Part shown: piece after piece, positions 1 to 64,000 of the stretch | Numbering within the stretch: position 1 is the first letter of the stretch | Layout: each line of letters starts with the position of its first letter | Assembly: GCA_035438745.1 (NCBI GenBank) | Contig: DAORIX010000001.1 | Coordinates: 3,075 to 67,074, forward strand | Reading direction: 5' to 3' | Origin: Minisyncoccota bacterium | GTDB lineage: Bacteria > Patescibacteriota > Minisyncoccia > Phycocordibacterales > UBA6065 | Length of the DNA stretch: 64,000 nt | The notes under the pieces: model-generated | Databases searched by the model: none | Told to the model about the DNA's origin: nothing | The model's input: only the letters and a program-made list of their open reading frames with translations | Position numbers and translations under genes: made by a program

Positions 1-740
1 ATCACATGGAGGGACACATACTCATTTCACTTCTTGGGCAAGAAAAAGAAAAAACTGTTTCTGCTCCCGCTACACGCTACACCCTACACACTCTCACCTA
101 TCCCGCCCTCGCACTTCTCATATCAGGAGGTCACACCGAACTCGTACACATGGAAAAAGAAAAATCCTACACCGTCGTAGGCCAGACGCTCGATGACGCC
201 GTCGGAGAATGTTTTGATAAAATAGCTCGCACTCTTTCGCTCCCCTATCCTGGAGGACCAGAAATATCGCGCCTTGCAGACATAGCACGCACAAACAACA
301 TACACTCACCAGAAAAACTCCCTCGACCCATGCTTCATTCGGGCAATCTTGATTTTTCTTTTTCGGGACTCAAAACTGCGGTACTCTATCTCACACAAAA
401 AATCGGTACCCTCACCGAAGAAGTAAAACAAGGAATCGCGCGAGAAGCCGAGGAAGCAATCACCGATGTAATCATTGCAAAGACACGCAAAGCAATTGAA
501 ACCTACGGCTCAGAAACACTCATTATTGGAGGAGGTGTTATTGCAAACGCACACCTTAGGGATGCGCTCACAAAACTTGCCCAAGAAAAAAATATCACCT
601 CTCATATTCCACTCATTTCTCACTCAACAGACAATGCGCTCATGATAGCGCTCGCAGGCTACCTGAATCGAGACAAGGCACAGACAGGAAATACACCTAT
701 ACAAGCGCAAGGAAATCTCCGTATTGATACGACCGCCTAG
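1..740 (+). CDS. tsaD: tRNA N6-adenosine threonylcarbamoyltransferase TsaD (Kae1/YgjD family), 5'-truncated by the window edge
   Basis: Motifs LLISGGHTEL, DDAVGECFDKIARTLSLPYPGGP and LIIGGGVIANAHLR are typical of the TsaD C-terminal half; the ORF runs to the window start. Confidence 0.8.
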   Translation, partial: HMEGHILISLLGQEKEKTVSAPATRYTLHTLTYPALALLISGGHTELVHMEKEKSYTVVGQTLDDAVGECFDKIARTLSLPYPGGPEISRLADIARTNNIHSPEKLPRPMLHSGNLDFSFSGLKTAVLYLTQKIGTLTEEVKQGIAREAEEAITDVIIAKTRKAIETYGSETLIIGGGVIANAHLRDALTKLAQEKNITSHIPLISHSTDNALMIALAGYLNRDKAQTGNTPIQAQGNLRIDTTA

Positions 741-1357
741 TACTCGCCTCCGAGAATATCTTTTACGAGAGGTATAACCCTCAAAGCAATTTTTGCATAC
801 CCAGCGTCATTAGGATGTATTGCATCACTCATGTAACGAGAATCAGCAAAAAGACCGCTCAAAACATCAGGAATGTATGCTGAGCCCGTTGAGTCTGCAA
901 TGTCCTCATACATTGAGTCATACGGATCACCCAGAATGCCTCCGCGCACACCGAGAAGTACAGTGACTGCACCAGCATTTTGAAATGTAGAAATAATCGA
1001 GCGTAAATTCTTTTCGGTGTCGACTCGAGACACACGACGCAGTGCATCATTGCCTCCCAAAAGAATTAAAACGACATTCGGTTTTTTTACGAGAGCGTCA
1101 GGGACACGGAGAACACCGTCAGATGTTGTGTTTCCTGATTTTCCAAAATTTAAAACAGGAACACCGATTCCACGACCAATGAGGGATGGCAAATCATTGC
1201 CCTTTGTCGCACCGACGCCCTCGACGAGACTGTCGCCAAACATCATCACTGTATTTCCTTGGGGTGGATAATTGGTGAGAGGTGTTTTTTTGAAAAACAA
1301 AAACCACGCACTAACGCAAACGATTATAAGTACGAAAAGTATAGTTTTTTTATTCAT
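737..1357 (-). CDS. SGNH/GDSL-family hydrolase (lipase/esterase-like) with N-terminal TM/signal segment
   Basis: FGDSLVEG (GDS block), LGGNDA, DAIHPN catalytic blocks; hydrophobic N-terminus. Confidence 0.7.
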   Translation of the reverse strand: MNKKTILFVLIIVCVSAWFLFFKKTPLTNYPPQGNTVMMFGDSLVEGVGATKGNDLPSLIGRGIGVPVLNFGKSGNTTSDGVLRVPDALVKKPNVVLILLGGNDALRRVSRVDTEKNLRSIISTFQNAGAVTVLLGVRGGILGDPYDSMYEDIADSTGSAYIPDVLSGLFADSRYMSDAIHPNDAGYAKIALRVIPLVKDILGGEY

Positions 1358-1366
1358 GCAGATTTT

Positions 1367-1633
1367 TTATTTACCCCAACGAAAACGTGGTTTCTCGCCG
1401 GTGAGATAACACACGAGAATGAGTAGTAGAGTGAGAGCGAGAGAAGGCACCACATCGGCAAAGAAAACAATATCAGCGGATACCGGTGTCGAAGCGTGTA
1501 TGCCATCAAATATGTATACGATACCGACAATATAGAGAGCCAAAACAGCCCATCCTTCCCATGATGAAGGCGTCCAACCCCAGCCATAGCGCTTTGACTT
1601 GAACCACATTTTTTTGGTTATCATATGTTTCAA
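1367..1633 (-). CDS. small membrane protein (2 TM), unknown function
   Basis: ORF with W/G-rich N-terminus (RYGWGWTPSSWEGW) and two hydrophobic helices; no recognised family. Confidence 0.4.
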   Translation of the reverse strand: MKHMITKKMWFKSKRYGWGWTPSSWEGWAVLALYIVGIVYIFDGIHASTPVSADIVFFADVVPSLALTLLLILVCYLTGEKPRFRWGK

Positions 1634-1646
1634 AAATTAAAATAAT

Positions 1647-2093
1647 CTAACGAGTAAGATAAAAAATAAGCAGAAACAGTGAGCTCCACCACAGAGTAAA
1701 AGAGATCACGAAACTCACCGTTATCAACTGCTGAATGTGACGAGGTAACAGCTCAGACGAGCGACCCTCCCTCTCCTGACGGAGCAAATACGGACTAATA
1801 TAAAACGACAAAAAACATCCATTCAAAATCAAAACACCAAAAGCGATAGCGTGGAAAAGAGGTATACCACGTAGAGCTTCACCCCAATAAAAATAAGTGC
1901 CCGCAGTAATTACCAAAAAAGTTCCTATCCAAATCAAAGGCTTGGTCACTTTGTGAGTACGAATCGTTGCCTCCGTCCAATACGATGATTTTCTACCCAA
2001 AAAACCATGGAGATCGATCACCGTAACCGCTCCGAGACCGATGACGAAACCAGCACATATGAGAAACAAAGCAATGGTGTCAAAAATAGCCAT
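1647..2093 (-). CDS. membrane protein (about 4 TM), unknown function
   Basis: 148 aa ORF with four hydrophobic segments, in tandem with the preceding small membrane ORF and the SGNH hydrolase. Confidence 0.45.
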   Translation of the reverse strand: MAIFDTIALFLICAGFVIGLGAVTVIDLHGFLGRKSSYWTEATIRTHKVTKPLIWIGTFLVITAGTYFYWGEALRGIPLFHAIAFGVLILNGCFLSFYISPYLLRQEREGRSSELLPRHIQQLITVSFVISFTLWWSSLFLLIFYLTR

Positions 2094-2196
2094 ATGTAAT
2101 TAAAAATAGTTACTCTATATCTCTATCATACACCTCTGCGTTACCCTTGAACACAAAGGACAAAAACTCTTTAATTTGCTATGATTTTTCATATCT

Positions 2197-4362
2197 ATGA
2201 TACACAAAGATCCAGCGATACCTGAGAAATTTCTAAAACCATACAACCCCAAGGAAACTGAGGAGATTTTGTACAAAAAGTGGCTTGATTCAGGCTATTT
2301 TAATCCTGACAATTTGCCTTCACGCCATACAACACCTTTTTCAATAGTACTCCCCCCTCCAAACGTTACGGGAACCCTTCACATGGGACACGCATCGATG
2401 CTCGTTATCCAAGACATCATGGTTCGTTACAAGCGCATGATGGGATTCAAAACTCTCTGGATACCAGGCACTGATCACGCGGCAATCGCCACACAATCAA
2501 AGGTTGAAAGTGAAATCTACAAAAAAGAAGGCAAACGTCGCCACGATTTGGGTCGCGAAGAATTACTCAAACGAATTGAAAAATTCGCGCGTGAGAGTCA
2601 CGACACGATTGTAAACCAAACAAAGCGTATGGGTGCTTCACTCGACTGGTCACGAGAAGCCTACACGCTCGATGCACCACGTGAAAAAGCGGTGTTTGAG
2701 GCATTCAAGCAGATGTATAACGACAAGCTCATCTATCGAGGTCACAAAATCGTAAACTGGGATCCGAAAGGACAAACAACTATCTCTGATGACGAAATCG
2801 TATACGTTGAAGAAAAAACAAAGTTCTACTATTTCACCTACGGCCCCTTTACCATTGGAACGGCTCGTCCCGAAACAAAATTTGGTGACAAATATGTCGT
2901 GATGCATCCTGACGACGAACGCTATGCGCAGTACAAACATGGCGACACGTTAGACATCGAATGGATTAACGGACCAATGAAAGCGACAATTATAAAAGAC
3001 CCGTCAATCGACATGGCATTCGGAACAGGCGTTATGACAATCACTCCGTGGCACTCACGAGTAGACTTTGATATTGCTGAGAAATTCAAACTAGAAAAGG
3101 AACCTATCATCGATAGCTACGGAAAACTCCTCCCTATCGCCAAGGAATTTGCCGGCATGAAAATACTCGATGCACGACCAAAAATTGTTGAGAAACTAAA
3201 AGCAAAAGGACTTCTCGTAAAAGAAGAAGACTATACGCACAACATCGCTACCGCAGAAAGAACCGGAGGTATTGTTGAGCCTCAAATAATGAATCAGTGG
3301 TTTATTGATGTAAACAAAAAAATACCCGCTCGAGACAATAAAACCCTCAAAGAATTAATGCTCGGGACAGTAGAGAATAAACAAATTGATTTTTTGCCGG
3401 AACGCTTCGAAAAAGTCTACACGCACTGGATCACAAACCTTCGCGATTGGTGTATTTCACGCCAAATCTGGTTTGGTCACCGAATACCTGTCTGGTACAA
3501 AGACGGTGAAGAAAAAGTAAGCCTCACAAGCCCCGGAGAAGGCTGGATTCAGGATGAAGACACTCTCGATACGTGGTTTTCTTCGGGATTGTGGACATTT
3601 TCAACACTTGGCTGGCCAGAGAAGACAAAAGATTTTCAAACATATCACCCAACATCGGTACTCGAAACCGGATATGACATTATATTCTTTTGGGTTGCAC
3701 GCATGATTCTCATGTCGACCTATCTCATAGGAACCATTCCATTCAAAACCGTATACCTCAACGGAATTGTTCGAAATGCTGATGGATCAAAAATGTCTAA
3801 ATCAAAAGGAGCAATAGACCCTCTCGAAATGTGCGACACCTACGGAACAGACGCCGTACGCATGAGCCTCATTGTGGGTACAGGACCCGGAAACGACACC
3901 AAAATGTCTGAAGATAAAATCCGTGCCTACAAAAACTTTGCAAACAAACTCTGGAACATCACCCGATTCGTCCTCTCTTCAACAGAGGGAGAAACTATCG
4001 AACCATCATTCTCCGCTTTCTCAGCACAGGATAAAGAGCTCATGTTGAAACAGAAGACCTTGCTCGCCGAAATCACCAAAGAAATGGATGAATACAAGTT
4101 TTATCTCGTAGGAGAAAAGCTCTACGCGTACACATGGCATGAATTTGCCGACATCATCCTCGAGGAATCAAAAAAGATTCTGCTCGAGGGCACAGATACT
4201 GAAAAGAAATCTCGTAAACAATTCCTCCTCCATACACTCGTACTCATCCTAAAGACTCTTCATCCTTTTGTTCCTTTCGTAACAGAAGAAATCTGGAAAG
4301 ATATTCCCCTACCAAACAAAAAAGACCTTATAATAGAGACGTGGCCTTATGAACTCAATTAG
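2197..4362 (+). CDS. valS: valine--tRNA ligase (short form lacking the C-terminal coiled-coil)
   Basis: HIGH motif PPPNVTGTLHMGHA, KMSKS motif, CP1 editing-domain blocks; 721 aa. Confidence 0.9.
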   Translation: MIHKDPAIPEKFLKPYNPKETEEILYKKWLDSGYFNPDNLPSRHTTPFSIVLPPPNVTGTLHMGHASMLVIQDIMVRYKRMMGFKTLWIPGTDHAAIATQSKVESEIYKKEGKRRHDLGREELLKRIEKFARESHDTIVNQTKRMGASLDWSREAYTLDAPREKAVFEAFKQMYNDKLIYRGHKIVNWDPKGQTTISDDEIVYVEEKTKFYYFTYGPFTIGTARPETKFGDKYVVMHPDDERYAQYKHGDTLDIEWINGPMKATIIKDPSIDMAFGTGVMTITPWHSRVDFDIAEKFKLEKEPIIDSYGKLLPIAKEFAGMKILDARPKIVEKLKAKGLLVKEEDYTHNIATAERTGGIVEPQIMNQWFIDVNKKIPARDNKTLKELMLGTVENKQIDFLPERFEKVYTHWITNLRDWCISRQIWFGHRIPVWYKDGEEKVSLTSPGEGWIQDEDTLDTWFSSGLWTFSTLGWPEKTKDFQTYHPTSVLETGYDIIFFWVARMILMSTYLIGTIPFKTVYLNGIVRNADGSKMSKSKGAIDPLEMCDTYGTDAVRMSLIVGTGPGNDTKMSEDKIRAYKNFANKLWNITRFVLSSTEGETIEPSFSAFSAQDKELMLKQKTLLAEITKEMDEYKFYLVGEKLYAYTWHEFADIILEESKKILLEGTDTEKKSRKQFLLHTLVLILKTLHPFVPFVTEEIWKDIPLPNKKDLIIETWPYELN

Positions 4363-5077
4363 CACCCTCACGTATGCAGGTCTCGCCGGTATATTGCCCG
4401 CTCTCGCGTGGTTGTGGTTTTGGTTGCGAGAAGACAAACTCCATCCTGAACCTAGGGGACGCATTGCACTTTGTTTTATCGCTGGAATGCTCGCAGTACT
4501 GATTGTGATTGGACCAGAAAGATTTGTAGCACGTTATCTCGGCTTTGATGGTGATTTTTACTCTTTTTTCCAAAGTGCGGCAACTCTCATAAAAATAAAG
4601 CTATTCGTCTCATGGTCTGCCATCGAAGAGTTAGCAAAATACATGATGGTACTCCTCGTTGCACTGCAATCAAAAGATTTTGATGAGCCTGTAGATGCGC
4701 TCATGTATACCATCACGGTGGCTTTAGGATTTTCTGCCCTCGAAAACGCAGCTTTTGTCCTCCCCCATTTCCTCTCACACGACATCGTACAAGGGTTTAT
4801 TGTAGGAAACCTACGATTTCTCGGTGCGAGCCTTCTCCACGTGGTCTCCTCGGCGGCAATCGGCTTTGCCATTGCACACTCGTTTTACATGAGTTTTTGG
4901 AAAAAAATCTTTTGGAATATTGGCGGAGTTGTCACCGCAATCATATTGCATACAACCTTTAATTTCTTTATAATAGACAGCAACGGAAGCAAAACCTTTT
5001 TGATCTTTGGAATTCTGTGGACGGGTACAATCATACTCCTCCTATTATTTGAGAAACTAAAAAAATTAAACGCATAA
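4349..5077 (+). CDS. PrsW-family intramembrane protease-like membrane protein
   Basis: Multi-TM protein with EELAKY (EExxK), FSALEN and HVVSSAAIGFAIAH blocks resembling PrsW motifs; start overlaps the valS stop. Confidence 0.55.
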   Translation: MNSISTLTYAGLAGILPALAWLWFWLREDKLHPEPRGRIALCFIAGMLAVLIVIGPERFVARYLGFDGDFYSFFQSAATLIKIKLFVSWSAIEELAKYMMVLLVALQSKDFDEPVDALMYTITVALGFSALENAAFVLPHFLSHDIVQGFIVGNLRFLGASLLHVVSSAAIGFAIAHSFYMSFWKKIFWNIGGVVTAIILHTTFNFFIIDSNGSKTFLIFGILWTGTIILLLLFEKLKKLNA

Positions 5078-5079
5078 CC

Positions 5080-5532
5080 ATGCTCCAGTCAAAAAAATCA
5101 TTCTTTGAAAGACTTACTGGTACCGTCAAAATAGATGACGAGAATGAGCTCATGGCCCACGACAATGTGCCTAACCCGAGCATTCTCGATGAGGATCCAA
5201 CAGACGGACAGCTCGCGGTTGATGTGTATCGCACACCAGAAGAAATAGTAATCAAAACAATGATTGCGGGTGTTCGTCCTGACGATCTCGATATAAACAT
5301 CACCCGAAGCATGGTGACAATACGCGGAAAGAGAGAGGAATCTCGTGAGGTACGTGATAATGACTACTTTTTTAGAGAACTCTATTGGGGAACATTCTCT
5401 AGAACCATATCTCTCCCCGAAGAAATCGAAGTTGAAGACGCTGAGGCAATAGAAAAACACGGACTTCTCATTATACGCTTGCCGAAAATAGACAAAGCAC
5501 GAAATAACAAACTCAAAGTTAAGTCGTCATAA
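5080..5532 (+). CDS. Hsp20/alpha-crystallin family small heat shock protein
   Basis: Alpha-crystallin domain pattern (DVYRTPEEIVIKTMIAGVRPDDLDINI..., GTFSRTISLPEEI..., GLLIIRLPK). Confidence 0.8.
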   Translation: MLQSKKSFFERLTGTVKIDDENELMAHDNVPNPSILDEDPTDGQLAVDVYRTPEEIVIKTMIAGVRPDDLDINITRSMVTIRGKREESREVRDNDYFFRELYWGTFSRTISLPEEIEVEDAEAIEKHGLLIIRLPKIDKARNNKLKVKSS

Positions 5533-5540
5533 AGAAAAAA

Positions 5541-5565
5541 CCACCTCGAGAGAGGTGGTTTTTTG
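5541..5565 (+). terminator. rho-independent terminator after hsp20
   Basis: ccacctc-gaga-gaggtgg hairpin followed by TTTTTT. Confidence 0.6.
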
Positions 5566-5714
5566 ACCCAGGGTTTCTCCCTCGACTAAAACTTTTTCGA
5601 ATCAGGTTCGGTCCTTACAGGACCAGTACCCCGATTGGACGCGTAAGAACGCGTACTCAATCGGGCTTCGAACCTGGGGCGGGCAGTGCCTCCGCACTGC
5701 CCTTCCAAGCACAA
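5566..5714. other. GC-rich, highly structured intergenic element (candidate small ncRNA or tRNA-Phe-derived pseudo-tRNA remnant)
   Basis: About 57% GC against about 40% background. Three near-perfect hairpins: GGGCAGTGC-CTCC-GCACTGCCC; CCCGATTG..ACGCGT-aaga-ACGCGT..CAATCGGG; GGTCC-ttaca-GGACC. On the minus strand it starts GCTTGGAAGG and contains CCCCAGGTTCGAAGC, both echoing the acceptor and T-arm of the adjacent tRNA-Phe. Confidence 0.3.
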
Positions 5715-5740
5715 GAAAAAAACGGCCTATGCCGTTTTTT
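5715..5740. terminator. bidirectional hairpin terminator (serves the minus-strand tRNA-Phe)
   Basis: A-run, aacggc-ctat-gccgtt, T-run; outer arms ccaagcacaag/cttgtgcttgg extend the stem into the tRNA 3' end. Confidence 0.5.
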
Positions 5741-5745
5741 GCTTG

Positions 5746-5818
5746 TGCTTGGACCCAGGTTCGAACTGGGGACCCTTCCCTCTTCAGGGGAATGCTCTAC
5801 CAACTGAGCTATCCAAGC
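5746..5818 (-). tRNA. tRNA-Phe (GAA)
   Basis: Minus-strand sequence GCTTGGATAGCTCAGTTGGTAGAGCATTCCCCTGAAGAGGGAAGGGTCCCCAGTTCGAACCTGGGTCCAAGCA folds as a canonical cloverleaf (7/4/5/5 bp stems, anticodon loop CTGAAGA, T-loop TTCGAAC); CCA not encoded. Confidence 0.9.
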
Positions 5819-5823
5819 AAGTA

Positions 5824-6102
5824 TTATTCTGTGAGCGATTTCAAATTATCGAGCGTGTTGTTGAGCAAAGAGCCCGGATGAAGCATGTCATTTGAACCCT
5901 GCTCAACACTACCAACAAAAGACTCAAGATATGGCTGTATCAGATAATATGCACCAAAGAATGATCCAAGAATGAGTCCGTAGTAAACAACCTTCATAAC
6001 TGTACCGAGAAACACTGCCTTTTTCATCTTTAAAAGCAAAGCGTTGTTTTCTTTCGCAAGCTCAAACGTTCTTTTTAAAAGGTCTTTTTCTTCTGGTGAC
6101 AT
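5824..6102 (-). CDS. small membrane protein, unknown function
   Basis: 92 aa ORF between the two tRNA genes; charged N-terminus plus one TM helix. Confidence 0.4.
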   Translation of the reverse strand: MSPEEKDLLKRTFELAKENNALLLKMKKAVFLGTVMKVVYYGLILGSFFGAYYLIQPYLESFVGSVEQGSNDMLHPGSLLNNTLDNLKSLTE

Positions 6103-6178
6103 ACAGGGGTGAGTATAGCAAAAAATACCTTAAAATCAACACACGCCACGGTATATACGAGTAATACGAATACGCCTA

Positions 6179-6250
6179 GTGCCCCTGCCAAGAATTGAAC
6201 TTGGATCAGCTCGTTAGGAGTGAGCTATTCTATCCGTTGAACTACAGGGG
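6179..6250 (-). tRNA. tRNA-Arg (CCT)
   Basis: Minus-strand GCCCCTGTAGTTCAACGGATAGAATAGCTCACTCCTAACGAGCTGATCCAAGTTCAATTCTTGGCAGGGGCA; anticodon loop CTCCTAA with U33/A37; T-arm CCAAG-TTCAATT-CTTGG; one A:C mismatch in the anticodon stem. Confidence 0.8.
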
Positions 6251-6272
6251 CGATTTATTAAAACTACCACCT

Positions 6273-6313
6273 ACCAAGCAAAAAACAAAGCATGAGGCTT
6301 TGTTTTTTGCTTG
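6273..6313. terminator. 41-nt perfect hairpin (18-bp stem, 5-nt loop), bidirectional terminator between the glutaredoxin gene and tRNA-Arg
   Basis: ccaagcaaaaaacaaagc-atgag-gctttgttttttgcttgg; the arms are exact reverse complements. Confidence 0.6.
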
Positions 6314-6333
6314 GTATAAAAAGCGAATGAACA

Positions 6334-6570
6334 CTATTTTACCCCGAGAAGATCAGCTACCGTGCCCTTGTCAAAACCAACAACAACTTGACCATCAATA
6401 TCAATAACAGGCACGCCCATTTGACCACTTTTTTCTACCATTTCTTTTCTACGCAAAGCGTCAGAAGCAACATTAAACTCCGTATATGTTATGTTATTTT
6501 TCTTAAAAAAATCTTTTGCCATCGTGCAGTACGTACAAGTAGGTGTTGAATAGATCAATACATTTTTCAT
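6334..6570 (-). CDS. glutaredoxin-like / NrdH-like thioredoxin-fold protein
   Basis: 78 aa, CTYC active-site motif near the N-terminus, GVPVIDIDG and GFDKG blocks typical of glutaredoxins. Confidence 0.7.
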   Translation of the reverse strand: MKNVLIYSTPTCTYCTMAKDFFKKNNITYTEFNVASDALRRKEMVEKSGQMGVPVIDIDGQVVVGFDKGTVADLLGVK

Positions 6571-6629
6571 ATGTTTTTCTAAATTAATGTGTACTCAAGT
6601 ATACCACAATGAAAAAACAGGAATACTCA

Positions 6630-7016
6630 TTAGAAAATACTTTTCACAAAAGAGAAAAGGCGTTTAAAAATACCCTCCTCAGATACAGTATCAGGGTTTT
6701 TTTGACCTGCTTCGTCCTCAATAAGCACAACAACACGTTCACCCTCCTTCACAAAGCCAAATTTTTCACGAACCTCTCGTTCTTTTCCTTGGAGTGTTCC
6801 GAGGGCAGCAATTTTTTTATCGAGCATATCTCGCCTGTCTTCTACCAGGAGATACTCTTTCTGGGTTTGAGCCCGTATAAGCTTACTCTTTTGAAACTTC
6901 TCATGCGCATTGAAAACTGGTCGAATCATGAGGAGGCACAATAGAAAAAGTACCCCGAGAGCATACCGAGAATGGAGCATTTGCTTGAACCTGCGTCTAT
7001 TTTGGAACTCTTTCAT
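6630..7016 (-). CDS. FtsB/DivIC-like septum formation initiator family protein (putative)
   Basis: Short cytoplasmic N-terminus, single TM (LGVLFLLCLLMIRPVF) and coiled-coil stretch; -10 box TATAAT upstream. Confidence 0.4.
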   Translation of the reverse strand: MKEFQNRRRFKQMLHSRYALGVLFLLCLLMIRPVFNAHEKFQKSKLIRAQTQKEYLLVEDRRDMLDKKIAALGTLQGKEREVREKFGFVKEGERVVVLIEDEAGQKNPDTVSEEGIFKRLFSFVKSIF

Positions 7017-7175
7017 GCGTATCGTTTAGATGTTGCTAAACTTTTTACCTGTCTTTATACTGTATCACATGATTATAGACCCAAAAAAACGAAAACACCT
7101 CAATATCGCATCAGCAATACTTGCGGTTCTTATTATTGTGAGCATGATACTCCTCTATCTTCCAGCTCTCTACTC

Positions 7176-8981
7176 TTAGTTTTCCCCGCTTCGAATCATT
7201 TTTACAAAAACATCCTGAGGAATGTTTACGTTTCCAACGCCTCTCTCTTTGAGTCGTTTCTTTCCCTCTTTTTGTTGCTCCCAGAGCTTCTTCTTTCTCG
7301 TAATGTCACCACCATAGAGATGTCCCGTCACATCTTTTTTAAGCGCGCTCAATGTACGAGAAGCGAGGATGCGTCCCATAGCCTTTCCTTGTATTTTTGT
7401 TGTAAACATTTGGCGTGGCAAAATACCGAATAGTTTTTCAACCACCGCTTCGGCTTCTTCATATGCCTTTTTCTTTGAGACAACGCGTGTAAACGCCGGA
7501 ATAGGCTCTTCAGCAACGAGAATATCGAGCCTCACTACATCAGCGGTTCTCATTCCTGTTTGCGTATAGGAAATAGAACCATATCCAGATGTCACGCTTT
7601 TTACCTCATCAAAAAAATTACGCATGAGTTCCCGCAAAGGCATCTCAATCACGAGCTCAGTTCTATTTTCTCCGAATGTATCAGAATGAGTCATTGATCC
7701 TTCGTGCTCAAATACGAGCTGGGTGAGTTTTCCAATATATTCATGAGGAGTAATTATTTTCATGAGTACCCACGGCTCTTCAACGGACTGAATAGCCCCG
7801 TCATCAGGAAAAAGTGGTGGCGAATACACAATCTCCTTTTTCCCTTTTTGATTGGTAACCAAATACGTAATCGATGGTGTCGTAACAATGAGCTCAAGAT
7901 TGAACTCTCTGCGAAGTCGCTCGGTGATGATTTCCAAATGAAGCATTCCTAGAAAACCACATCTAAAACCTCGTCCCAAAATACCAGAAGACTCTTCCTC
8001 GTAGGTAAAAGCGGAGTCCGAAAGAGAGAGACGAGAGAGCGCCTGACGGAGAAAAACGAGGTCATCCTGACTTTCAGGGTAAATAGATGCCCATACCATC
8101 GGAGAAGGCTTCATATAGCCTGCCAAAGGCTCCAGGCGAGAGTGTTCTCGTGTAATGGTATCTCCCACTGAAGCGACACCTGGCTCCTTAACACCTGTCA
8201 CTATATAGCCAATCTCACCCGCTCCGAGAGTTCCTGTAGGAACTTCCTGAGGAGAAAATATTCCTACCTCAAGGGCTATAAATTTCTCTTGCGCCCCCAT
8301 AAATTCGAGCGTGTCCCCTTTTGTCACCACGCCATCCATCACTCGTGTATACACGGTAACGCCACGATGATTTGAGTATTGAAAATCAAAAACGAGCGAA
8401 CGAAAATCTTTTGACTGAGCAGTAGTTTTTGGACACGGAACCCTCTTTACCACCTCCTCAAGAAGATGTGCCACACCTTCTCCGGTTTTTCCAGAAACTT
8501 CGAGAATCGTATCGGGAGAAATAGCGAGGAGCTTTGCGATTTCAAGTTTAACTTCATCAATACGTGCAAGAGGAGAATCAATCTTTGAAATTACAGGAAT
8601 GAGAGTGAGCCCTGTCTCACGTGCCATATTGAGCGTAGTGAGCGTTTGGGCCTGTACACCCTGTGTTGCATCAACGAGAAGGATAGATCCTTCAACAGCC
8701 TTGAGTGCTCTAGAAACTTCATATGAAAAATCAATATGCCCCGGTGTATCGATAAGGTTGAGCTCGTACTCCGCTCCCTCGTGTACATATTTCATACGAA
8801 CTGGCTGCATTTTAATAGTAATGCCACGCTCGCGCTCAAGCTCCATTGAATCGAGAACCTGCTCTTGCATCTTTCGTTTTTCAATAGTGCCCGTCATTTC
8901 AAGCAATCGATCCGCAAGGGTCGATTTGCCGTGGTCGATATGGGCAATAATGCTAAAATTTCGTATTCGTGAGATATCCAT
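7176..8981 (-). CDS. lepA: elongation factor 4 (LepA)
   Basis: IRNFSIIAHIDHGKSTLADRLL G1 motif, DTPGHIDF, NKID blocks; 601 aa full-length LepA architecture. Confidence 0.95.
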   Translation of the reverse strand: MDISRIRNFSIIAHIDHGKSTLADRLLEMTGTIEKRKMQEQVLDSMELERERGITIKMQPVRMKYVHEGAEYELNLIDTPGHIDFSYEVSRALKAVEGSILLVDATQGVQAQTLTTLNMARETGLTLIPVISKIDSPLARIDEVKLEIAKLLAISPDTILEVSGKTGEGVAHLLEEVVKRVPCPKTTAQSKDFRSLVFDFQYSNHRGVTVYTRVMDGVVTKGDTLEFMGAQEKFIALEVGIFSPQEVPTGTLGAGEIGYIVTGVKEPGVASVGDTITREHSRLEPLAGYMKPSPMVWASIYPESQDDLVFLRQALSRLSLSDSAFTYEEESSGILGRGFRCGFLGMLHLEIITERLRREFNLELIVTTPSITYLVTNQKGKKEIVYSPPLFPDDGAIQSVEEPWVLMKIITPHEYIGKLTQLVFEHEGSMTHSDTFGENRTELVIEMPLRELMRNFFDEVKSVTSGYGSISYTQTGMRTADVVRLDILVAEEPIPAFTRVVSKKKAYEEAEAVVEKLFGILPRQMFTTKIQGKAMGRILASRTLSALKKDVTGHLYGGDITRKKKLWEQQKEGKKRLKERGVGNVNIPQDVFVKMIRSGEN

Positions 8982-9054
8982 AGGAATACAGACATACTAT
9001 CAGAAAAACCCCAAAAATAAAGGTTTTAGCCTCGGAAGCACTAGAAAAATAATT

Positions 9055-10734
9055 CTATGAAGGAAGTTGATCGAGAGATGACCTGTCCACTTTCCAAATT
9101 TTACGATGAAGCGTTTCGAGCACATCACGAAGCTCAACGCTCTTCAGAACATAGAGAACACCAATAATAATTATGGTGCCGACAATTCCAGCAAGTAGAC
9201 CTTGGAGAAACACACCTGCTACTGTGGATAGATTAAAAATATCATCAAACACATCCAGAGAAAGGTATGCTGTGTATCCACCGATTATCGATGCGCCAGC
9301 GGTATGAAAAAAACTTTTGAGCACCGATCCTGAAAAACCAGCATGCGCACGAGAAAATGATACCCAATGGAGAAGAAGATTGAGGAACGCACCCACAGAA
9401 AATGCCAGAGGCAACATGAGAACAGAAGAATCTCCAGAACCCGATGTTTTCATGAGAGCGGTCACAAAATATTTGAAGAAATCATACTGATTAAACATAC
9501 TCAAGAGGAAAAAAGCCAGAACGATAGTTGCAATCATAGAGGCAACATTCATCAAGAGAGGCTTTGCTGTTTTCCCTTCTGCATAAAAAGAACGCACAAA
9601 AAGGAGAGTGAGACTTTGAGCAAAAGCAGAAACAACAAAGAGCGCAAGCGCAGCGGCCGTCAGTCTCGTGTCAGACCAAGAGAATTCTCCGGAGCCCAAA
9701 ACAGTTCGAACGATCTGTGCTCGCAACACAATAAAAAGAACGGAAAGTGGAATAGCCCAAAAAATAACGTGACGTGCGGCAGATACCATTTTCTGAGTAA
9801 ACACATGAGTATTTTTTTCACTAAACAGTCGTGCAAGAACCGGAAAAGCTGCTGAGGAGTAACTAGCGCCGATAATGGAGAGAGGAACAGACTGAAGGTT
9901 CAAGGCGAAGTTAAAAATAGAAATTGATCCAGCGCCAAGAAACGAAGCAAAAGAAACAAGTGCAATATATGTACATTGCTGAGAAGAAAGGGTTACTGTG
10001 CGAGGAATAGAAAGTAACGCTATGTTTTTAATCTTTGACCACGCAAAAACAAAACGTATTCGAGGAAATAAACCATCCTTAATAACCACGGGTATTTGAG
10101 AGAGAGACAGCAGGAGCGCTCCACATGCCACTCCCCACGCCAAACCTTGAACTCCCCATCGTGGCAAAAAGAAAATAATACCTGCAATAATACCGATATT
10201 GTAGAGAGGTGAACTTATTGCGTACAACAGAAATCTATTTTGAATCTGAGTGAGAGAAGCAAAGAAAGAAGAAAAGCCAAGCAAAATAGGAGAAAGCAAT
10301 AATACTCGTGAAGTGGACACGAGAACGTCTCCATATCCCGCATCAAAAAGCGCAGGGAAAAGAAACTTTTGTAACGGCTCCATAAAAATAGCCGCGACAG
10401 CACACACAACAACTATAAGCACCAAGAAAGAAGAAAAAAGATGCTGAATTGATTCTTTGAGTGATTCTACACCTTTTTGTTTTGCCTCAACGAGAAAAGG
10501 AACGAGTATTGATGTTGATACGAGAGACGCTACCGTGACGAAAATGAAATCTGGTATACGGAAAGCCGCATAGTACACATCGAGCTCTGTTCCCGCTCCG
10601 AGCACATGCGCCAAAAGTCTATCGCGTATAACAGCAAAAACTAGAGACGCAACAGAAGATAATGCCAAAAGATAAGCGGCCTCGTGGAGCCCGCTTATCT
10701 CTTTGCTAACAAATAAAAGAATCTTCTTTACCAT
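9055..10734 (-). CDS. murJ: lipid II flippase MurJ (MviN family)
   Basis: 559 aa, about 14 TM, conserved MurJ N-terminal block (ISGLHEAAYLLALSSVASLVFAVIRDRLLAHVLGAG, FRIPDFIF). Confidence 0.85.
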   Translation of the reverse strand: MVKKILLFVSKEISGLHEAAYLLALSSVASLVFAVIRDRLLAHVLGAGTELDVYYAAFRIPDFIFVTVASLVSTSILVPFLVEAKQKGVESLKESIQHLFSSFLVLIVVVCAVAAIFMEPLQKFLFPALFDAGYGDVLVSTSRVLLLSPILLGFSSFFASLTQIQNRFLLYAISSPLYNIGIIAGIIFFLPRWGVQGLAWGVACGALLLSLSQIPVVIKDGLFPRIRFVFAWSKIKNIALLSIPRTVTLSSQQCTYIALVSFASFLGAGSISIFNFALNLQSVPLSIIGASYSSAAFPVLARLFSEKNTHVFTQKMVSAARHVIFWAIPLSVLFIVLRAQIVRTVLGSGEFSWSDTRLTAAALALFVVSAFAQSLTLLFVRSFYAEGKTAKPLLMNVASMIATIVLAFFLLSMFNQYDFFKYFVTALMKTSGSGDSSVLMLPLAFSVGAFLNLLLHWVSFSRAHAGFSGSVLKSFFHTAGASIIGGYTAYLSLDVFDDIFNLSTVAGVFLQGLLAGIVGTIIIIGVLYVLKSVELRDVLETLHRKIWKVDRSSLDQLPS

Positions 10735-10740
10735 ACGAAC

Positions 10741-13107
10741 CTAGAAATCCTCGTCAGAAACGGTCTCTTCTTCGAGCGGTGGAGTTGCTCGTTTTTCTGG
10801 TCGTGAATCGACCTGATTAGCAAACGGAGACTTGCCCGCTTTGAGATTTGAAAGAATTGTTTTTACTTCTTCATTCTCAGGATTTGAGGCTACGAGATCC
10901 GTAAATTGCGCCTGTGCGCCCTCTTTGTTTCCTACCTGGAAGTAACTCAAGCCGAGAAAGTACTTTGCGTTAGCGTATTGAGGATTGATAGTAACTGCTC
11001 GTTCAAAAGCCTGAATCGAACCAGTGTAATCCTTTTGATTGTATCTGAGAAGACCGAGCTGAAAGAATACTCCTGGATCATTTGGAGAGAGAATTGCGAG
11101 AGCCTCAACTGTCTGGAGCGCCTCAGTAAGTCTTCCCTGTCCGATTTCAATTTGAGAAAGAAGGAAAATACCATCTACGTAGTCACTTTTCTTTTGGAGA
11201 GCAGTACTGATGTATGTACGTGCGCCATCAACATTTTTGTTTGCAACCTCAAGACGAGCAAGGAGCAAATAGAGCTCTGGATTTTCTGGATTCAAAGCGA
11301 TCGCGCCCTCATATGCAGCTTTTGCGCTCTCGTATGAACCCTGAACACCGAGTGGAACCACCGCTTCGTATACACGACCGAGTGCTACGTGGTTTTGATA
11401 ATTAGTCTCATCGTAATTGAGCGCCTCACGAGCTGATTCGATTGAGACACCGAGCACATTCTGAAACTTTTGAGCCATTTCTGTTTGAGAAATTGTGGTG
11501 TCGTTGAGTACATTACTTGTACGTACAAGATACAACTCAGACATAAAGCGACTATAGACGTCACTTGGAGACAATTCAATTGCGCGTGCTATAAATTTCT
11601 CACCCTCATCGAGATTACCGTCTACGTTAATGAGTGTAATACCTTTTTGGAAAGACACATTAGCAATAACACGAATAGTTGTTTTGTAGAGAGCAACTGA
11701 TACTCCGATTATGATAAGGATACAGAGGAGTACTGAGAAAAAGCTTTTTACCTGACTTTCTCCTGAAGAGAATCTGATAGTAGATCCTGCTCCGTGGAGT
11801 ATGACAGAAGAAACGAAGAGGCCGAGCATGAGGAACATCAAAATCCAGAGCACCGGACTTGGAACATACACCACTGAGAAAACAATCAAGTAAAGCGATG
11901 CAAAGAATGAGGAAAGGACGAGGAATGCTGATACAGGCGATCCAGAATCACGAGCAATAAATATCGCCTTGAATGCAGTGAGCAAAAAGAGACCAAGGAG
12001 CAAAGCAATTCCGGCAAAACCAACAAGGCCTGTAGTTACAATAAAGCTTGGAATAAAACCAATACCGTAGTTGAAATCAACGTTCCAGAAAACGGTGTTA
12101 TTTATACCTGCGGGTTTATTGAGAAGCCACTCAGTTTGGAAACGATTTGGTCCAACACCAAAGAGAGCATCCTTTTCAAGGACCTTGCCTGTAATCTCAA
12201 GCGTTGATTCCCATGAAGGACGAACTTCGACTTGAGAAATACCAAACGAACTTGCGATTACATTACCGAGTGTTCCGTTTGTAAAAGCAAAAACACACGC
12301 GAGGATGAGAACAATGAGTGTAATAACCGGAGTCTTTCTCTTGAACTCTCCTGTACCGAGATCTTTCTTTACAGACAATTCATAAATAAAGAACACTGCC
12401 AAAAGAGAAGCAAAGGTAATCCACGCTGTCGGGAAATTAACAACCGCCATAACAAAAAGAGAAATAACGAGCGCTGACCATGCGATAGTTTTGTGGAGTT
12501 TTTTGAGAACAACTCGCTCAAGCGTAATTACTGAGAGAAGTCCGATACAACCAAAGAATGCGCCTAAGTCATTCCACTTACCGATAAGGTTTGATGTTGC
12601 CGTAGTGAGAATACCGAAAGAAAGAAAATCCGCACCGAGGAAAAACCGAAGCACCTGATAGAGACCCACAATGAGAGCAGAGACAAAAAGAACTGTGTAG
12701 GTGTAAAAAACACGTTCTGTTGTTTTTACAAGGAGAGGAGTGAGAAGGAAGAAGAAAACAGAAAGAGCAAAGAAGCTAAGAGTACCTAGTTCAAAGCCTT
12801 GTCCTACAAACGAGCTGGCAGTATTTCCCGAAAAAAGAGTAGCCAAACCATAGGTTACAAGAGACACTATGGCTGAAAGATACAAAAGACTCTTTGGTAT
12901 TTCAAATGAGCCGTCTTTGAGCCTATACAAAGCCCATCCAAAGAAAATAATGAGGATACCGAACATGATAAAGGCAGTCTTTCCTATCTGGAAAGGTACT
13001 GATGCGAAAGGAACAAAAAACAAAGGAGAAAGGAAAACAACTACTTGAAAAATAACAAACAATGCACGGTCAAAAAAACTTACGTTAGTTTCTGGATTAG
13101 TAAACAT
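10741..13107 (-). CDS. Wzy_C (O-antigen ligase/polymerase-like) polytopic membrane domain fused to C-terminal TPR repeats
   Basis: N-terminal 500 aa with 12 or more TM helices; the C-terminal 250 aa holds several 34-residue TPR-like units (A..G.Y...A...L..P...). Paralog of 29254..31455. Confidence 0.75.
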   Translation of the reverse strand: MFTNPETNVSFFDRALFVIFQVVVFLSPLFFVPFASVPFQIGKTAFIMFGILIIFFGWALYRLKDGSFEIPKSLLYLSAIVSLVTYGLATLFSGNTASSFVGQGFELGTLSFFALSVFFFLLTPLLVKTTERVFYTYTVLFVSALIVGLYQVLRFFLGADFLSFGILTTATSNLIGKWNDLGAFFGCIGLLSVITLERVVLKKLHKTIAWSALVISLFVMAVVNFPTAWITFASLLAVFFIYELSVKKDLGTGEFKRKTPVITLIVLILACVFAFTNGTLGNVIASSFGISQVEVRPSWESTLEITGKVLEKDALFGVGPNRFQTEWLLNKPAGINNTVFWNVDFNYGIGFIPSFIVTTGLVGFAGIALLLGLFLLTAFKAIFIARDSGSPVSAFLVLSSFFASLYLIVFSVVYVPSPVLWILMFLMLGLFVSSVILHGAGSTIRFSSGESQVKSFFSVLLCILIIIGVSVALYKTTIRVIANVSFQKGITLINVDGNLDEGEKFIARAIELSPSDVYSRFMSELYLVRTSNVLNDTTISQTEMAQKFQNVLGVSIESAREALNYDETNYQNHVALGRVYEAVVPLGVQGSYESAKAAYEGAIALNPENPELYLLLARLEVANKNVDGARTYISTALQKKSDYVDGIFLLSQIEIGQGRLTEALQTVEALAILSPNDPGVFFQLGLLRYNQKDYTGSIQAFERAVTINPQYANAKYFLGLSYFQVGNKEGAQAQFTDLVASNPENEEVKTILSNLKAGKSPFANQVDSRPEKRATPPLEEETVSDEDF

Positions 13108-13228
13108 ACTTCTTGTATCTCTATAAATACTGCTAATAATGTCTCATTATTATAGATGACACGTGAGCATATAACAATGTGCACAAATACACAGAAAACA
13201 TCCACCCGTTAAGGTGGATGTTTTCATG

Positions 13229-13584
13229 TTGTAAGCAAGCTTATAAGCCGAATTCTGTTCTTGTCGTAAAACAAGCGATAATTATTTATCTAGGATGTAC
13301 GTTGCCGTACACCTCAAGCGACTCTCCTCATGCACGAAGCATGAGGCACGGTCTTGCACTCAAGTAAGGGTTTTGCCGTTGCACCTCCTTTGTTACCAAA
13401 GGATCTCATCCCCGAAGGGATGCTGTTGTTCATTTCGAACACCAGCGTCTCTGTTCGCACCTCGAGTATTTCTCTCGATAGGTATTACCTACTACCCTGC
13501 TCCCGCTATTAAACGGGGAGTGTTCGGACTTTCCTCACCTCACATCTATTGCTAGATACGGGGCGCAATTATCAAGCTTACCTC
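13229..13584 (-). ncRNA. rnpB: RNase P RNA (rnpB), bacterial type; ends approximate
   Basis: Minus strand carries the P4 5' strand GAGGAAAGTCCGAAC and the P4 3' strand ACAGAATTCGGCTTATAAGC, plus GGTAACAAAGGAGGTG. P1 is GTAAGC/GCTTAC. A TATAAT -10 lies 7 nt upstream and a hairpin plus T-run terminator (13197..13224) downstream. The overlapping + ORFs 13179..13367 and 13295..13555 are spurious. Confidence 0.8.
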
Positions 13585-13589
13585 CCATA

Positions 13590-13595
13590 ATTATA
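13590..13595 (-). promoter_or_regulatory. -10 box (TATAAT) of the rnpB promoter
   Basis: Minus-strand TATAAT 6-7 nt upstream of the predicted P1 5' end. Confidence 0.4.
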
Positions 13596-13606
13596 CCACC
13601 AAAACA

Positions 13607-13648
13607 ATAAAAAATCAAACACCTTTTAGTGTTTGATTTTTTATGAAT
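13607..13648. terminator. hairpin terminator downstream of nrdJ
   Basis: atcaaacac-cttttag-tgtttgat flanked by an A-run and a T-run. Confidence 0.5.
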
Positions 13649-13655
13649 CTACCCT

Positions 13656-16001
13656 TTATTTGCTTGCTTTATCTTGAGGTACAACATCCACCTCACAAAC
13701 TCCCCCGGCACACGCAAGCTCTCTTTTGAGATCACCTTCATCTGCCTTTTCATAACTCATGATCTTTGAAAAATCGATATGCTCAAGTCTCTTTGCAAGT
13801 TCGAGATATTTTTTCTCATCAATAGTCTCATATGGAGCAAGTTGATACGCGTGATTCTCACGAGGAAGGAATGAGAGTCCTCCGACCACATCCCAATTCT
13901 TGTATACCCAATGCGCGACCTCGATCCACTCTTCTTCACCTACCGACACAGTTACTGAAGGATTATGCTCGGTGAAATGATTCTTTACTGTCTTCCAGAA
14001 CTCAAGCTGTTCAATTGCAGAAATGTCGTCTTTGTAAATTGAACCCTTTGGAGCCCGCACAGGGAATTCAAAAACATAGGTTGAAGCTGTCTCCATAGTT
14101 TGTCCCACTTCTGGGTGATAGTGAACGCCCTGATCTCGAAGCATCTTGAACAATGAATCTGTTGCAGAGATACGAATGCGACGAATATAGAATTCTGAGT
14201 GACGTGGATGCATTCCAGAAGAGCAGTCCACGGTCTGAGATACCGTACCTGAAGGTTTTACACAGGTAATTGCTGTAGATGCTCCAACACCAAAACGTTT
14301 TGCGAACATCTGATTTATCTTTATCGCCTCTTTTTTCATTTTCTCGAGCATTTCTGGCTTACGAACAAGTGGTGAATCCCACATACCACTGATCGATACG
14401 CCGAGAAGTCTCTCTCGCTCACAGTGCTCTCTCCATTCCTTTGAGAGATACGGGAAATGAGTAAGTGTTGACTGATATGTTCCAATAATAGTAGCAACAC
14501 GAACTTTTCGCATGAGAGTTTCTTCAGTATCTTCGTGTCGTGCCACTACTTCTGAAAGATTACAGAATTGTTTTGATTGCAAAATAATCTCTCCACATGG
14601 ATTAGTACCGATAGGACCGATAATGTGCTCACCGGTGCTATCAAAATAACCCTTGTATTCCTTGAGAGCTTTGATGCGACGCTCTGGTAGAGTTTTTGCG
14701 AGTGATCCTCGATTGAAAATACCACGTTCGCCTGTTCTGCTTTCAATGAGAGCCATCCATTCCTTCAAAAATTCCTCTGCGGTTGGCTTGTTGATATAGA
14801 CCGCTGAGTTATTTGAGAGTGCACGATGCGGATGAGTGAGATAAAACTGTCCGTCCTTCGCATGGCGAATTTGTTCGTCATCGAGATCTGACAAAGAAAT
14901 CATAGCGCTACGTCGCACGCCACCAGAAACCACGCAGTCGCCAATCATACAGATAATATCGTGCAAATCTATATTAGTAAGTCTCTTTCCTTGTCTCTTG
15001 AGAATAGTCTCGCGTGCAAAAGAGAGAAGTCGTATGAGTGGTGCAGGACCAGATGATTTGCCTCCCATAGTCTTGAGACGCGCTCCTGCTGGACGAAGAC
15101 CTGAAAAATCAAATTCGACATCCTTGCCCTCTGCCCACACCTTCATACCGTATACCAATGAGTCCGCCCATCCCTCTTTATTGTCTGGAATTACATAGGT
15201 TGGGAGTTTCTCACCTGTCTGTGGTTTGATTTGAGGAAACTTTTGTACGTTCGCGCTTTCTACTGAATAGCCGGCTCCGGTACCACACATAGAGATGTAC
15301 ATAATCTCAGCAAGATCTTGGAAAGATTCAGGTGCGATATATGAACAGTTATACGCACACACATTAGTTGTGCGAGCAGCCTTGCCTGCAAATTGGAGTA
15401 GGCGCATTGATGGCATAGCCTCTTGTCGCAAAATACCCTGACGAACTTCCTCGTACTCAGAGTCCTTGAGTTTTTTGCCGAGATTTTCTTTCATAAAAGA
15501 CATGTATCGATCAACTGTCTCGATCCATGTTTCTCTGCGGCCTTCGTCATCCATCCACTTAGCGTATGTGCGATAGTACACAAACTCTCCGAGCGCTGTT
15601 CGGAAATATTTTTTACTATCCTCAGCAAGTTTTCTTACTTTTTCTGGGATTTCAACACCACGAAGCTCTCGAAGTTGTGCTCTCTCCTGGCGATAGAGAA
15701 TATAAGCCTTTGCGGTCTTTACATATTCACTCAAAATGAGCTCCTTTTCTACAGAATCTTGGATTCCTTCAACTTGAGGAATAAAGTTTTTGTGTTTTTT
15801 TGAAATACGTACCAAATCGGCAAGTACTTTATTTGCCACCATCTCAGCTTCTGCTTCACTACCCTCTCCGGTTTGAAGCATTGCCTTACTGATAGCGCTC
15901 ACAATCCTTTGAAAATCAAAGGGAACAATGAGACCATTTCTTTTCTGAACTTTCTTGATAAGCTCCTGTGCTTTAGATGACTTCTTTACTGATTTCGCCA
16001 T
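13656..16001 (-). CDS. nrdJ: class II (adenosylcobalamin-dependent) ribonucleoside-triphosphate/diphosphate reductase with N-terminal ATP-cone
   Basis: ATP-cone (VQKRNGLIVPFDFQRIVSAISKA), catalytic region with NPCGEI and conserved thiyl-loop, C-terminal Cys pair CAGGVCEV; 781 aa monomeric NrdJ architecture. Confidence 0.85.
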   Translation of the reverse strand: MAKSVKKSSKAQELIKKVQKRNGLIVPFDFQRIVSAISKAMLQTGEGSEAEAEMVANKVLADLVRISKKHKNFIPQVEGIQDSVEKELILSEYVKTAKAYILYRQERAQLRELRGVEIPEKVRKLAEDSKKYFRTALGEFVYYRTYAKWMDDEGRRETWIETVDRYMSFMKENLGKKLKDSEYEEVRQGILRQEAMPSMRLLQFAGKAARTTNVCAYNCSYIAPESFQDLAEIMYISMCGTGAGYSVESANVQKFPQIKPQTGEKLPTYVIPDNKEGWADSLVYGMKVWAEGKDVEFDFSGLRPAGARLKTMGGKSSGPAPLIRLLSFARETILKRQGKRLTNIDLHDIICMIGDCVVSGGVRRSAMISLSDLDDEQIRHAKDGQFYLTHPHRALSNNSAVYINKPTAEEFLKEWMALIESRTGERGIFNRGSLAKTLPERRIKALKEYKGYFDSTGEHIIGPIGTNPCGEIILQSKQFCNLSEVVARHEDTEETLMRKVRVATIIGTYQSTLTHFPYLSKEWREHCERERLLGVSISGMWDSPLVRKPEMLEKMKKEAIKINQMFAKRFGVGASTAITCVKPSGTVSQTVDCSSGMHPRHSEFYIRRIRISATDSLFKMLRDQGVHYHPEVGQTMETASTYVFEFPVRAPKGSIYKDDISAIEQLEFWKTVKNHFTEHNPSVTVSVGEEEWIEVAHWVYKNWDVVGGLSFLPRENHAYQLAPYETIDEKKYLELAKRLEHIDFSKIMSYEKADEGDLKRELACAGGVCEVDVVPQDKASK

Positions 16002-16186
16002 AACAATGTAATAAAAACTGCCATTAATAAATACGCTAATAATTTCTCTGGATAATTTTATCCTAAAGAATTTTTAAAAAAAATAGCAAAAAAGTTTTTT
16101 TTACCACCAAGATACACAAACAAAAAAATGTAAACACTCCTCACGCACAAGCGTTAGCACATAACGCGATTTAAGAATTAATTTTG

Positions 16187-16216
16187 AAAAAAAACATGAC
16201 CCTGTGTCATGTTTTT
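16187..16216 (-). terminator. rho-independent terminator after the DUF192 gene
   Basis: aacatgac-cctg-tgtcatgtt hairpin with flanking A/T runs. Confidence 0.5.
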
Positions 16217-16267
16217 GTGTTAAAGAAAATAATAAAAAGATTCTGCAGTAGAAAAGACCTCTCCGTC

Positions 16268-16762
16268 TTAATCAATAGTAGATGTTGCGACACGATCTCC
16301 CACTTTTAATCCCAGAAAAGAAGCGGTACCTGATGCAACCTCAAGAACAAAACGTGCAGGACGTTTTGGAAAGAAAATATTTGGATATGTTGATGTCGCA
16401 ACTCCTTTTTCAATGTGAACAATTTCAAGATTAGTATTGAGCCACAAAATATCGATAGGAATAATCATGTCTTTCATCCAAAAACCATAAATACCCGACT
16501 CATCAAAAGAAAAAAACATTCCCTGCGATCCAGAAAGCGTAGAAACTCCTGAAAGTCCACGTGCCCTGAGGAGCTCGGTGTTAGCCAGCCATGCTGTTAT
16601 GGTTTTTTGCCCTAGCTGTACGTGGATTTTTTCCATGTCACCCCTCTGATCCTGGGTATTATGAAGAGGTTGTGGACCAAAGAAAAAGAAAAAAAGAGTA
16701 ATAACAAAAACAAGGAGAACAATCACACTCGTATTTTTGTGAGACGCGATAAATGACTTCAT
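16268..16762 (-). CDS. DUF192 (COG1430) domain protein with N-terminal TM anchor
   Basis: Blocks ARGLSG, MFFSF, GFWMKDMIIPIDILW, FVLEV are characteristic of DUF192. Confidence 0.7.
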   Translation of the reverse strand: MKSFIASHKNTSVIVLLVFVITLFFFFFGPQPLHNTQDQRGDMEKIHVQLGQKTITAWLANTELLRARGLSGVSTLSGSQGMFFSFDESGIYGFWMKDMIIPIDILWLNTNLEIVHIEKGVATSTYPNIFFPKRPARFVLEVASGTASFLGLKVGDRVATSTID

Positions 16763-16773
16763 TGAAACAATAA

Positions 16774-18219
16774 TTATGATAGTAATTCCTTAAACACCCC
16801 CTGCAGTACAGCGGGATTTGCTGAACCTCCACTCGCTTTCATCGCCTGTCCAACAAAAAATTGCAAAAGGTTTTGTTTGCCCGCCTTGTATTCAGCCACA
16901 ACACTGGGATTATTTTCAATAATAGTCTGAGCAATTTTCTTGAGCGCTGCCGGATCACTTTTCTGTTTCAATCCTCGTGCGTTTGCAATATCTTCAGGAG
17001 AGCCCCCCTCTGTAAACATGACCGAGAGTATGTCTTTTGCTCCTCGAGAAGAAATGTCCCCTTTCTCAACCATAGAAATGAGTGTGGCGAAAAAAGAAGG
17101 CACAAAAGGAAGTTCAGAAAAACCTTGGGTGATTTTGCCTTCTCCGTATTTCTTTTTCATCAAACCCAAAAGGTCTGAAGTAATGTAGTTTGAAGCGAGT
17201 ACCGTAGACTCTTTTTTGCCCGCAAGATCAGTAACTACCCTCTCAAAGAAATCTCCGACAACAGGCTCTGTCACAAAAAGCTCAATATCCTCAGTTTTTA
17301 TTCCATAGTCACGAGCGAAGCGTACCCTCTTCTCACTAGGAAGTTCTGGTGTTTCCTTGGCGAGGATTTTTTCATCGTAGTCAGGTATTTGAGAAATATA
17401 CAGTTTCGGTAGATCAGGATCAGGAAAATAACGATAGTCGTGGGAGTCTTCTTTTTTACGCTGAGAGTACGTCTTTTGGGTAGAATCGTCCCACCCTCTC
17501 GTTTCCTGCACGATTTTTTCTCCCCGCTCGAGCATATCAATATGACGTTCGGTCTCGTACGCAATAGCACGCTCAACGGCCTTAAAGGAGTTGAGGTTTT
17601 TTACCTCTACTTTTGTGCCGAATGTGCTCGTCTTTGAAACTGAAATATTTGCCTCCACACGCATCTCTCCTTTTTCCATGTGCGCATCAGAAACTCCAAG
17701 GTACCGTAACAAAAGCTGAAGTTCGCGACCAAAAGCCCCTGCTTCGGCCGGTGAATGAATCACGGGTTCGGTAACAAGCTCCATGAGTGGGACCCCCGCG
17801 CGATTAAAATCGACAAGAGAGTAGTCTCCCTCGTCATGACCTGAACTTGCAGTGTCTTCTTCGAGATGGATGCGTGTAATCGCAACACCCGCGAGTTCTC
17901 CTCCAGTAACAAGTGGATATTTGTACTGTGATATTTGATATCCCTTTGGAATATCCGGATAGAAATAATTCTTGCGATCAAATTCGGTGAAGTCAGCGAG
18001 GGTGCCTTTTACCGCACGACCAACTTTGAGAACAGACTTAACTGCTTCTTTGTTGATAGTAGGAAGCGTACCAGGATGGCCCATACAAATAGGACACACG
18101 AGAGCGTTTGGCTCTGCGTGGTGTGGATTATTGGCGCACGGACAAAACATTTTTGAACGTGTCTTAAGTTCAGCATGTATCTCAAGCCCGACTGTTGTTA
18201 TATAGTCTTTCATTGTCAC
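16774..18219 (-). CDS. gatB: Asp-tRNA(Asn)/Glu-tRNA(Gln) amidotransferase subunit B
   Basis: N-terminal GLEIHAEL..SKMFCPC zinc/cradle domain and C-terminal YqeY-like tail; 481 aa. Confidence 0.9.
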   Translation of the reverse strand: MTMKDYITTVGLEIHAELKTRSKMFCPCANNPHHAEPNALVCPICMGHPGTLPTINKEAVKSVLKVGRAVKGTLADFTEFDRKNYFYPDIPKGYQISQYKYPLVTGGELAGVAITRIHLEEDTASSGHDEGDYSLVDFNRAGVPLMELVTEPVIHSPAEAGAFGRELQLLLRYLGVSDAHMEKGEMRVEANISVSKTSTFGTKVEVKNLNSFKAVERAIAYETERHIDMLERGEKIVQETRGWDDSTQKTYSQRKKEDSHDYRYFPDPDLPKLYISQIPDYDEKILAKETPELPSEKRVRFARDYGIKTEDIELFVTEPVVGDFFERVVTDLAGKKESTVLASNYITSDLLGLMKKKYGEGKITQGFSELPFVPSFFATLISMVEKGDISSRGAKDILSVMFTEGGSPEDIANARGLKQKSDPAALKKIAQTIIENNPSVVAEYKAGKQNLLQFFVGQAMKASGGSANPAVLQGVFKELLS

Positions 18220-18227
18220 TATCTATT

Positions 18228-19199
18228 TTATAGCGCCCTGAGTGTTTTTACCAAATTGTCACCAAGAGTCTTTACCTGTGCATCATTAATAATTGAAACA
18301 CAAAAGACATCAGGATTTATTTTTTTAGCTTCTTTTATTTTTTCCTTGAGAGTTTTTTCGTCAACGAGGTCTGTCTTTGTCAAAATAATAATTTCTTTTT
18401 TCTGCACGAGCCCCTCACCAAAAGCCTCAAGTTCGTTTCGGATTGTTGTATATGCCGATGTAATGTCTTCGTGCTCAAGGGAAATACAATGAAAAAGCAT
18501 TTTCGTACGAGCAATATGTTTCAAAAATTTATGTCCGAGACCCTTGCCCTCTGATGCACCCTCGATGAGTCCAGGAATATCAGCCAAAATAAAACCGTAC
18601 ATATCTCCGAGGCTTGGTTCAAGAGTAGTGAATTGATAGCTTGCAACTTTTGATTTTGCGTTGGTGAGAGCATTGAGCAAGCTTGATTTACCTGCATTAG
18701 GGAAACCGACAAAGCCCGCATCCACTATGAGGCGTAATTCTATTTTGAAATCGGCCTCCTCACCTGGTTTTCCACCTGTGATTTGTTTAGGCGCAACATT
18801 TGTCGAAGATTTAAAATGTTCATTACCAAAACCACCTCCTCCACCACGAAGAATTTGAATACGCTCACCTTCTTTCATGAGATCGAGACGAGCTCCAGTT
18901 ACGAGATTGGTAACGAGAGATCCAAGAGGAAGTTTTACCACGAGATCATCTCCCGCCTTACCATACATGCTATTTTTTCCTCCATCTTCTCCCACGCCTG
19001 CTTCAAGCTCTTTGATATGCTTCAAAGCTCCGAGTGCACCAATATCACGCACAGCCTCGACAAAAACATTTCCTCCGTGACCACCGTTTCCTCCTGATGG
19101 TCCCATGAGTTCTTTTCCTTTTTCATGTCTCCAGCGTTCAACGCCCTCTCCACCACGGCCGGCCTTGATATGTATTGTTAATTCGTCAATAAAAGCCAT
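18228..19199 (-). CDS. obg: GTPase Obg (short form without C-terminal TGS-like extension)
   Basis: Gly-rich Obg fold (GGNGGHGGNVFV, GGGGGFGNEHF) followed by G-domain (GFPNAGKSSLLNAL, DIPGLIEGA, TKTD). Confidence 0.9.
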   Translation of the reverse strand: MAFIDELTIHIKAGRGGEGVERWRHEKGKELMGPSGGNGGHGGNVFVEAVRDIGALGALKHIKELEAGVGEDGGKNSMYGKAGDDLVVKLPLGSLVTNLVTGARLDLMKEGERIQILRGGGGGFGNEHFKSSTNVAPKQITGGKPGEEADFKIELRLIVDAGFVGFPNAGKSSLLNALTNAKSKVASYQFTTLEPSLGDMYGFILADIPGLIEGASEGKGLGHKFLKHIARTKMLFHCISLEHEDITSAYTTIRNELEAFGEGLVQKKEIIILTKTDLVDEKTLKEKIKEAKKINPDVFCVSIINDAQVKTLGDNLVKTLRAL

Positions 19200-19277
19200 A
19201 AAAATGTGTTCTAAGCCCCGACGGGGTCATTAATCTATGCAGTATGCACTAAAAATCGTGATAAATCCAGAAAATCC

Positions 19278-19311
19278 AATAAAAAGCGGGCCCTTGTAAA
19301 CAAGGGCCCGC
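19278..19311 (-). terminator. rho-independent terminator after the MYG1-family gene
   Basis: 11-bp GC-rich stem gcgggcccttg-taaa-caagggcccgc followed (minus strand) by a T-run. Confidence 0.6.
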
Positions 19312-19353
19312 GAACACAACAACACGATAACAGCTAAGCTAACCGTTGTGTAT

Positions 19354-20250
19354 TTAAGCACCAATAGACTTTTTTGTCAACAGCACCGCACCCTCTTTTG
19401 AAGAAGCAACAGCAATGAATCTTTTTGTATGACAAAACAATGCGCCCGCAACTCCTGACACTGAAACAAAATCATTCCCTGTTTTTCCCGCCCAGGCAAG
19501 CGGAAAAGGTTTGCGTAATTCAAATGTTTTTCTCTCACGTGCCACAGCATGTACTCCCCAGGTAACCATGTCCTCTCGAGGCATAACAACATAGAGCGGT
19601 TCAGGAAAATCAATGAGTGCTTCCTTCCATGGTAAATAACGATCAAAAACTATAACCCTTTTGTCTGGCGAAGACGTGTATACACGTCTCACCTCATCAA
19701 GCGCCTCAAGAGAATCTTTATTTTTTATAATCTCCCTCATGAGAATGTGCTCGGCAAAAGTAACCGCCTTCATAAAACCCTCATCACTCCGTGAATCTGT
19801 TTCCTTCCATGTCGCGCTAAAAGTACCAATACAATCCTGAATAGTGTACGGGTACACTCCGTTAGAAAAAGGAGGTGCGTCGTAAGCGCCGTTATCAATA
19901 ATATCGATACTCTCAACGAGCTTTTCTTCGATGCGTCGAGCAACTACAGGGGAACCACAGAGCGCTTCTCCATAATGTTTCCAAACGAGGCCAAAGGCAG
20001 CATAAGGAGAGCCATTGGGACGCGGTGCGGGCGCGCCTTCTTGATGATGATCAAAACGTCCCTGCTCTGGATTGTACTCTCCGCCAACATCAACAAGAAC
20101 ATCTGCTTTTTTCCAATCTTCTTTGTTTCGAGAGCGTCGTACTGAAATAGCGCCTCTATGCAAGAGTGATACGGTTGCCACCGCAAAAACATCATCAGCA
20201 TGAAATGACCCGTCATGAGTAACTACTGTGCATTTCTTTTTAAAAAACAT
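19354..20250 (-). CDS. MYG1/UPF0160 family metal-dependent hydrolase
   Basis: N-terminal VVTHDGSFHADDVFA signature of the MYG1 family; about 300 aa. Confidence 0.7.
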   Translation of the reverse strand: MFFKKKCTVVTHDGSFHADDVFAVATVSLLHRGAISVRRSRNKEDWKKADVLVDVGGEYNPEQGRFDHHQEGAPAPRPNGSPYAAFGLVWKHYGEALCGSPVVARRIEEKLVESIDIIDNGAYDAPPFSNGVYPYTIQDCIGTFSATWKETDSRSDEGFMKAVTFAEHILMREIIKNKDSLEALDEVRRVYTSSPDKRVIVFDRYLPWKEALIDFPEPLYVVMPREDMVTWGVHAVARERKTFELRKPFPLAWAGKTGNDFVSVSGVAGALFCHTKRFIAVASSKEGAVLLTKKSIGA

Positions 20251-20256
20251 GTTTAT

Positions 20257-20586
20257 TTAATTACGATGTGTAAGAGAGTTCACCAGAGAAACAATGAGCG
20301 CGCCCAAAAATGCAGACAAAAAACTTTCCAAAGAAAAACCCTCGATAAAATGAGCGGTTACCCAAAAGAAAAAACCATTAACAACCAAACCAAAAAGGCC
20401 GAGCGTAATAACATTTATAGGAAGCGTAAATAGCGAGACGAGGGGCTTAATAAGTATATTAAAAAACGCCAGCACCCCCGTTACGAGGAGCGCCGTGCCA
20501 AAGGTGCTCACCGTGATATCAGAAAACAAGTACGGTAAGGCAAAAATAGCGGCACTAACAATCAAAAAACGAAAAATAAAATGCAT
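20257..20586 (-). CDS. DUF360/YvlD-like small membrane protein (phage holin 4-TMS superfamily IV-like)
   Basis: 109 aa, four TM helices, no other domain. Confidence 0.5.
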   Translation of the reverse strand: MHFIFRFLIVSAAIFALPYLFSDITVSTFGTALLVTGVLAFFNILIKPLVSLFTLPINVITLGLFGLVVNGFFFWVTAHFIEGFSLESFLSAFLGALIVSLVNSLTHRN

Positions 20587-20634
20587 AAAGTGGTATGTAT
20601 AAAACGACGAAGAAAAAAACTTGTCTACTTATGA

Positions 20635-21981
<1,347 letters not shown>

Positions 21982-21995
21982 ACATTAAGAAGTTA

Positions 21996-22031
21996 CAAAA
22001 AACACCCACCAAATAATTTGGTGGGTGTTTT
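21996..22031. terminator. bidirectional terminator between eno and the convergent Cys-rich gene
   Basis: acacccacc-aaataattt-ggtgggtgt hairpin with A-run and T-run. Confidence 0.6.
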
Positions 22032-22034
22032 GAC

Positions 22035-22481
22035 TTAACAAACGACGCCAGCGTGAATTAAACGCTTGCGAAACGCTGGTCCGTACTCTTCACTAACGTG
22101 ATTAATGAAGAGGACGAGACCTTCGGTACGGCCTTCCCTGGCCCAAGCCGCTATGATCTTTTGAATCACAGCGTCTTCCTCTGCCATCTCGAGACTGGTC
22201 AGAGGGTCGGGAGGGCACTGTCCACAAACACATTCTCCTCCAGGAATGCAGTCCTTAATCGACATTTCATCGATCGGTATAAACTGTCTCCCGGGGCGAG
22301 TTTCGAGCGACTGCTCGTGCGCGAGCTCGTCCGGGTCGAACCCTACAGGTTGAGTCCATGGGGTATCAACCTTGTTGAGTTGTTTGTGACCGTCAAAGCA
22401 CTGCGACGCTCTTTCGATACGATCGCATGCTGCATCTAACTTTCGACTTCCGTCGATATCTGACAATGAACGAGAAGACAT
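22035..22481 (-). CDS. Cys-rich hypothetical protein, compositionally atypical (about 52% GC), probably leaderless
   Basis: 149 aa from MSSRS; CxxxxxC, CIPGGECVCGQC cysteine cluster. Start chosen at 22481 rather than 22544 because the divergent promoter palindrome lies at 22486..22499. No recognised family. Confidence 0.4.
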   Translation of the reverse strand: MSSRSLSDIDGSRKLDAACDRIERASQCFDGHKQLNKVDTPWTQPVGFDPDELAHEQSLETRPGRQFIPIDEMSIKDCIPGGECVCGQCPPDPLTSLEMAEEDAVIQKIIAAWAREGRTEGLVLFINHVSEEYGPAFRKRLIHAGVVC

Positions 22482-22485
22482 TTCG

Positions 22486-22499
22486 TGTATAATTATACA
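22486..22499. promoter_or_regulatory. 14-bp perfect palindrome TGTATAATTATACA carrying overlapping divergent TATAAT -10 boxes
   Basis: Sits between divergently oriented 22035..22481 (-) and gpmI (+). For the minus gene the -10 ends 10 nt from the ATG, implying a leaderless mRNA. Confidence 0.45.
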
Positions 22500-22548
22500 C
22501 CCAAAATATATAAAAGTCAATAGGTGCCCATGCGCCCTATCCATTAAA

Positions 22549-24087
22549 ATGAAGCCTTACCATCTCAAAAAACCTATGCACCAAAAACCCCAAGTAGCCC
22601 TTATTATTCTCGATGGATGGGGATATCGAGAAAACGCCGAACACAATGCTATTGCACAGGCTCACAAGCCTTTTTTCGATAGCTTATGGAAAAAATACCC
22701 CCACACCCTACTCGAAGCATCAGGTCTCCATGTGGGATTACCTCAAGGGCAAATGGGAAATAGTGAAATAGGCCATACAACCATCGGGGCAGGAAAAGTC
22801 ATCGATACTGACCTTGTACGTATTGGTAAGGCAATACAGGATAATGAATTTGGAAATTTGCCCGCCTTCAAAAAACTCTTTGATCACGTACTCAAAAACA
22901 AATCGACACTTCACGTAAAAGGACTTCTAGGAAACGGTGGTGTGCATGCTCACCAGGATCATCTCGTCGCATTTGTACGATCAGCAAAAGAAGCCGGTAT
23001 CAGTACCATAGCGATACATCTCTATACTGATGGACGAGATACAGCACCACAAAGTTCAAGCCAATTCCTAAAAGACCTCGAATCTGATCTCGAAAAAATA
23101 GGAGTGGGTTTTATCGCAACTGCTACAGGTAGATTTTATGCGATGGACAGAGACACAAACTGGGACAGAATAAAAAAAGCTGAAGACGCACTCTTTGAAT
23201 GCAAGGGTACTGTGTGTAAGCCAGGAGATATACCTTCTGAAGTGATTGCTCGTCTCCACTCCCAAGGCATTCTCGATGAACACTTGGAACCAGTTATTTT
23301 CCTTGATAAGAACGGCAAACACTATCCTATCCAAAAAAATGATGGCGTCTTTTTCTTCAATTTCCGATCAGACAGAGCGCGTCAAATTACAAAAAAAATA
23401 CTTGAAAGAGCTGAAAAAGAAAACATTGTGTTTGTCACCCTCACTGAATACGACAAGGCCTTCACCTGCCCCGTTGCTTTTCCTCCTGTATCAATAGAAA
23501 CAACACTCGCAAAAGAAATATCAAAAGCGGGTCTCTCTCAGGCGCATATTGCTGAGACAGAGAAATTCCCTCACGCTACCTATTTTCTCAACGGTGGCGT
23601 AGAAAAACCTTACCCGGGAGAAAAACACATTCTTCTCGACTCACGCAAAGACGTTAAAACACATGACCTCGCCCCAGAAATGCGCGCGGAAGCAATTGCT
23701 GAAAAAGCTATCCTTGAAATACGCTCGGGTACTCAGTTTATTTTTATAAACTTTGCAAACCCAGATATGGTAGGACACACGGCAAACAGCAAAGCGATTG
23801 TGAAAGCAATTGAAGTAGTTGATGCATCGCTCAAGGCAGTTGTTGAGGAGCTTCATAAAAACGGCGGTGTTGCTTTTGTTACCGCAGATCACGGTAATGC
23901 CGAAGTAAATACTGATCCTCTCACGGGAGAAAAACATACAGCACACACACTCAATCCTGTCCCCGCGATACTCACCGACACACACTACACACTCACATCT
24001 GGAGGCCTCGCGGATATTGCGCCAACCATACTTCATCTCCTGAACATACCTCAACCACAAGAAATGACCGGCAAGAAACTCGTATAA
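22549..24087 (+). CDS. gpmI: 2,3-bisphosphoglycerate-independent phosphoglycerate mutase
   Basis: ALIILDGWG, MGNSEIGH, metal-binding blocks (TADHGN) and 512 aa length. Confidence 0.9.
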   Translation: MKPYHLKKPMHQKPQVALIILDGWGYRENAEHNAIAQAHKPFFDSLWKKYPHTLLEASGLHVGLPQGQMGNSEIGHTTIGAGKVIDTDLVRIGKAIQDNEFGNLPAFKKLFDHVLKNKSTLHVKGLLGNGGVHAHQDHLVAFVRSAKEAGISTIAIHLYTDGRDTAPQSSSQFLKDLESDLEKIGVGFIATATGRFYAMDRDTNWDRIKKAEDALFECKGTVCKPGDIPSEVIARLHSQGILDEHLEPVIFLDKNGKHYPIQKNDGVFFFNFRSDRARQITKKILERAEKENIVFVTLTEYDKAFTCPVAFPPVSIETTLAKEISKAGLSQAHIAETEKFPHATYFLNGGVEKPYPGEKHILLDSRKDVKTHDLAPEMRAEAIAEKAILEIRSGTQFIFINFANPDMVGHTANSKAIVKAIEVVDASLKAVVEELHKNGGVAFVTADHGNAEVNTDPLTGEKHTAHTLNPVPAILTDTHYTLTSGGLADIAPTILHLLNIPQPQEMTGKKLV

Positions 24088-24117
24088 AAAAATGCCCCCG
24101 AGGGGGCATTTTTTTAT
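24086..24117. terminator. bidirectional terminator after gpmI
   Basis: aatgcccccg-a-gggggcatt hairpin followed by TTTTTTT. Confidence 0.55.
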
Positions 24118-24521
24118 TTCTTTTTAAGTTCTTCTATTTCTTTACGGAGAGCTCTAATTTCATCACGAATGTGACTAAGTCTAATCACCTCCTCTGCGAC
24201 CAATTCTTCTGTTTTCTCTTCAATTTTTTTCTCATGTCGTAATCCAGAGAGAAGTATTCTATCTCCAATAAATACCGACACCATCAGTCCTGTGAGCATA
24301 AGGAGAGATGTGGCAAGAATAACCTGAACCGGCGGATAAAAAAACCATGCAAGAAATGGTACACCTAATCGCATAAGCAGGTCTGCCGATTCCCACACGC
24401 CTCGCCAAAAGAGCACCACTCCAACGCCTCCAATAATCGAATATGGTATAGGGTGTTTTGACAAATGAATTCGCGCATAGTCTTCGACCTTATCAAAAAA
24501 ACGAATGGTATCTTTATACAT
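24114..24521 (-). CDS. hypothetical membrane protein with C-terminal coiled-coil
   Basis: Two TM helices then a K/E-rich heptad region (EEKTEELVAEEVIRL...EIEELKKK). Confidence 0.4.
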   Translation of the reverse strand: MYKDTIRFFDKVEDYARIHLSKHPIPYSIIGGVGVVLFWRGVWESADLLMRLGVPFLAWFFYPPVQVILATSLLMLTGLMVSVFIGDRILLSGLRHEKKIEEKTEELVAEEVIRLSHIRDEIRALRKEIEELKKK

Positions 24522-24545
24522 GGTTATTATCTCATTACTAAGTAA

Positions 24546-25502
24546 TTAAACAGCGCACGTCGATTGCTTACCGGACAAAACATCTATCACATTATGAGCG
24601 ACAAGCGTGCCCATTTCTGTCCGAGCCTCAAGCGTCGAAGAAGCAATGTGTGGAGTGAGAATCACATTCGGTAACTTACGAAGGCGACGGGCTATTTTGG
24701 GTTCAAATTCATACACATCAAGCGCAGCGCAGGCTATTTTTTTATTATCAAGAAAATCAATAAGTGTGTTTTCGTCGATAACTGGTCCACGAGAAGTGTT
24801 TACCAGAATTGCTGTTTCCTTCATACACGAAAGTCGTTCCTGATTTACCAAATGATGGGTTTCTGGCAAAAGCGGAGTATGGAGAGAAACAACATCAGCA
24901 TTTCTAAAAAGACCCTCGAGCGACTCTACTTTACGTGCCTGCATTTCAGTCTCAAGTTCTGCGCACACGACTGTATCAAAATAAATAATACTCATTCCAA
25001 AGCCTTTGTTCATAATACGCGCAGTTTGTCTTCCGATATGTCCCGCACCAACAATACCGAGAATTTTTCCCTGGAGATCCCTACCCAAAAATATGTGAGG
25101 GTCCCATCCGCGATACCTGTCCTCACGAACAAAAGCATCAGCAGAAACAATTCGTTTTGAAGCGGCCAGAATCAAACCCGCAGTAAACTCAGCGACAGAA
25201 GGTGACACGAGAGGCGTGTTTGTAACACATATCCCTTTTGATTTTGCATACGCAACATCAATATTGTTAAACCCTACTGCATAGTTGGCAATCACCTTCC
25301 CCCCAAAAGCATCAATAACCTCCTTATCAATAGTATCTGTCAAAAAAGAAATCATTCCGTCATACTTTCCCTTGAGCAGAGCCTTTACCAAACGAGGTTT
25401 GGTGAGCCCTTGCTGATCATGTCCTACCTCAACGGTATACCCTGCACCTTTTAAAAGTTCCTCGACAGGAGCAGGTATCGGACGAGTTATAAATATTTTC
25501 AT
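24546..25502 (-). CDS. D-isomer-specific 2-hydroxyacid dehydrogenase (glycerate/hydroxypyruvate reductase or SerA-like)
   Basis: NAD-binding GIVGAGHIGRQTA, catalytic R..E..H triad region (SRGPVIDE..., TPHIAS). Confidence 0.8.
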   Translation of the reverse strand: MKIFITRPIPAPVEELLKGAGYTVEVGHDQQGLTKPRLVKALLKGKYDGMISFLTDTIDKEVIDAFGGKVIANYAVGFNNIDVAYAKSKGICVTNTPLVSPSVAEFTAGLILAASKRIVSADAFVREDRYRGWDPHIFLGRDLQGKILGIVGAGHIGRQTARIMNKGFGMSIIYFDTVVCAELETEMQARKVESLEGLFRNADVVSLHTPLLPETHHLVNQERLSCMKETAILVNTSRGPVIDENTLIDFLDNKKIACAALDVYEFEPKIARRLRKLPNVILTPHIASSTLEARTEMGTLVAHNVIDVLSGKQSTCAV

Positions 25503-25548
25503 ATATCTAGTATATCAGAACACACAAAACGCTTACAGAGAAATATCC

Positions 25549-28086
25549 TTATTTTTGTGTCCACCCATCAGCCAAATAATCACTCAATTTTTTCCACTTC
25601 ACTTCCTTTTCTTCGCCATTTTTTACAACGACAACCTTTTCATTTCTACCTTTCTTTTCTTCACCAGAGACACGTTGTGTGCTACCTGTAGATGAAATAA
25701 TACGAGCCGCGTCTTCCATCTCTGCGCGCGCTTTTGCTTCATGAACATCCACCGTAGCTCCCAAAGAAGGGATAACACTAATAACATGAGCATTAATCGA
25801 TACAATAAGGTTTTTGAAAAGCAGAGTGCTCTCCTTTTTGTACTCAACGAGAGGGTCACGTTGACCATACGCTCTCAAATTTACTGAGCCACGCAAATAA
25901 TCCATAGCCTCAAGATGCTCCACCCACAACATATCTATAGTCTGCAAAAAAAGTGCTCGCACGTGTTTAACAAAAACATCACTGCCCATAGTTTTTTTCT
26001 TTTCCTCAATTTTTGAGAGAAAATCAGCGTCGTTAGGATCGAGAATACTGTCTAGCTCTGCGAGCACGTCAGCATCAGAACCAAGGAGCATTTTTGATCG
26101 ACGAGTATACACTGTTTTTCGATGTAAATTCATTACGTCGTCATATTCCAAAACATGTTTACGTGCATCAAAGTTGAAACCTTCGATACGATTCTGCGCC
26201 GTCTCAAGAGACCGGTTGATAATACCGTTCTGAATTGGTTCGTCTTCGGGAATACCAAAACGTCCCATCATTCTCTTGATCGTGTCCGAAGCAAAGACAC
26301 GCATAAGAGTATCCTCAAGGGACACAAAAAACTGCGTCGCACCCGGATCGCCCTGCCTACCAGCACGACCACGAAGCTGATTGTCGATACGCCTTGCCTC
26401 ATGTCGTTCGGTTCCTAGAACAAAAAGACCTCCCGCTTCTTTTACCTGCGCATATGCTTCTGGAGTTGCGGGATTACCTCCGAGTTTGATATCAACTCCT
26501 CGTCCCGCCATGTTCGTAGCAATAGTCACCGCACCGAATCGTCCCGCCTGAGCAATAATTTCACCCTCACGTTCATGATTTTTTGCGTTGAGTATTTCAT
26601 GCTTCACACCCTCAGTGCGCAAATACGCAGAGAGCAACTCGTTCTTTTCAATTGATGCTGTTCCAATCAAAACAGGCTGACCTTTTTGATTGAGCTTTTT
26701 TACAGCCTTTGCGATAGCTTTAAATTTACCAATTTCAGTTTGAAAAATAAGATCATCATGATCAATACGGGCAATGACTTTGTTAGTAGGAACAACAATA
26801 GTGGTGAGTCCATACACCTTAAAAAACTCTTCCGATGACGTCTCGGCTGTTCCCGTCATACCGGACAACTTTTTGTAGAGCCTAAAATAATTTTGATAGG
26901 TAATAGATGCAAACGTTCGCGTCTCCTGTTCTATACGTACACCCTCCTTTGCTTCAATAGCTTGATGAAGACCTTCTGACCATCTACGGCCAGGCTGCAT
27001 ACGTCCTGTAAATTCATCTACGATAACTACCTGCCCATCACGCACCACGTATTCTTTGTCTTTATGAAATAGTGCTTTTGCACGCACTGCGGTCTGTAGA
27101 TGGTGTACATATTTCACACCTCTATCAGTATAAATATTTTCAACTCCAAGAGCTTTTTCTGCAGCCTCAATACCTTTTGTAGTGAGAATAACTGATTTGT
27201 GTTTTTCTTCAACGGTATAGTGCTCATCTTTTTTGAGCGTTTCTGCAATACGCGCAAACATTGTATAAAAAGCTTCTGAATCACTTGCCGGCGCAGAAAT
27301 AATCAAAGGGGTACGTGCTTCGTCGATTAAAATAGAGTCTATTTCGTCAACAACGGCATAATTAAAAGGCCGCTGTCGTAAATCTTCCTTACGATAACAA
27401 ATATTGTCTCGAAGATAATCAAATCCAAACTCGCTGTTTGTACCGTAGGTAATATCAGCCTGATATGACTCTCGCCTGCTCACCGGTCGCAAAAACTCAT
27501 GCATCACCTTAAACGATCCCACTTCATCACGCGTCACATCGAGAGGATCACGTGACCCTTCTGTTGTTTCTGTTTTTTTACCATGAAGTGGATCATATAC
27601 GTATGATTCATTATGTCCCACAACACCGACAGAAAGACCGAGAAAATTGTATACCTGTCCCATCCACACGGCGTCTCTGCGAGAAAGATAATCGTTTACG
27701 GTAACAACATGAACACCGAGTCCTGTCAGAGCATTCAAGTACACAGGAAGCGTTGCCACAAGCGTCTTTCCTTCTCCTGTTCTCATTTCTGCAATACCCG
27801 CATGGTGAAGTATTGCTCCTCCGATAATCTGAACATCAAAATGTCGCTGACCGAGCGTTCTCTTTGACGCCTCCCTCACCACAGCGAAAGCGCGTGGCAA
27901 CAGGTCATCGAGAGATGTACCCGAAGCAAGAGCTTTTTTAAAAGAGGTGGTTTCCTCCCGAAGAGCACTATCAGACAATGCCGCTATCTCAGCTTCAAGA
28001 GCGTTCACACGCGGAACAAGGGCCTCATAAGGCTTGAGATTCCGTGCGTTTTGATCTCCAAATAGTTTCTTTAAGAATGAAGCCAT
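25549..28086 (-). CDS. secA: preprotein translocase ATPase SecA
   Basis: MASFLKKLFGD N-terminus, Walker A (MRTGEGKT), DEAD-like motor blocks, HWD/HSD scaffolds. Start at 28086 preferred over 28146; no C-terminal zinc finger. Confidence 0.9.
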   Translation of the reverse strand: MASFLKKLFGDQNARNLKPYEALVPRVNALEAEIAALSDSALREETTSFKKALASGTSLDDLLPRAFAVVREASKRTLGQRHFDVQIIGGAILHHAGIAEMRTGEGKTLVATLPVYLNALTGLGVHVVTVNDYLSRRDAVWMGQVYNFLGLSVGVVGHNESYVYDPLHGKKTETTEGSRDPLDVTRDEVGSFKVMHEFLRPVSRRESYQADITYGTNSEFGFDYLRDNICYRKEDLRQRPFNYAVVDEIDSILIDEARTPLIISAPASDSEAFYTMFARIAETLKKDEHYTVEEKHKSVILTTKGIEAAEKALGVENIYTDRGVKYVHHLQTAVRAKALFHKDKEYVVRDGQVVIVDEFTGRMQPGRRWSEGLHQAIEAKEGVRIEQETRTFASITYQNYFRLYKKLSGMTGTAETSSEEFFKVYGLTTIVVPTNKVIARIDHDDLIFQTEIGKFKAIAKAVKKLNQKGQPVLIGTASIEKNELLSAYLRTEGVKHEILNAKNHEREGEIIAQAGRFGAVTIATNMAGRGVDIKLGGNPATPEAYAQVKEAGGLFVLGTERHEARRIDNQLRGRAGRQGDPGATQFFVSLEDTLMRVFASDTIKRMMGRFGIPEDEPIQNGIINRSLETAQNRIEGFNFDARKHVLEYDDVMNLHRKTVYTRRSKMLLGSDADVLAELDSILDPNDADFLSKIEEKKKTMGSDVFVKHVRALFLQTIDMLWVEHLEAMDYLRGSVNLRAYGQRDPLVEYKKESTLLFKNLIVSINAHVISVIPSLGATVDVHEAKARAEMEDAARIISSTGSTQRVSGEEKKGRNEKVVVVKNGEEKEVKWKKLSDYLADGWTQK

Positions 28087-28163
28087 AAAAAGTGTATAGA
28101 TAGCAATTCTAGCATGTAGTACGCCTTGCGTACCACAAAAAAGCATGATGAATACCCGAGCGC

Positions 28164-29177
28164 TTAAACGAGTTCAACCTCACGTTCTATAGTGATACCT
28201 GTCGAATCATATACCTTTTTTTCAATAGCGCGTGCAAAAGCATCTATCTCGTGAGATGGTGTTTCTTTATGCGCAACAAGTACCAGTGGTTGTTTCTCAA
28301 ATAGTCGACACCGTCCAACCATATAGCCTTTCAAGTGAAGCCCCATATCGAGAATCCATGCGAGAGGAATCTTGTATTCGTTTTCTGACACAGAAAAAGC
28401 CGGAAGCTCTGGCCACAGAACCCTCAACTCATCGAGTTTGGATTTTGAAATAATTGGATTTTTCCAAAATGAACCTGCGGTACCCCACAGAGAAAGTTCG
28501 GGGAATTTCCCCTGACGAATACTAATTACCGCCTCACGAATCTCTCTAAGCGACGGACTAGTGTTTACTCCAAAAAAAGACTGTATGTCCTTATACGCAA
28601 GTCGTGGCGTAGGTGTGCGTGTAAGTCTATATGTAACTGAAAGAATAATCAGATGTTTATGCTCTTTCTTTTTAAAAATACTACTACGGTATCCGAATTC
28701 ACACTCAGAACAAGAAAGTGGTTTGACCTCACCAGAACGTGTATCGAGAACGCGCACAGAATCGATCACATCCTTTATCTCAACCCCATACGCACCTATG
28801 TTTTGTACCGGAGAAGCGCCCACCGTTCCTGGTATGAGCGAAAGATTCTCAAGTCCCCACAATCCATGCATAACAGAATCCTCAACAAACGCATCCCACT
28901 CTTCGCCCGCCTCGGCCGTTACAAAAACAAAAGACCCTTTTTCAGCATAAGAAATACCCTTAGTCCTCACACACATAACTAGACCATCAAAACCCGCATC
29001 CGAAAAAAGAACATTCGAACCACCACCTACTACAAAAAAAGGTATCTGCTGTTTTGTGGCAAAAGAAAGCGCTTTATGTAACTCATCCTCAGTTGTCGCC
29101 ACAGAAAAAAATCGTGCACTCCCTCCCGAACAAAATGTAGTGTACGGCGCGATTTTTACGTTCTCTTCGATAGTCAT
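28164..29177 (-). CDS. murB: UDP-N-acetylenolpyruvoylglucosamine reductase
   Basis: FAD-binding PCMH domain (FFVVGGGSNVLFSD) and MurB C-terminal domain. Confidence 0.85.
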   Translation of the reverse strand: MTIEENVKIAPYTTFCSGGSARFFSVATTEDELHKALSFATKQQIPFFVVGGGSNVLFSDAGFDGLVMCVRTKGISYAEKGSFVFVTAEAGEEWDAFVEDSVMHGLWGLENLSLIPGTVGASPVQNIGAYGVEIKDVIDSVRVLDTRSGEVKPLSCSECEFGYRSSIFKKKEHKHLIILSVTYRLTRTPTPRLAYKDIQSFFGVNTSPSLREIREAVISIRQGKFPELSLWGTAGSFWKNPIISKSKLDELRVLWPELPAFSVSENEYKIPLAWILDMGLHLKGYMVGRCRLFEKQPLVLVAHKETPSHEIDAFARAIEKKVYDSTGITIEREVELV

Positions 29178-29253
29178 ATAGGTGCCATTGTACGTAAAAT
29201 AAAAGCACCAGACAATATTATGTTGGTGCTTTTACTACTACCTCAACAAAGAC

Positions 29254-31455
29254 CTAAGGATTTCTGCCCGCCTCAATTTCTTTTATGTAATACTCACCTT
29301 GCTCTTTGAATGTAGGATCTTTCGCAATAACTTCTCTGATGGTAGCAACCGCACTTCTACGATCACCAGAAGCGAGAAATGTTGCTGCATACTGAAGTCT
29401 GTATTGATTGTTTGATGGGTCTGTATCTAGTCGCTTCTTCCACAAAGCAAGCGCTCGTGACCACTGTTTTGTATCAGTATACGCCCTGATGAGACGATCG
29501 TCCGTAACGAGTGTAGTGCCGTACTTTGACTCAAGCGTTTCTTCTGCTTTTTGCACGTCACCAGAATAAATTGTAGCAATAACATAGTACATAAACGCAT
29601 CTTCATTTCGCACCTCGATCTCGTACGCACGCTTAAACACCTCGAGCGCTTTCGCATAATCTTGCTTCTGCAAATAGAGATTGCCCAACTGATAGAGAAT
29701 ACTCTGTTTGTTTGGAGAAAGTTCGGATGCGCGCAGTGTGTACTTGAGAGCATCGTCAAAAAGACCGTAGTAAGAATAAAATGTTCCTGTAAAAAGCTGA
29801 TAGCGGGCATCGTCAGGAGTATGTTCAAGTTGTTTTGCGAGTTCCGCCTTACCGAGCTCAAAGAAATCCTGCTTCACATTAATCGGAGCAGTTGATGGAT
29901 TGATTTGGCTCACCGCCTCAATAATTCTCTCTCTAATTTCTGACTGACCAAGAGACTCTCTCTTGAGTGCGTCCTTGAAATCCACCACCGCAAGAGCGCC
30001 CATTTGTCCCGCATCCGTACCTAACTTTCTCAAAGCCTCAATAAGAGACCGAGATGCCGCATACGCCTTGAAGTTAACGAGATAAAGGATGACCACGAGC
30101 ATAACAACACAGGCCGGTAAAATGATTTGCTTAAAATCATCATCTCCCACTTCGGTGTCTACGCGTGAAAGTTTGTGAGAAGTTACCGCTACACGCCCGT
30201 GTATATATGCGAGCATAGTAACAAAGATCATGTAGCTCGTGAGATTGTCGAATACAAAAAAGTTATGTATGAAGTACGCAACAAAAAGTCCAGACATCAC
30301 ACTTTTTTCTGTAAATGAAAATGTTTCCTCGGAAGACTTCCACAAACTCCACAGTGCGCTACCGAACAAAAAGAGATACGCAAGGAGACCGAAAATACCT
30401 CCTGCTATAAGCCAATCAAATACAACATTGTGAGTACGATCAAACCACTGTTCCTGAGCATACATACCCGGATTGTAGTATTTGTTAAAAACATAGCTGA
30501 AATTTTCCTGACCCCATCCTAGAATCGGGCGCTCCTTGAAACCTTGCCATGCCATATCCCACACCATAAAACGCGACTTAGTAGTTCCATCATTAAGCGA
30601 GATCGAGGCAAAGCGCGAGAGAACAGGACTTTCGCGAACAAAAGAGGTATTTTTAATGGCCAAGAAACCAAGAACCGTAGCAATACCCAAGCCTAAAATA
30701 ACTCCACAACTAATACGAAGCACTTTATTTTTTCTTTCAAAAATGAGCACGAGAAGAGTCGTCACGCCTATACCCCCAATGAGACCCAAAATCGCACCTC
30801 GAGTTGCGGTGTGATAGAGAATAAATACAAAGAAAAGAGCGAGCACGCTGTATGCATAACCCCATTTCTTTTTCATATCTGTAAAAGAACGCGCCGCAAA
30901 CATTCCTGCAATAAAAATGTTGAAAATCATGTACACCGCGAGATACGTTGCATTGCCGAACGTCGCATCAACACGCACACCTCCTTGATTGATAGTGAAT
31001 TTTCCAAGAAGTTGAGCCACGCCATACAATCCAATACAGAGAGTTGTTCCGAGATATACATTGAGTAGTCGATCCCAAAGTGTTCTTGAAAGCAAAACAC
31101 ATCCAGCCACTACGAAATATACATAGAGATGAAGTATGGTGATGAACCCTTCCATACGCTCATAGTTTGACCAGAATGCCTTGAATGCATTCGGCGCAAA
31201 AGAGTCAGCAATACCAATAATGAGCACGAAGGCAGTAAACGCCCACAAAATGAGAGATTTTTTCGGGCGATACGTGACATCTCTGAGTGCGAGCGCTAAC
31301 CACGCCACGCCAATGATCTCAACAATAATTCTAAATAAAAAATTCTTTCCGGTAATAAAAGGAAAAAACAAACTTCCTGTAACTACAAAAGGAATAAAAG
31401 GAACGGTGAATAAACCGCCCAGAATTATAAAACGCAGAATTTTCTTGAGATTCAT
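29254..31455 (-). CDS. Wzy_C (O-antigen ligase/polymerase-like) polytopic membrane domain fused to C-terminal TPR repeats (paralog 2)
   Basis: About 12 TM helices with Wzy_C-like periplasmic loop (RTHNVVFDWLIAGGIFG) then a 280 aa TPR array (AIEALRKLG..., ALEVFKRAYEIEVRNEDAF...). Confidence 0.75.
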   Translation of the reverse strand: MNLKKILRFIILGGLFTVPFIPFVVTGSLFFPFITGKNFLFRIIVEIIGVAWLALALRDVTYRPKKSLILWAFTAFVLIIGIADSFAPNAFKAFWSNYERMEGFITILHLYVYFVVAGCVLLSRTLWDRLLNVYLGTTLCIGLYGVAQLLGKFTINQGGVRVDATFGNATYLAVYMIFNIFIAGMFAARSFTDMKKKWGYAYSVLALFFVFILYHTATRGAILGLIGGIGVTTLLVLIFERKNKVLRISCGVILGLGIATVLGFLAIKNTSFVRESPVLSRFASISLNDGTTKSRFMVWDMAWQGFKERPILGWGQENFSYVFNKYYNPGMYAQEQWFDRTHNVVFDWLIAGGIFGLLAYLFLFGSALWSLWKSSEETFSFTEKSVMSGLFVAYFIHNFFVFDNLTSYMIFVTMLAYIHGRVAVTSHKLSRVDTEVGDDDFKQIILPACVVMLVVILYLVNFKAYAASRSLIEALRKLGTDAGQMGALAVVDFKDALKRESLGQSEIRERIIEAVSQINPSTAPINVKQDFFELGKAELAKQLEHTPDDARYQLFTGTFYSYYGLFDDALKYTLRASELSPNKQSILYQLGNLYLQKQDYAKALEVFKRAYEIEVRNEDAFMYYVIATIYSGDVQKAEETLESKYGTTLVTDDRLIRAYTDTKQWSRALALWKKRLDTDPSNNQYRLQYAATFLASGDRRSAVATIREVIAKDPTFKEQGEYYIKEIEAGRNP

Positions 31456-31515
31456 AAACGAATAATTAATAAAGTTTGTATACGCGTAACTATACCAAAT
31501 AAACTATATTTTGAA

Positions 31516-31545
31516 CAAAAAAAACGACACCTGTTACGGTGTCGT
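31516..31545 (-). terminator. rho-independent terminator after 31557..32327
   Basis: acgacacc-tgttac-ggtgtcgt hairpin; on the minus strand it is followed by a T8 run. Confidence 0.5.
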
Positions 31546-31556
31546 CTTGAAAGCCT

Positions 31557-32327
31557 CTACGAAGAAAGCCCTAACCTAACTGCTTCTCTTTGCATGGCTG
31601 AGACGATATCTGTGCGTTGTTTGTCACGTTTGGACCTCATCGACTCATCATCCTCAATGAGTTGTTCAACTGGATGGACGTAGTCAACGATTACGGAATC
31701 GATGGCTACACCCCCTGTCAGAAACCACAAAAGTGGTATGAACAGGATTTCCCAATTATCACCATAGTGTATCGGTTGATATGCCGCCATTATCATGGCG
31801 GCCTGCCGATTCATGATCCGCGGTCCGATATAAAAATCAATATCGAACCTTTTTGTGATATTGCCAAGCTCCCAATTGGCCCTCAGTTCAGACCAATGCT
31901 GATACTGAGGATACCCATCGAGATTCCGTCGCCGTGGTATGACCACATCGGTAGCGCCCCTCATTACTCGCGCAATGCACGGACCAAGCAAGGGGACAAG
32001 CGTGTATTTTTCCGGCTCAAGCCAGACAAGTACCTCTGCTTCTGTCGCGAGACCAGCATTGAAACATTCGCGACGCGACTGTCCCATACCCGGCTTTTCC
32101 TGATCAATAACGGTTGCTCCAGTTTCCCGGAGAGCTTGTTTGAACTCTTCGCACGGACTACCGTCAATGACGATAATCGGATAATCGTTGTCTCGAGCAG
32201 TACGACACGTTTTAAGTGCCAGCTGTGCTCGGACCTCATCCACGCTTTTGATAAACGTGGTGGTTACCAACACTATTCGATCGTTCACAATTACCTTTCT
32301 TTTGATTATTTTAAGAACTAACCTCAA
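31557..32327 (-). CDS. hypothetical protein, possibly a divergent GT-A fold (GT2-like) nucleotide-sugar transferase; GC-rich relative to neighbours
   Basis: Pattern IVLVTTTF..(30)..PIIVIDGSP..ETGATVI..GMGQSRRECFNAGL..VLVWLEPE parallels the GT2 core, with EPE where DxD is expected. The minus strand is chosen over the antisense 234 aa ORF because the terminator is downstream on the minus strand. Confidence 0.3.
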   Translation of the reverse strand: MRLVLKIIKRKVIVNDRIVLVTTTFIKSVDEVRAQLALKTCRTARDNDYPIIVIDGSPCEEFKQALRETGATVIDQEKPGMGQSRRECFNAGLATEAEVLVWLEPEKYTLVPLLGPCIARVMRGATDVVIPRRRNLDGYPQYQHWSELRANWELGNITKRFDIDFYIGPRIMNRQAAMIMAAYQPIHYGDNWEILFIPLLWFLTGGVAIDSVIVDYVHPVEQLIEDDESMRSKRDKQRTDIVSAMQREAVRLGLSS

Positions 32328-32381
32328 TATATATTATACACCAAAACAACATCAAAGTCAATACGAACACAGTGACCCTTT

Positions 32382-32411
32382 TTGACACCTTTACATAATG
32401 GGGAGTATTAT
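32382..32411 (+). promoter_or_regulatory. near-consensus sigma70-type promoter (TTGACA-N18-TATTAT) driving the HTH gene and probably the long plus-strand glycan operon
   Basis: TTGACA at 32382..32387 and TATTAT at 32406..32411. The ATG at 32422 is about 10 nt downstream of the -10 box, suggesting a leaderless or near-leaderless transcript. Confidence 0.45.
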
Positions 32412-32421
32412 AAGCATTGTC

Positions 32422-32670
32422 ATGGTAGAAGAAATAAAACCCAACGCCGTCTATACGACAGAGGAAACAAGACAAGTCCTCCGTATTAGTGACAGCACCA
32501 TTAAGAGACTCCTCAAAAAAGGACTCCTGCGTGCAAACAAAGTTGGAGGACAATACAGAATCATGGGAAAAGAAATTTTACGAGTGGTCTCCCCTGATCT
32601 CGAGAAAGAAGCCGTAAAGTCATACCTCTCTCTCAAGAAAAAAGTAATAAAAAAAATAAACAAATGGTAA
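32422..32670 (+). CDS. excisionase/MerR-like helix-turn-helix DNA-binding protein (HTH_17-type)
   Basis: [38 protein letters not shown] matches the excisionase-family HTH. Stop overlaps the gmd start. An alternative start at 32398 lies inside the promoter spacer. Confidence 0.6.
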
Positions 32671-33761
32671 AATCTAATCCTATGGCCAAAAAACAAAAAA
32701 CAAAAACTAAGAAAGCTCTCATTACCGGAATTACAGGCCAAGACGGTTCTTACCTTGCTGAACTTCTCCTTGAGAAAGGTTATGAAGTCTATGGACTCAT
32801 CAGACGCGCCTCAACATTCAATACCTCTAGAATAGATCACCTTTTCCAAGATCCCCACACAAAAAACAAAAAACTCATACTCTTGTATGGAGACCTCTCT
32901 GACTCGAGCAACCTCTCGCGAATTATTGAAAAAGTAAAGCCAGATGAAATCTACAACCTAGGCGCACAAAGCCATGTCCGCGTCTCTTTTGATATGCCTG
33001 AGTACACCGCTGATGTTGATGCGGTTGGCACATTGCGACTCCTTGATGCAATACGAGAAACAGGAGTAAAAACAAAATTCTACCAAGCATCATCCTCAGA
33101 AATGTATGGAAAAGTTATGGAGGTACCTCAGACAGAAACAACCCCCTTCTACCCCCGATCACCCTATGCAGTTGCAAAAGTATTTGCTTATTGGATTACA
33201 AAAAACTACCGAGAGGCGTACAACCTATTTGCAGTAAATGGAATTCTCTTTAACCACGAATCTCCTCGTCGAGGAAAAACTTTTGTAACGAAAAAAATCA
33301 CTCGCGGACTATCGCGCATCAAGCTTGGTATTGATGAAAAGATGTATCTCGGAAATCTCGACGCGAAGCGTGACTGGGGTTACACAAAAGACTATGTATA
33401 TGGAATGTGGCTCACCCTTCAACAAAAAAAACCGGATGACTACGTACTCGCCACAGGAGAAACACATTCTGTACGAGAGTTTATAGAAGAATCTGCGAAA
33501 TGCCTCGATATCGATCTCGTCTGGAAAGGAAAAGGAGTTGATGAAAAAGGAATTGATAAGAGAACAGGAAAAACAATCATAGAGATTGACCCTGCGTATT
33601 TTCGCCCAGCTGAAGTAGACCTCCTTATTGGAGATGCATCAAAAGCCAAAAAAGAACTGGGTTGGAAACCTACCGTTGATTTTAAAGGTCTCGTAAAAAT
33701 GATGTGTGAATACGACCTTGAGGAAGAAACTCAAAACAAACAAAATCTCGCACGAAAATAA
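32664..33761 (+). CDS. gmd: GDP-mannose 4,6-dehydratase
   Basis: [33 protein letters not shown]-terminus, catalytic SSSEMYG...Y..AK, GME-unrelated long loop; start 32664 or 32682. Confidence 0.9.
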
Positions 33762-33762
33762 C

Positions 33763-34692
33763 ATGAATAAAAATTCAAAAATTTATATAGCCGGCCATTT
33801 AGGACTTGTAGGATCAGCTATTTTGAGAAAGCTCAATAAAGAAGGCTACACAAACCTCATTACAAAATCTCGTAAAGAGCTTGACCTTACTGATCAAAAA
33901 GCAGTGAAAGATTTTTTTGAAAAAACAAAGCCCGAATATGTATTTCTTGCCGCGGCAAAGGTGGGTGGAATTATGGCAAACAAAACCTACCCTGGAGAAT
34001 TTATTTCCGAAAATCTCGACATCCAAAATAATATAATAAAAAACTCCTACATCCACGGAGTAAAGAAACTGTTGTTTCTTGGAAGTTCGTGTATATACCC
34101 AAAACTAGCTACCCAGCCAATAAAGGAGGAGTATTTTATGACGGGTCCCCTTGAGCCAACAAATGAGGCGTATGCGATTGCAAAAATTGCAGGAATTTCA
34201 ATGTGCCAGTCATACCGAAAACAATATGGAGCTGATTTCATATCACTCATGCCGACAAATCTCTATGGACCGGGCGACAACTTCACGAACGAAAGAGGTC
34301 ATGTGATTCCGGCACTCATTAGAAAATTTCATGATGCAAAAGCCAAAAATCTTGACGAGATATCAGCATGGGGCACAGGATCAGCAAAACGAGAATTTTT
34401 ACACTCGGATGATTTAGCTGATGCGTGTGTGTTCCTCATGAAGAATTACTCCTCGGGAGATATTATAAACGTTGGTACAGGCGAAGACGTCACTATCAAA
34501 GAACTCACCGAAAAAATTAGCAAGATCGTTGGCTTTAAAGGAAAAATTGTCTGGGACACCACAAAACCAGACGGTGCTCCCCGAAGACTACTTGATGTAG
34601 AAAAACTTCACACCCTAGGTTGGAAACACCACATAGAACTCGAAAAAGGTCTTGAAGAAACCTATGAGTGGTTCAAAAAAAATGTCATCTAA
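33763..34692 (+). CDS. fcl: GDP-L-fucose synthase family (GDP-4-keto-6-deoxy-D-mannose 3,5-epimerase/4-reductase; Fcl/WcaG, or a ColC-type paralog)
   Basis: [19 protein letters not shown] Rossmann start, [18 protein letters not shown] blocks; start at MNKNSK (33763) abuts the gmd stop. Confidence 0.8.
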
Positions 34693-34696
34693 AAAA

Positions 34697-35911
34697 ATGA
34701 AAAAAGGTAAAAAAAATACAGCAGTACCCTACAAAGTACCCCTCATGAAAAATGCTTTTATTGAGGAAAAGAGCGTCAGGGCAAAACTCTCACAATTTGT
34801 TCTCACTGCCCCACGCCTCAGTATGGATTTACAATGCGCTCAGTTTGAAAAAACGTTCGCGAAAAAACAGGGTCGAAAATACGCGATTTTATTCAACAGC
34901 GGAGGAAGCGCAAACCTCGCAATGATACAAGCGCTCAAAAACTTAGGCGCACTCAAGGACAATGACAAAGTAGGCTTCTCTGCTGTTACCTGGTCAACAA
35001 ATGTTATGCCCATCCTACAAATGGGACTTGGTGCCGTTCCTATCGACTGTGACCCCACCACACTCAACTCAATGAGCCATTGTGCCTTACCCCGACTTGA
35101 ACAAGAAAAGTGTAAAGCCTTTTTTATAACCAACGTACTAGGTTTTTCTGGTGATCTCGATGTAATCGAAAAAGAATGTGCAAAAAAAGGAATTATAGTA
35201 CTCGAGGACAACTGTGAATCACTTGGCACCGTGCTCCATACAGGAAAGACGGGTAATTTTAGTCTTGCATCAAGTTTTTCTTTTTTTGTTGCCCACCATA
35301 TGTCAACAATTGAAGGAGGCATGGTGTGTACAGACGATCACGATTTTGCAGAAATGCTCAAAATAGTTCGAGCTAATGGTTGGGATAGAAATCTCCACCC
35401 AAAGAGACAAAAACACTGGCGCAAGAAACATGAAGTAGAATCTTCTTTTCACGCAAAATACACTTTTTATGACCTCGGCTTTAACTTACGTCCTACTGAA
35501 ATAACTGGTTTTATTGGACTCAATCAACTTCCCCACCTCGATAAAACTATCAAAATTCGTGAAAAGAATTTCAAAAAAATATACGCACAAATATTAAAAA
35601 ATGATGATTTTCTAAAAATCTCACACGATCACCTCAAAACCATTTCTGCTTTTGCAATACCTTTCATATGTAAAACACCGGAGCTCAGAAAAAAATATAT
35701 CAAAATATTCAACGATGCAGGAGTTGAGATTAGACCAATGATTGCTGGAAATATGCAAAAGCAACCATTCTCGAAAAAATACACGTCAAAAACATTTGAT
35801 CTTCCTGGTGCTGATGTATTGCACGACAATGCTTTTTATTGTGGAAATTGTCCCGACTACACGCCTGCGGAGATAGAAATCATTTTAAATTGTATAATAA
35901 AAGGAAAATAA
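34697..35911 (+). CDS. DegT/DnrJ/EryC1-family PLP enzyme with His replacing the Schiff-base Lys: ColD/E1-like sugar 3-dehydratase candidate
   Basis: Fold-type I aminotransferase blocks (FEKTFA..KYAILFNSGGSANL, GDLD..IVLEDNCESLG). Where the family has SFxxxK....GEGG the sequence reads SFFVAHHMSTIEGG. Confidence 0.6.
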   Translation: MKKGKKNTAVPYKVPLMKNAFIEEKSVRAKLSQFVLTAPRLSMDLQCAQFEKTFAKKQGRKYAILFNSGGSANLAMIQALKNLGALKDNDKVGFSAVTWSTNVMPILQMGLGAVPIDCDPTTLNSMSHCALPRLEQEKCKAFFITNVLGFSGDLDVIEKECAKKGIIVLEDNCESLGTVLHTGKTGNFSLASSFSFFVAHHMSTIEGGMVCTDDHDFAEMLKIVRANGWDRNLHPKRQKHWRKKHEVESSFHAKYTFYDLGFNLRPTEITGFIGLNQLPHLDKTIKIREKNFKKIYAQILKNDDFLKISHDHLKTISAFAIPFICKTPELRKKYIKIFNDAGVEIRPMIAGNMQKQPFSKKYTSKTFDLPGADVLHDNAFYCGNCPDYTPAEIEIILNCIIKGK

Positions 35912-35912
35912 T

Positions 35913-36737
35913 ATGGAAACTCCCGTAACAATACTCCGCCCAAAAAAAACCATCACCCTAAACGACCTCAAAGAACTCTGGCGCTACCGTGAGCTTCTTT
36001 ATTTTTTTACATGGCGCGATCTCAAAGTTCGATATAAACAAACCCTTATTGGTGCACTGTGGGCTATACTTCAACCTCTCGTTACGATGGTCATCTTTAC
36101 TGTATTTTTTGGTAAGTTGGCACAAATGCCATCTGACGGAGTTCCGTATCCAATCTTTGTTTACGTCGGTCTCCTTTTCTGGCAATTTTTTTCGAGCGCT
36201 CTCTCAGAAACATCTAATGTTCTTATTTCAAACCAAGCAATCATAACCAAAGTTTACTTTCCTCGCCTCATCTTGCCGTTATCGTCAGTACTTACCAAAT
36301 TTGTTGATTTTGCAATTGCATCTCTCATCCTTATTGGAATGATGGTCTATTACGGATATACGCCCCACCTTCTAGGGATTTTCATCATTCCTCTCCTTCT
36401 CCTCATTACCTTCATGGCTGCTGTTGGTAGTGGTCTATGTTTAGCATCAGTAAACGTTAAGTACCGAGATGTTAGATATGCTCTGCCCTTTTTTATACAA
36501 ATACTCCTTTTCCTTACCCCAGTTATTTATCCCGCATCAATTGCAGGCAACTATTCATGGCTCCTGGCGCTTAATCCAATGACGGGGGTAATTCAATCTG
36601 CTCGAGCGGCTCTCCTCGGAACAACACCAATCAACTGGCTCCTTCTCGCTATTTCATCCTTGGCGTGTTTGTGTCTTCTTATTATTGGTGGTATCTATTT
36701 CAAAAAAATAGAACGCTATTTTGCAGATATTTTATAA
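35913..36737 (+). CDS. wzm: ABC-2 type polysaccharide export permease (Wzm/TagG/KpsM family)
   Basis: 274 aa, 6 TM, N-terminal RELLYFFTWRDLKVRYKQTLIGALWAILQP signature of Wzm permeases. Confidence 0.8.
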   Translation: METPVTILRPKKTITLNDLKELWRYRELLYFFTWRDLKVRYKQTLIGALWAILQPLVTMVIFTVFFGKLAQMPSDGVPYPIFVYVGLLFWQFFSSALSETSNVLISNQAIITKVYFPRLILPLSSVLTKFVDFAIASLILIGMMVYYGYTPHLLGIFIIPLLLLITFMAAVGSGLCLASVNVKYRDVRYALPFFIQILLFLTPVIYPASIAGNYSWLLALNPMTGVIQSARAALLGTTPINWLLLAISSLACLCLLIIGGIYFKKIERYFADIL

Positions 36738-36741
36738 AAAA

Positions 36742-38001
36742 ATGGAACCCATAATTGAAGTAAAAAATGTCGGTAAAAAATACAACATAAAGCACTACCA
36801 AGGTGGCTATGTTGCGTTGCGTGATGTGATCATGAATATAGTCAAAAACCCTTTTCGCTTTGCAAAAGAAAAAGCAAAAGCAGTCACAGGAATAGGAACA
36901 AAGGAAGAGTTCTGGGCGCTCAAAGAAGCAAGCTTTAACATTTTCCAAGGAGAAGTGGTTGGAATCATCGGAAGAAATGGGGCCGGAAAATCAACTCTCC
37001 TCAAAATACTGACTGGCATTACACCTCCTACAACAGGAGAAATAAAAATGCGCGGTAGAGTCGCTTCCCTTCTTGAAGTCGGTACGGGGTTCCATCCAGA
37101 ACTTACTGGCCGAGAAAACATATTCCTCAACGGTGCAATTCTCGGAATGAAAAAAAGTGAAATCGCAAAAAACTTTGACTCGATTGTTGCGTTTGCTGAA
37201 ATAGAAAAATTCCTCGATACCCCAGTAAAATACTACTCAAGTGGAATGTATGTCCGTCTCGCCTTTTCAGTAGCCGCGCACATGGAACCAGACATACTCC
37301 TCGTGGATGAAGTACTCGCTGTGGGTGATGCAGAATTCCAAAAAAAGTGCCTTGGAAAAATGGAAGAGGTTACCAAGAAACAAGGCCGTACCATACTCTT
37401 TGTGAGTCACAACATGGCAGCAATTCAAAATCTCTGTAAAAAATGCATCCTCTTAGAAAAAGGAAAAATCAAAGCGGTTGGTGACACAGAAGACATTGTA
37501 AACCTCTACCTCCACAATTCCGAGTCAGAGGCAACAGAAAAAAAATGGGAGGGAGACAAGCGTCCAGGAAATGATGTTGTACGACTAAACCATGTTCGTC
37601 TTGTTGATGAAAATAAAGAAACCACGAGCTTTGTCTACTCAAATAAAAAATTTGGATTAGAAATATCCTACGAGGTTCTCAAATCTGGTTTTGCACCTCT
37701 TCCCAATGTTCACTTTTTCACAAATAAAGGGGAATATGCATTTATTAGCCACGCTGACGTAAAAGAAGAAAATGATAAAGTAGGAAAACACACGAAAACT
37801 GTGTGGGTCCCCGGAAATCTCCTTAATGAAGGTACCTACTCAATCGGTGTTGCTCTTTCAACTATGATTCCGCTCAACATACACCTCTATGAAAGAGAGC
37901 TTATTGTGTTCCAAGTGCTTGAGGATATTCACAGTGCAAAGAAACACGACTTCAATGTGCGTATACCGGGAGTTGTCCGCCCTCGACTAGTATGGGAATA
38001 A
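36742..38001 (+). CDS. wzt: polysaccharide ABC exporter ATP-binding protein with C-terminal carbohydrate-binding (Wzt_C-like) domain
   Basis: Walker A GRNGAGKST, signature YSSGM, Walker B LLVDEVLAVGD; an extra about 170 aa beta-rich C-terminal domain as in Wzt. Confidence 0.8.
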   Translation: MEPIIEVKNVGKKYNIKHYQGGYVALRDVIMNIVKNPFRFAKEKAKAVTGIGTKEEFWALKEASFNIFQGEVVGIIGRNGAGKSTLLKILTGITPPTTGEIKMRGRVASLLEVGTGFHPELTGRENIFLNGAILGMKKSEIAKNFDSIVAFAEIEKFLDTPVKYYSSGMYVRLAFSVAAHMEPDILLVDEVLAVGDAEFQKKCLGKMEEVTKKQGRTILFVSHNMAAIQNLCKKCILLEKGKIKAVGDTEDIVNLYLHNSESEATEKKWEGDKRPGNDVVRLNHVRLVDENKETTSFVYSNKKFGLEISYEVLKSGFAPLPNVHFFTNKGEYAFISHADVKEENDKVGKHTKTVWVPGNLLNEGTYSIGVALSTMIPLNIHLYERELIVFQVLEDIHSAKKHDFNVRIPGVVRPRLVWE

Positions 38002-38010
38002 CAAAAATCA

Positions 38011-38667
38011 ATGCTCAAAAAAATATACTATTCGATAAGAAACAAGATCCTAAAATATAAAATGGGATCTTACCCTGTGTGGAATATCTACGAGGGGCAC
38101 TTTAAAACGACGTACCGTTCTATACCGATGTTAAAATGCCCTTTTGACTATGTTATGTATCAAATGATTGTGTCAAAGATACAACCAGATCTCATTATTG
38201 AAATCGGAACAAACGTGGGAGGAACAACCTTATACCTGGCTGACATCCTCAACACCCTTGGCAAAGGAGAGATCCACACAATAGATATCGATGATCGAGT
38301 TAATCCCCTAGCACGATCTCATCCACGCATAAAATGCTTTAACGGCGGATGGAAAAACTACGATCTTTCAAATACAAAAAAATTCTCAAAGATACTCGTC
38401 ATTGATGATGCGTCGCATCAATTTAAAGACACATTAGAAGCAATGGAGAAGTTTTCGAACGTCGTGTCTATTGATTCTTATTTAATCATAGAGGACGGTA
38501 TTGTTACTCAACTCAAAAGAGACAAACAACTTGATGGAGGACCTCTTCGGGCAATAGAAAAATTTCTTGAAACAAACAACAACTTCCTCGTTGATGACTC
38601 TTACTGCAATATGTTTGGTAAAAACGCAACCTTCAACACGAAAGGTTACCTAAAAAGAGTTAAATAA
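38011..38667 (+). CDS. CmcI-family (cephalosporin hydroxylase-like) SAM-dependent sugar O-methyltransferase
   Basis: LIIEIGTNVGGTTLYLADIL SAM-binding block and overall CmcI/rhamnosyl-O-MT layout. Confidence 0.7.
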   Translation: MLKKIYYSIRNKILKYKMGSYPVWNIYEGHFKTTYRSIPMLKCPFDYVMYQMIVSKIQPDLIIEIGTNVGGTTLYLADILNTLGKGEIHTIDIDDRVNPLARSHPRIKCFNGGWKNYDLSNTKKFSKILVIDDASHQFKDTLEAMEKFSNVVSIDSYLIIEDGIVTQLKRDKQLDGGPLRAIEKFLETNNNFLVDDSYCNMFGKNATFNTKGYLKRVK

Positions 38668-38668
38668 A

Positions 38669-39538
38669 ATGGCCAAAGTTTTTATCGGTATGCCTGTATA
38701 TAATGGTGAGCACTTCCTAAAAGAAGCCCTCGACTCTCTGTGTTCGCAGACATATTCTAATTGGAATATGCATATCTCTGATGATGGTTCCACCGACTCT
38801 ACCGAAGCGATTTGTCGCCTCTATGTAGAAAAAGACAAACGTATAACCTACTACCGCCAGCCAAAAAATATCGGTATGTTTGAGAATTTTAAATACACCC
38901 TAGAGAAATCAAACTCGGAATATTTTATGTGGGCAGCCCAAGATGATCTCTGGGAAAAAACATTTCTTGAAACATGCGTCTCGATTCTCGACAATGATAC
39001 TCGCGTTGGACTTGCCGGAACCACAATCGCTGAAATAGACTCTTATGGAAGAACCGCTCGTGAACTACTCTCACTGGAAAAACTTTCTGGTAAACCAAGT
39101 GTAAAAACAATTACCCACTACGTTCTCGAACCAGAAATACTTGGAAGGTGTAACATTATGTATGGCCTCTGGAGAACCGCCGCCATAAAAGAAACATGGA
39201 AAGCGTATCCCCAACGATCTGTCTGGGGACAGGACTACATGTTTGTACTGGCAGGTATTTCGCGTTTTGGCGTAAAGATTGATAACAAGACACTATTCAA
39301 AAAAAGACTTGGTGGATACTCGAGTCCCGATGCGACAAAAAATGACGCGCCCGGAGAGACACAAAAACGTACCATTACCAACCCCAAAGACTATATTTTC
39401 CCCCTTGGAAGGTTTAATGTTTACTTTAAGGGCCACATGGAAGCGTTACGAGGTACGCCCTATCAACCTCTCGCTGCAGTACTCTTATTAGCAAGGCTCC
39501 CTCGGGCATTATGGAATCATTTTAAACAAACACCATGA
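38669..39538 (+). CDS. family 2 glycosyltransferase
   Basis: IGMPVYNGEHFLKEALDSLCSQTY..ISDDGSTD GT-A N-terminus and DxD region. Confidence 0.8.
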   Translation: MAKVFIGMPVYNGEHFLKEALDSLCSQTYSNWNMHISDDGSTDSTEAICRLYVEKDKRITYYRQPKNIGMFENFKYTLEKSNSEYFMWAAQDDLWEKTFLETCVSILDNDTRVGLAGTTIAEIDSYGRTARELLSLEKLSGKPSVKTITHYVLEPEILGRCNIMYGLWRTAAIKETWKAYPQRSVWGQDYMFVLAGISRFGVKIDNKTLFKKRLGGYSSPDATKNDAPGETQKRTITNPKDYIFPLGRFNVYFKGHMEALRGTPYQPLAAVLLLARLPRALWNHFKQTP

Positions 39539-40419
39539 TCATCGTAAAACTTTCAGGCGGTTTAGGAAATCAACTCTTTCAATATGCCTTCGCACGTGCT
39601 GTATCAAAAAAACTCAATACAGATTTTAAGCTTGATGCGACACCTTTTGAGACGTACTACAAACTCCACAAATATGCACTCAATCACTTTAATCTTACTG
39701 AAAAATTAGCGAAAAGAAGCGATATGTTTGGTTTTGTTTGGATACGAGAACGTCACAAATTTTTTGACACTTTTTATAGATACCTCCGACTCAAAAGCAA
39801 ACTTATGCCTTTTTACTATCCTGAGCAACGATTTGATTTTGATCCCAATGTGTTTAAAAAAGACAACATGTACTTTGACGGCTTTTGGCAAACAGAAAAA
39901 TATTTCAAAAATATCGAGAACGAACTCAAAGAAGAAATGACTCTCAAAAAGCCACTTTCTCCGTATAGTCAGTCTGTACTCGATCAAATACAAAAAACCA
40001 ATGCTGTTTGCCTCCACATACGACGTGGCGACTATGTCACCAATGCAAGCACGAACGCAGTTCACGGTACCTGTTCACTTGAATACTACGAACGCGCCAT
40101 CAAATACATATCCGAGAAAGTAGACTCTCCTCATTTTTTTATATTCTCAGATGATTATCCTTGGGCGGTAGAGAATTTTAAAAATCGACCCTACCCTGTT
40201 ACGTGTATTTCAAATGGTGCTGACAAAAACTACGAAGACCTGACTTTAATGTCTCACTGTAAACACTTCATCATCGCCAATTCAAGCTTTAGTTGGTGGG
40301 GTGCATGGCTTTCAAGAAACACAGACAAAATTGTAATTGGTCCAAAAGAGTGGTTTAAAAGCAAAAAAACAACGGTCAGCACTGATGACGTGATTCCTTC
40401 CTCGTGGATAAAAATGTAA
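39535..40419 (+). CDS. GT11 alpha-1,2-fucosyltransferase family protein
   Basis: GT11 motif I GGLGNQLFQYAFARA and motif II HIRRGDY, plus the C-terminal NSSFSWWGAWL block. Confidence 0.8.
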   Translation: MIIVKLSGGLGNQLFQYAFARAVSKKLNTDFKLDATPFETYYKLHKYALNHFNLTEKLAKRSDMFGFVWIRERHKFFDTFYRYLRLKSKLMPFYYPEQRFDFDPNVFKKDNMYFDGFWQTEKYFKNIENELKEEMTLKKPLSPYSQSVLDQIQKTNAVCLHIRRGDYVTNASTNAVHGTCSLEYYERAIKYISEKVDSPHFFIFSDDYPWAVENFKNRPYPVTCISNGADKNYEDLTLMSHCKHFIIANSSFSWWGAWLSRNTDKIVIGPKEWFKSKKTTVSTDDVIPSSWIKM

Positions 40420-40423
40420 ACAT

Positions 40424-42175
40424 ATGTGTGGAATACTCGCTATAACAGGGAAAAATACAAAAAAAATCGAGGATACAACTATCTCGAGCATGCTTTCTAC
40501 TCTCTCAAAACGAGGTCCTGATGAAAGTAGTTTCGAAAGAATAGGTCCTACGGTTCTTGGCCAAACAAGACTTGCTATCGTTGATCTCTCCGGTGGGCAC
40601 CAACCCATGCGTGACAACAAAGACAATCTTACACTCGTATTTAACGGTGAAATATATGGATATAAAGAAACTCGTGAAATCCTAGAGAAACGAGGTCATG
40701 TATTCTCAACTCACTCTGACACCGAAGTTATTCTCAAGGCATATTCAGAGTATGGAAAAGACTGTGTACTTCATCTCGATGGTATGTTTGCTTTTGCATT
40801 ATGGGACGAAACAAAACAAGAGCTTTTCGTGGCACGCGATCGTTTTGGCAAAAAACCCCTGTACTACACCTCTGTCGACCAGACCTTTTTTGCCGCTTCT
40901 GAAATAAAAACACTCTTTGCGACAGGGATTATTAAAGGAGAAATCGATCCTTCTGCACTCGATGACTATTTGCGTCTTATGTACATCCCTTCATACAAAA
41001 GTATCTATAAAAACATCGGGGTACTTCCCCCTGCACATGCGGGTATTGTTAAAAACGGCGCACTTGAAACATGGCAATACTGGAAATTAGAAAAAGCACC
41101 GTGTGAGGACTCCTACGAAGAAGCTAAAACAAAAATAAAAAAACTATTCAGTGATGCAGTAAAAAAAAGAATGGTCGCCGATGTTGAAGTTGGCTCACTC
41201 CTCTCAGGTGGAGTTGATTCGACAATCGTAACCCACGAGGCGCAAAAATACATGAATCGACCTATAAAAACTTTTGCGGTCGGGTACGGCACACACAAAA
41301 ACGAGCTCCCTTTTGCGAAAATTGCATCAGAAAAAATAGGCAGTGACCACTACACCCTCACTACTGAAGATTTTAATATGGAAGGTTTCCTTGAGGTTGT
41401 TGCGTACTTTGACGAACCCCATGCTGACTCATCGAACTACCCGCAGTCCTTTGTTTCAAAACTCGCTTCTTCAAAAGTGAAAGTCGCGCTTTCCGGTGAT
41501 GGCGCGGATGAATTTTTTATGGGTTATGGTTGGTACCAAAAGTACTGGCACACCCCTCTCCTTAAAAAAATATTCACCACTCCTTGGAGATCCTATACAG
41601 ACGTGATCGAAGTCTTCAAAACAAAAGACAGAAAAGGGCTTCTTGGTGCACAGAAAAACAACAAGGCTTTTGAAAAAAACGCTCTCAAAAACGCAAAAAA
41701 CAACACCGAAAAAATAAATGATTTTGACATACACATATACCTTCCTGGACAGCTACTATCAAAAGTAGACCGAACAAGCATGATGCACTCCTTGGAAATC
41801 AGATCCCCTTTTCTAGATACAAAACTTGCAGAATATGTCTACAATCTCCCTACTGCTTTTAAAATATCTAAAAATGCAAATAAAATAATACTCAAAGACA
41901 TCCTGTCTGAAACCTTTCCGAAAGATTTTGTTTACAGAAGGAAACAAGGCTTTGGTGCACCGATAGGAGCATGGCTCTCAAAAGAAGATCTACAAAAAAA
42001 ACTTGCCGAGATATTTAGTAACCAAAAACACCCGATGTTTAGTTATATAAAGTACGACAAAGCCTTACAAATCAAAGAAAAGGCTTTTCAGAATATGAAA
42101 ACATATGCCCCTCGATTGTGGTCATTGTTTTGTCTCGCTCTGTGGTTCGAACAACATCACAAACACCATGAATAA
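40424..42175 (+). CDS. asparagine synthase (glutamine-hydrolysing)-like amidotransferase
   Basis: N-terminal MCGI Ntn-glutaminase nucleophile; PP-loop SGGVDS in the synthetase domain; 583 aa. Confidence 0.8.
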   Translation: MCGILAITGKNTKKIEDTTISSMLSTLSKRGPDESSFERIGPTVLGQTRLAIVDLSGGHQPMRDNKDNLTLVFNGEIYGYKETREILEKRGHVFSTHSDTEVILKAYSEYGKDCVLHLDGMFAFALWDETKQELFVARDRFGKKPLYYTSVDQTFFAASEIKTLFATGIIKGEIDPSALDDYLRLMYIPSYKSIYKNIGVLPPAHAGIVKNGALETWQYWKLEKAPCEDSYEEAKTKIKKLFSDAVKKRMVADVEVGSLLSGGVDSTIVTHEAQKYMNRPIKTFAVGYGTHKNELPFAKIASEKIGSDHYTLTTEDFNMEGFLEVVAYFDEPHADSSNYPQSFVSKLASSKVKVALSGDGADEFFMGYGWYQKYWHTPLLKKIFTTPWRSYTDVIEVFKTKDRKGLLGAQKNNKAFEKNALKNAKNNTEKINDFDIHIYLPGQLLSKVDRTSMMHSLEIRSPFLDTKLAEYVYNLPTAFKISKNANKIILKDILSETFPKDFVYRRKQGFGAPIGAWLSKEDLQKKLAEIFSNQKHPMFSYIKYDKALQIKEKAFQNMKTYAPRLWSLFCLALWFEQHHKHHE

Positions 42176-43319
42176 ACTCACGTCGTACTACTGGGCATAT
42201 AGGAACAAGGTATCCAACAAAGTTTTTGGAAGAGCTTTTTTGCCAGCACAAGGTCAAAAAAAAGGAAGTGTCCTCCTGTCTTACCTAACGGAACCTTTCA
42301 CACATACACCCAAAGAAGGTTTTTCCAATCTACACACATCAGATTTTGAATGCTTTGAGATCGCAAGATTGTTCACGGCGCGAGGATATGATGTTGACAT
42401 CATACACTTTAGCGACACCTCTTTTGTCCCACAAAAACCATATAACGTATGTGTTGATATACACCAAAACCTCGCGAGAATTTCAAATCTGCTTCCAAAA
42501 GACTGTAAAAAAGTTCTCCATATTGTTGGGTCGTTTTGGAAATTTCAAAACAATGCCGAACTCCAAAGATTAGAAAATCTTGAAAAAAGAAAAGGGGTTA
42601 GACTACAGCCCAAAAGAACATCCCCTCCATCAAACAACCTAGAGTACGCGGACTTCATAGAAGGTTTTGGTAATAAACAGGTTCGTGATACATACAAACA
42701 CTCGAACAAGCCCATATTCCACATACCCATATCTGCAGTACAGACTTTTGATTTTCCTGAAAACAAAAATTGGGAAAATGCAAAGAAACACTTCCTTTGG
42801 TTTGGAGGCGGAGGTGCAGTACACAAAGGTCTCGATATGGTTCTGGAAGCTTTCGCAAGTACGCCAGAATTACATCTCCACATATGCGGACCACTGTTGG
42901 CAGAAAAAGACTTTATCGAGGTGTACAAAAAAGAACTTTTTGAAACTCCAAATATAAAAATATACGGGAGAATTGACCCTACAACTGCGGAATTTAAAAA
43001 CATTGCAGACATGTGCGCATCGACCATTCACCTATCGTCATCAGAAGGAACATCGGGTGCAGTAATCCAAGCAATGCACGCGGGACTCGTACCCATCATC
43101 ACTCCCGAAACAGGAATCGATCCTGACGCGGGAGGTATTATACTTGAAAACCCCACGCCCGAACTCATCAAAAAAACAATTACAGAATTTTCTCTGTCCC
43201 CTACTCAAGAGATAGAATCCCTGGCTCGTAAAGCCTGGAACTTTGTAGCGCAAAACCACACCCGAGAGAATTTTAGCAAAAAATATAGTGAGTTTATCGA
43301 TACAATCCTAAAACTATAA
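42168..43319 (+). CDS. GT4 (Glycos_transf_1 type) glycosyltransferase
   Basis: C-terminal retaining-GT-B donor domain (FLWFGGGGAVHKGLDMVLEAF..., E..G..IQAMHAG). Start at MNKLTSYYW (42168) overlaps the asnB-like stop. Confidence 0.7.
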   Translation: MNKLTSYYWAYRNKVSNKVFGRAFLPAQGQKKGSVLLSYLTEPFTHTPKEGFSNLHTSDFECFEIARLFTARGYDVDIIHFSDTSFVPQKPYNVCVDIHQNLARISNLLPKDCKKVLHIVGSFWKFQNNAELQRLENLEKRKGVRLQPKRTSPPSNNLEYADFIEGFGNKQVRDTYKHSNKPIFHIPISAVQTFDFPENKNWENAKKHFLWFGGGGAVHKGLDMVLEAFASTPELHLHICGPLLAEKDFIEVYKKELFETPNIKIYGRIDPTTAEFKNIADMCASTIHLSSSEGTSGAVIQAMHAGLVPIITPETGIDPDAGGIILENPTPELIKKTITEFSLSPTQEIESLARKAWNFVAQNHTRENFSKKYSEFIDTILKL

Positions 43320-43324
43320 TACCC

Positions 43325-44173
43325 ATGGAAAAGCCTCTCATCTCAGTCATTATTCCGGCTCATAATTCCGCGTCAACAATACAGGACGCTCTTTTCTCAA
43401 TGACGCATCAAACGTACAAAAATATTGAGATTTTGGTTATTGATGACATGAGTACCGACAATACACAGAGTATTGTCCAGAAACTTTCAGAATCTGACCC
43501 GAGAATACACTACTACAAACTTCCACACGATGACCCGGAGAGAATTAACAAGAGAGGCAGAAATATCAATGCTGGGTACATGGCTCGTAACTATGGTTTT
43601 GAAAAAGCACAAGGCGACTATATAACTTTTCAAGATGCAGACGACGCCTCCTTTAATAATCGTATAGAAGTACAATATGACCTACTCACAAAACACAACG
43701 CCACCCACGTTGTTCTCGATTGGCAAAAATTTGATGTAAGCCTTCTCAACAAAAAATTTGACGCTCGTACTTTTTTAGAAAACAACCCTCACATACTTAC
43801 ACCCCAAGAGCTCGAAAAACTTGCGAAGAAAACACGAGGTCTCATCCACTTGTTTCCAAAGATATCCAAAAAAATTGATTTTGAAAAAAAACGTATAAAA
43901 ATTATTAATAAACTATTCTTTCGCTCACTACAACCCTACCCAGGAACAGGAAACTCTCCCCTGTTTAAACGTGAGGTGATGGGAACCGTTCAATTCCGAA
44001 AGCTTGCTGAAAGGATATGGCCATCATTTACAGGACGAGGTGCTGACCGGGATTTCAATTTTCAAGTAGCACTTACTTTTAAAAATAGCTACGTATTTAA
44101 ATTACCTTTATACTTATGGAGATCAGAGCAACAAAACCCTGACTACAAAAACGTAAGCACCTACATACTCTAA
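43325..44173 (+). CDS. family 2 glycosyltransferase
   Basis: ISVIIPAHNSASTIQDALFSMTHQTY..VIDDMSTD, QDADD DxD motif. Confidence 0.75.
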   Translation: MEKPLISVIIPAHNSASTIQDALFSMTHQTYKNIEILVIDDMSTDNTQSIVQKLSESDPRIHYYKLPHDDPERINKRGRNINAGYMARNYGFEKAQGDYITFQDADDASFNNRIEVQYDLLTKHNATHVVLDWQKFDVSLLNKKFDARTFLENNPHILTPQELEKLAKKTRGLIHLFPKISKKIDFEKKRIKIINKLFFRSLQPYPGTGNSPLFKREVMGTVQFRKLAERIWPSFTGRGADRDFNFQVALTFKNSYVFKLPLYLWRSEQQNPDYKNVSTYIL

Positions 44174-44183
44174 ATCAAAAAAC

Positions 44184-45395
44184 ATGAAAATAGCACTTGT
44201 TATCTGGGAATTAAACCTCAAAGGCGGAACTCAAAGACTTGCACTTGAACTCGCAAACGAGTTACAGAACCTTGGAAATACAGTTGACGTATATTGCTAC
44301 TATTACGACAACAAACAAGGATATGCTGATCTGTGTAAAAAAGTTCCTATATACTCCGTACAACCTTTGGAAATAAAAAAAGATACGAACAAAAAAAAGA
44401 CGCTCTTTTCAAAGCTTTGGTATTTTCCTGGTATCTACTTAAAGCTCATCAAGAATCTCTTTGTTGCAGAAAAAAACATACAAGAACTGGCACACCTTAT
44501 AAAAAAAACAAAAGGTATCTCATATTACGACGCCATAAATGTTCACGACTACACCGCTTACCGAATAGCACGACTCATAAAACATAAAAATATTGTATGG
44601 ACAATGAATGACGTACAACGCCCTCCTCTCACCGGAAAGAGCCGGCTTCACAACACTCTCTTTAACTTTCTTCAAAAAATCGTTGCTACGTACGAGATAA
44701 AAAACATAAAAAAAATTGTTGTTTTAGACAAAAGGAATGTTGCGCTGGCAAAATCATATTACAATCGAGACTCGATAATTGTACGAGGTGGTATGGATCT
44801 TGATATGTTCAAAAACATCACAATAGAAAAGGTTTTTAAAAAAGACCGCTATCAACTCTTTCTCTCAAGTATCTTTTTCCCCTGGAGAAGATTCGAAGAC
44901 GTTGTTGATGCGGTCGAGATACTCAAACACAAAGGCTATACAAACTTTAACGTACATATAAACGGCATTACGGACAGGGCTCCCTCTTATTACCTTTCAA
45001 TAGTTGATCGAATAGCGAAAAAGAATGTAGGAGATTATATACATATAACAACGGGACTAAGCGAGCCTGAGCTCATACAAGCATATGCAAAAACAGATAT
45101 TTTTATATTCCCAAACCACAATCAAACGTGGGGTCTTGCAGTGTTTGAAGCTATGCTTGCTGGGTGCGCAACCATTGTAAGTAAAACGAGTGGCGCCTCA
45201 GAAATACTTACTGATAATGAAAATGCACTCCTCGTAAACCCAAAAAGCCCCGAGGAAATAGCGGAAAAAATAGCCCTACTTCTAGATGATCCGAAAAAAT
45301 TAGAATCGATTTCAAAAAATGGAATTGAATTCGTCAGAAAAAACCTCTCATGGAAAAGATATGCACAGGAAATGGCTCAGGTACTTAAACCATAA
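44184..45395 (+). CDS. GT4 glycosyltransferase
   Basis: GT-B layout with C-terminal EAMLAGCATIVSKTSGASEIL donor-binding block. Confidence 0.75.
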   Translation: MKIALVIWELNLKGGTQRLALELANELQNLGNTVDVYCYYYDNKQGYADLCKKVPIYSVQPLEIKKDTNKKKTLFSKLWYFPGIYLKLIKNLFVAEKNIQELAHLIKKTKGISYYDAINVHDYTAYRIARLIKHKNIVWTMNDVQRPPLTGKSRLHNTLFNFLQKIVATYEIKNIKKIVVLDKRNVALAKSYYNRDSIIVRGGMDLDMFKNITIEKVFKKDRYQLFLSSIFFPWRRFEDVVDAVEILKHKGYTNFNVHINGITDRAPSYYLSIVDRIAKKNVGDYIHITTGLSEPELIQAYAKTDIFIFPNHNQTWGLAVFEAMLAGCATIVSKTSGASEILTDNENALLVNPKSPEEIAEKIALLLDDPKKLESISKNGIEFVRKNLSWKRYAQEMAQVLKP

Positions 45396-45397
45396 AA

Positions 45398-46237
45398 ATG
45401 AAAATCTCCATTGTCACCCCGGCATATAATATGGAAAAGTTTATCTCTCACACCATAGAGAGCGTACTACGCCAGCGTGGTGATTTTGATCTAGAGTATA
45501 TTGTTGTAAACGATGGTTCAACCGACAAAACTGAAGAGATTATCAAAGGGTATCAAAACAAGCTCGACTCAAAAGAACTTAAACCGCTCTGCTCTTCACT
45601 ATCTCTTAAATATCACTACCAGACAAACAAAGGTATGTACGCTGCCATTAACAAAGGATTCTCGCTGGCAACAGGAGAAATCTTCGCGTGGCTAGGTGGA
45701 GACGACCTTTATTCTCCCGACACATCACTTGATACTGTCGCTACGTGGTTTACAAAAAACCCCACCGGTCTCTGGTTAAAAGGCATTTGCAGTTTTATAG
45801 ACGAACAAGGAAAAGAAATAAAAAAAGGAGTCCTAAAAACATACAACAGGGACTGGCTACAAAAAGGCATCTACGGAAGAGAAACATACTTTGTTGAACA
45901 AGAGAGTACCTTTTGGAGAAAAGAACTATGGGACAAGGTCTCACCGATCCCAGAAAACCTCAGATCAGCTGGAGACTACTGGCTCGGTATACAATTCGCT
46001 AAGCATGCACAACTTCATTCTATTCCAGCACATGTAACCTATTTCAGAATTCGCCCTGGACAAATAAGCTCACAAAATACAAAGTATAGAGATGAACAAA
46101 AAATAATTATGCCGAAAAGGAGCATGACGGCCTACAAAATGAGAGTCTTGTCTATACTCTACAATAAACTTCGCATAACCAACCCTCTTAAATACATACT
46201 TTTTAAATGTATGTTTCCTACCAAAAAACCTTTCTAA
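45398..46237 (+). CDS. family 2 glycosyltransferase
   Basis: ISIVTPAYNMEKFISHTIESVLRQ..VVNDGSTD and GGDDL motifs. Confidence 0.75.
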   Translation: MKISIVTPAYNMEKFISHTIESVLRQRGDFDLEYIVVNDGSTDKTEEIIKGYQNKLDSKELKPLCSSLSLKYHYQTNKGMYAAINKGFSLATGEIFAWLGGDDLYSPDTSLDTVATWFTKNPTGLWLKGICSFIDEQGKEIKKGVLKTYNRDWLQKGIYGRETYFVEQESTFWRKELWDKVSPIPENLRSAGDYWLGIQFAKHAQLHSIPAHVTYFRIRPGQISSQNTKYRDEQKIIMPKRSMTAYKMRVLSILYNKLRITNPLKYILFKCMFPTKKPF

Positions 46238-46242
46238 CCAAA

Positions 46243-47007
46243 ATGAAACAGAAACTTAAAACAATTCCCCTCTTGAAATATCTTGTGGTTGTCGCAAGGG
46301 TTTTCATAATTAAACCTAATTTTCTAAAACGAACATATGCACTTGCTGTATTTCTCAGTGATTACAGAAAGTACAAAAAACTTGAAAAAAATAATACGTA
46401 CCTCTTACAAACAACAGACCTTTTTCCCCGAATATACGACAAGACGGCGAACACTGATGTAGATCCTGTGTACTACCTCCAAGGATGTTGGTGTGCAAAG
46501 AAAATATTTGAAAACAAGCCCACTCGGCACTACGATATAGCCTCTCAAGCTCTTATGGTGGGTATTATCTCTCAATACGTACCAACAACAATGATTGATA
46601 TACGCCCTCTCTCAGTAACCCTACCTGAGCTCTCATTTATAAAGGGAGACATAACACATCTCCCTTTTAAGGACGGAGAAATATCGTCTGTCTCATCGAT
46701 ATGCGTTATTGAACACATAGGACTTGGACGCTATGGTGACCCTCTTGATCAGTTTGGTACCGAAAAAGCGGCACATGAACTTACTCGGATTTTAGCTAAA
46801 AACGGAAACCTCTATATTTCTGTACCCGTAGATAGTATTAATAAAACATACTTCAATGCACACCGGGCATTCACCAGAGAGTATGTGCTTTCCTTGTTTA
46901 AAAACCTACATCTCAAGGAAGAAAAGTACATCTATGGAAAAGAAATACATACATCGTATGATCCACGCAAAGGGTTCGGAACAGGCCTCTATCACTTCAG
47001 CAAATAA
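46243..47007 (+). CDS. class I SAM-dependent methyltransferase (DUF268-like)
   Basis: DIRPL..GDITHLPFKDGEISSVSSICVIEHIGLGRYGDP..NGNLYISVPV block; start at MKQKLK avoids overlap with the upstream GT2. Confidence 0.6.
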   Translation: MKQKLKTIPLLKYLVVVARVFIIKPNFLKRTYALAVFLSDYRKYKKLEKNNTYLLQTTDLFPRIYDKTANTDVDPVYYLQGCWCAKKIFENKPTRHYDIASQALMVGIISQYVPTTMIDIRPLSVTLPELSFIKGDITHLPFKDGEISSVSSICVIEHIGLGRYGDPLDQFGTEKAAHELTRILAKNGNLYISVPVDSINKTYFNAHRAFTREYVLSLFKNLHLKEEKYIYGKEIHTSYDPRKGFGTGLYHFSK

Positions 47008-47011
47008 TCAC

Positions 47012-47932
47012 ATGAAAAAAGTCATCATACTTAAAAACGGAGGTGGTGAACTTGCAAATCAATTATGGAACTACATAAGCATCTATGCGTATGGCATCGA
47101 AAAAAATAGATCCATAAAAAATCCTTCTTTTTTTGAATACCACTCGTATTTCAACTTCATAAAAGACGAGAGTGTTCTGACAAAATTCTTTTCTTTTTGG
47201 TTCAAAAATTTCTCAGGAAGACGCAGCAGCTTTCGTAGCCAACTATGGCGAAAGGTATATATTCTCTACGTATACACGCTGACTTTGTTCAACAAAAAAA
47301 ACACCATTTCTTCTGAAAACACAAAAGGAGAAAAAGTATACCTCTCGCCAACACAGGAATCTGTACCCGATGAAAACATCCAGACGCTCTACTTTACGGG
47401 GTGGCTCTTTAGAAACCCGCTCGGATTAGAAAAACATAGACAAAATATTGTGAAGGCATTTGCACCGGAAGAATCTATCACAAAAAAAGTAACTTCGATT
47501 ATACGCGACATAGACAATCGCTATGGAACAATAATCGGTGTACATATCCGCCAAGCAGATTACGCGTTCTTTAAAGATGGCAAATACTTACTGACCCAAG
47601 AAAGGGTACGAAAAGTTATTGACGAATATTGTGTGGCAAAAAATATACAAGTAGACAAAACCCTTTTTCTTATTACATCAGATGGACCCGTGCAAGAAAA
47701 TATATTTAAAGGACTCAACATTCATATCTCCAAAGAAAAAGCAGTGATTGATCTTTTCCTTCTCTCAAGTTGTGATGAAATTCTAGGTTCAGATTCGAGT
47801 TTTGGCGCCTTTGCCTCATGGTACGGCAACATACCCCACATCATCATGACAAAAGAAAACATGGACTGGGAATACTACAAAGACAAAACTACCTTCTTCC
47901 AAAATAAATACTCGACACTCGCCCATTACTAA
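47012..47932 (+). CDS. second GT11-like (alpha-1,2-fucosyltransferase family) glycosyltransferase, divergent
   Basis: Motif I variant KNGGGELANQLWNY and motif II variant HIRQADY with C-terminal SDSSFGAFASWYG. Start at 47012; the upstream 156 nt of the ORF-track call overlaps the MT gene. Confidence 0.6.
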   Translation: MKKVIILKNGGGELANQLWNYISIYAYGIEKNRSIKNPSFFEYHSYFNFIKDESVLTKFFSFWFKNFSGRRSSFRSQLWRKVYILYVYTLTLFNKKNTISSENTKGEKVYLSPTQESVPDENIQTLYFTGWLFRNPLGLEKHRQNIVKAFAPEESITKKVTSIIRDIDNRYGTIIGVHIRQADYAFFKDGKYLLTQERVRKVIDEYCVAKNIQVDKTLFLITSDGPVQENIFKGLNIHISKEKAVIDLFLLSSCDEILGSDSSFGAFASWYGNIPHIIMTKENMDWEYYKDKTTFFQNKYSTLAHY

Positions 47933-47934
47933 AA

Positions 47935-48070
47935 ACACACACATAGGCATTTTTAGGGCTTTTTGAAGCAAAAGGTAGAATCCCTGTGCAGCGGAGTAAC
48001 AAAAGCCCCCTAAAGGGCCATTATAAGCCTCAGAAGAGCCGTGGAAAGAGCCTAGGGGATTTACACCGAT
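47935..48070 (+). other. 136-nt structured intergenic segment between convergent genes (candidate 3'UTR element or small RNA)
   Basis: Imperfect long-range pairing tagggctttt / aaaagcccccta enclosing about 40 nt, several GC-rich local stems, followed immediately by a strong terminator. Confidence 0.2.
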
Positions 48071-48104
48071 AAAAACACCCGTACATACGGGTGTTTTTAT
48101 TTTA
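48071..48104. terminator. bidirectional rho-independent terminator between the plus-strand glycan operon and the convergent GME gene
   Basis: aaaaacacccgta-cata-cgggtgttttt with T-run on both strands. Confidence 0.6.
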
Positions 48105-49121
48105 CTTACGAGATTTTTTCTTTTTCAAAACCTTTTTTGTTTTTTGTGGTTTTGATTTTTTCTGCTTTTGTACCTGCTCATTAATCCATTCATATGTTTT
48201 TGCCATCCCCTCTTTAAGAGGCCGACTTGGAGCCCAGTTCAACTTTTCTTTGATAAGTCGATTGTCAGAGTTACGTCCACGCACTCCGAGTGGACCAGGC
48301 ACATGATTGAGGCGAACTTTTTTTCCAGCAATAGAACTTACCATATGAACGAGATCGTTTATCGATATCATTTCATCTGAGCCAATATTTACCGGACCTG
48401 TAAAATCAGATCTCATGAGGCGCTCAACACCCTCGAGACATTCATCGATATAGAGAAAAGATCGAGTTTGTTCTCCATCACCCCACACTTCAACAACACC
48501 CCCATCTTTTGCCTCAGCAACCTTGCGACATGTCGCAGCAGGTGCTTTTTCCTTTCCACCATTCCATGTGCCCTCTGGACCAAAAACATTATGAAAACGT
48601 GCAATACGCACATTCATACAATGATTTCGAGCATATGCCATAAAAAGTCTTTCGCTAAATATTTTTTCCCAACCATATTCACTATCAGGAGCTGCGGGAT
48701 AAGCCGACTCTTCACTACAATCTGGATTGTTAGGATCAACCTGATTACGCTCAGGATAAATACACGCGGATGAGGAGTAAAAAAGAGTGCCCACACCAAC
48801 CTTTCGTGCTTGTTCAGCAATATTAAGGTTGATTGTCGCCGAATTGTGCATAATATCGGCATCGTGATTTCCTGTAAAAATATAACCCGCTCCTCCCATA
48901 TCTGCCGCAAGCTGATACACACGATCGAAAGAACGATTGAGAACCTTTGCGCACACTTTAACATCTCTCAAATCACCTACGACAAATTCATTGGCCTTTG
49001 AAACACCGTACTCGGGTTTTTTTAGATCAACACCACGCACCCAATATCCATCTTTTCTGAGTTTGGTCACAAGATGATTTCCAATAAATCCACCGGCGCC
49101 ACACACAAGAGCTCTTTTCAT
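48102..49121 (-). CDS. GDP-mannose 3,5-epimerase (GME) homolog with Lys-rich C-terminal tail
   Basis: Extended SDR matching the GME pattern: GAGGFIGNHL, LAADMGGAGYI, SSSACIYPE, GPEGTWNGGKEKAPAA, WGDGEQTRSF..IDEC, PVNIGSDEM, PGPLGVRGRNSDNRLIKEKL. The last 22 aa are QKQKKSKPQKTKKVLKKKKSRK. Confidence 0.75.
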   Translation of the reverse strand: MKRALVCGAGGFIGNHLVTKLRKDGYWVRGVDLKKPEYGVSKANEFVVGDLRDVKVCAKVLNRSFDRVYQLAADMGGAGYIFTGNHDADIMHNSATINLNIAEQARKVGVGTLFYSSSACIYPERNQVDPNNPDCSEESAYPAAPDSEYGWEKIFSERLFMAYARNHCMNVRIARFHNVFGPEGTWNGGKEKAPAATCRKVAEAKDGGVVEVWGDGEQTRSFLYIDECLEGVERLMRSDFTGPVNIGSDEMISINDLVHMVSSIAGKKVRLNHVPGPLGVRGRNSDNRLIKEKLNWAPSRPLKEGMAKTYEWINEQVQKQKKSKPQKTKKVLKKKKSRK

Positions 49122-49207
49122 GTGATTTAACAGTTTAACTGAATATATAACCTAAATAATGGAAAAATTATAGTCTTTTTAGCCTCAAAAGACAATGATA
49201 GACAGTT

Positions 49208-50764
49208 TTATTTCTTCCTCCCCACAATATACAAATGGGTCGCCACAGCGTCTGAACCAGGTATATACATAAAGAGGTAATCGAGATATTTGAGAGGACC
49301 CAAAACCAACATAAAAACATGAGCAAGAAATGGAGCAATTTTTCGTGAACCAAAAGAAAAAATAACACCCAGCCAGTATGCCAGAAACATGAGGAGTGTT
49401 GACCACGGACCTGAACGAACTCCCGCCTCTACAATTTCAAGATCAGAAAACATATGTTTGAGTCCTGAAATAGTCCATCTATTAAAATCGTCAGGTGATG
49501 CATGGTACGGATGCATAAAAGGAGCACTCACATACACATAACCACCCGGCTTCACAATTCTCACCATCTCCCGAGCAACAAGGTGTGCATCAGGCACATG
49601 TTCGAACAAAGACTCAGACACTGCAGCGTCTACTGAATTATCCTTAAAAGGCAACCGTGTCGCATCAGATACAATATCGACTTCGGGGAAAGGAAAAATA
49701 TCGACGTTTATAAATTCATCCCCCAGTCGTTCTGGTCCGGAACCCACATCTACAACTGTTGCACCCCGTGGAACCTTTTTGAGAATTATACGTGGGCCGT
49801 TCACCAACATGAGTACCGGACAAAAAACATGCCAAATAGAATAGTAAATCTTTGGAAACTGTTTCAAAAAAGACTTCAGCCAATTAACTCCAGACTCATG
49901 CTGATCGCTATTGCGCTCATACACCACTCTTTCAATCAAAATAGGGCGACGCGAATCATCAATAATAAAAGTCTCATGAAGAGAACACGCGAGTCCATTA
50001 TCGCTCACCTTAAAGTCCCCCTTACAAAAAGGACAACAGACAAGATGAAGGTGATTGTCTACCTCGCGAGCACGAGGTTTTTTCAAATTAAGAAGCCTAT
50101 CTGCGATAAGTAATTGTATCGCCTTGAAACCATCTCTATAGCGAATCTTTTTACCCTCTTTTGCGTCCCGCGGTGTGTGCGAAATAGGAACCTCTACAAT
50201 ACTGTGCCCCTCGCGCAACAATGCTGCTGTAAAAAGTAATTCGGACTCAAATTGACCAGGGATAAATAGTTTTTTTGAAGACTGAGGAAAAAGCTTATAG
50301 CATGTCCATACGTCAGTCAGGCGTGCTCCGTATAAAAAGTTAATGAGTTGCGTTATGAACCAGACACCCAGACGCTGAGCATAAAAACCTTTTCTCTTTT
50401 CGTGATGTAAATTGCGTGAACCGTATACAACCTGAGATCCCGTACTTAGAGCCTCGACAAAAAGAGGAATTTCCTTGGGATGATACTCCAGGTCAGCGTC
50501 CTGAATTAAAATATAATCACCCGTTGCTTCCTCGAGGCCTCGAGTCACCGCTGTGCCCTTGCCACCATTTTTCTCTTGATGGATTGTAATAATACGAGAA
50601 GCGTACTTCTTCAGTATGTCTTTGGTTCCGTCTGTAGAAGCATCATCGACAACAATAACCTCTTTTGACCATCCAGGAATGGAGACGGCAAAAACACGAG
50701 AAAGAAGTTCTTCTATTGTTTTTTCTTCATTAAAACACGGTATAACTATTGAAATCTTTTTCAT
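49208..50764 (-). CDS. fusion protein: DPM1/GtrB-like GT2 (polyprenyl-phosphate sugar synthase-like) + Cys4 zinc ribbon + class I SAM methyltransferase
   Basis: N-terminal ISIVIPCFNEE..VVDDASTDGT..IQDADLEYHP (DPM1-like), middle CCPFCKG...C, C-terminal VVDVGSGPERL..VDAAVSESLFEHV..VKPGGYVYVS (Methyltransf_11). Confidence 0.75.
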   Translation of the reverse strand: MKKISIVIPCFNEEKTIEELLSRVFAVSIPGWSKEVIVVDDASTDGTKDILKKYASRIITIHQEKNGGKGTAVTRGLEEATGDYILIQDADLEYHPKEIPLFVEALSTGSQVVYGSRNLHHEKRKGFYAQRLGVWFITQLINFLYGARLTDVWTCYKLFPQSSKKLFIPGQFESELLFTAALLREGHSIVEVPISHTPRDAKEGKKIRYRDGFKAIQLLIADRLLNLKKPRAREVDNHLHLVCCPFCKGDFKVSDNGLACSLHETFIIDDSRRPILIERVVYERNSDQHESGVNWLKSFLKQFPKIYYSIWHVFCPVLMLVNGPRIILKKVPRGATVVDVGSGPERLGDEFINVDIFPFPEVDIVSDATRLPFKDNSVDAAVSESLFEHVPDAHLVAREMVRIVKPGGYVYVSAPFMHPYHASPDDFNRWTISGLKHMFSDLEIVEAGVRSGPWSTLLMFLAYWLGVIFSFGSRKIAPFLAHVFMLVLGPLKYLDYLFMYIPGSDAVATHLYIVGRKK

Positions 50765-50771
50765 AGAAACT

Positions 50772-51590
50772 CTAGTGATAAAAAGGTGTGGTTTGAGAAA
50801 TATAATCAATCTGAAGACCCCTCTTAACCGCTACGAAATTTGTAAGAGTAAAGCGCTCTTGATCGGGGAAATACTCGACCCTCTCAAGAGAACGGGATTT
50901 CAAACGATACATATCGTACCCATACTGCTCAAAAAATCTCAAGAAGTCACGTAGAAAAAATCGAGACTCCAAAGTTGCCCCAGAAAATTCATACTGTACC
51001 ATGTCGACCATACCTTGTTTGAACATATTTTCTGCGCCTTTCAAAACAAAAAACTCATAACCCTCAACATCCACCTTCAAGAAATCTACATGGCGAATGT
51101 TGTGATCCTTTACATACTCATCGAGAGTAGTCACCTGAACCATAAGTGCTTTTTCTTTTTTATCTTGTTCGTGAATATCAAACAAAGAATTAAAAACCGT
51201 CTTTGAATGACGAAATAGTTGCATCTGGGTCTTTTTCTCACCCACTGCACAATTATTTAAAATGGCTCTTTTTTTAAAGTCCTTCGTATTCGTTTGTAAT
51301 TGATCAAACGCTCTCACGTCTGGTTCAAAAGCATGAACAACCACATCAGGATTGCTCGAGAGAATTTTTCTAGAGTAATCCCCTATATTCGCACCGACAT
51401 CAAAAACCACCTTTAGTTTTCCCTGTAATTTCTCGAGAAGCCAGTATTCACCGTTTGTCTCGCGGTCAAAAGCATTATCCCCATAACAAAAATCAATGTA
51501 TTTACTACAAAACAAAAAAAGCAGTCGAGAGTATCGTGGGTTATTGCGATTAATAAAAATCTTTACGAGGTTTTTTTTAAAAAAATTCAT
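50772..51590 (-). CDS. FkbM-family methyltransferase
   Basis: VFDVGANIGDYS SAM-binding block and FkbM-domain layout. Confidence 0.7.
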   Translation of the reverse strand: MNFFKKNLVKIFINRNNPRYSRLLFLFCSKYIDFCYGDNAFDRETNGEYWLLEKLQGKLKVVFDVGANIGDYSRKILSSNPDVVVHAFEPDVRAFDQLQTNTKDFKKRAILNNCAVGEKKTQMQLFRHSKTVFNSLFDIHEQDKKEKALMVQVTTLDEYVKDHNIRHVDFLKVDVEGYEFFVLKGAENMFKQGMVDMVQYEFSGATLESRFFLRDFLRFFEQYGYDMYRLKSRSLERVEYFPDQERFTLTNFVAVKRGLQIDYISQTTPFYH

Positions 51591-52966
51591 ATAAGTTTTT
51601 GTGGTTTTTGCAGTTTGAGTAGTATAGTACGAAATACTGAAATCAGTCCATAAAGAGCAAAACTTCCAATAAACACCTCCACAGGAACTCTAAACCGAGC
51701 GTTTACTCCAAAACCGTTGATGGCAGTAGTCACAGCAAAATACAAAACCATACAAAGCGCAGTGATGACATACGGTCTTACTTCTTCTTTCCTTAACAAA
51801 AGCCATGCGCCAACACAAAAGAATAGAGCACACACATACCAAAACAATCTCATGAGAATAATAAAGAAAGCGGGGCCGTATACATAATGAGAAATGGCAG
51901 AAAAAAGCTCACCGGGATGCGCAAGAAGAGTAATGACCGGCTTTGCCACCACATTCTCTAAACGAATATCCATATTGCCCAAGATCGTAAGAACCCCATC
52001 ATGTGTAAAAAAGGTAACGAGTGTAATGAGGGCCGATTGTATCAAAGCACTCTTGTGTTCGCGTATGATTTCAAAGGCCTTATCTGTGTACTCTTGAGCG
52101 TTCTCTAATGTAATCGTGTTCGGATCAAAACCATCTTTATACACGAAAGAATTCAGCTCCGTAGCAAAATCTGTGTTGTTATCAATAGCGAGCAGTGTGG
52201 GCACAATATATACATACGCATTGAAAGCAGGTTGCGCACTCATGCCCCACACGCCAAATTCCTGCTTATTACGATACAGCCATGGCATAACAACGAGCGA
52301 GGCAAAAAGTGCAAACAACAAAACATGAAGACAAACTATTTTTGATAGCCTTTTTCGTTCAATAAACAAAAGCCCTAGTGGAACGAGAAAGATAAAGTAC
52401 TGAACCGTAGGTTTAATTAAAATCGAAAGTCCCAAAAAAACAGAAGCCCAAATAATGGCACGAAGTGTTTTGTGCCGTATATAACGGAAGAGAAACAAAA
52501 CAAAACAAAGAAAGAAAAAAGTAAAAGATGTTTCCGTATAAAGTAAAAAAGAGAGCAAAATAGTATAAGGGCTCATGGCCATGAAATAGCCCACGTAACG
52601 CGAAATTTTCTCTGTTACGAAATAACGCGAAATGAGTACGCCTAGTATCGGTATACTACTCGCCATAAGCAATTCACATACAAAAACCAACGGGTATCCG
52701 CCAACTGAGGCAAGCCCTGCAATAATGTAAGGCCACAGAGGAGGCCTCAAGGGATTTGGTCTAAAAGGAGGTTCTGCATCAAAACTGAAGCCGTTACCTA
52801 AAAGAATATTTTGGCTCAGCTCATAGTACCCATCGTCGCCTTTAATAGTAGGTATAAGTTGGTGGTCATTTACAGTAAAATTTACAGAAAAAAGCACCAC
52901 CCTAAGCAGTAAGGCAAAAAGAAAAAGAATGATAAAAAAACGGTATTTTTGAAAAAAATTTTTCAT
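51587..52966 (-). CDS. GT-C fold membrane glycosyltransferase (ArnT/PMT, GT39/GT83-like; polyprenyl-phosphate-sugar dependent)
   Basis: 459 aa, about 11 TM, N-terminal DDGYY-type loop (IKGDDGYYELSQNILLGNGF) characteristic of the PMT/ArnT family first extracytoplasmic loop. Confidence 0.65.
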   Translation of the reverse strand: MKNFFQKYRFFIILFLFALLLRVVLFSVNFTVNDHQLIPTIKGDDGYYELSQNILLGNGFSFDAEPPFRPNPLRPPLWPYIIAGLASVGGYPLVFVCELLMASSIPILGVLISRYFVTEKISRYVGYFMAMSPYTILLSFLLYTETSFTFFFLCFVLFLFRYIRHKTLRAIIWASVFLGLSILIKPTVQYFIFLVPLGLLFIERKRLSKIVCLHVLLFALFASLVVMPWLYRNKQEFGVWGMSAQPAFNAYVYIVPTLLAIDNNTDFATELNSFVYKDGFDPNTITLENAQEYTDKAFEIIREHKSALIQSALITLVTFFTHDGVLTILGNMDIRLENVVAKPVITLLAHPGELFSAISHYVYGPAFFIILMRLFWYVCALFFCVGAWLLLRKEEVRPYVITALCMVLYFAVTTAINGFGVNARFRVPVEVFIGSFALYGLISVFRTILLKLQKPQKLI

Positions 52967-54106
52967 TTATTTTAATTGCATAAAACGAACAATTCTTTCA
53001 GCGCGATTATCCCATGTGTGTTTTTGTGCCACTAGAAAAGCTTTTTCTACCAAGCGCGACCTATCTCCGTCTACACAAGACTTAATTGCACCCGCAAGTG
53101 AAACCGCGTTATCTGGCTCAAAAAACACAGCACTGTCCTCGCCAACAATCTCTCTAATTGAGGGTATGTCAGAGGCAACAATAGGCTTCTTTGATGCCAT
53201 GTACTCAAACAGCTTCATCGGCGATGTGTAGTATAGTGATATTTTTTCTTTCCCAGTATTAGGCAAAACGAGAACATCTGCAGCTTTTTGCCATAGAGGT
53301 ATCTGTGCATGAGGCTTGTGTCCCACAACCTGTATATTCTTCACATCTCCATACTTCTTTAAAAAAGAATTGACATCATGAAGTGTTCCTCCAACAAAAA
53401 TGACCTCACAGTTATCAGGTAACAATCGAGCCGCCTCCGCGAGAGTATCGACACCTTTCCATCCATACAGATGACCAGTGTAGACAATTATTTTTTTGTC
53501 CAGAGACAAACCAAGATCTTTTCGGGCTTGAGCGGTAGAAATAGATACGTCGAAATCTCTAACATCTACAGCGTTTGGTTCATACAGAAATAAATCTTTC
53601 CTCAAACGAGGAAAAAGCTCATGCACGCGCTTGAGTTTCCACTTATTATGAACAAGTACCCATCTCATCAAACCGAGGGCGTGACCGAAAAAGAAAAGCT
53701 TACTCTCGGGAAAATCATGCATTTCATAAAAACAATTGGGTATTATTTTTGAAACAAAAAAAAGAGGAACAATTTCGTTGGAATAAACGATATCTCCTTC
53801 CGTATAATTTTTCTTTAAAAAATAAAAAACACCCCATGAAAAAGAAAACATGCTCACCACAAAAGCTGCGTACTTGAAAAGAAACGTGTCGAAAATGTCT
53901 ATCACGGGGACATAAACGATTTTGAAAGATTGAGATATTCCATAAAACGTAAAAGCGTCTTCCGTGGGGATGTTTTTTCTTTTTGGAACCAAAACGGTTA
54001 CTTCAAAACCCTGTCTTGAAAAAGCCTCAGCGTTTTTTGCTGTAAACAGAGAAGCTGCTTTTTCACTAGGAAATCGGCCGTGGAATATAAGGAATAGCTT
54101 CTTCAT
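52967..54106 (-). CDS. GT4 glycosyltransferase
   Basis: Glycos_transf_1 C-terminal domain (SPMKLFEYMASKKPIVASDIPSIREIV). Confidence 0.75.
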   Translation of the reverse strand: MKKLFLIFHGRFPSEKAASLFTAKNAEAFSRQGFEVTVLVPKRKNIPTEDAFTFYGISQSFKIVYVPVIDIFDTFLFKYAAFVVSMFSFSWGVFYFLKKNYTEGDIVYSNEIVPLFFVSKIIPNCFYEMHDFPESKLFFFGHALGLMRWVLVHNKWKLKRVHELFPRLRKDLFLYEPNAVDVRDFDVSISTAQARKDLGLSLDKKIIVYTGHLYGWKGVDTLAEAARLLPDNCEVIFVGGTLHDVNSFLKKYGDVKNIQVVGHKPHAQIPLWQKAADVLVLPNTGKEKISLYYTSPMKLFEYMASKKPIVASDIPSIREIVGEDSAVFFEPDNAVSLAGAIKSCVDGDRSRLVEKAFLVAQKHTWDNRAERIVRFMQLK

Positions 54107-54118
54107 GAAAAAAGTATT

Positions 54119-55207
54119 ATGTCTTATTATACCAGATTTGATGATATACTAAAATACAAAAAATATATGCTGATTTCATACATAAATACAAAAAATATAT
54201 ACCCCCACGACAGACATCTTATCGACGGACTTAGAGAAAATGGCCACACCGTTCTCGATATAAACGAAAACACTCCAGGACTAAAAAAATACTCTCATCT
54301 TATTAAAATAGTTCTCGAGCATAAGAAAAAAAGCGATCTGCTCATTATAGGTTTCACCTCACCAATTTTTGCCATCATTGCAAGCTTTTTTTCTCGAAAA
54401 ATTGTATACAATGCGGTATCTTCACAATATGAGGCAAATGTCATATCACGTGATGTCAAAAAATATTCCCTAGCAGCACTCAAGTGGTGGGTTCTCGATA
54501 TTTTGTCATTCCATCTTCCTGCAAAAATATTACTCGAAAGCCCTTCTCAGATTGAATTTATACACCGATTTTTTTTCGTAAAAAAAGAAAAGCTCATTAA
54601 ATCATGGACAGGGGTCAATGAGAAAGAATTTTTCTTTGAGCCTCAGTACACAAAAGAAAAAACGTTCACAGTACTCTTCAGGGGTAGATTTCTCGCGGAA
54701 TCAGGAATTGACACAGTTATTAAAACAGCAAAAATTCTCGAGGAAAAAGGAATCAATTTTAGAATTATAGGTGCAGGTCATCTCTATAGAGAAGTTAATG
54801 CTCTTATGAAAAACCTTGCACCGAAAAATATAGAAATGATTAACGAAACACTCCCTATCGAAACACTTCGAGAAAAAATGCTTCAATGTCACATTAGCCT
54901 CGGACAAATGGCTGATCATCCTCGCCTCTTGAGAACTCTTCCATGTAAACTCTATGAAACACTTGCGCTCGGCTTACCCTATCTCACTGGACGAAACAGA
55001 GCTGTACTCGAACTCCTCACGGAAAACGTAACCTGTGCATGTGCTAACCCAGGAGATCCGTATGATTTAGCAGATAAAATACTTTATCTAAAAAACAACC
55101 CGGAAACACTAGAAAAAATAGCCTCTCAGGGATTCGCTTTGTATAAAAACACACTCACATCAAAAAAACTTGCTCAGTCAGTAACTGAACAACTCTCAAT
55201 CAAATAA
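54119..55207 (+). CDS. GT4-like glycosyltransferase
   Basis: C-terminal GT-B donor domain (FRGRFLAESGIDTVIKTAKIL...YETLALGLPYLTG). Confidence 0.6.
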   Translation: MSYYTRFDDILKYKKYMLISYINTKNIYPHDRHLIDGLRENGHTVLDINENTPGLKKYSHLIKIVLEHKKKSDLLIIGFTSPIFAIIASFFSRKIVYNAVSSQYEANVISRDVKKYSLAALKWWVLDILSFHLPAKILLESPSQIEFIHRFFFVKKEKLIKSWTGVNEKEFFFEPQYTKEKTFTVLFRGRFLAESGIDTVIKTAKILEEKGINFRIIGAGHLYREVNALMKNLAPKNIEMINETLPIETLREKMLQCHISLGQMADHPRLLRTLPCKLYETLALGLPYLTGRNRAVLELLTENVTCACANPGDPYDLADKILYLKNNPETLEKIASQGFALYKNTLTSKKLAQSVTEQLSIK

Positions 55208-55208
55208 T

Positions 55209-56381
55209 ATGAAAATATGCGTACTCAGCACAATAGACTGTAGAGGGGGTGCTGCAAAAGTAGCATGGGAACTCCGGGAAAACCTCAAAAAAGAAGGTCA
55301 TCAGGTGGCCACGTTTGTACGTTATAAATATTCAGACGAAGCAGATGTTTTTGTGATACCACGAAAACGCTACCAAGATTGGCTTGTAAAAATTTTTGCA
55401 AATGACCTGATCTTTGCACGCTCAAAATATATCCTTAAAACAAAAGAATTCCTCGAGGCAGATATCATTCACTGTCACAACCTTCATAGCAACTTCTTTG
55501 ATCTTGCTCTACTCAAACACATGTCAAAACTCAAACCGGTAATATGGACAATGCATGATCTATGGGCAATTACAGGCTATGCAAGCGATAGTGTTACACG
55601 GAAAAATCCAAATAAAAAAAGGTTTCTACTGTATCTGTGGGATAATACTCAAAACTTACTAGAGAAAAAATCGAAGATATACAGAAACAGCAAACTTACC
55701 ATTATCGCTGTATCTGATTGGATGAAAAATGAGGTACAGAACAGTGTACTTGGTATGCAAAAAATTATCCGTATTTATAACGGAATAGACACATCTGTGT
55801 TTACAAAAAAAGATAAAATAAAAACGAGACAAAAACTAGGATTACCGTTAGACAAAAAAATAGTAGCCTTTGGAACGAAAGGTTGGCATACCGTAGAAAA
55901 AATCATCGAAACAACACCAAAAGACTCCAACCTGTACTTTCTGTCTATAGGAAACTCAAATGTAAAAACCTTGTATCCTCACTACAAATCAACTGAACAC
56001 TTAACTGACAAGAACCGCGTAGCGGAATATCTAGGCGCAGCAGATGTCCTTTTGTACCCAACACAAGGCGACTCTTTTGGTCTCACTGCTGCCGAAGCGA
56101 TAGCATGCGGTACACCCGTTGTCGCATACGCAATTGATGCGCTCCCAGAGATTATTAATCATACAAAAAACGGCTACCTTGCGATACCCGATTCACAAGA
56201 AGACTTAAAACGTGGTATGGAATACTTTATAAACCTACCCCAAAATCAGTACGCTTTTCTAAGTTCTGAAATGTCTACCGATATCGCAAATCGCTTTTCA
56301 AACAAAAAAATGTATGAGGAATATAAAAAACTCTACAACGAAATACTCTCAAAGAAAGAAAACCCTACTTCTTTAAAATAA
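55209..56381 (+). CDS. GT4 glycosyltransferase
   Basis: GT-B with C-terminal FGLTAAEAIACGTPVVAYAIDALPEII block. Confidence 0.75.
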   Translation: MKICVLSTIDCRGGAAKVAWELRENLKKEGHQVATFVRYKYSDEADVFVIPRKRYQDWLVKIFANDLIFARSKYILKTKEFLEADIIHCHNLHSNFFDLALLKHMSKLKPVIWTMHDLWAITGYASDSVTRKNPNKKRFLLYLWDNTQNLLEKKSKIYRNSKLTIIAVSDWMKNEVQNSVLGMQKIIRIYNGIDTSVFTKKDKIKTRQKLGLPLDKKIVAFGTKGWHTVEKIIETTPKDSNLYFLSIGNSNVKTLYPHYKSTEHLTDKNRVAEYLGAADVLLYPTQGDSFGLTAAEAIACGTPVVAYAIDALPEIINHTKNGYLAIPDSQEDLKRGMEYFINLPQNQYAFLSSEMSTDIANRFSNKKMYEEYKKLYNEILSKKENPTSLK

Positions 56382-56994
56382 ACGAGTAACCAAGAGGATA
56401 CCGCTCACCAACACGAGGCCTTAACTTTAAAAAGAGAGCGTCCGTAGCATAATAGAAAGGAAACAAGAAAACACGCACCAATCGAGGAAACGAGAGAACA
56501 ATAGTATTAAAATTTACGGAAAAAGGACCCCTCCCTACAGTGACGATTTGTACCTGAGAAAAGCCCGCCGACTTAAAAATCCTTTCGAGAGCTTCCTTTG
56601 TATATCTAAAATAGTCATGCGGATCAGGATGGTACTGTATAAGAAAAGGTACAAATCCAACAAGCGTTCCACCCTTCTTCAAAATACGATGAACTTCTGC
56701 AACTAAAAAAGCATGGTTATAGACGTGTTCCAAAACATTTGCCAACACCACACTATCAGCATATCCGTCAGCGTAAGGTAGTTTATCTTTTTCAAAGTCC
56801 ACCTTGGAAAGTAGTCCGTCTACGATTTCAACGGACGTGACAGACTCTTGTTTAAGATAGTCAAAATAATCAGGCTTACGGGCACCGCCAACATCAACAA
56901 CTTTTCCTGAAACAGAAAATTGTTTGAAACTTTGATTCATGAGTATCCTCAAAAGTGATTGACCTTGGTATACCTTACGCAGTGTAAAAAACAT
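56365..56994 (-). CDS. class I SAM-dependent methyltransferase (Methyltransf_11-like)
   Basis: VVDVGGARKP SAM motif I and VLEHV..LKKGGTLV post-I/II blocks; true start may be 56940. Confidence 0.7.
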   Translation of the reverse strand: MFFTLRKVYQGQSLLRILMNQSFKQFSVSGKVVDVGGARKPDYFDYLKQESVTSVEIVDGLLSKVDFEKDKLPYADGYADSVVLANVLEHVYNHAFLVAEVHRILKKGGTLVGFVPFLIQYHPDPHDYFRYTKEALERIFKSAGFSQVQIVTVGRGPFSVNFNTIVLSFPRLVRVFLFPFYYATDALFLKLRPRVGERYPLGYSFILKK

Positions 56995-57009
56995 GGTGGT
57001 GTTAAAAAA

Positions 57010-58041
57010 TTAATGAATGACCTGCACAAGTCTATCTCTAAGCTTGTCCAAACTATGCTGCTTGAGCACAACATTTCGCAAAATCGCTCCTTGAGCAACC
57101 CGAGAAGGTTTGTCCATGAGGATAATCCTCTCAAGTTTAGAAGCGAGCTCAGCAACATCACCTTCGGTGAAAATAAAACCATCGTCAATGAGTCCGCGTA
57201 AATTTTCATTAGAAGCAAGAACAAGACTCTCACACGCCATGGCTTCAAAAATAGTCTTATCGTACATCCCCGATGAAGATAAGTTTACGAACACCTCATG
57301 AGCGTTGTACACCCCGGGAGTTTGATCGTTTGGGATGCCGGGCAAAAAAGTGACCTTATCGGAAACACCCTCCTTGTGCGCCATGTATCTCAAGGAATCT
57401 GCATACTCTCGATCTTTTGGTAGAGGATCTCCAATAATAGTCGCATAAAAAGGCACTTTTTTTGTAGCAAGGATACCGAGCGCTCGTATTAAAACATCAG
57501 GTTTCTTAACCGGAGCAATACGAGCTAGAAATAAAATCGAGTGAGGTTTTCTGTCTTTTCTATACGGCGCAAAAATAGATGTATCTACACCAACAGGCAT
57601 AAGTATGGTTTTTTTAAATTTTGCCGTATATGAGTATTTTGATGTACAAAAAATATTCTTACAGAAAAGCGAAACAATATTAGTAAACTCACTACCAGAG
57701 TGATGATTTCTCCACATGTATATTGGCTTCCGTAAGAGTTTCCACAAAAAACCACCCAGAAGGACATACTCCTCGTTCATGTGAACAAATACAGCGTCAT
57801 ACTCTTTTCTTTTTGAAAAAATATACGTATAGAAATTTTTTAAATACTTCCACTTTGACTGTCCTCCTTCTTTACCCAAAGAAAGTACAGAAACATTGTG
57901 CGGTAAATCATACTCTCCTTTTTCGAGACATATAACCGTAATCGCTTTATACACTGAAGCAAAATCAAAAATCCAACGGTGAAAAAAACCCAGCACAGGA
58001 TCATTTTTATTAACCTTTTGAGTTATGATGAGTAATTTCAT
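57010..58041 (-). CDS. GT4 glycosyltransferase
   Basis: Glycos_transf_1 domain (SGMYDKTIFEAMACESLVLASN). Confidence 0.75.
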   Translation of the reverse strand: MKLLIITQKVNKNDPVLGFFHRWIFDFASVYKAITVICLEKGEYDLPHNVSVLSLGKEGGQSKWKYLKNFYTYIFSKRKEYDAVFVHMNEEYVLLGGFLWKLLRKPIYMWRNHHSGSEFTNIVSLFCKNIFCTSKYSYTAKFKKTILMPVGVDTSIFAPYRKDRKPHSILFLARIAPVKKPDVLIRALGILATKKVPFYATIIGDPLPKDREYADSLRYMAHKEGVSDKVTFLPGIPNDQTPGVYNAHEVFVNLSSSGMYDKTIFEAMACESLVLASNENLRGLIDDGFIFTEGDVAELASKLERIILMDKPSRVAQGAILRNVVLKQHSLDKLRDRLVQVIH

Positions 58042-58475
58042 ATCGGTTTTCTAGTGGAAACATTTTCTGGAAATATAATATAGCGATAAGCAAAAAAACT
58101 TACCCCCGCCATGATTCCGATAGTAAGCACTTGTGCAAAAACATACCACACGTGAAGTATCTCCACGAAAAAATACAAAAACCCCGTAGTAGCAACCATA
58201 CTCACAGCGTACAACACGCTATAGAAAAAAAGTTGTTTATGCACCGTTGCTGTATTTGTATCACGAAAAGTAAATTTTTTCTGAAGCAAAAAACGCACAA
58301 TAAATGATGTTGTGAGCGCAATGACTGCTGATGCTAGATAATAAACATGAAAATATTCTGTGAGCACAAAAAGCAAACCAATATCAAGAAACGATGAAAA
58401 ACCTCCCGAAAAAATATAACGAACAACAAGAGTGTCCGTAGCTAGAGCGATTATGTTTTTAAAAAAAGAAATCAT
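58038..58475 (-). CDS. GtrA-family small membrane protein (polysaccharide synthesis/flippase-associated)
   Basis: 145 aa, 4 TM, N-terminal RYIFSGGFSSFLDIGLLFVLTE block typical of GtrA. Confidence 0.7.
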   Translation of the reverse strand: MISFFKNIIALATDTLVVRYIFSGGFSSFLDIGLLFVLTEYFHVYYLASAVIALTTSFIVRFLLQKKFTFRDTNTATVHKQLFFYSVLYAVSMVATTGFLYFFVEILHVWYVFAQVLTIGIMAGVSFFAYRYIIFPENVSTRKPI

Positions 58476-58487
58476 GTGCGTATGTGA

Positions 58488-59618
58488 TTATACCAAAAGA
58501 GACTCTTTGTATTTTTGCAAATACACTTCCCGACTGTTTATCAAGGCAAAAGAGTCCGTCATTCGATAATTTTGAGGCTCTTTAAGGGCAGCAAGTACAT
58601 GATGCGCAAGACACTCCGCATCGCGAGGTGGACACACCACCCCTCCTGAAAGTAACTCGGACGCAACCCCAACATCAGTAGAAACAATCGCTGTTCCTGC
58701 CACACCCGCTTCAACCAACGTCATGCCATACCCCTCATACAGAGAACTGAGCAAAAAGACATCTGCTGTTTTATACAGAGAATACAAATCATCACGGTTC
58801 ATCCACGGCACGTATACTACAGAAGAATGTATACCTTTTTTCTCACAAAAACGAGAAAGAAAATCTCGCTCCGGACCATCACCAACAATAACGAGACCTG
58901 CGCGTGGATAGTGCGCTAAAACCTTTATAAAGGCATGTAACGCTGTATGTATGTCTTTTTCATGAGTAAGTCGCGAGGCCATTAAAACAATGTGGTCAAA
59001 CTGCGGATACATCGCTTTTAAATTTGTGCCCACGGGGGCATCTTTTATTTTTTGAATATCTACGAATATAGGTAACACAGAAACGGTGCATGTTTTATTT
59101 AACAAACCACTCTTCTCAAGAGATATTTTTATTCTCCGCGAAACAACTCTAACTGACGCAGCACGCGCAAAAACGAAACGCGCAAGCGCTACACGAACAC
59201 GATTAAGAACGTTTTCTTTCCTAAAATATCCGCTCAAAAAATCTGTGTGAACCTGAACATTCAGAGGCAGGGTGTATTTTTGTGCGAGTATCTTTCCTAC
59301 GATGCCTGTTTCAAATGGATCTTGGGTTGTAATAATCGTTATACCGGAGTCACCCATTTTAGATGTAATGACCCGTGAAGCAATTCGCAAAGCATCAAAA
59401 CAATAAAAATATCTCGAGTATGAGCACGTTTGATATGCGCGCACTCGATCAGACAAAATCTCTACAGACGTGCGACCGTGAGAACAATGCACTTTTTTTG
59501 TAAATACAACAATATGTAGTTCATCAAAAAGTGAGCCGTACTCAATCATACGCCTGCGAACAGGACTACCCTGTTCAAAAATCTTTGCATCTGATGAAAT
59601 CATGAGAACCCGCATCAT
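58488..59618 (-). CDS. GT4 glycosyltransferase
   Basis: YEGYGMTLVEAGVAGTAIVSTDVG donor-binding block. Confidence 0.75.
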   Translation of the reverse strand: MMRVLMISSDAKIFEQGSPVRRRMIEYGSLFDELHIVVFTKKVHCSHGRTSVEILSDRVRAYQTCSYSRYFYCFDALRIASRVITSKMGDSGITIITTQDPFETGIVGKILAQKYTLPLNVQVHTDFLSGYFRKENVLNRVRVALARFVFARAASVRVVSRRIKISLEKSGLLNKTCTVSVLPIFVDIQKIKDAPVGTNLKAMYPQFDHIVLMASRLTHEKDIHTALHAFIKVLAHYPRAGLVIVGDGPERDFLSRFCEKKGIHSSVVYVPWMNRDDLYSLYKTADVFLLSSLYEGYGMTLVEAGVAGTAIVSTDVGVASELLSGGVVCPPRDAECLAHHVLAALKEPQNYRMTDSFALINSREVYLQKYKESLLV

Positions 59619-60727
59619 AGTGTAGAAATGAACTGCGCAAATTCATTAAGCATACGCTCGTCCGTAAACCCTTTCACTCTCTCCCGTGCCTTACGAACCA
59701 AGGACTGACTGAGAGATGGATTTCGTACAAGTCGAAATATATGCTCGCTCAAGGCACCCGCATCATTATAAGAAACGAGTACGCCCGTATGATCATTCTC
59801 TATAATTTCTGAGTTTCCCCCGACACGTGTAGTAATAATAGGAACCCCCAAAGACATAGTTTCCAAGATCTGGTGCGAGAAACCTTCGTACTGAGTATTT
59901 AAAACAAAAATATCAGAGGCTTTGATGTATTCAAACAATACCTGCTGATCAAGTCTACCCAAAAACACAACGGAGTCGCCCAATCCCTGGCTTGAAACCT
60001 TAAGAGCAAGTTCATCTTTAAGTGGACCGTCCCCAGCAATAAAAAGCATCGCATCGGGAATCTCTTTTTTTACCGAAACAAACACATCAATTAATGTAGA
60101 AAAACCCTTCCATGGAACAAGTCTGCCTACGCTCATCAGGATTGTTCCGTGAAGTTTATATTTTTTACGGATATTTGTTTTTGTGCCTTTTAAATCCTGA
60201 GAATGAAAACCATTATAAATAACACGAATTTTACTTTCTTTGACACCCCAATTGGCAATAATACCCTTCAAATAAGAACTAGGGGTGACAATAGCGTGAG
60301 CCCCATCAGCTACATATTTTTGAATTTTTTTAAGGGTCCTGACCTGAGGAGAATATTTCTGATACTTTGTCGAAAACACATCAAGAGTATCCTCGACCCC
60401 AAAACGCTGAACACCCTGCTCCCACGCATAATCACCTACAATTTTTAAAACAAATTTCTTCTGTAATATCTGAGAAGCAATAAGAGCAGGTAGGCCGACA
60501 GATACAGGATCTTGAGCATAAACAACATCTACGCCTTGTCCTTTTTTAAGAAGCTCTATAAAAAAAAGAATATGCCGAATAATTTTCGGTTTTGATATGA
60601 AATCACCAAAATTAACAATATCAACTTGAAATCCCCTCTTTGGAAGCTCATCGTAAAGAAGCTTGGAATACGTTGCGGGGCCGCCAATCTGAGGAGGATA
60701 AATACCCGTAGCTACAAGAATACGCAT
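59615..60727 (-). CDS. GT4 glycosyltransferase
   Basis: MRILVATGIYPPQIGGPATY N-terminus and EGFSHQILETMSLGVPIITTRVGGN block; start set at 60727. Confidence 0.75.
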   Translation of the reverse strand: MRILVATGIYPPQIGGPATYSKLLYDELPKRGFQVDIVNFGDFISKPKIIRHILFFIELLKKGQGVDVVYAQDPVSVGLPALIASQILQKKFVLKIVGDYAWEQGVQRFGVEDTLDVFSTKYQKYSPQVRTLKKIQKYVADGAHAIVTPSSYLKGIIANWGVKESKIRVIYNGFHSQDLKGTKTNIRKKYKLHGTILMSVGRLVPWKGFSTLIDVFVSVKKEIPDAMLFIAGDGPLKDELALKVSSQGLGDSVVFLGRLDQQVLFEYIKASDIFVLNTQYEGFSHQILETMSLGVPIITTRVGGNSEIIENDHTGVLVSYNDAGALSEHIFRLVRNPSLSQSLVRKARERVKGFTDERMLNEFAQFISTL

Positions 60728-60788
60728 ATGTGTAAGTATAAAATAAAAAACCGATAACACGAAACGTGTTCGCCTGATACACTTTCTC

Positions 60789-62015
60789 TTATTTTTCGCC
60801 GAAAGACTTATCGAAAACACCTTCCCTCATCTGCTCAACAACAACACTCCAGTCATATCGATCAAGCACCATGTGCATAGCATTCTCTACAATCTCATTT
60901 CGCAATAAAACATCGCGCATATACATTTCAACTTTTCGAGCAATATCTTTTGGATCATGAACATCACACAACAAACCTGTTTCTTTATTCACCAAAAAAT
61001 CAACAATACCTCCCACAGGCGTAGCGATCACAGGAATACCCGCAGCCATTGCTTCAATAAAAGAATTTCCAAAACCTTCGGATAGAGAAGGGCGCACAAA
61101 TACATCAGAAATTTTTAAGTACTTTGGCATTTCCTTGTGTGATACATACCCTAGAAAATGCACTCGTGACATGACCCCTAAGTCTTGTGCTTGTTTTTTG
61201 AGCGAAGCCTCTTCGTATCCAGTACCCAAAACAAGGAGCTTAACATACGGTGGCAAATGGACGAGGGATGCAACAATGTCCCCTACCGCATTTTTTACCA
61301 CAAGCCGAGACGTAGTAATAATAAAAATATCATGCGGTTCTTTTCCTAAAGACACGCGTACGTTTTCAAGCTCACCCTCATCAAATGATTGTCTGAAATG
61401 AGAGGTGTCGACACCGTTAGGCACGACAACTACCGGACACGTTGCTCCTTGAGATGATGCAAACGAAGCAAGGTAACGCGATATCGCTTGAATGCAATCC
61501 GCTTTCTTAAAAATCATTTTAAAAAGCGGACGAACAAAACGCACTCTTTTTTCTATGTATTCAAACGGATCACCCTCCTGAAGAGTAAGAATAAACGGCG
61601 TAGACATATTAAAGAGCTTAAAAAACAGAGCCCCGAATCCTGAATAATTCGCCATCATTGCCCACACAGCGTCATAGTGTTTTTTGCGATTCAAGCCATG
61701 AGCAACATACGCAGACAAAAACGGATAGAGATATTTATTGAGATGCAAATACCACGGTAAAGAATCCGCAGAAGCACGTTGATTTCCCACAAAACCAATG
61801 CGATACACATTCACATTGCCTATGCGTTCAAAACGAGGTAGTTTTTTATCAATACGCAAAGCCACCAAGTCAAACTCAATGTCTTGGGAGGATATCCTGT
61901 CAGTGATTTCTTTAATAGCAATTTCTGCCCCGCCAATAAAGCGAGGGTAGTAGACGAAAGAAAAGATGAGTATTTTCTTAGGCTTAATCGTGTCTGTTCC
62001 GGGTATAGTAGTCAT
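60789..62015 (-). CDS. GT4 glycosyltransferase
   Basis: SEGFGNSFIEAMAAGIPVIATPVGG block. Confidence 0.75.
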   Translation of the reverse strand: MTTIPGTDTIKPKKILIFSFVYYPRFIGGAEIAIKEITDRISSQDIEFDLVALRIDKKLPRFERIGNVNVYRIGFVGNQRASADSLPWYLHLNKYLYPFLSAYVAHGLNRKKHYDAVWAMMANYSGFGALFFKLFNMSTPFILTLQEGDPFEYIEKRVRFVRPLFKMIFKKADCIQAISRYLASFASSQGATCPVVVVPNGVDTSHFRQSFDEGELENVRVSLGKEPHDIFIITTSRLVVKNAVGDIVASLVHLPPYVKLLVLGTGYEEASLKKQAQDLGVMSRVHFLGYVSHKEMPKYLKISDVFVRPSLSEGFGNSFIEAMAAGIPVIATPVGGIVDFLVNKETGLLCDVHDPKDIARKVEMYMRDVLLRNEIVENAMHMVLDRYDWSVVVEQMREGVFDKSFGEK

Positions 62016-62029
62016 AGCCTAGATCTATA

Positions 62030-62149
62030 TTACTCTATAATCTCAAAATCATCTCCTGGGTTACGAGCACTTTTTTGAACAGCAACAACACCTACGTACG
62101 ACAGTCCCGCAATGAGAGCGAGCGCAACGGAACCAAAAAGAAATATCAT
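62030..62149 (-). CDS. 39-aa single-TM small protein (candidate, not in the ORF track)
   Basis: ATG at 62149, MIFLFGSVALALIAGLSYVGVVAVQKSARNPGDDFEIIE; sits between the VirD4-like gene and the GT4 gene. Confidence 0.25.
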   Translation of the reverse strand: MIFLFGSVALALIAGLSYVGVVAVQKSARNPGDDFEIIE

Positions 62150-62154
62150 AGAAA

Positions 62155-63993
62155 TTATTGATTCATATCGAGAATCTTTTTCAAAACATCCTCCGGTACT
62201 TCTTGTTTTGATGATGGTGGAGGGGTAGGTATTTGCTCCTTTGGTTGTGGTTTCGGAATATTTTTTTCACTCGTTGCTGAAATAGCAGAAGTATCAGTTT
62301 TTTCTACCTTAGGAACAACAGAAGCGAGAGCCTGCCGTAAATCGTTAACATTTTTTTGGCTAGGAACTTTTTTTGTATTGTGCTCCAAACCAGAAGTAAT
62401 TGGGGGTTTTGGTTTTAATTCCGTGAGGGAAACAGTCTTTGTAAGGGGAACAAAATCATCGTTATCCTGTGTCTGTAAAACAGGCTTATCGAAAGCTGGA
62501 GGAGCGGTCCTCGGTTCTGTTCTTTTTTGAGCAAAATCAGCAGGAGGGTTGTGAGGATTTCGTTGTGGCTGAGTATCGAGAGGACGAGATGGACGAGTAT
62601 CACGATTAAAAGAGCCTCCGTCCTGTCTACGCGTATCCCTCTGTGGTTCTGAGCCATGTTCTCTACGAGGAAAGGCCTCCTGTCGTTTCTCTACTCTTTG
62701 CTGAGGTGGGTGGCTTTCTTTGTCTACTCCGGCTTGCTTGCGAACTTCCTCTTCAACTCCCGCCCGCTTTGAGGCGTAGGTAAGTCGTGACTGTTCAATT
62801 ATTTTTTCATACTGGGAGACGCTCGGTAATTGGATAGGAGGTAACGTGGTTGCAGAAAAAGGCTGTGAAGATACACCATCAATCATGAGCTTCAAATAAA
62901 TTTGATAGATGCCCAAATTCACAATATCCTCAGCGGTAAATGTTGGCGCAAATTCCTTTTCGAGTACCTCAGCATCAAAAGCTCCCACACGAAAAACGAT
63001 CATCGTTCCAACGTTTCCAAACACGGCAGCACGAACCTCATCTGACATTTGTTCAATATACTGATGAGCGATAGTAAGATTAAGTTTATACTTTCGAGCT
63101 TCAGACAAAATATCTGCAAAAGATTCATTAGCAAAAGACTGGAACTCATCCACATACAAATAAAAATTGGGTAACTTTTTAAGCGCTGCGTCTGAAGCAT
63201 CGGCTCGAGACATTGCGCCGAGATAGATTTTGGTGATAAGCATTGAACCGAGGAGGTTTGCATTCTGCTCTCCCACCCGACCCTTTGAAAGGTTGATAAT
63301 GAGAATCTTCTTCTCATCCATCATTTTTCTAATATCAAATGTTGATTTTGGCTGACCGATAATATTACGAACAAGAGGGTTTGAAATAAACTGACCAATC
63401 TTGTTTTGTATCGCAGCACCAGCCTCTTGCATATACCTCTCACCATATTTAGCAAACTCATCTACCCAAAAAGCCTTCACTGATGGATCAGTGATATTGT
63501 CCACAACTTTTTTACGATACTCCTTGTCGGCAAGCATTCTGTTTACGCCGATGAGTGTTGAGTCTGGATACTCAAGAAGCGCAAGAAGAATGTTGTTGAG
63601 AATATATTCCATACGCGCTGACCACGCATCTACCCATATTTTCTTGAACGCAGACATGAGACCAGAGACAACAAGGTGGCGTTTGTCAGCACCGACATCT
63701 TCCATCACATTAAATGAAATAGGGTGCTCAATATCAAAAGGAGCAAAATACAAAACATCTTTAATACGATGTTCCGGCACATACTGGAGGAGAAGGTCAG
63801 CAGTTTTGCCGTGAGGGTCAATAAAAGCGAGGCCGTTACCATTTTGAATATCCTGCACGGCCATATTTTCAAGAACAGTAGACTTACCCATACCCGTTTT
63901 ACCAATGATGTACGTGTGCCTACTCCTGTCTTTTGACTTAATACCAAAAGGTATTTTTTTATCTCGCGCATCAGTCTGCGCGAAGTATGTCAC
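62155..63993 (-). CDS. VirD4/TraD/TraG-like type IV secretion coupling-protein ATPase (FtsK/HerA superfamily) with disordered C-terminal tail
   Basis: Walker A IIGKTGMGKST, Walker B FYLYVDEFQSF, TIAHQY motif; about 170 aa P/Q/R/E-rich low-complexity C-terminus. Confidence 0.6.
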   Translation of the reverse strand: MTYFAQTDARDKKIPFGIKSKDRSRHTYIIGKTGMGKSTVLENMAVQDIQNGNGLAFIDPHGKTADLLLQYVPEHRIKDVLYFAPFDIEHPISFNVMEDVGADKRHLVVSGLMSAFKKIWVDAWSARMEYILNNILLALLEYPDSTLIGVNRMLADKEYRKKVVDNITDPSVKAFWVDEFAKYGERYMQEAGAAIQNKIGQFISNPLVRNIIGQPKSTFDIRKMMDEKKILIINLSKGRVGEQNANLLGSMLITKIYLGAMSRADASDAALKKLPNFYLYVDEFQSFANESFADILSEARKYKLNLTIAHQYIEQMSDEVRAAVFGNVGTMIVFRVGAFDAEVLEKEFAPTFTAEDIVNLGIYQIYLKLMIDGVSSQPFSATTLPPIQLPSVSQYEKIIEQSRLTYASKRAGVEEEVRKQAGVDKESHPPQQRVEKRQEAFPRREHGSEPQRDTRRQDGGSFNRDTRPSRPLDTQPQRNPHNPPADFAQKRTEPRTAPPAFDKPVLQTQDNDDFVPLTKTVSLTELKPKPPITSGLEHNTKKVPSQKNVNDLRQALASVVPKVEKTDTSAISATSEKNIPKPQPKEQIPTPPPSSKQEVPEDVLKKILDMNQ

Positions 63994-64000
63994 CTTATCT

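What the first reader, a model, noticed from the sequence alone, without database searches (positions are those of the whole stretch)
32382..62015. 30-kb ABC-transporter-dependent glycan locus for a heavily methylated, L-sugar-rich surface polymer
A near-consensus promoter is followed by a 15.5-kb co-directional operon. It encodes gmd-fcl, a ColD-like dehydratase, Wzm/Wzt, a CmcI methyltransferase, GT2 and GT4 enzymes, two GT11 enzymes and an AsnB-like amidotransferase. Two further blocks encode GME, a GT2-methyltransferase fusion, FkbM, a GT-C enzyme, GtrA and eight more GT4 enzymes. No Wzx/Wzy-type flippase or polymerase is present inside the locus. The Wzt protein carries a C-terminal carbohydrate-binding domain. 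In characterised Wzm/Wzt systems that domain recognises a methylated chain terminus, and the gene immediately downstream of wzt here is a CmcI methyltransferase. Five methyltransferases, three GDP-L-sugar-modifying enzymes and two fucosyltransferase-family GTs together predict an O-methylated polymer containing 6-deoxy and/or 3,6-dideoxy L-hexoses. For a reduced-genome organism this is a large investment.
Basis: partly seen in the sequence, partly recalled or inferred. Interest (0 to 1): 0.75.

Follow-up and report, generated by a model that had tools for sequence, protein, structure and literature searches.

The report
ABC-exported surface glycan locus in Saccharibacteria
A tiny-genome Saccharibacteria (CPR) bacterium spends about 30 kb on a well-known type of sugar-polymer factory: build inside, cap, export through an ABC pump, attach outside. 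The same layout recurs across related ultra-small bacteria, and the pump's cap-reading domain and the neighbouring methyltransferase have been swapped together in a close relative.

Summary
Pfam, NCBIfam and PDB searches confirm almost every gene call: Gmd, Fcl, a true ColD (His at the catalytic position), Wzm, Wzt with a C-terminal domain, a CmcI methyltransferase, GME, five methyltransferase domains, 16 glycosyltransferases, GtrA and a GT-C enzyme. Corrections are small: blocks 2-3 hold seven GT4 genes, not eight, and an HTH_17 gene heads the operon. A WaaL-fold Wzy_C+TPR protein sits just outside the stated coordinates. The modelled Wzt C-terminal domain matches only Wzt carbohydrate-binding domains at the top of a PDB fold search. 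The organism is a Saccharibacteria (CPR) bacterium. In a relative with about 90% DNA identity, only the segment encoding the Wzt C-terminal domain and the methyltransferase is replaced. Among 27 Patescibacteria loci, CmcI follows wzt only where the binding domain is of this window's type. The whole architecture, blocks 2-3 included, is conserved in Paceibacterota. It works like O-antigen and S-layer-glycan ABC pathways: a new member of a known kind, undescribed for CPR in the searched literature. The glycan's chemistry, acceptor and initiating enzyme remain inferred.

The parts
29254..31455 (-). Wzy_C (O-antigen-ligase family) membrane domain plus C-terminal TPR domain, 733 aa. Probable ligase or oligosaccharyltransferase for the exported glycan.
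   Evidence: Pfam Wzy_C 4.9e-21 plus TPR families. About 10 hydrophobic segments. AF2 pLDDT 89.2. WaaL 7tpg_B is the only membrane protein among the 50 listed fold hits (E 1.4e-5, TM 0.64). Full-length relatives at 45-50% identity are widespread in Patescibacteria. It lies divergent to wzm/wzt operons in many loci.
31557..32327 (-). 256-aa ORF of unknown function, divergent from the operon
   Evidence: No Pfam, NCBIfam or PDB sequence hit. 96% identical in L082 and 31% in L003. Partly deleted in L004.
32333..32411 (.). Back-to-back promoter-like sites: TTGACA-18-TATTAT on + (32382-32411) and TTGACT-17-TATAAT on - (32361-32333)
   Evidence: Hexamers are conserved in L004 while the spacer varies.
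32422..32670 (+). HTH_17 / excisionase-family DNA-binding protein, 82 aa. First gene of the operon and a candidate regulator.
   Evidence: Pfam HTH_17 1.5e-9. TIGR01764 33.8 bits against a cut-off of 28.8. Conserved at this position in many Patescibacteria loci.
32664..33761 (+). Gmd, GDP-mannose 4,6-dehydratase
   Evidence: PF16363 5.6e-155. TIGR01472 583.5 bits against a cut-off of 415.
33763..34692 (+). Fcl-type GDP-4-keto-6-deoxymannose 3,5-epimerase/4-reductase. May also serve as ColC. The ORF opens at 33706; the start called on the public contig maps to 33763.
   Evidence: PDB 1bsv 2.7e-112. NF047922 495 bits against a cut-off of 500. Gene call.
34664..35911 (+). ColD, GDP-4-keto-6-deoxymannose 3-dehydratase
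   Evidence: PDB ColD 2gms 8.7e-60 against perosamine synthase 4.6e-22. His aligned to ColD His188; the H188N and H188K mutant entries mark the column.
35913..36737 (+). Wzm, ABC-2 permease
   Evidence: PF01061 4.4e-18. Five hydrophobic segments. 65-83% identical in the Patescibacteria-type loci tabulated (57% in L078).
36721..38001 (+). Wzt: ABC ATPase (aa 1 to about 233) plus C-terminal carbohydrate-binding domain (aa about 264-426, nt 37510-37998)
   Evidence: ABC_tran 2.5e-22 and Wzt_C 7e-8. AF2 model and fold search of the C-terminal domain.
37418..38640 (.). Exchangeable cassette: end of the Wzt ATPase domain, the binding domain and cmcI
   Evidence: Flanks are 89-92% identical in DNA to L004, but this segment has no megablast-level match. 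Wzt aa 1-220 are 95-100% identical, and identity falls to about 35% after aa 233.
38011..38667 (+). CmcI / rhamnosyl O-methyltransferase family methyltransferase. Candidate chain-terminating cap enzyme.
   Evidence: PF04989 6.4e-32. Adjacent to wzt in all 6 loci with this binding-domain type whose DNA could be read.
38669..39538 (+). GT2 glycosyltransferase (a)
   Evidence: PF00535 1.4e-26
39535..40419 (+). GT11 (alpha-1,2-fucosyltransferase family) glycosyltransferase (a)
   Evidence: PF01531 3.7e-36
40424..42175 (+). AsnB-type glutamine-dependent amidotransferase
   Evidence: Asn_synthase 3.4e-82 and GATase_7 2e-46. TIGR01536 477 bits against a cut-off of 267. Conserved with the next two genes in many loci.
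42168..43319 (+). GT4 glycosyltransferase (a)
   Evidence: PF00534 2.2e-11. Start as called on the public contig.
43325..44173 (+). GT2 glycosyltransferase (b)
   Evidence: PF00535 1.3e-29
44184..45395 (+). GT4 glycosyltransferase (b)
   Evidence: PF00534 1.3e-28
45398..46237 (+). GT2 glycosyltransferase (c)
   Evidence: PF00535 9.8e-26
46243..47007 (+). DUF268 / Methyltransf_11 methyltransferase
   Evidence: PF03269 2.3e-9 and PF08241 2.9e-5. 67% identical in L089.
47012..47932 (+). GT11-like glycosyltransferase (b), weak match. Last gene of the operon.
   Evidence: PF01531 8.2e-7, 29 bits against a cut-off of 23.9. 52% identical in L089 and L090.
48102..49121 (-). GME, GDP-mannose 3,5-epimerase
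   Evidence: PDB 2c59 2.8e-101, next family 4.5e-30
49208..50809 (-). Fusion of a polyprenyl-phosphate glycosyl synthase-type GT2 domain with a class-I methyltransferase, plus one C-terminal hydrophobic segment
   Evidence: PF00535 2.1e-35 and PF08241 1.2e-12. Best PDB hits are DPMS 5mlz 2.9e-21, ArnC 1.8e-16 and GtrB 9.4e-12. 75-77% identical in Paceibacterota.
50772..51590 (-). FkbM-family methyltransferase
   Evidence: PF05050 6.9e-21
51587..52966 (-). GT-C (PMT_2 / GT39-like) membrane glycosyltransferase
   Evidence: PF13231 3.4e-7. About 10 hydrophobic segments. Relatives at 35-59% identity lie on the same contigs as wzt and Wzy_C-TPR genes.
52967..54106 (-). GT4 glycosyltransferase (c)
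   Evidence: PF00534 8.6e-21. 56-57% identical in L089 and L090.
54119..55207 (+). GT4 glycosyltransferase (d)
   Evidence: PF00534 1.1e-14. 51-54% identical in L089 and L090.
55209..56381 (+). GT4 glycosyltransferase (e), in the variable centre of block 3
   Evidence: PF13439 1.2e-20 and PF00534 1.8e-18
56365..56994 (-). Methyltransf_11/23 methyltransferase
   Evidence: PF08241 1.5e-9
57010..58041 (-). GT4 glycosyltransferase (f)
   Evidence: PF00534 9.8e-19. 51-58% identical in L089 and L090.
58038..58475 (-). GtrA-family small membrane protein, a candidate flippase for polyprenyl-phosphate sugar
   Evidence: PF04138 1.2e-17. 50-54% identical in L089 and L090.
58488..59618 (-). GT4 glycosyltransferase (g)
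   Evidence: PF00534 2.2e-31
59615..60820 (-). GT4 glycosyltransferase (h)
   Evidence: PF00534 2.8e-39
60789..62015 (-). GT4 glycosyltransferase (i)
   Evidence: PF00534 4.8e-36

Best explanation
This is the surface-glycan assembly locus of a Saccharibacteria (CPR/Patescibacteria) bacterium. It operates by the ABC-transporter-dependent route.

**Proposed sequence.**
1. GDP-mannose is converted to GDP-L-fucose by Gmd and Fcl. ColD with the Fcl-type reductase gives GDP-L-colitose. GME gives GDP-L-galactose and/or GDP-L-gulose. The enzyme identities are shown; the products follow from knowledge of these families.
2. Cytoplasmic GT2, GT4 and GT11 enzymes build the chain on a polyprenyl carrier (inferred). 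An AsnB-type enzyme amidates a carboxyl group of unknown identity (inferred).
3. The CmcI methyltransferase, encoded directly after wzt, O-methylates the non-reducing end and so terminates the chain (inferred).
4. The C-terminal carbohydrate-binding domain of Wzt recognises that cap, and Wzm/Wzt export the polymer. The fold is shown and the coupling is supported by co-variation. Binding itself is not shown.
5. Outside the membrane, the WaaL-fold Wzy_C+TPR protein encoded divergently upstream transfers the glycan to an acceptor. The acceptor is most likely a surface protein, as in Gram-positive S-layer glycosylation, but it has not been identified.
6. The second and third blocks supply a polyprenyl-phosphate sugar route: a Dpm1/ArnC/GtrB-type GT2 fused to a methyltransferase, GtrA and a GT-C enzyme, plus six conserved GT4 enzymes. 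This route either decorates the polymer outside the cell or builds its conserved anchor (inferred).

The locus has a conserved frame across Patescibacteria. Its variable inserts behave like serotype-determining cassettes.
For: - **Gene families:**
- **ColD:** best PDB family, with the diagnostic His.
- **GME and Fcl:** 2.8e-101 and 2.7e-112 to solved enzymes.
- **Wzt C-terminal domain:** pLDDT 86.8; the top 17 PDB fold hits are all Wzt carbohydrate-binding domains, with E about 2e-7 to 1e-4 and TM about 0.5-0.7.
- **Cassette exchange:** L004 is 89-92% identical in DNA on both sides. Its Wzt ATPase domain is 93% identical, the binding domain 31% and CmcI 56%, and an extra class-I methyltransferase is inserted.
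- **Survey of 27 Patescibacteria-type loci:** a methyltransferase gene directly follows wzt in 16. All 6 loci with CmcI there have binding domains 47-65% identical to one another and at most 39% identical to the rest, while ATPase domains stay near 80% throughout. In a permutation of neighbour labels, 0 of 5000 shuffles reached the observed match. This is not corrected for relatedness.
- **Ligase:** Wzy_C 75.5 bits. WaaL is the only membrane-protein fold hit. The gene is syntenic with wzm/wzt in Saccharibacteria and Paceibacterota.
- **Polyprenyl-phosphate sugar route:** best PDB hits for the GT2 domain are DPMS, ArnC and GtrB, alongside GtrA and PMT_2.
- **Blocks 2-3 belong to the same unit.** The same gene order occurs in L089 and L090 at 43-77% identity. 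In L089 it lies on the same contig as a wzt operon, in the same convergent arrangement.
- **Mechanistic precedent:** cap-dependent export (PMC9445017) and S-layer glycan clusters with wzm/wzt, a methyl cap, a Wzy_C O-oligosaccharyltransferase with TPR and an asparagine synthase homologue (PMC2943079).
Against: - No biochemical data exist for this organism. Glycan composition, the methyl cap and its recognition are all inferred.
- No initiating phosphoglycosyltransferase (WecA, WbaP or PglC type) and no GDP-mannose pyrophosphorylase occur in the 64-kb window.
- The Pfam Wzt_C score is only just above its cut-off (33 against 30.4).
- One relative with a similar binding domain (the P0037 contig) has a 328-aa gene without a Pfam hit after wzt, not CmcI.
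- For the other methyltransferase families (FkbM, TylF) the binding domains do not cluster by neighbour.
- CmcI could methylate internal residues rather than the terminus.
- Only one Fcl-type gene is present, so fucose and colitose cannot be told apart.
- No S-layer or other acceptor gene was identified.
- Fold similarity to WaaL does not separate a lipid acceptor from a protein acceptor.
Confidence: 0.7

Rival explanations
1. The 30 kb holds two independent pathways that merely sit side by side. The 15.5-kb operon makes an ABC-exported polymer. Blocks 2-3 (six conserved GT4, GtrA, the Dpm1-like GT2-methyltransferase and GT-C) make a separate product, such as a membrane glycolipid or lipoglycan, or protein O-mannosylation.
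For: - Blocks 2-3 are transcribed separately and use a different chemistry: polyprenyl-phosphate sugar plus GT-C.
- They are far more conserved than the variable part of the operon. GT2-MT is 75-77% identical and the GT4 genes 43-58% identical between Saccharibacteria and Paceibacterota.
- L090 shows the block on a contig where no wzt gene is seen within the 14 kb read.
Against: - The block lies next to the wzt operon in the same convergent arrangement in two distant lineages: the window, and L087 with L089 on one contig.
- GT-C and GtrA relatives also flank wzt directly in L003.
- GT-C relatives share contigs with wzt and Wzy_C-TPR genes in several further assemblies, judged by matching contig lengths.
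- Both parts share the low G+C of about 0.395.
Confidence: 0.3
2. CmcI is not a cap enzyme. It methylates internal sugars or another substrate, and the Wzt C-terminal domain recognises some other feature or only tethers the polymer.
For: - The locus has four other methyltransferase domains that could supply a cap.
- One relative with a similar binding domain lacks CmcI next to wzt.
- In L004, a CmcI at 56% identity persists beside a very different binding domain.
- Binding domains next to FkbM or TylF genes do not cluster by neighbour.
Against: - The recombination tract in L004 spans exactly the binding domain plus the methyltransferase gene or genes.
- All 6 CmcI-adjacent loci share one binding-domain type.
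- A methyltransferase follows wzt in 16 of 27 loci.
- Characterised binding domains of this fold bind methylated or otherwise modified termini (PMC9445017; PMC2943079).
Confidence: 0.2
3. The transporter is a TagG/TagH-type exporter for a teichoic-acid-like polyol-phosphate polymer.
For: The best NCBIfam hits for Wzt are TagH models: 212.7 bits to NF010065 and 186.4 bits to NF010066. The organism is presumed monoderm.
Against: - Both TagH scores are far below their cut-offs of 538 and 320.
- No TagF/TagB polymerase, cytidylyltransferase or polyol-phosphate gene is present in the locus.
- The C-terminal domain has the Wzt carbohydrate-binding fold.
- The locus is dominated by GDP-sugar enzymes and Leloir-type glycosyltransferases.
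Confidence: 0.04

Closest known systems
S-layer glycoprotein glycan (slg) clusters of Geobacillus stearothermophilus NRS 2004/3a and Paenibacillus alvei CCM 2051T (PMC2943079)
   Same: - A monoderm setting, with wzm/wzt and tightly packed or overlapping genes.
- A lower G+C than the genome.
- An O-methyl cap made by a methyltransferase encoded next to wzt (the WsaE domain).
- A Wzy_C-domain O-oligosaccharyltransferase; WsfB carries a C-terminal TPR region.
- An asparagine synthase homologue (WsfA), and a polyprenyl-phosphate sugar step for a branch sugar.
   Different: - Those clusters use dTDP-rhamnose genes, whereas this locus uses GDP-fucose, colitose and L-galactose enzymes.
- Their cap methyltransferase is a domain of a glycosyltransferase, not a free CmcI protein.
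- They encode a WbaP-type initiating enzyme and lie near the S-layer gene; neither was found here.
- This locus is about twice as large, with 16 glycosyltransferases.
- Whether the acceptor here is a protein was not tested.
O-antigen Wzm/Wzt systems with a cap-binding domain: E. coli O9a/O8 (WbdD), Raoultella terrigena O12, Aquifex aeolicus (PMC9445017, PMC3482155)
   Same: - An ABC-2 permease and an ATPase with a C-terminal beta-sandwich domain of the same fold.
- A terminating modification enzyme encoded in the cluster.
- No Wzx or Wzy.
- A WaaL-fold ligase.
   Different: - Those polymers are ligated to lipid A-core in diderm bacteria. Saccharibacteria are not known to make LPS (own knowledge).
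- WbdD is a large kinase-methyltransferase with a coiled-coil ruler. Here the candidate is a 218-aa CmcI-family protein.
- Sequence identity of the binding domain to the solved ones is only 10-21%.
TET (transport, elongation, termination) operon of the Pseudomonas syringae common polysaccharide antigen locus (PMC7820976)
   Same: wzm, wzt with a C-terminal binding domain and an O-methyltransferase form a unit. Alleles of this unit are exchanged between close relatives by recombination, which changes the surface polymer.
   Different: - In P. syringae the exchanged unit also includes the elongating glycosyltransferase and the whole wzt gene.
- Here the tract starts inside wzt, at the end of the ATPase domain, and ends at the stop codon of cmcI.
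- The host there is a diderm making LPS.
Colitose pathway of E. coli O55/O111 and Yersinia pseudotuberculosis (Gmd, ColD, ColC)
   Same: gmd, an Fcl/ColC-type reductase and colD lie in tandem. ColD carries the active-site His.
   Different: - No separate fcl and colC genes exist here, so one enzyme would have to serve both pathways or only one.
- Those O-antigens are, from my own knowledge, Wzx/Wzy-dependent, whereas this locus uses Wzm/Wzt.
Three-component GtrA/GtrB/GtrC-type extracytoplasmic glycosylation, including ArnC/ArnT and Dpm1/PMT
   Same: A GT2 enzyme most like DPMS, ArnC and GtrB, a GtrA-family protein and a multi-pass GT-C enzyme.
   Different: - The GT2 is fused to a methyltransferase domain and has one, not two or more, predicted C-terminal hydrophobic segments.
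- The three genes are not adjacent; they are embedded among six conserved GT4 genes.

Membership tests
ABC-transporter-dependent (Wzm/Wzt) glycan export with a cap-binding Wzt | Adjacent ABC-2 permease (Wzm) and ABC ATPase (Wzt) | tested here: met
   PF01061 66 bits and PF00005 80.4 bits; the genes overlap by 17 nt
ABC-transporter-dependent (Wzm/Wzt) glycan export with a cap-binding Wzt | C-terminal extension of Wzt with the Wzt carbohydrate-binding beta-sandwich fold | tested here: met
   Pfam Wzt_C 33 bits (cut-off 30.4). AF2 pLDDT 86.8. Top 17 Foldseek PDB hits are Wzt binding domains (6o14, 8dky, 2r5o, 5hno).
ABC-transporter-dependent (Wzm/Wzt) glycan export with a cap-binding Wzt | A chain-terminating modification enzyme encoded in the cluster and matched to the binding domain | tested here: inconclusive
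   CmcI lies directly after wzt. The binding domain and CmcI are exchanged together in L004, and CmcI adjacency tracks the binding-domain type. Enzyme activity and the position of the methyl group are unknown.
ABC-transporter-dependent (Wzm/Wzt) glycan export with a cap-binding Wzt | Binding of the capped glycan terminus by the domain | not testable with these tools
   Needs purified domain and glycan, for example calorimetry or pull-down as in PMC9445017
ABC-transporter-dependent (Wzm/Wzt) glycan export with a cap-binding Wzt | No Wzx flippase or Wzy polymerase; polymerisation by cytoplasmic glycosyltransferases | tested here: met
   No Polysacc_synt or Wzy family occurs between 32382 and 62015. 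The neighbouring Wzy_C protein has a WaaL-like fold. MurJ at 9055-10734 is the lipid II flippase family.
ABC-transporter-dependent (Wzm/Wzt) glycan export with a cap-binding Wzt | Initiating polyprenyl-phosphate sugar-1-phosphate transferase (WecA or WbaP type) | tested here: not met
   None in the 64-kb window. In known systems it is often encoded elsewhere, so this does not exclude membership.
ColD (GDP-4-keto-6-deoxy-D-mannose 3-dehydratase) | DegT/aspartate-aminotransferase fold, closest to ColD rather than to sugar aminotransferases | tested here: met
   2gms 8.7e-60; E1 dehydrase 1.1e-33; perosamine synthase 4.6e-22
ColD (GDP-4-keto-6-deoxy-D-mannose 3-dehydratase) | His in place of the Schiff-base Lys (His188 of E. 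coli ColD) | tested here: met
   Query 'ffvaHHmst' aligns with 'sfysHHiat'. The H188N (3b8x) and H188K (2r0t) entries mark the column.
ColD (GDP-4-keto-6-deoxy-D-mannose 3-dehydratase) | A dedicated ColC reductase/epimerase to finish colitose | tested here: inconclusive
   Only one Fcl/ColC-type gene is present. It scores 495 against a cut-off of 500 for GDP-fucose synthase.
GDP-mannose 3,5-epimerase (GME) | Extended SDR closest to characterised GME enzymes | tested here: met
   2c59 2.8e-101 over residues 5-322; next family (UXS) 4.5e-30
Gram-positive S-layer glycan (slg) clusters | wzm/wzt with a Wzy_C-domain oligosaccharyltransferase (with TPR) | tested here: met
   described for WsfB in PMC2943079
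Gram-positive S-layer glycan (slg) clusters | A glycosylated S-layer protein as acceptor, encoded nearby | tested here: not met
   No S-layer-like gene was recognised in the window. A gene elsewhere in the genome cannot be excluded.
GtrA/GtrB/GT-C extracytoplasmic glycosylation | Polyprenyl-phosphate sugar synthase, small flippase-like protein and GT-C transferase | tested here: met
   GT2 domain closest to DPMS, ArnC and GtrB. GtrA PF04138 64.7 bits. PMT_2 31.1 bits with about 10 hydrophobic segments.
Teichoic acid export (TagG/TagH) | TagH equivalog score and polyol-phosphate polymerase genes | tested here: not met
   TagH models score 212.7 against 538 and 186.4 against 320. No TagF/TagB/TagD families are present.

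The most novel reading that the evidence does not exclude
Patescibacteria may carry a phylum-wide, LPS-like two-part surface glycoconjugate.

- The strongly conserved block (six GT4 enzymes, GtrA, GT-C and the Dpm1-like GT2-methyltransferase, up to 77% identical between Saccharibacteria and Paceibacterota) would build a membrane-anchored 'core' glycolipid.
- The conserved WaaL-fold Wzy_C+TPR enzyme would ligate onto it a hypervariable, methyl-capped polymer exported by Wzm/Wzt. That polymer would be an 'O-antigen' in bacteria without an outer membrane.
- Binding-domain plus methyltransferase cassettes would be shuffled between close relatives, setting serotype-like diversity. That diversity could govern host attachment and phage susceptibility of these episymbionts.
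Probability: 0.15. Interest if true: 0.8.

Novelty: new member of a known kind. Interest (0 to 1): 0.5.

Why it matters
Saccharibacteria and other CPR bacteria live attached to host cells and have genomes of about 1 Mb, from my own knowledge, yet their surface chemistry is almost unknown.

- **Scale of investment.** One lineage devotes about 30 kb to a capped, exported glycan. That would be roughly 3% of a genome of the size typical for the group.
- **Conservation.** The frame SecA-MurB-Wzy_C/TPR | HTH-wzm-wzt-...-AsnB-GT4-GT2 | GT-C/GtrA/GT4 block is shared by distant Patescibacteria.
- **Local hypervariability.** The locus varies most at the cap-recognition module. This is the pattern expected for a surface antigen under diversifying selection from phage, host recognition or immunity.

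The locus gives concrete targets for the genetic systems now available for Saccharibacteria: wzt, cmcI, the Wzy_C+TPR gene and GT2-MT. No paper in the searched library links Patescibacteria or Saccharibacteria with Wzm/Wzt.

Tried and rejected
- **Metagenome scan.** A scan with the binding domain alone returned one near-identical locus (L082), because the peptide patterns were too specific. The wider survey therefore used contig look-ups for Wzt relatives instead.
- **PDB sequence searches.** Searches for CmcI and for the 256-aa ORF found nothing useful.
- **Perosamine synthase or another aminotransferase reading of the DegT gene.** Rejected: ColD scores 38 orders of magnitude better, and the Lys is replaced by His.
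- **UDP-sugar epimerase or UXS reading of the 48102-49121 gene.** Rejected in favour of GME.
- **TagGH teichoic acid exporter.** Rejected.
- **Recent tandem duplication of the glycosyltransferases.** Rejected: the 16 enzymes are at most 34% identical to one another.
- **Promoter as statistically significant.** Rejected on counts (3 sites against 2.3 expected), but kept as plausible on position and conservation.
- **General rule that binding-domain type follows the family of the downstream methyltransferase.** This holds clearly only for the CmcI group and one TylF pair, not for FkbM.
- **Literature searches.** Searches for Saccharibacteria or Patescibacteria with Wzt, Wzm or O-antigen found only general remarks on glycosyltransferases and phage-borne sugar genes.

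Full report
**Observation**

The + strand operon runs from 32422 to 47932, with genes overlapping or at most 12 nt apart. In order it encodes:
- Gmd, Fcl and a DegT-family protein;
- Wzm, then Wzt with a Wzt_C hit;
- a CmcI-family methyltransferase;
- GT2, GT11, AsnB, GT4, GT2, GT4 and GT2;
- a DUF268/MT11 methyltransferase and a weak GT11.

The remaining 14 kb, on both strands, encodes:
- GME, a GT2-methyltransferase fusion and FkbM;
- a PMT_2 GT-C enzyme and GtrA;

That makes five methyltransferase domains and 16 glycosyltransferases. None of the glycosyltransferases is more than 34% identical to another, so they are not recent duplicates. No Wzx or Wzy family lies inside the coordinates. 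G+C is 0.395 in both parts of the locus against 0.43 upstream.

The promoter-like site at 32382 is real, with 11 of 12 matches. Matches this good are not enriched in the window: 3 were seen against 2.3 expected. However, two of the three sit back-to-back in the 95-nt divergent gap at the head of the operon. Their hexamers are kept in a relative with about 90% identity while the spacer changes.

**Enzyme identities**

- **ColD.** The DegT protein is a ColD. ColD structures score 8.7e-60, the CDP-sugar 3-dehydrase E1 1.1e-33 and perosamine synthase 4.6e-22. The alignment puts His at the position of ColD His188; the H188N and H188K mutant entries mark that column.
- **GME.** The SDR at 48102-49121 is a GDP-mannose 3,5-epimerase (2.8e-101; next family 4.5e-30).
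- **Fcl and Gmd.** Fcl matches E. coli GDP-fucose synthase at 2.7e-112 and narrowly misses the NCBIfam equivalog cut-off (495 against 500). Gmd passes its own cut-off (583 against 415).

Only one Fcl/ColC-type gene is present, so the locus can be predicted to make L-fucose, L-colitose or both. GME adds L-galactose and/or L-gulose. These products are inferred from what the families are known to do.

**The transporter and its cap module**

Residues 255-426 of Wzt were modelled from 51 sequences and gave pLDDT 86.8. A Foldseek search of the PDB returned only Wzt carbohydrate-binding domains in the first 17 places. These were from A. aeolicus (including the entry with bound 3-O-methyl-mannose), E. 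coli O9a and R. terrigena O12.

Stronger support came from comparison. A Candidatus Saccharibacteria MAG contig (L004) is 89-92% identical in DNA to window 26503-37511 and 38602-46234, but nothing aligns between those points.

At protein level:
- Wzt residues 1-220 are 95-100% identical;
- identity falls to about 35% from residue 233 onward;
- the ATPase domain is 93% identical and the binding domain 31%;
- CmcI is 56% identical;
- DNA identity returns at the cmcI stop codon.

L004 has a different binding domain, an extra class-I methyltransferase and then a CmcI. So the cap-reading domain and the neighbouring methyltransferase genes were exchanged as one cassette.

I then surveyed 27 Patescibacteria-type loci (Wzt ATPase domain at least 70% identical) for the gene directly after wzt:

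| Gene after wzt | Loci |
|---|---|
| CmcI methyltransferase | 6 |
| FkbM methyltransferase | 4 |
| TylF methyltransferase | 3 |
| Class-I methyltransferase | 2 |
| DUF268 methyltransferase | 1 |
| Glycosyltransferase | 5 |
| Other or unknown | 6 |

A methyltransferase therefore follows wzt in 16 of 27 loci.

The six CmcI loci have binding domains 47-65% identical to one another and at most 39% identical to all the others. ATPase domains stay near 80% throughout, and each CmcI locus has another CmcI locus as its nearest binding-domain relative.

The link is not general:
- FkbM-associated domains are heterogeneous.
- One relative with a similar domain (the P0037 contig) has an unannotated gene instead of CmcI.
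- The survey is not corrected for shared ancestry.

**Surroundings**

The flanks are housekeeping genes (TsaD, a class-I aminoacyl-tRNA synthetase, LepA, MurJ, class II RNR, GatB, Obg, enolase, iPGM, SecA, MurB), plus RNase P RNA and two tRNAs.

The organism is a Saccharibacteria member. SecA and the Wzy_C+TPR protein are 97-98% identical to those of L004. The closest other Wzt proteins come from Paceibacterota, Parcubacteria and Saccharibacteria MAGs.

Directly upstream and divergent lies a 733-aa protein with a Wzy_C domain (75.5 bits) and C-terminal TPR repeats.
- It belongs to a very large Patescibacteria family that keeps 45-50% identity over its full length.
- The model has pLDDT 89.2.
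- Its membrane domain matches the WaaL O-antigen ligase (7tpg, E 1.4e-5, TM 0.64). That is the only membrane protein among the 50 listed fold hits; the rest are TPR proteins.
- The gene lies in the same position next to wzm/wzt operons in many loci, often preceded by SecA and MurB.

In an ABC-dependent pathway a polymerase is not needed, so a ligase or oligosaccharyltransferase role is the natural reading. This is an inference.

**Blocks 2 and 3**

- The GT2 domain of the GT2-methyltransferase fusion is most like polyprenyl-phosphate sugar synthases: DPMS 2.9e-21, ArnC 1.8e-16 and GtrB 9.4e-12.
- Together with GtrA and the roughly 10-segment GT-C protein, this is the standard three-part system for adding sugars outside the membrane.
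- Relatives of the GT-C protein lie on the same contigs as wzt and Wzy_C+TPR genes in several assemblies.

Two of these neighbourhoods were read (L089 and L090). The conserved order is three GT4, GtrA and a GT4, then a variable insert, then a GT4, GT-C, sometimes FkbM, and GT2-MT. Identity to the window is 43-77%.

In L089 the block lies on the same Paceibacterota contig as a wzt operon (L087), in the same convergent arrangement as in the window. The 30 kb is therefore an old, conserved unit rather than a chance cluster.

The GT2-MT fusion, at 75-77% identity, is more conserved than SecA (73-74%).

**Mechanism**

The best-supported account has six steps:
1. Supply of GDP-L-sugars.
2. Assembly on a lipid carrier by cytoplasmic glycosyltransferases, with an AsnB-type amidation.
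3. Termination by O-methylation, with CmcI as the candidate.
4. Recognition of the cap by the Wzt C-terminal domain, and export.
5. Transfer to an acceptor by the WaaL-fold Wzy_C+TPR protein.
6. Either extracellular decoration or anchor synthesis by the GtrA/GT-C/GT4 block.

Shown here:
- the family or fold of each component;
- the domain-level cassette exchange;
- the synteny.

Inferred:
- every chemical product;
- the position of the methyl group;
- binding of the cap;
- the acceptor.

Missing from the window:
- an initiating phosphoglycosyltransferase;
- a GDP-mannose pyrophosphorylase;
- any recognisable acceptor gene.

**Comparison with known systems**

- **Closest overall.** The closest match is the Gram-positive S-layer glycan clusters. 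They combine wzm/wzt, a methyl cap made next to wzt, a Wzy_C oligosaccharyltransferase with TPR, an asparagine synthase homologue and low G+C (PMC2943079).
- **Cap recognition.** The principle is that of E. coli O9a/O8 and A. aeolicus O-antigens (PMC9445017).
- **Cassette exchange.** Exchange of a transporter plus methyltransferase unit between close relatives is known from the Pseudomonas syringae TET operon (PMC7820976).

The system is therefore a new member of a known kind. What is new is the host group, for which no paper in the searched library mentions Wzm or Wzt. Also new are the conserved CPR-wide frame and the breakpoint at the domain boundary.

**Verdict**

Interest is moderate at 0.5. 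The machinery is familiar, but it exposes a conserved and locally hypervariable surface-glycan system in a poorly understood group, and it gives direct experimental handles.

Noticed in passing
window 32422-32670 (+): An 82-aa HTH_17/excisionase-family protein heads the glycan operon. It is conserved in that position in many Patescibacteria wzm/wzt loci at 67-100% identity, which suggests a dedicated regulator rather than a mobile-element remnant.
   Followed up: partly
window 31557-32327 (-): A 256-aa ORF between the Wzy_C+TPR gene and the operon has no Pfam, NCBIfam or PDB sequence match. It is 96% identical in L082, 31% in L003 and partly deleted in L004. By eye it has GT-A-like motifs; this was not tested.
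   Followed up: partly
window 10741-13107 (-), next to MurJ at 9055-10734: A second large membrane protein with C-terminal TPR repeats. Its N-terminus is weakly similar to the Wzy_C+TPR protein (26% over 140 aa, E 3e-4), so it may be a distant paralogue linked to cell-wall assembly.
   Followed up: partly
window 62155-63993 (-): A TraG/VirD4/HerA-like ATPase borders the locus. A 44% identical homologue also lies near the wzt locus in L020.
   Followed up: no
window 49208-50809 (-); L089 11415-12974; L090 12197-13774: The GT2-methyltransferase fusion is 75-77% identical between Saccharibacteria and Paceibacterota. That is more conserved than SecA (73-74%) and suggests an essential, conserved product.
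   Followed up: partly
L040 (DATJQC010000007.1), 54-6389: A 7-kb contig binned as 'Candidatus Nanoarchaeia archaeon' carries HTH-wzm-wzt-GME at 48-73% protein identity to the window. This is either a mis-binned CPR contig or transfer between CPR and DPANN.
   Followed up: no
L004 14440-15483: The close relative has an Acyl_transf_3 (O-acyltransferase) gene inserted between GT11 and AsnB that the window lacks. This is a second difference in predicted glycan decoration.
   Followed up: partly
window 54106-54119 and 56365-56381: Two GT4 genes diverge with only 12 nt between their start codons, so their promoters must lie inside coding sequence. A GT4 gene and a methyltransferase gene converge and overlap by 17 nt.
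   Followed up: no
window 13228-13584 (-), 5745-5818 (-), 6179-6251 (-): RNase P RNA class A (116 bits), tRNA-Phe(GAA) and tRNA-Arg(CCT). Ordinary housekeeping RNAs.
   Followed up: no

Follow-up and report, generated by a model that had tools for sequence, protein, structure and literature searches.

Identity of the ColD-like gene and its immediate neighbours

Which reaction is carried out by a DegT/DnrJ/EryC1-family protein that is encoded directly behind gmd and an Fcl-family reductase, and that has a histidine where the aminotransferases of its family carry their internal-aldimine lysine? The gene in question lies in a 64,000-nt stretch of DNA from an uncultured Paceibacterota (CPR) bacterium, to which we refer as the window. 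The original prediction, made from the sequence alone, had read it as a ColD/E1-type 3-dehydratase in a GDP-colitose gene set. The placement of the gene immediately after gmd and an Fcl/ColC-family reductase was confirmed by coordinates and profile scores, the window gene order being gmd, fcl, colD-like:

32664-33761, plus strand: gmd, encoding the 4,6-dehydratase that acts on GDP-mannose (TIGR01472 equivalog, 583.5 bits against a cutoff of 415; PF16363, 516 bits)
33763-34692, plus strand: reductase of the Fcl clade, probable GDP-L-fucose synthase (3,5-epimerase/4-reductase); start of the mechanical ORF at GTG 33706
34697-35911, plus strand: ColD-like gene, a 404-aa ORF with stop codon; predicted PMP-dependent sugar 3-dehydratase, DegT fold
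35276-35317, plus strand: block FSFFVAHHMSTIEG in the ColD-like protein
35294-35296, plus strand: His200 codon, aligned with ColD His188 and E1 His220, replacing the internal-aldimine Lys of aminotransferases
35297-35299, plus strand: H201 codon of the ColD-like gene

Three candidate start codons were considered for the ColD-like gene, TTG at 34652 (the mechanical ORF), ATG at 34682 (the database protein) and ATG at 34697 (the original prediction); alignment with homologues begins at around residue 13, no obvious Shine-Dalgarno sequence was seen, and the true start is uncertain. The public database protein (409 aa, start 34682) is 100% identical to the product and is named ‘DegT/DnrJ/EryC1/StrS family aminotransferase [Candidatus Paceibacterota bacterium]’, a name which is uninformative because RefSeq gives the authentic E. 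coli O55 ColD the same generic DegT/DnrJ/EryC1/StrS aminotransferase label. Pfam places residues 40-400 in PF01041 DegT_DnrJ_EryC1 (174.9 bits). An antisense ORF of 160 aa inside the gene (34840-35322, minus strand) was put down to the mechanical way in which ORFs were listed.

The Schiff-base block of the protein reads SFSFFVAHHMSTIEGG. Both HMMER and BLASTP paired its ‘VAHHMSTIEGG’ with ‘YSHHIATMEGG’ of E. coli O55 ColD, and the first of the two histidines occupies the ColD His188 position, as this is the residue altered in the ColD mutant chains 3b8x (SNH, H188N) and 2r0t (SKH, H188K). The motif [VI]AHH was present in 120 of the 120 nearest homologues. Of the best 150 representatives of clusters at 50% identity, 148 had His at this column and two were gapped; with a Thr in one poorly aligned fragment of 237 aa, the count is 148 of 149 for representatives that have an aligned residue. 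DegT aminotransferase paralogues in the loci that we fetched carry Lys at the same column (e.g. SFFGNKTITTGEGG), whereas no Lys was found at or near the Schiff-base position, or elsewhere in the active-site loop, in the ColD-like protein or in the ~270 relatives examined. The substitution of Lys by His, on which the original prediction was built, is therefore neither a chance nor a private event.

Relationship to ColD and GDP-perosamine synthase

Among solved structures the protein comes closest, by sequence and by fold alike, to ColD, followed by E1 and GDP-perosamine synthase (Per). ColD chain 2gms was matched with 206 bits, E1 with 120 bits and Per with 82 bits, and the best Foldseek matches were ColD chains (TM 0.77-0.81); the AlphaFold model of the protein is of moderate confidence (pLDDT 74.5), with low confidence near the active-site loop (residues 198-205). 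ColD (WbdK), the E. coli O55:H7 GDP-4-keto-6-deoxy-D-mannose 3-dehydratase (PDB 2GMS, 2GMU, 2R0T, 3B8X, 3GR9), has in common with the window protein the DegT fold, two consecutive histidines of which the first occupies the Schiff-base position, the lack of a [2Fe-2S] motif, and the motifs EDNCES, R-x-x-G-W-x-R-N, G-[FY]-N-x-R-P and E-x-R-P, and the two genes are alike in having gmd, an Fcl-family reductase and a GT11 transferase as neighbours. Alignment to ColD and E1 upheld the position of the His, and the equivalents of ColD Asp159, Glu162, Ser183, Arg219, Asn248, Glu329 and Arg331, residues with functional roles in the ColD structure, are all kept. Per (3BN1, 3DR4) has the same fold and acts on the GDP-4-keto-6-deoxymannose used by ColD, but it retains the catalytic Lys and transaminates, and it shares only ~24% identity with the window protein in the structural alignment. 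The protein did not cluster with perosamine or aminotransferase clades, and neither of the two outcomes that would have contradicted the original prediction was thus observed.

Unlike ColD, the window protein has Ala in place of Ser187, a Lys-rich N-terminal extension, the clade-specific cysteines C325, C382 and C399, and a partner reductase of Fcl type, not ColC type. It is 36% identical to E. coli ColD by BLASTP (32% over the trimmed multiple alignment), and in NJ trees its lineage splits from the canonical ColD group in 59/60 and 56/60 bootstrap replicates, whilst the characterised ColD-type enzymes of E. coli, Yersinia and C. jejuni share 62-67% mutual identity (PMC10440746). Going by this identity and the NJ split, the protein is no orthologue of the characterised ColD enzymes, and any transfer of function to it spans a deep split. 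No curated model names the protein, and NCBIfam has no model for ColD. The ColD/E1-type assignment was thus borne out in its ColD-like part, by match score and fold, but not in its E1-like part, as the protein lacks the E1 Fe-S cysteine block.

The partner reductase belongs to the Fcl clade

A GDP-colitose gene set would be expected from the original prediction, and gmd, an Fcl-family reductase and a ColD-like gene are indeed all present; the reductase, however, is not of ColC type. The gene at 33763-34692 is the sole Fcl-family gene in the window, and its product is 55% identical to E. coli Fcl but 38% identical to E. coli O55 ColC. On the NCBIfam Fcl model (NF047922, cutoff 500) it scored 495.7 bits, just short of the curated cutoff; ColC reached 304 on this model, and a reductase of a third clade (clade 3), the ‘ColD-coupled’ reductases described below, 400. 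The phylogeny of the reductase against Fcl and ColC that had been called for, run here as an NJ tree, grouped it with E. coli Fcl (bootstrap 88), outside both the ColC clade and clade 3. Identity, profile score and tree together fit an Fcl, despite the narrow shortfall in score, and on all three we reject the enzyme as a ColC orthologue. As extended SDRs, Fcl (GMER/WcaG), ColC and the window reductase have the epimerisation and reduction of GDP-4-keto-6-deoxy sugars in common, and the window enzyme retains the active-site blocks of E. coli Fcl including HVIPAL, presumably the sites of the catalytic Ser/Cys, Tyr/Lys and His.

Two other ways of supplying a dedicated reductase were considered and rejected. 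The gene at 48102-49121 is not a missing ColC, as it encodes a GDP-mannose 3,5-epimerase homologue and is no candidate for a 4-reductase. Convergence of the Patescibacterial Fcl on the ColD-coupled reductases proved too weak a signal, with 3-4 of 13 discriminating columns in the clade-3/ColC state (F173, A207, W272 and partly M280). A colitose route in this window would consequently need Fcl to take the 3-deoxy intermediate, since the reductase belongs to the true Fcl clade; we found no report in the literature of Fcl doing so. The window's one Fcl probably works in the fucose branch and the colitose branch alike.

A conserved cassette across phyla

The window protein is one member of a lineage that occurs in at least 570 species genomes and that is separate from characterised ColD. 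Its carriers include Bacteroidota, Proteobacteria, Elusimicrobiota, Planctomycetota, Leptospira and Patescibacteria; no characterised member was found in the literature searched, and nothing useful was found there linking colitose to CPR or Bacteroidota organisms. A survey of the gene's neighbourhood covered 80 loci, taken from many phyla: an Fcl-family SDR lies directly upstream in 63 of 74 loci, a GT11 transferase directly downstream in 29 of 71, and gmd within 10 kb in 28 of 80.

The identity of the upstream reductase changes between phyla. Four Elusimicrobia loci (L065, L071, L074, L085) have a genuine ColC-type reductase directly upstream of the ColD-like gene and a fifth (L070) has one ~1.3 kb upstream; these reductases share 52-56% identity with E. 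coli ColC, with which they make up a clade (bootstrap 100) that holds no other members. In most other phyla the ColD-like dehydratase is accompanied by the clade-3 reductases.

GT11 transferases and the surrounding glycan island

Downstream of the ColD-like gene the window continues into genes with predicted roles in the export, modification and assembly of a glycan, with a ligase-like gene on the other side of gmd:

29254-31455, minus strand: membrane protein of the O-antigen ligase-like Wzy_C type, with TPR repeats at its C-terminus (PF04932, 75.5 bits)
35913-36737, plus strand: Wzm-type ABC-2 permease, predicted to act in glycan export (PF01061, 66 bits; NCBIfam galactan Wzm/RfbD below cutoff)
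36742-38001, plus strand: ABC ATPase of Wzt type, carrying a glycan-terminus-binding domain at the C-terminus (PF00005 and PF14524 Wzt_C)
38011-38667, plus strand: methyltransferase of the CmcI/rhamnosyl O-methyltransferase family (PF04989, 111 bits)
38669-39538, plus strand: GT2 glycosyltransferase (PF00535, 93.8 bits)
39535-40419, plus strand: GT11a, alpha-1,2-fucosyl/colitosyl-type transferase (PF01531, 125 bits)
40424-42175, plus strand: AsnB-type glutamine amidotransferase (TIGR01536, 477 bits)
46856-47932, plus strand: GT11b, second, weaker GT11-like transferase (PF01531, 29 bits)
48102-49121, minus strand: GDP-mannose 3,5-epimerase homologue (GDP-L-galactose branch) in the same glycan island (342 bits to Arabidopsis GME 2c59)

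The Wzy_C gene flanks the island and is syntenic in loci L006 and L007, whilst the AsnB-type gene is conserved in syntenic Patescibacteria clusters, with orthologues of 50-57% identity in six loci (L006, L024, L028, L032, L048, L052). The methyltransferase is a possible chain-end modifier read by Wzt.

It had been suggested that one or both GT11 enzymes could be colitosyltransferases and not fucosyltransferases. The comparative evidence favours this for GT11a only: in many other genomes its orthologues are the next gene after the ColD-like one, and it is 44% identical to the GT11 so placed in locus L003. With WbgN, the colitosyltransferase of E. coli O55, GT11a shares 33% identity; WbgN is itself a PF01531-type enzyme that RefSeq annotates as an alpha-1,2-fucosyltransferase, and these resemblances make GT11a a candidate colitosyltransferase. 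WbgN naturally uses GDP-colitose but tolerates GDP-fucose (PMC12723683). The suggestion does not extend in the same way to GT11b, whose GT11 match is weak and which shares 24.5% identity with GT11a across 200 aa; it has an orthologue of 48% identity in locus L052, and its real start is probably near 47015, as the ORF overlaps the preceding gene.

A proposed route to GDP-colitose

Taken with this neighbourhood, the protein is best explained as a ColD-type, Fe-S-independent and PMP-dependent GDP-4-keto-6-deoxymannose 3-dehydratase that feeds GDP-colitose into a surface glycan, a reading that we consider likely. Gmd would convert GDP-mannose to GDP-4-keto-6-deoxy-D-mannose, presumed to be the substrate of the ColD-like enzyme; neither manC nor manB is present in the window, which counts against this route. 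Following the mechanism of ColD and E1 as reviewed (PMC8987622), PMP in the ColD-like enzyme would form a Schiff base with the C4 keto group, His200 would take the C4' proton and the C3 hydroxyl would leave, hydrolysis of the resulting ene-amine would give GDP-4-keto-3,6-dideoxy-D-mannose and ammonia, and PMP would be restored from PLP with L-glutamate. The Fcl-clade epimerase/reductase could then epimerise C5 and reduce C4 to yield GDP-L-colitose (3-deoxy-L-fucose), and the same enzyme would turn the undehydrated intermediate into GDP-L-fucose. Both L-sugars may be transferred by GT11a, and possibly GT11b, to a glycan that leaves the Paceibacterota cell through its Wzm/Wzt ABC transporter.

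Other substrates and other chemistries

The same 3-dehydration could instead serve a product other than colitose, from another GDP-4-keto-6-deoxy sugar such as the GDP-6-deoxy-4-keto-heptose of Campylobacter jejuni HS:5, or with another stereochemistry of the GDP-3,6-dideoxyhexose. The C3-dehydratases of C. jejuni HS:5 and HS:11 are PLP/PMP-dependent ColD-type enzymes that act on a GDP-4-keto-6-deoxy sugar ahead of an epimerase and a C4-reductase, they dehydrate GDP-heptose, and differing C4 reductases lead to differing 3,6-dideoxy products (PMC10440746). Within the lineage itself, most members are paired with their own clade-3 reductase, and behind the cassette in Sediminibacterium (L005/L012) come genes for an SDR, a GHMP kinase and an NTP transferase, a set that resembles a GDP-heptose route. 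The C. jejuni enzymes differ, however, in belonging to the canonical ColD group, in their heptose substrate and in working with separate epimerase and reductase enzymes, and in the window gmd is directly adjacent whilst no heptose-pathway genes (GHMP kinase, NTP transferase) were found among the ORFs. The elusimicrobial relatives, moreover, are paired with true ColC-type enzymes, and L-galacto-type reduction, leading to colitose, is the default expectation here because the window reductase groups with Fcl. We therefore regard a product other than colitose as unlikely, though it is the best surviving of the alternatives.

Much less probable is a reductive 3-dehydratase of the E1/SpnQ type, acting on a CDP- or dTDP-4-keto-6-deoxyhexose with an external electron donor. 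E1 (DdhC/RfbH/AscC), the CDP-6-deoxy-L-threo-D-glycero-4-hexulose 3-dehydrase of Yersinia pseudotuberculosis (PDB 3BCX, 3BB8), also has His for Lys in an ‘AHH’ motif and also removes the C3 hydroxyl by PMP chemistry, and it is with E1, not ColD, that the window protein shares Ala before the catalytic His. JGI names several relatives as E1 (‘CDP-6-deoxy-D-xylo-4-hexulose-3-dehydrase’), and the best NCBIfam match of the window protein is the RfbH/E1 model NF011936, but at 195.4 bits this lies far below the cutoff of 423, under which the authentic E. coli ColD (262.8 bits) also falls, and the match to E1 itself is the weaker one by sequence. E1 differs further in its [2Fe-2S] cluster, its need for the reductase E3, its length of ~437 aa with a Cys-rich insert and its CDP-sugar. 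The E1 Fe-S cysteine segment ‘DCYCAPGCDNTC’ has no counterpart in the alignment of the window protein, nor does the lineage keep any four-Cys site. Neither an NTP-transferase/cytidylyltransferase nor a second 4,6-dehydratase (CDP-glucose dehydratase) was found among the window ORFs, and an E3-like gene was not noticed there either. In four other loci (L010, L017, L020, L053), by contrast, the ColD-like gene stands together with real E1-type genes that bring an NTP-transferase and a 4,6-dehydratase gene of their own, which argues for a non-redundant function of the ColD-like gene.

A CGNC motif in the window protein (C382/C385), together with several Cys that its close homologues keep invariant, raised the question of a Zn site or of a cluster like that of E1. 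The idea was rejected, as C385 is present in just 26% of close homologues, C382, C325 and C399 fall to 20-53% in the wider lineage, and the E1 Cys insert is missing.

Least credible of all is a sugar aminotransferase (for example one like GDP-perosamine synthase) or an inactive relic: the product name, the rank of GDP-perosamine synthase as third-closest solved family and the transamination by SpnQ under forcing conditions (PMC8987622) speak for the former, but they are outweighed by the absence of a Schiff-base Lys throughout the relatives and by a name that authentic ColD also bears, and decay is argued against by an intact ORF and by cofactor- and phosphate-binding positions that are invariant across phyla.

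Implications for CPR surface glycans and for the ColD-like lineage

The route to GDP-colitose proposed for the ColD-like enzyme is a plausible and fairly ordinary pathway, with no new chemistry and no new kind of system. It is possible, although we hold this more tentatively than the pathway itself, that the lineage is an independent, widespread and uncharacterised branch of His-type 3-dehydratases which has recruited three reductase lineages, and that the Patescibacterial Fcl is dual-function. If so, a systematic under-annotation would be corrected, with a 3,6-dideoxyhexose branch present in hundreds of genomes where the gene is labelled ‘aminotransferase’ or ‘E1’. One dehydratase lineage served by three reductase lineages, including genome-reduced cells with a single Fcl, would also be a natural experiment in how the Fcl family is partitioned between fucose and 3-deoxy-fucose branches, and the compact reductase/ColD-like/GT11 cassette could yield new colitose donors and transferases for glycoengineering.

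For the organism itself, the consequence would lie at the cell surface. The surface glycans of CPR bacteria probably mediate attachment to the host and, to our knowledge, are essentially unstudied, whilst colitose is so far known to us from Gram-negative LPS. If the proposed pathway is correct, colitose-type sugars would be extended to the candidate-phyla-radiation bacteria, and if the Patescibacterial Fcl is indeed dual-function, this CPR cell would display colitose on a Wzm/Wzt-exported glycan alongside fucose and possibly L-galactose.

A histidine at the Schiff-base position

The gene at 34697-35911 (+), which belongs to the genome of an uncultured Candidatus Paceibacterota bacterium (Patescibacteria/CPR), gives an uninterrupted 404-aa translation ending in a stop codon. 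Candidate starts are TTG at 34652 (mechanical ORF), ATG at 34682 (public protein, 409 aa) and ATG at 34697 (original prediction); no clear ribosome-binding site was visible near them, homologue alignments begin at about residue 13, and the choice of start does not affect the finding. Pfam PF01041 (DegT_DnrJ_EryC1) covers nearly the full length of the protein. Its best solved match is ColD, the GDP-4-keto-6-deoxymannose 3-dehydratase of E. coli O55 (2gms; 206 bits, 36% identity by BLASTP), compared with 120 bits for Yersinia E1 (3bcx) and 82 bits for GDP-perosamine synthase. An AlphaFold model of moderate quality (pLDDT 74.5, pTM 0.78) retrieved ColD chains at the top of a Foldseek search (TM 0.77-0.81), with perosamine synthase and E1 next.

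The active-site motif that had been read from the DNA was found at residues 193-208 (SFSFFVAHHMSTIEGG, encoded at 35273-35320; His200 codon 35294-35296), where VAHHMSTIEGG in the window protein aligns with YSHHIATMEGG in ColD. The first histidine of this motif occupies the catalytic His188 position, as the deposited ColD mutant chains 3b8x (H188N, SNH) and 2r0t (H188K, SKH) demonstrate, which bears out the claim that His replaces the catalytic Lys. All 120 nearest homologues carry [VI]AHH. An exhaustive HMMER search covered 1.84 billion cluster representatives; among its best 150 hits, 148 have His at this column and the two others are gapped; a poorly aligned 237-aa fragment has Thr. Ordinary DegT paralogues in the fetched loci have Lys at the same position. 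The substitution is a family trait rather than noise. A Lys-to-His change is also what chiefly sets the nucleotide-sugar 3-dehydratases (E1, ColD, SpnQ) apart from aminotransferases (PMC8987622). That the protein is an aminotransferase, as its database name says, is therefore disfavoured by the His, not Lys, throughout its nearest homologues.

The original prediction left the enzyme as ColD- or E1-type, and only the first half held. E1 and SpnQ possess an additional [2Fe-2S] cluster, missing from ColD (PMC8987622). The Cys-rich insert of E1 (…DCYCAPGCDNTC…) aligns in the window protein with NLHPKRQKHWRKKH, a stretch without cysteine. The protein does have several cysteines conserved within its clade, and a CGNC motif; a hidden metal site was considered and rejected, as C385 occurs in just 26% of close homologues, C325, C382 and C399 fall to 20-53% across the wider lineage, and a conserved four-Cys site is lacking. 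Equivalents of ColD Asp159, Glu162, Ser183, His188, Arg219, Asn248, Glu329 and Arg331, reported as cofactor and GDP-phosphate ligands in the Cook/Holden structure papers, are 93-100% conserved. NCBIfam, in which we found no ColD model, scores the window protein at 195 bits on its RfbH/E1 equivalog (cutoff 423), again disfavouring a reductive E1-type enzyme, and E. coli ColD is also under the cutoff (263 bits). As authentic E. coli ColD is likewise a "DegT… aminotransferase" in RefSeq, the sole name of the public entry 100% identical to our protein ("DegT/DnrJ/EryC1/StrS family aminotransferase") is uninformative.

A separate and widespread lineage

The characterised enzymes of E. coli O55, Y. 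pseudotuberculosis and C. jejuni HS:5/HS:11 are mutually 62-67% identical (PMC10440746), whereas the window protein shares only 36% with E. coli ColD. In a neighbour-joining tree built from 121 His-type sequences with E1 as the root, the common ancestor of the window lineage excluded canonical ColD in 59 of 60 bootstrap replicates, and the converse held in 56; several more uncharacterised His-type groups fall between the two. The tree thus places the window protein in a separate lineage, not as an orthologue of characterised ColD. Thousands of proteins fell under E = 1e-20 in a search with the window protein, and a pattern scan (one genome per species) confirmed at least 570 loci of the lineage, in Bacteroidota (Chryseobacterium, Flavobacterium, Mucilaginibacter, Ferruginibacter), Proteobacteria, Elusimicrobiota, Planctomycetota, Leptospira, Lentisphaerota and many Patescibacteria. 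It appears to be a divergent, uncharacterised and under-annotated branch of the ColD-type dehydratases.

Gene neighbourhood

As predicted, gmd (encoding GDP-mannose 4,6-dehydratase) and a reductase of the Fcl/ColC family (GDP-L-fucose synthase/GDP-L-colitose synthase) directly precede the ColD-like gene.

Features of the glycan-biosynthesis island and the remainder of the window
5746-5818 (-) and 6180-6251 (-), two tRNA genes
13228-13584 (-), bacterial class A RNase P RNA, 116 bits
31557-32327 (-) and 31617-32321 (+), ORFs just upstream of gmd in nearly complete opposite-strand overlap; the 256-aa minus-strand product had no match in a Pfam search
32664-33761 (+), gmd (TIGR01472, 583 bits), first of a co-directional run
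33763-34692 (+), Fcl-family reductase, second of the run
34697-35911 (+), ColD-like gene, third of the run
39535-40419 (+), GT11a
46856-47932 (+), GT11b
48102-49121 (-), 339-aa SDR, GDP-mannose 3,5-epimerase homologue (342 bits, Arabidopsis GME 2c59)
49208-50809 (-), GT2-methyltransferase fusion, inside the island
51587-52966 (-), PMT_2 protein, inside the island
62155-63993 (-), window edge, 612-aa protein; weak domain matches to type IV secretion coupling proteins (TrwB/VirD4-type)

The run continues with wzm, wzt (Wzt_C domain), a CmcI-type methyltransferase, a GT2 and GT11a, then an AsnB-type amidotransferase, more GT4 and GT2 genes, a DUF268 methyltransferase and GT11b; further glycosyltransferase genes lie on the opposite strand. 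The island spans ~33 kb of this CPR genome (window ~29250-62015) with more than ten GT2, GT4 and GT11 genes, and is bordered upstream by a Wzy_C/TPR membrane protein. Neither manB nor manC is present within the 64-kb window.

Other Patescibacteria share this gene set in synteny, and in some the ColD-like gene is relocated directly before GT11a (loci L006, L008, L014, L024, L028, L045 and L052). One of these, L008 (CAZLHP010000004.1), is labelled "uncultured Candidatus Saccharibacteria", and the proteins of its cluster are 95-99% identical to those of the window; either this label or the Paceibacterota label of the window protein is probably imprecise. Across 80 related loci, an Fcl-family SDR lies directly upstream of the ColD-like gene in 63 of 74, often with a 4-nt overlap, and GT11 directly downstream in 29 of 71. 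Within 10 kb, GT11 occurs in 43/80 and gmd in 28/80; Wzt was found in 30/80. Five loci also carry an E1-type gene (~440 aa), which lies within a few kb of the ColD-like gene.

E1-type genes (locus positions)
L010, 5052-6368
L017, 4685-6007
L020, 6911-8569
L053, 1939-3282
L070, 111-1415

The exact Yersinia E1 motif SFYPAHHITMGEGG is present in the first four, where each E1-type gene adjoins nucleotidyltransferase and 4,6-dehydratase genes of its own; L070 has SFYPAHHITTGEGG. As E1-type genes with such partners co-occur with the ColD-like gene, the two kinds of dehydratase are not redundant, and these four loci may encode two separate 3,6-dideoxyhexose routes.

Three reductase partners for one dehydratase lineage

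As reference we used E. coli O55:H7 CB9615 (locus L002), which contains ColD, ColC, the glycosyltransferase WbgN, Fcl and both gmd copies. The window reductase shares 55% identity with E. coli Fcl and 38% with ColC (ColC vs. Fcl, 39%). A neighbour-joining tree of 82 Fcl-family proteins, all from the fetched loci, contained three groups. In the ColC group (bootstrap 100), E. coli ColC is joined by the reductases that accompany the ColD-like gene in Elusimicrobia (five loci: L065, L070, L071, L074, L085). The Fcl group (bootstrap 88) takes in E. coli Fcl, the gmd-adjacent copies of L017 and L025, and second copies of L030 and L056 not adjoining the ColD-like gene; every Patescibacterial copy, that of the window among them, also falls here. 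The third group, the "ColD-coupled" clade 3, is large (bootstrap 54 for its exact membership), and nearly all its members lie directly upstream of a ColD-like gene. Ranking by NCBIfam Fcl score gives the same order (window reductase 495.7, clade 3 400, ColC 304; cutoff 500). The neighbouring reductase, for which Fcl and ColC had both been considered, thus falls with Fcl, and one dehydratase lineage is paired with ColC-type (Elusimicrobia), clade 3 (most phyla) or Fcl (Patescibacteria) reductases. The ColC-type pairing is the strongest indirect evidence that the lineage would perform the ColD reaction on a GDP-mannose-derived intermediate.

Both Fcl and a clade-3 reductase are kept in L025, L030 and L056, which implies that they are functionally distinct there, whilst the window and its Patescibacterial relatives have an Fcl-clade reductase only. 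We infer a dual use of the window Fcl, which would serve both the 3-hydroxy and 3-deoxy 4-keto intermediates; otherwise a gene elsewhere would provide the last step. Our literature search found no report of Fcl assayed on the ColD product. At 3-4 of 13 columns otherwise separating Fcl from clade 3 (173, 207, 272 and partly 280, E. coli Fcl numbering), Patescibacterial Fcl has the ColD-coupled/ColC residue state, which hints weakly at adaptation to a 3-deoxy substrate.

GT11 genes and the proposed pathway

GT11a scores 125 bits on PF01531 and shares 33% identity with WbgN, the E. coli O55 alpha-1,2-colitosyltransferase, whose natural donor is GDP-colitose but which tolerates GDP-fucose (PMC12723683). 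It is 44% identical to the GT11 directly after the ColD-like gene in locus L003, and in many loci this downstream slot holds proteins best matching GT11a among the references used (42-63% identity). On both grounds GT11a is a reasonable colitosyltransferase candidate. GT11b, originally proposed alongside it, matches PF01531 weakly (29 bits), has a close relative only in L052 among the fetched loci, and allows nothing specific to be said.

The most likely route in the window begins with Gmd, which would form GDP-4-keto-6-deoxy-D-mannose. By homology to the ColD-type mechanism (reviewed in PMC8987622), the ColD-like enzyme would form a ketimine with PMP, His200 would take the proton at C4' and the hydroxyl at C3 would leave; hydrolysis of the released ene-amine would give GDP-4-keto-3,6-dideoxy-D-mannose, with PMP regenerated by glutamate. 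The Fcl-clade enzyme would then epimerise C5 and reduce C4 to yield GDP-L-colitose, from which GT11a would transfer colitose, the polymer being exported via Wzm/Wzt. There are hints that the same chemistry may instead make another 3,6-dideoxy sugar or act on GDP-heptose, as in C. jejuni: in Sediminibacterium (L005, L012) the reductase/ColD-like/GT11 cassette is followed by SDR, GHMP kinase and NTP transferase genes (L005 10089-12765), an order resembling a GDP-heptose activation route, and some lineage members may use heptose substrates. The originally proposed ColD-type, colitose-pathway interpretation is supported, refined to a ColD-like, not E1-like, non-orthologous enzyme with an Fcl-clade reductase and GT11a only.

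The chemistry and pathway logic are already textbook knowledge, and the comparison of reductase partners and the CPR branch are of modest interest. We found no paper linking colitose to CPR, so that, within the literature searched, these genes give the first indication of a putative colitose-type branch in CPR bacteria. The GDP-mannose 3,5-epimerase homologue suggests a GDP-L-galactose branch; with fucose and colitose counted as well, three L-galacto-configured GDP-sugars could come from the island.

Follow-up and report, generated by a model that had tools for sequence, protein, structure and literature searches.

[quoted passage not shown] It is a new member of this family and the tail is a minor lineage-specific embellishment. 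Taken as a whole, we consider it probable that the protein is a functional GME serving a glycan locus with a Wzm/Wzt transporter, that its product is drawn off by a transferase and that the tail is selected within a restricted clade, with a membrane tether being our guess for its role.

The frame runs from ATG to TAA exactly at the coordinates stated in the preliminary description and codes for 339 amino acids plus the stop. Directly past the stop codon there is an intrinsic-terminator-like hairpin (48069–48100, minus strand) with a 14-bp stem, a ΔG of −18.6 kcal/mol and a z of −4.5, which lies between an A-tract and a U-tract, and thus the end of the frame is the real end of the gene. This hairpin, revealed by direct RNA folding and not listed by a consensus terminator scan, might act for both of the genes that converge here, and the loci L001 and L081 also have a hairpin in this place. 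The 86-bp gap upstream of the GME gene contains a weak promoter-like TTGTCT-17-TATAAT (49167–49195, minus strand; 10/12 consensus), and the number of promoter-like sites in the region was not above the shuffled expectation in a consensus scan. A plus-strand ORF at 48091–48306 is merely the poly-Phe mirror of the poly-Lys codons of the tail.

Using phmmer against the PDB, the best match was the plant enzyme AtGME (2c59) with E = 2.8e-101 and 52% identity over 313 residues. UDP-xylose synthase (UXS) followed as the next enzyme class at 4.5e-30, 70 orders of magnitude weaker, and dTDP-glucose dehydratases (RmlB-type) reached 1e-15 or worse, so that the homology to GME proposed earlier was confirmed. 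Pfam (PF01370, 2.6e-39) and NCBIfam models gave family-level SDR matches only and no NCBIfam model scored at its cutoff (TIGR01181: 72.5 bits, cutoff 365), leaving the family membership to the PDB comparison and the residue mapping. With the AF2 model (pLDDT 85) as query, Foldseek ranks 1–14 in the PDB are all GMEs (TM 0.84). Furthermore, all six motif blocks that had been cited for the protein are present verbatim, namely LAADMGGAGYI, SSACIYPE, GPEGTWNGGKEKAPAATCRK, WGDGEQTRSFLYIDEC, PVNIGSDEM and PGPLGVRGRNSDNRLIKEKL, and each of them aligns to the matching block of AtGME. The dN/dS of about 0.01–0.04 against the loci L001 and L081 indicates strong purifying selection on the gene.

In the alignment to AtGME all six GME-defining residues are found in the window protein. 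The NAD+-binding glycine motif GAGGFIG (residues 8–14; 49080–49100, minus strand, like all codons given here) has G8, G11 and G14 aligned with GxxGxxA of AtGME, and the three are invariant across 63 homologues. The same holds for S118 and C120 (codons of S118-A-C120 at 48762–48770), the triad Ser and the catalytic acid/base Cys, which correspond to S143 and C145 of AtGME and are invariant in alignment A1 of these 63 sequences, C120 being located inside SSACIYPE, as well as for Y149 and K153 in the YxxxK of the SDR triad (Y149-G-W-E-K153, 48663–48677; Y174 and K178 in AtGME). The catalytic base K192 (48546–48548, inside GGKEKAPAA) aligns with K217 and R283 (48273–48275, inside GVRGRNSDN), the Arg acidifying the catalytic Cys, with R306. 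Both the catalytic Cys and the catalytic Lys were therefore present when checked. In Fcl/GMER the base is His instead of Lys and the Cys-acidifying residue is Lys instead of Arg (PMC8787198); Lys192 and Arg283 together with a score of 103.9 bits against the NCBIfam Fcl model NF047922 (cutoff 500) led us to reject an identity as GDP-L-fucose synthase (GMER/Fcl).

The tail KKSKPQKTKKVLKKKKSRK (residues 321–339; 48105–48161, minus strand) contains 12 Lys/Arg and no Asp or Glu in 19 residues. With a K+R fraction of 0.125 over the 53 window proteins, the probability of finding at least 12 K/R in a 20-mer is 7e-7, and the density of the tail is thus above chance; such 20-mers are expected 0.013 times among all 19,013 20-mers of the window and 4e-5 times among the 53 C-termini. 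None of the remaining window proteins (53 surveyed) has more than 10 K/R per 20-mer, leaving GME with the only polybasic C-terminus (1/53). In the AF2 model the chain is coil from residue 324 onward and the pLDDT falls below 50 at residues 328–339, and the tail is predicted to be disordered. Apart from one Val, one Leu and one Pro it has no non-polar residues, and we found no Cys, Trp or Phe, no lipidation motif and no predicted helix beyond residue 323.

The tail had been described as not being part of known GMEs. This stands for the solved plant GMEs, for 79 of the 80 species genomes surveyed and for all 109 diverse representatives; there the polybasic tail is absent and no independent origin in a distant GME clade was found. 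It does not stand for the nearest metagenomic relatives, which bear similar Lys-rich tails. From the best 120 homologues, 10 have C-termini with a net charge of at least +6, seven of them among the 13 closest, and the Saccharibacteria GMEs in L005 and L027 are without the tail. We read the tail as a disordered outgrowth, restricted to one clade, of a C-terminus that tends to be mildly basic throughout the family, where 73% of the C-termini are net positive, and it would be kept by selection inside a shallow clade.

It is possible, even if we do not favour it, that the GME assignment is right and the tail has no specific function, being a low-complexity extension that is tolerated and that would have arisen through AT-rich mutational bias and slippage in AAA/AAG codon runs, at a C-terminus rich in Lys to begin with. 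Close relatives differ freely in the length (4–27 amino acids) and sequence of their tails, and the many net-positive C-termini turn the window tail into the extreme of a continuum; predicted disorder, a tail DNA made of A5–A6 runs and a glycan locus with lower GC (0.38–0.41) and very basic proteins (pI 8.5–9.7) all agree with such an origin. What speaks for selection instead is the divergence of the tail, which is identical in L001 and shows only one synonymous and three non-synonymous substitutions against L081. These are four differences in 66 nt where roughly 20–35 would be expected under neutrality at a core dS of about 0.9, and three non-synonymous changes per 54.5 sites at a core pS of 0.53. 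The 3' end of the GME gene shows low synonymous divergence as well, and the conservation could partly result from recombination or Lys codon bias rather than from selection on the protein. A functionless extension is further opposed by the specificity for GME, since in equally AT-rich related loci 4/6 GMEs and 0/48 other proteins have polybasic termini, by the Lys-rich composition, which is kept beyond about 80% core identity where the sequence is not, and by a similar Lys-rich extension in the ColD-like enzyme and its nearest relatives, there at the N-terminus. A genome-wide habit or by-product of AT bias was rejected for C-termini by such counts, with one case among the 53 proteins of the window and none among the 48 non-GME proteins of related loci. 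Neutral read-through after loss of a stop codon was rejected on the divergence counts and the terminator directly past the present stop, and ribosome sliding or phase variation was set aside as the runs comprise only 5–6 A.

The surroundings of the gene, on the chromosome of a bacterium resembling Candidatus Saccharibacteria (Patescibacteria), proved to be a glycan locus as had been claimed before. It is a surface-glycan locus with a size of about 30 kb, a Wzm/Wzt ABC transporter and many glycosyltransferases and methyltransferases. It includes the other enzymes for GDP-mannose-derived sugars (32664–35911, plus strand): a genuine Gmd (Pfam PF16363, 5.6e-155), a genuine Fcl (33706–34692; 2.7e-112 against PDB 1bsv) and a ColD-like dehydratase (8.7e-60 against PDB 2gms) that has kept the His-His motif. 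From the three L-sugars suggested previously, L-fucose and L-galactose/L-gulose are plausible, whereas colitose would need a ColC-type reductase and Gmd, Fcl and GME are the only SDRs found in the window. A gene for GDP-mannose pyrophosphorylase was not found in the window either. By homology, C4 of GDP-D-mannose would be oxidised by the bound NAD+ via the S118/Y149/K153 triad, C5 and C3 would then be epimerised by C120 and K192 with R283 tuning the Cys, and finally the 4-keto group would be re-reduced to give GDP-L-galactose and some GDP-L-gulose. As for any Patescibacteria GME, we infer both substrate and product ratio from homology. For the characterised bacterial enzyme MfGM35E an equilibrium of 80:15:5 (GDP-Man:GDP-L-Gal:GDP-L-Gul) favouring GDP-mannose has been reported, with GDP-L-gulose being a side product of GME (PMC6678494), and because of this equilibrium a transferase has to remove the product.

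The best candidate for using GDP-L-galactose is, judging by gene order and family, a divergent GT11 (fucosyltransferase-family) gene at 47012–47932 on the plus strand (PF01531, 29.4 bits, cutoff 23.9; likely start M53 of the ORF 46856–47932), as it is convergent on and syntenic with GME and as L-galactose is 6-hydroxy-L-fucose. Its orthologues directly follow GME in L001, L083 and L084 and are found near it in L003 and L005, and in L085 and L086 the GME gene has a GT11 or GT10 gene beside it. Altogether such GT11-like neighbours occur in eight loci, each of which is either labelled Patescibacteria or an unlabelled near relative; the other loci examined have none. The window also encodes a canonical GT11 (39535–40419). 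Moreover, a natural fusion of GME with a NodZ-like fucosyltransferase domain exists (P0121), and GDP-L-Gal is a known donor for fucosyltransferases (PMC8787198). A second candidate for the draw-off would be the GT2 domain of a GT2–methyltransferase fusion assigned by Pfam (49208–50809, minus strand) directly upstream of GME, acting together with a PMT_2-type GT-C membrane glycosyltransferase (51587–52966, minus strand; PF13231) in the same minus-strand gene run. The best PDB matches of the GT2 domain are 5mlz (2.9e-21) followed by ArnC and GtrB, pointing to a polyprenyl-phosphate glycosyltransferase of the DPM-synthase/ArnC/GtrB type. The fusion is found directly upstream of GME in L001, L081, L082, L083 and L084, and synteny of the GT-C gene with GME is kept in the first four of them.

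That this member of the GME family performs another reaction in the cell, for instance as a dedicated GDP-L-gulose-forming 5-epimerase or with GDP-mannuronate or GDP-heptose as substrate, appears improbable to us. Just one bacterial GME has been characterised (PMC6678494), GDP-L-gulose is made as a side product anyway, and some family members hint at substrate diversity by being fused to a UDP-Glc/GDP-Man dehydrogenase domain (P0125, P0167) or a cytidylyltransferase-like domain (P0018). Nevertheless, acid/base pair, Arg and triad are identical to those of AtGME, the identity to AtGME equals that of the proven bacterial enzyme, and the GT11, GT10 and NodZ-type neighbours and fusions fit an L-fucose-like donor, i.e. 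GDP-L-Gal.

Regarding the role of the tail, our best guess by analogy is that it would tether the soluble GME electrostatically to the anionic membrane face of the glycan assembly. From the features of membrane targeting it has the terminal disordered K/R cluster, and lipid anchor, hydrophobic or aromatic residues and amphipathic helix are missing; being almost without hydrophobic and aromatic residues and having no lipidation motif, it is weakened as a stand-alone membrane anchor. A tether to the adjacent membrane GT2–methyltransferase enzyme was rejected, as the tail-bearing GMEs in L085, L086 and L087 are without this neighbour, and a literature search on bacterial polybasic membrane tails gave nothing directly relevant. 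Going one step further, the disordered Lys-rich extensions of GME and the ColD-like enzyme might represent a lineage-specific recruiting device of a Saccharibacteria/Patescibacteria clade, forming a charge-driven metabolon that pulls the GME equilibrium toward L-galactosylation, which we regard as unlikely. If true, soluble GDP-sugar-modifying enzymes would be recruited to the anionic membrane or the glycan-assembly machinery, and the unfavourable equilibrium would be overcome with L-galactosylation by a divergent fucosyltransferase-family enzyme. The polybasic termini are of minor but testable interest for the question of how ultra-small cells might organise their soluble sugar-nucleotide enzymes.

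Binding of the tail to nucleic acid, an alternative raised in the preliminary description, or to polyphosphate, ribosomes or an acidic partner protein instead of the membrane seems highly improbable, although a Lys-dense, predicted disordered tail with no acidic and almost no hydrophobic residues would suit it. Lys-rich DNA-binding tails as in mycobacterial HupB and histone H1 resemble it more than amphipathic membrane-targeting helices do. Yet a nucleotide-sugar epimerase has no functional reason to bind nucleic acid, the neighbouring genes all concern membrane-associated glycan assembly, and a domain scan of the protein detected none for nucleic-acid binding. Finally, there is practically no chance that the protein is a UDP-glucuronate decarboxylase or dTDP-glucose dehydratase-type SDR, for which the generic family-level matches might be taken, as PDB scores and fold ranking put GMEs first among its homologues and as it has the Cys, Lys and Arg that are specific to GME.

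The statement in the preliminary description that GME is rare in bacteria must be corrected. Thousands of close homologues occur in many phyla and a bacterial GME was already characterised in 2019 (PMC6678494). At least 8000 scored candidates all showed E ≤ 1e-40, the best 120 of them being 69–99% identical to the window GME, and at least 150 clusters at 50% identity reached E ≤ 1e-71. Six exact peptide patterns alone match 230 stretches in species-representative genomes of many phyla. The family is thus common in bacteria, especially in Patescibacteria, Bacteroidota and Proteobacteria, and as its bacterial members are annotated merely as 'NAD-dependent epimerase/dehydratase', L-galactose and L-gulose on bacterial surfaces may be under-appreciated. 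Saccharibacteria live attached to host bacteria and their surface glycans likely matter for attachment and phage recognition; our literature searches on L-galactose and on surface glycans in Saccharibacteria found nothing directly relevant, and a locus that can provide L-fucose, L-galactose and perhaps a sugar of the colitose type gives a concrete starting point for their glycan chemistry. The recurrent pairing of GME with GT11, GT10 and NodZ-type transferases also points to natural L-galactosyltransferases, which have been named as a wanted biocatalyst in the GME literature (PMC8787198).

Among the closest known systems are the solved plant GMEs, AtGME (2c59, 2c54, 2c5a, 2c5e) and that of Myrciaria dubia (8sg0, 8skb). 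AtGME and the window GME share the fold, the S/Y/K triad, the Cys acid, the Lys base, the Arg and the six motif blocks. The plant enzymes differ in an N-terminal extension of about 27 residues and GxxGxxA, whereas the window GME starts at the Rossmann fold and has GxxGxxG, and in place of the polybasic tail their chains of 379 and 409 residues, which align only up to residues 347 and 377, continue into a C-terminal extension that is not basic; they serve ascorbate and cell-wall synthesis and not a bacterial glycan locus. For the tail itself, the K-Ras4B hypervariable region and the MARCKS effector domain offer a comparison (see also the review PMC10771482), as their basic clusters bind anionic phospholipids electrostatically. 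The GME tail likewise gathers about 12 Lys/Arg in a short disordered terminal stretch that has no acidic residue, but in K-Ras4B and MARCKS the basic cluster is accompanied by a lipid anchor or by aromatic residues, both lacking here. Fcl/GMER/WcaG are also extended SDRs with a catalytic Cys that perform GDP-sugar 3,5-epimerisation; their PDB match to the window GME is weak (about 1e-22), and GMER needs a pre-formed 4-keto substrate in addition to its different base and Cys-tuning residue. The only biochemically characterised bacterial GME, MfGM35E from Methylacidiphilum fumariolicum, is self-sufficient and about 50% identical to AtGME (PMC6678494). It belongs to another phylum, Verrucomicrobia, and is thermostable, and its likeness to the window GME follows from the published description: its gene adjoins glycosyltransferase and methyltransferase genes and a role in surface-glycan (LPS) synthesis has been proposed (PMC6678494).

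[quoted passage not shown] Its 5' gap of 86 bp contains a promoter-like site, and directly 3' of the stop codon lies a hairpin with a 14-bp stem (dG −18.6 kcal/mol, z −4.5), bordered by A- and U-tracts. Two related loci also have a hairpin at the equivalent position. Pfam assigned only the generic Epimerase family and an NCBIfam scan gave no model at cutoff. A search against all PDB sequences returned GME from Arabidopsis (AtGME, E=2.8e-101; 52% identity across 313 aligned residues) and Myrciaria dubia (6e-98) as best matches, with UDP-xylose synthase as the next class (4.5e-30) and dTDP-glucose dehydratases at 1e-15 or worse, so that neither of these families provides the closest relatives. 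The features that set GME apart from GalE and Fcl/GMER are an S/Y/K triad, Cys as the acid, Lys as the base (His in Fcl/GMER) and an Arg that tunes the Cys (Lys in Fcl/GMER) (PMC8787198). Alignment to AtGME identified all of these residues in our protein (S118, Y149, K153, C120, K192 and R283), and they are invariant across 63 homologues, including the catalytic C120 and K192. An AlphaFold model built on the alignment of these homologues (mean pLDDT 85) has only GMEs among its 14 best fold matches in the PDB (TM 0.84). The dN/dS of ~0.01–0.04 against the orthologues of two related loci, the near-twin L001 and L081, argues for a functional gene.

As proposed from the sequence, the gene lies within a glycan locus, which extends from about 29 to 62 kb and encodes Gmd, a true Fcl (matching E. 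coli Fcl at 2.7e-112), a ColD-like 3-dehydratase retaining the His-His motif (8.7e-60 to ColD), Wzm/Wzt, a canonical GT11, AsnB, GtrA, a PMT_2-type GT-C and numerous methyltransferases and glycosyltransferases of the GT2 and GT4 families. On the minus strand, GT4, GT-C, FkbM methyltransferase, GT2 plus methyltransferase (MT) and GME follow one another in a run that GME closes. The closest genome record carries the label of an uncultured Candidatus Saccharibacteria MAG. Over this locus it and the window are collinear, and its GME shows 99% protein identity with 69 nucleotide differences. The first 30 kb are of housekeeping character (TsaD, a class I aminoacyl-tRNA synthetase, LepA, MurJ, RNR, GatB, Obg, enolase, SecA and MurB), with a class A RNase P RNA (13228–13584, minus strand, 116 bits), tRNA-Phe(GAA) (5745–5818, minus) and tRNA-Arg(CCT) (6179–6251, minus). 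The glycan locus (32000–62000) has a GC content of 0.36–0.41, lower than the 0.40–0.45 of the first 32 kb, and nearly all of its proteins are strongly basic (pI 8.5–9.7), compared with pI 5–8 for most housekeeping proteins. The glycan locus also includes a large protein with a Wzy_C/O-antigen-ligase domain and C-terminal TPR repeats (29254–31455, minus), whose orthologues in L085 and L087 likewise adjoin such a locus; a second large protein with C-terminal TPR repeats adjoins MurJ (10741–13107, minus), and weak matches to TrwB_AAD_bind and T4SS-DNA_transf mark a VirD4/TraG-like type IV coupling protein at the edge of the glycan locus (62155–63993, minus).

Of the three L-sugars the locus had been thought to supply, two are plausible: L-fucose, through Gmd, Fcl and GT11, and L-galactose/L-gulose, through GME. 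Colitose requires a ColC-type reductase and no SDR other than Gmd, Fcl and GME was found in the window, so this branch is incomplete, unless the role of ColC is filled by Fcl or by a gene elsewhere.

Which enzyme might use the GME product is suggested by the neighbouring genes. A divergent GT11-family gene (47012–47932, plus strand; Pfam 29.4 bits vs cutoff 23.9) converges on GME. Such a gene follows GME directly in the same convergent arrangement in L001, L083 (8959–9879) and L084 (2094–3011), and lies near GME in L003 and L005. In L085, whose GME also bears a polybasic tail, a canonical GT11 lies immediately upstream of GME (5103–5918), and in L086, likewise tail-bearing, a GT11 and a GT10 fucosyltransferase-family gene lie by GME (1505–2359, 3143–4228); no Gmd or Fcl was seen in these two loci. 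Altogether a GT11-like neighbour was seen in eight Patescibacteria-type loci and in none from other phyla. L-Galactose is 6-hydroxy-L-fucose. GDP-L-Gal is accepted by fucosyltransferases (PMC8787198), and the GME equilibrium of 80:15:5 favours GDP-mannose (PMC6678494), so the enzyme must be coupled to a transferase that acts irreversibly. These fucosyltransferase-family neighbours are candidate natural L-galactosyltransferases, and homology and synteny suggest, as the most economical reading, that GME would pass GDP-L-Gal to one of them. A second possible consumer, proposed on the same grounds, is the GT2/GT-C route encoded at 49208–54106 (minus). The GT2-MT fusion lies directly upstream of GME in L001 and L081–L084, and the GT-C gene is syntenic in L001 and L081–L083. 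As its nearest relatives are dolichol-phosphate-mannose (DPM) synthase, ArnC and GtrB, the GT2 domain is of the polyprenyl-phosphate glycosyltransferase type; the fusion further comprises a putative Cys-rich zinc-ribbon, a SAM methyltransferase domain and, at the C-terminus, apparent hydrophobic (TM-like) segments. In combination with the PMT_2-type GT-C and the GtrA-family protein (58038–58475, minus) it resembles a route of extracytoplasmic glycosylation by way of polyprenyl-phosphate sugars.

The protein ends in a polybasic tail of 19 residues (321–339), KKSKPQKTKKVLKKKKSRK. The K+R fraction of the 53 proteins read from the window is 0.125, from which at least 12 K/R in a 20-mer have a chance of 7e-7 (4e-5 expected among 53 C-termini); other C-termini reach at most 7/20 and other 20-mers anywhere at most 10/20. 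With the exact reading frame and the hairpin at the stop, these statistics confirm that the tail reported in the preliminary description is genuine, that its position is right and that chance does not account for it. The antisense strand carries a Phe-rich 71-residue frame (48091–48306, plus), which we rejected as a gene as it merely mirrors AAA Lys codons as TTT. In the model the last helix (302–323) is followed by coil with pLDDT <50 for 328–339, predicting a short disordered embellishment. Past the conserved W-I, the C-terminal segments of 120 close homologues are nine residues long at the median, their median net charge is +1 and 73% are net positive, so the GME C-terminus is mildly basic in general. 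A charge of at least +6 was found in ten of them, seven being among the 13 closest, with varying lengths and sequences, e.g. NEQVKKSEKKVAPKTKSNKK and DTQVRDKAKKGKLMKVKIKGKAKEHN. The tail is identical in L001, the only one of 80 species-representative genomes to have it, and absent from all 109 diverse GME representatives; it is thus shared with the nearest relatives and restricted to this clade.

A locus-wide compositional effect was rejected, since in related loci at least eight K/R in the terminal 20-mer occur in 4/6 GMEs vs 0/48 other proteins. Neutral read-through was rejected as well: against L081 the tail shows one synonymous and three non-synonymous changes in 66 nt at a core pS of 0.53 (dS 0.92). 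The tail is apparently maintained. The last 130–200 nt of the core, too, show little synonymous divergence, and this 3' fall (48102–48300) may reflect a recombination tract or RNA-level constraint; tail conservation may derive partly from recombination or, as we suggest, Lys codon bias. Of the GME differences from L001, 66 fall within the first 819 nt, three within the following 132 and none within the final 66; just beyond the hairpin the window diverges again from the L001 and L081 sequences.

Our preferred guess for its role, held only tentatively, is an electrostatic tether to the membrane, at its anionic inner face. The tail would hold GME where glycosyltransferases and the ABC transporter reside and would help to draw off the minor product GDP-L-Gal. 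Against this, the tail has no hydrophobic or lipid anchor, its presence is uncorrelated with a membrane GT2-MT neighbour in L085–L087, and two other Saccharibacteria GMEs lack it. Chief among the rivals is a low-complexity expansion that is tolerated and serves no specific function. The tail might also bind nucleic acid or another polyanion, but the context lends this no support. The ColD-like enzyme (34652–35911, plus) parallels the GME tail with a Lys-rich N-terminal extension (34652–34745) ahead of the conserved VPLMKNAF, its start codon being ambiguous when compared with the NCBI call for an identical protein; two of the four GDP-sugar enzymes of the locus thus carry lineage-specific polybasic termini. 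Most of its nearest relatives (68–79% identical; 13 noted) have Lys-rich extensions of 11–30 residues, each different in sequence, whereas several equally close ones start directly at MKNA-type sequences, as most of the wider family do at MIPLMKNAF.

GME had been correctly identified but is not rare in bacteria. In a set of 5.8 billion proteins all 8000 scored candidates had E<=1e-40, the best 120 being 69–99% identical; six exact peptide patterns matched 230 stretches in species-representative genomes of Patescibacteria, Bacteroidota, Alpha- and Gammaproteobacteria, Acidobacteriota, Verrucomicrobiota and others, and a library clustered at 50% identity held at least 150 clusters with E<=1e-71. 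Such homologues are usually annotated merely as 'NAD-dependent epimerase/dehydratase'. Natural fusions join the GME domain to a NodZ-like fucosyltransferase domain (P0121), a UDP-Glc/GDP-Man dehydrogenase (P0125, P0167) or a cytidylyltransferase-like domain (P0018), and several further GME proteins of 550–770 residues have extra regions without Pfam match. Our protein is thus a typical bacterial GME-family member, with predicted activity, in a Patescibacteria surface-glycan locus, and its 52% identity to AtGME is at the same level as the 50.5% of Methylacidiphilum GME, the only characterised bacterial GME (PMC6678494).
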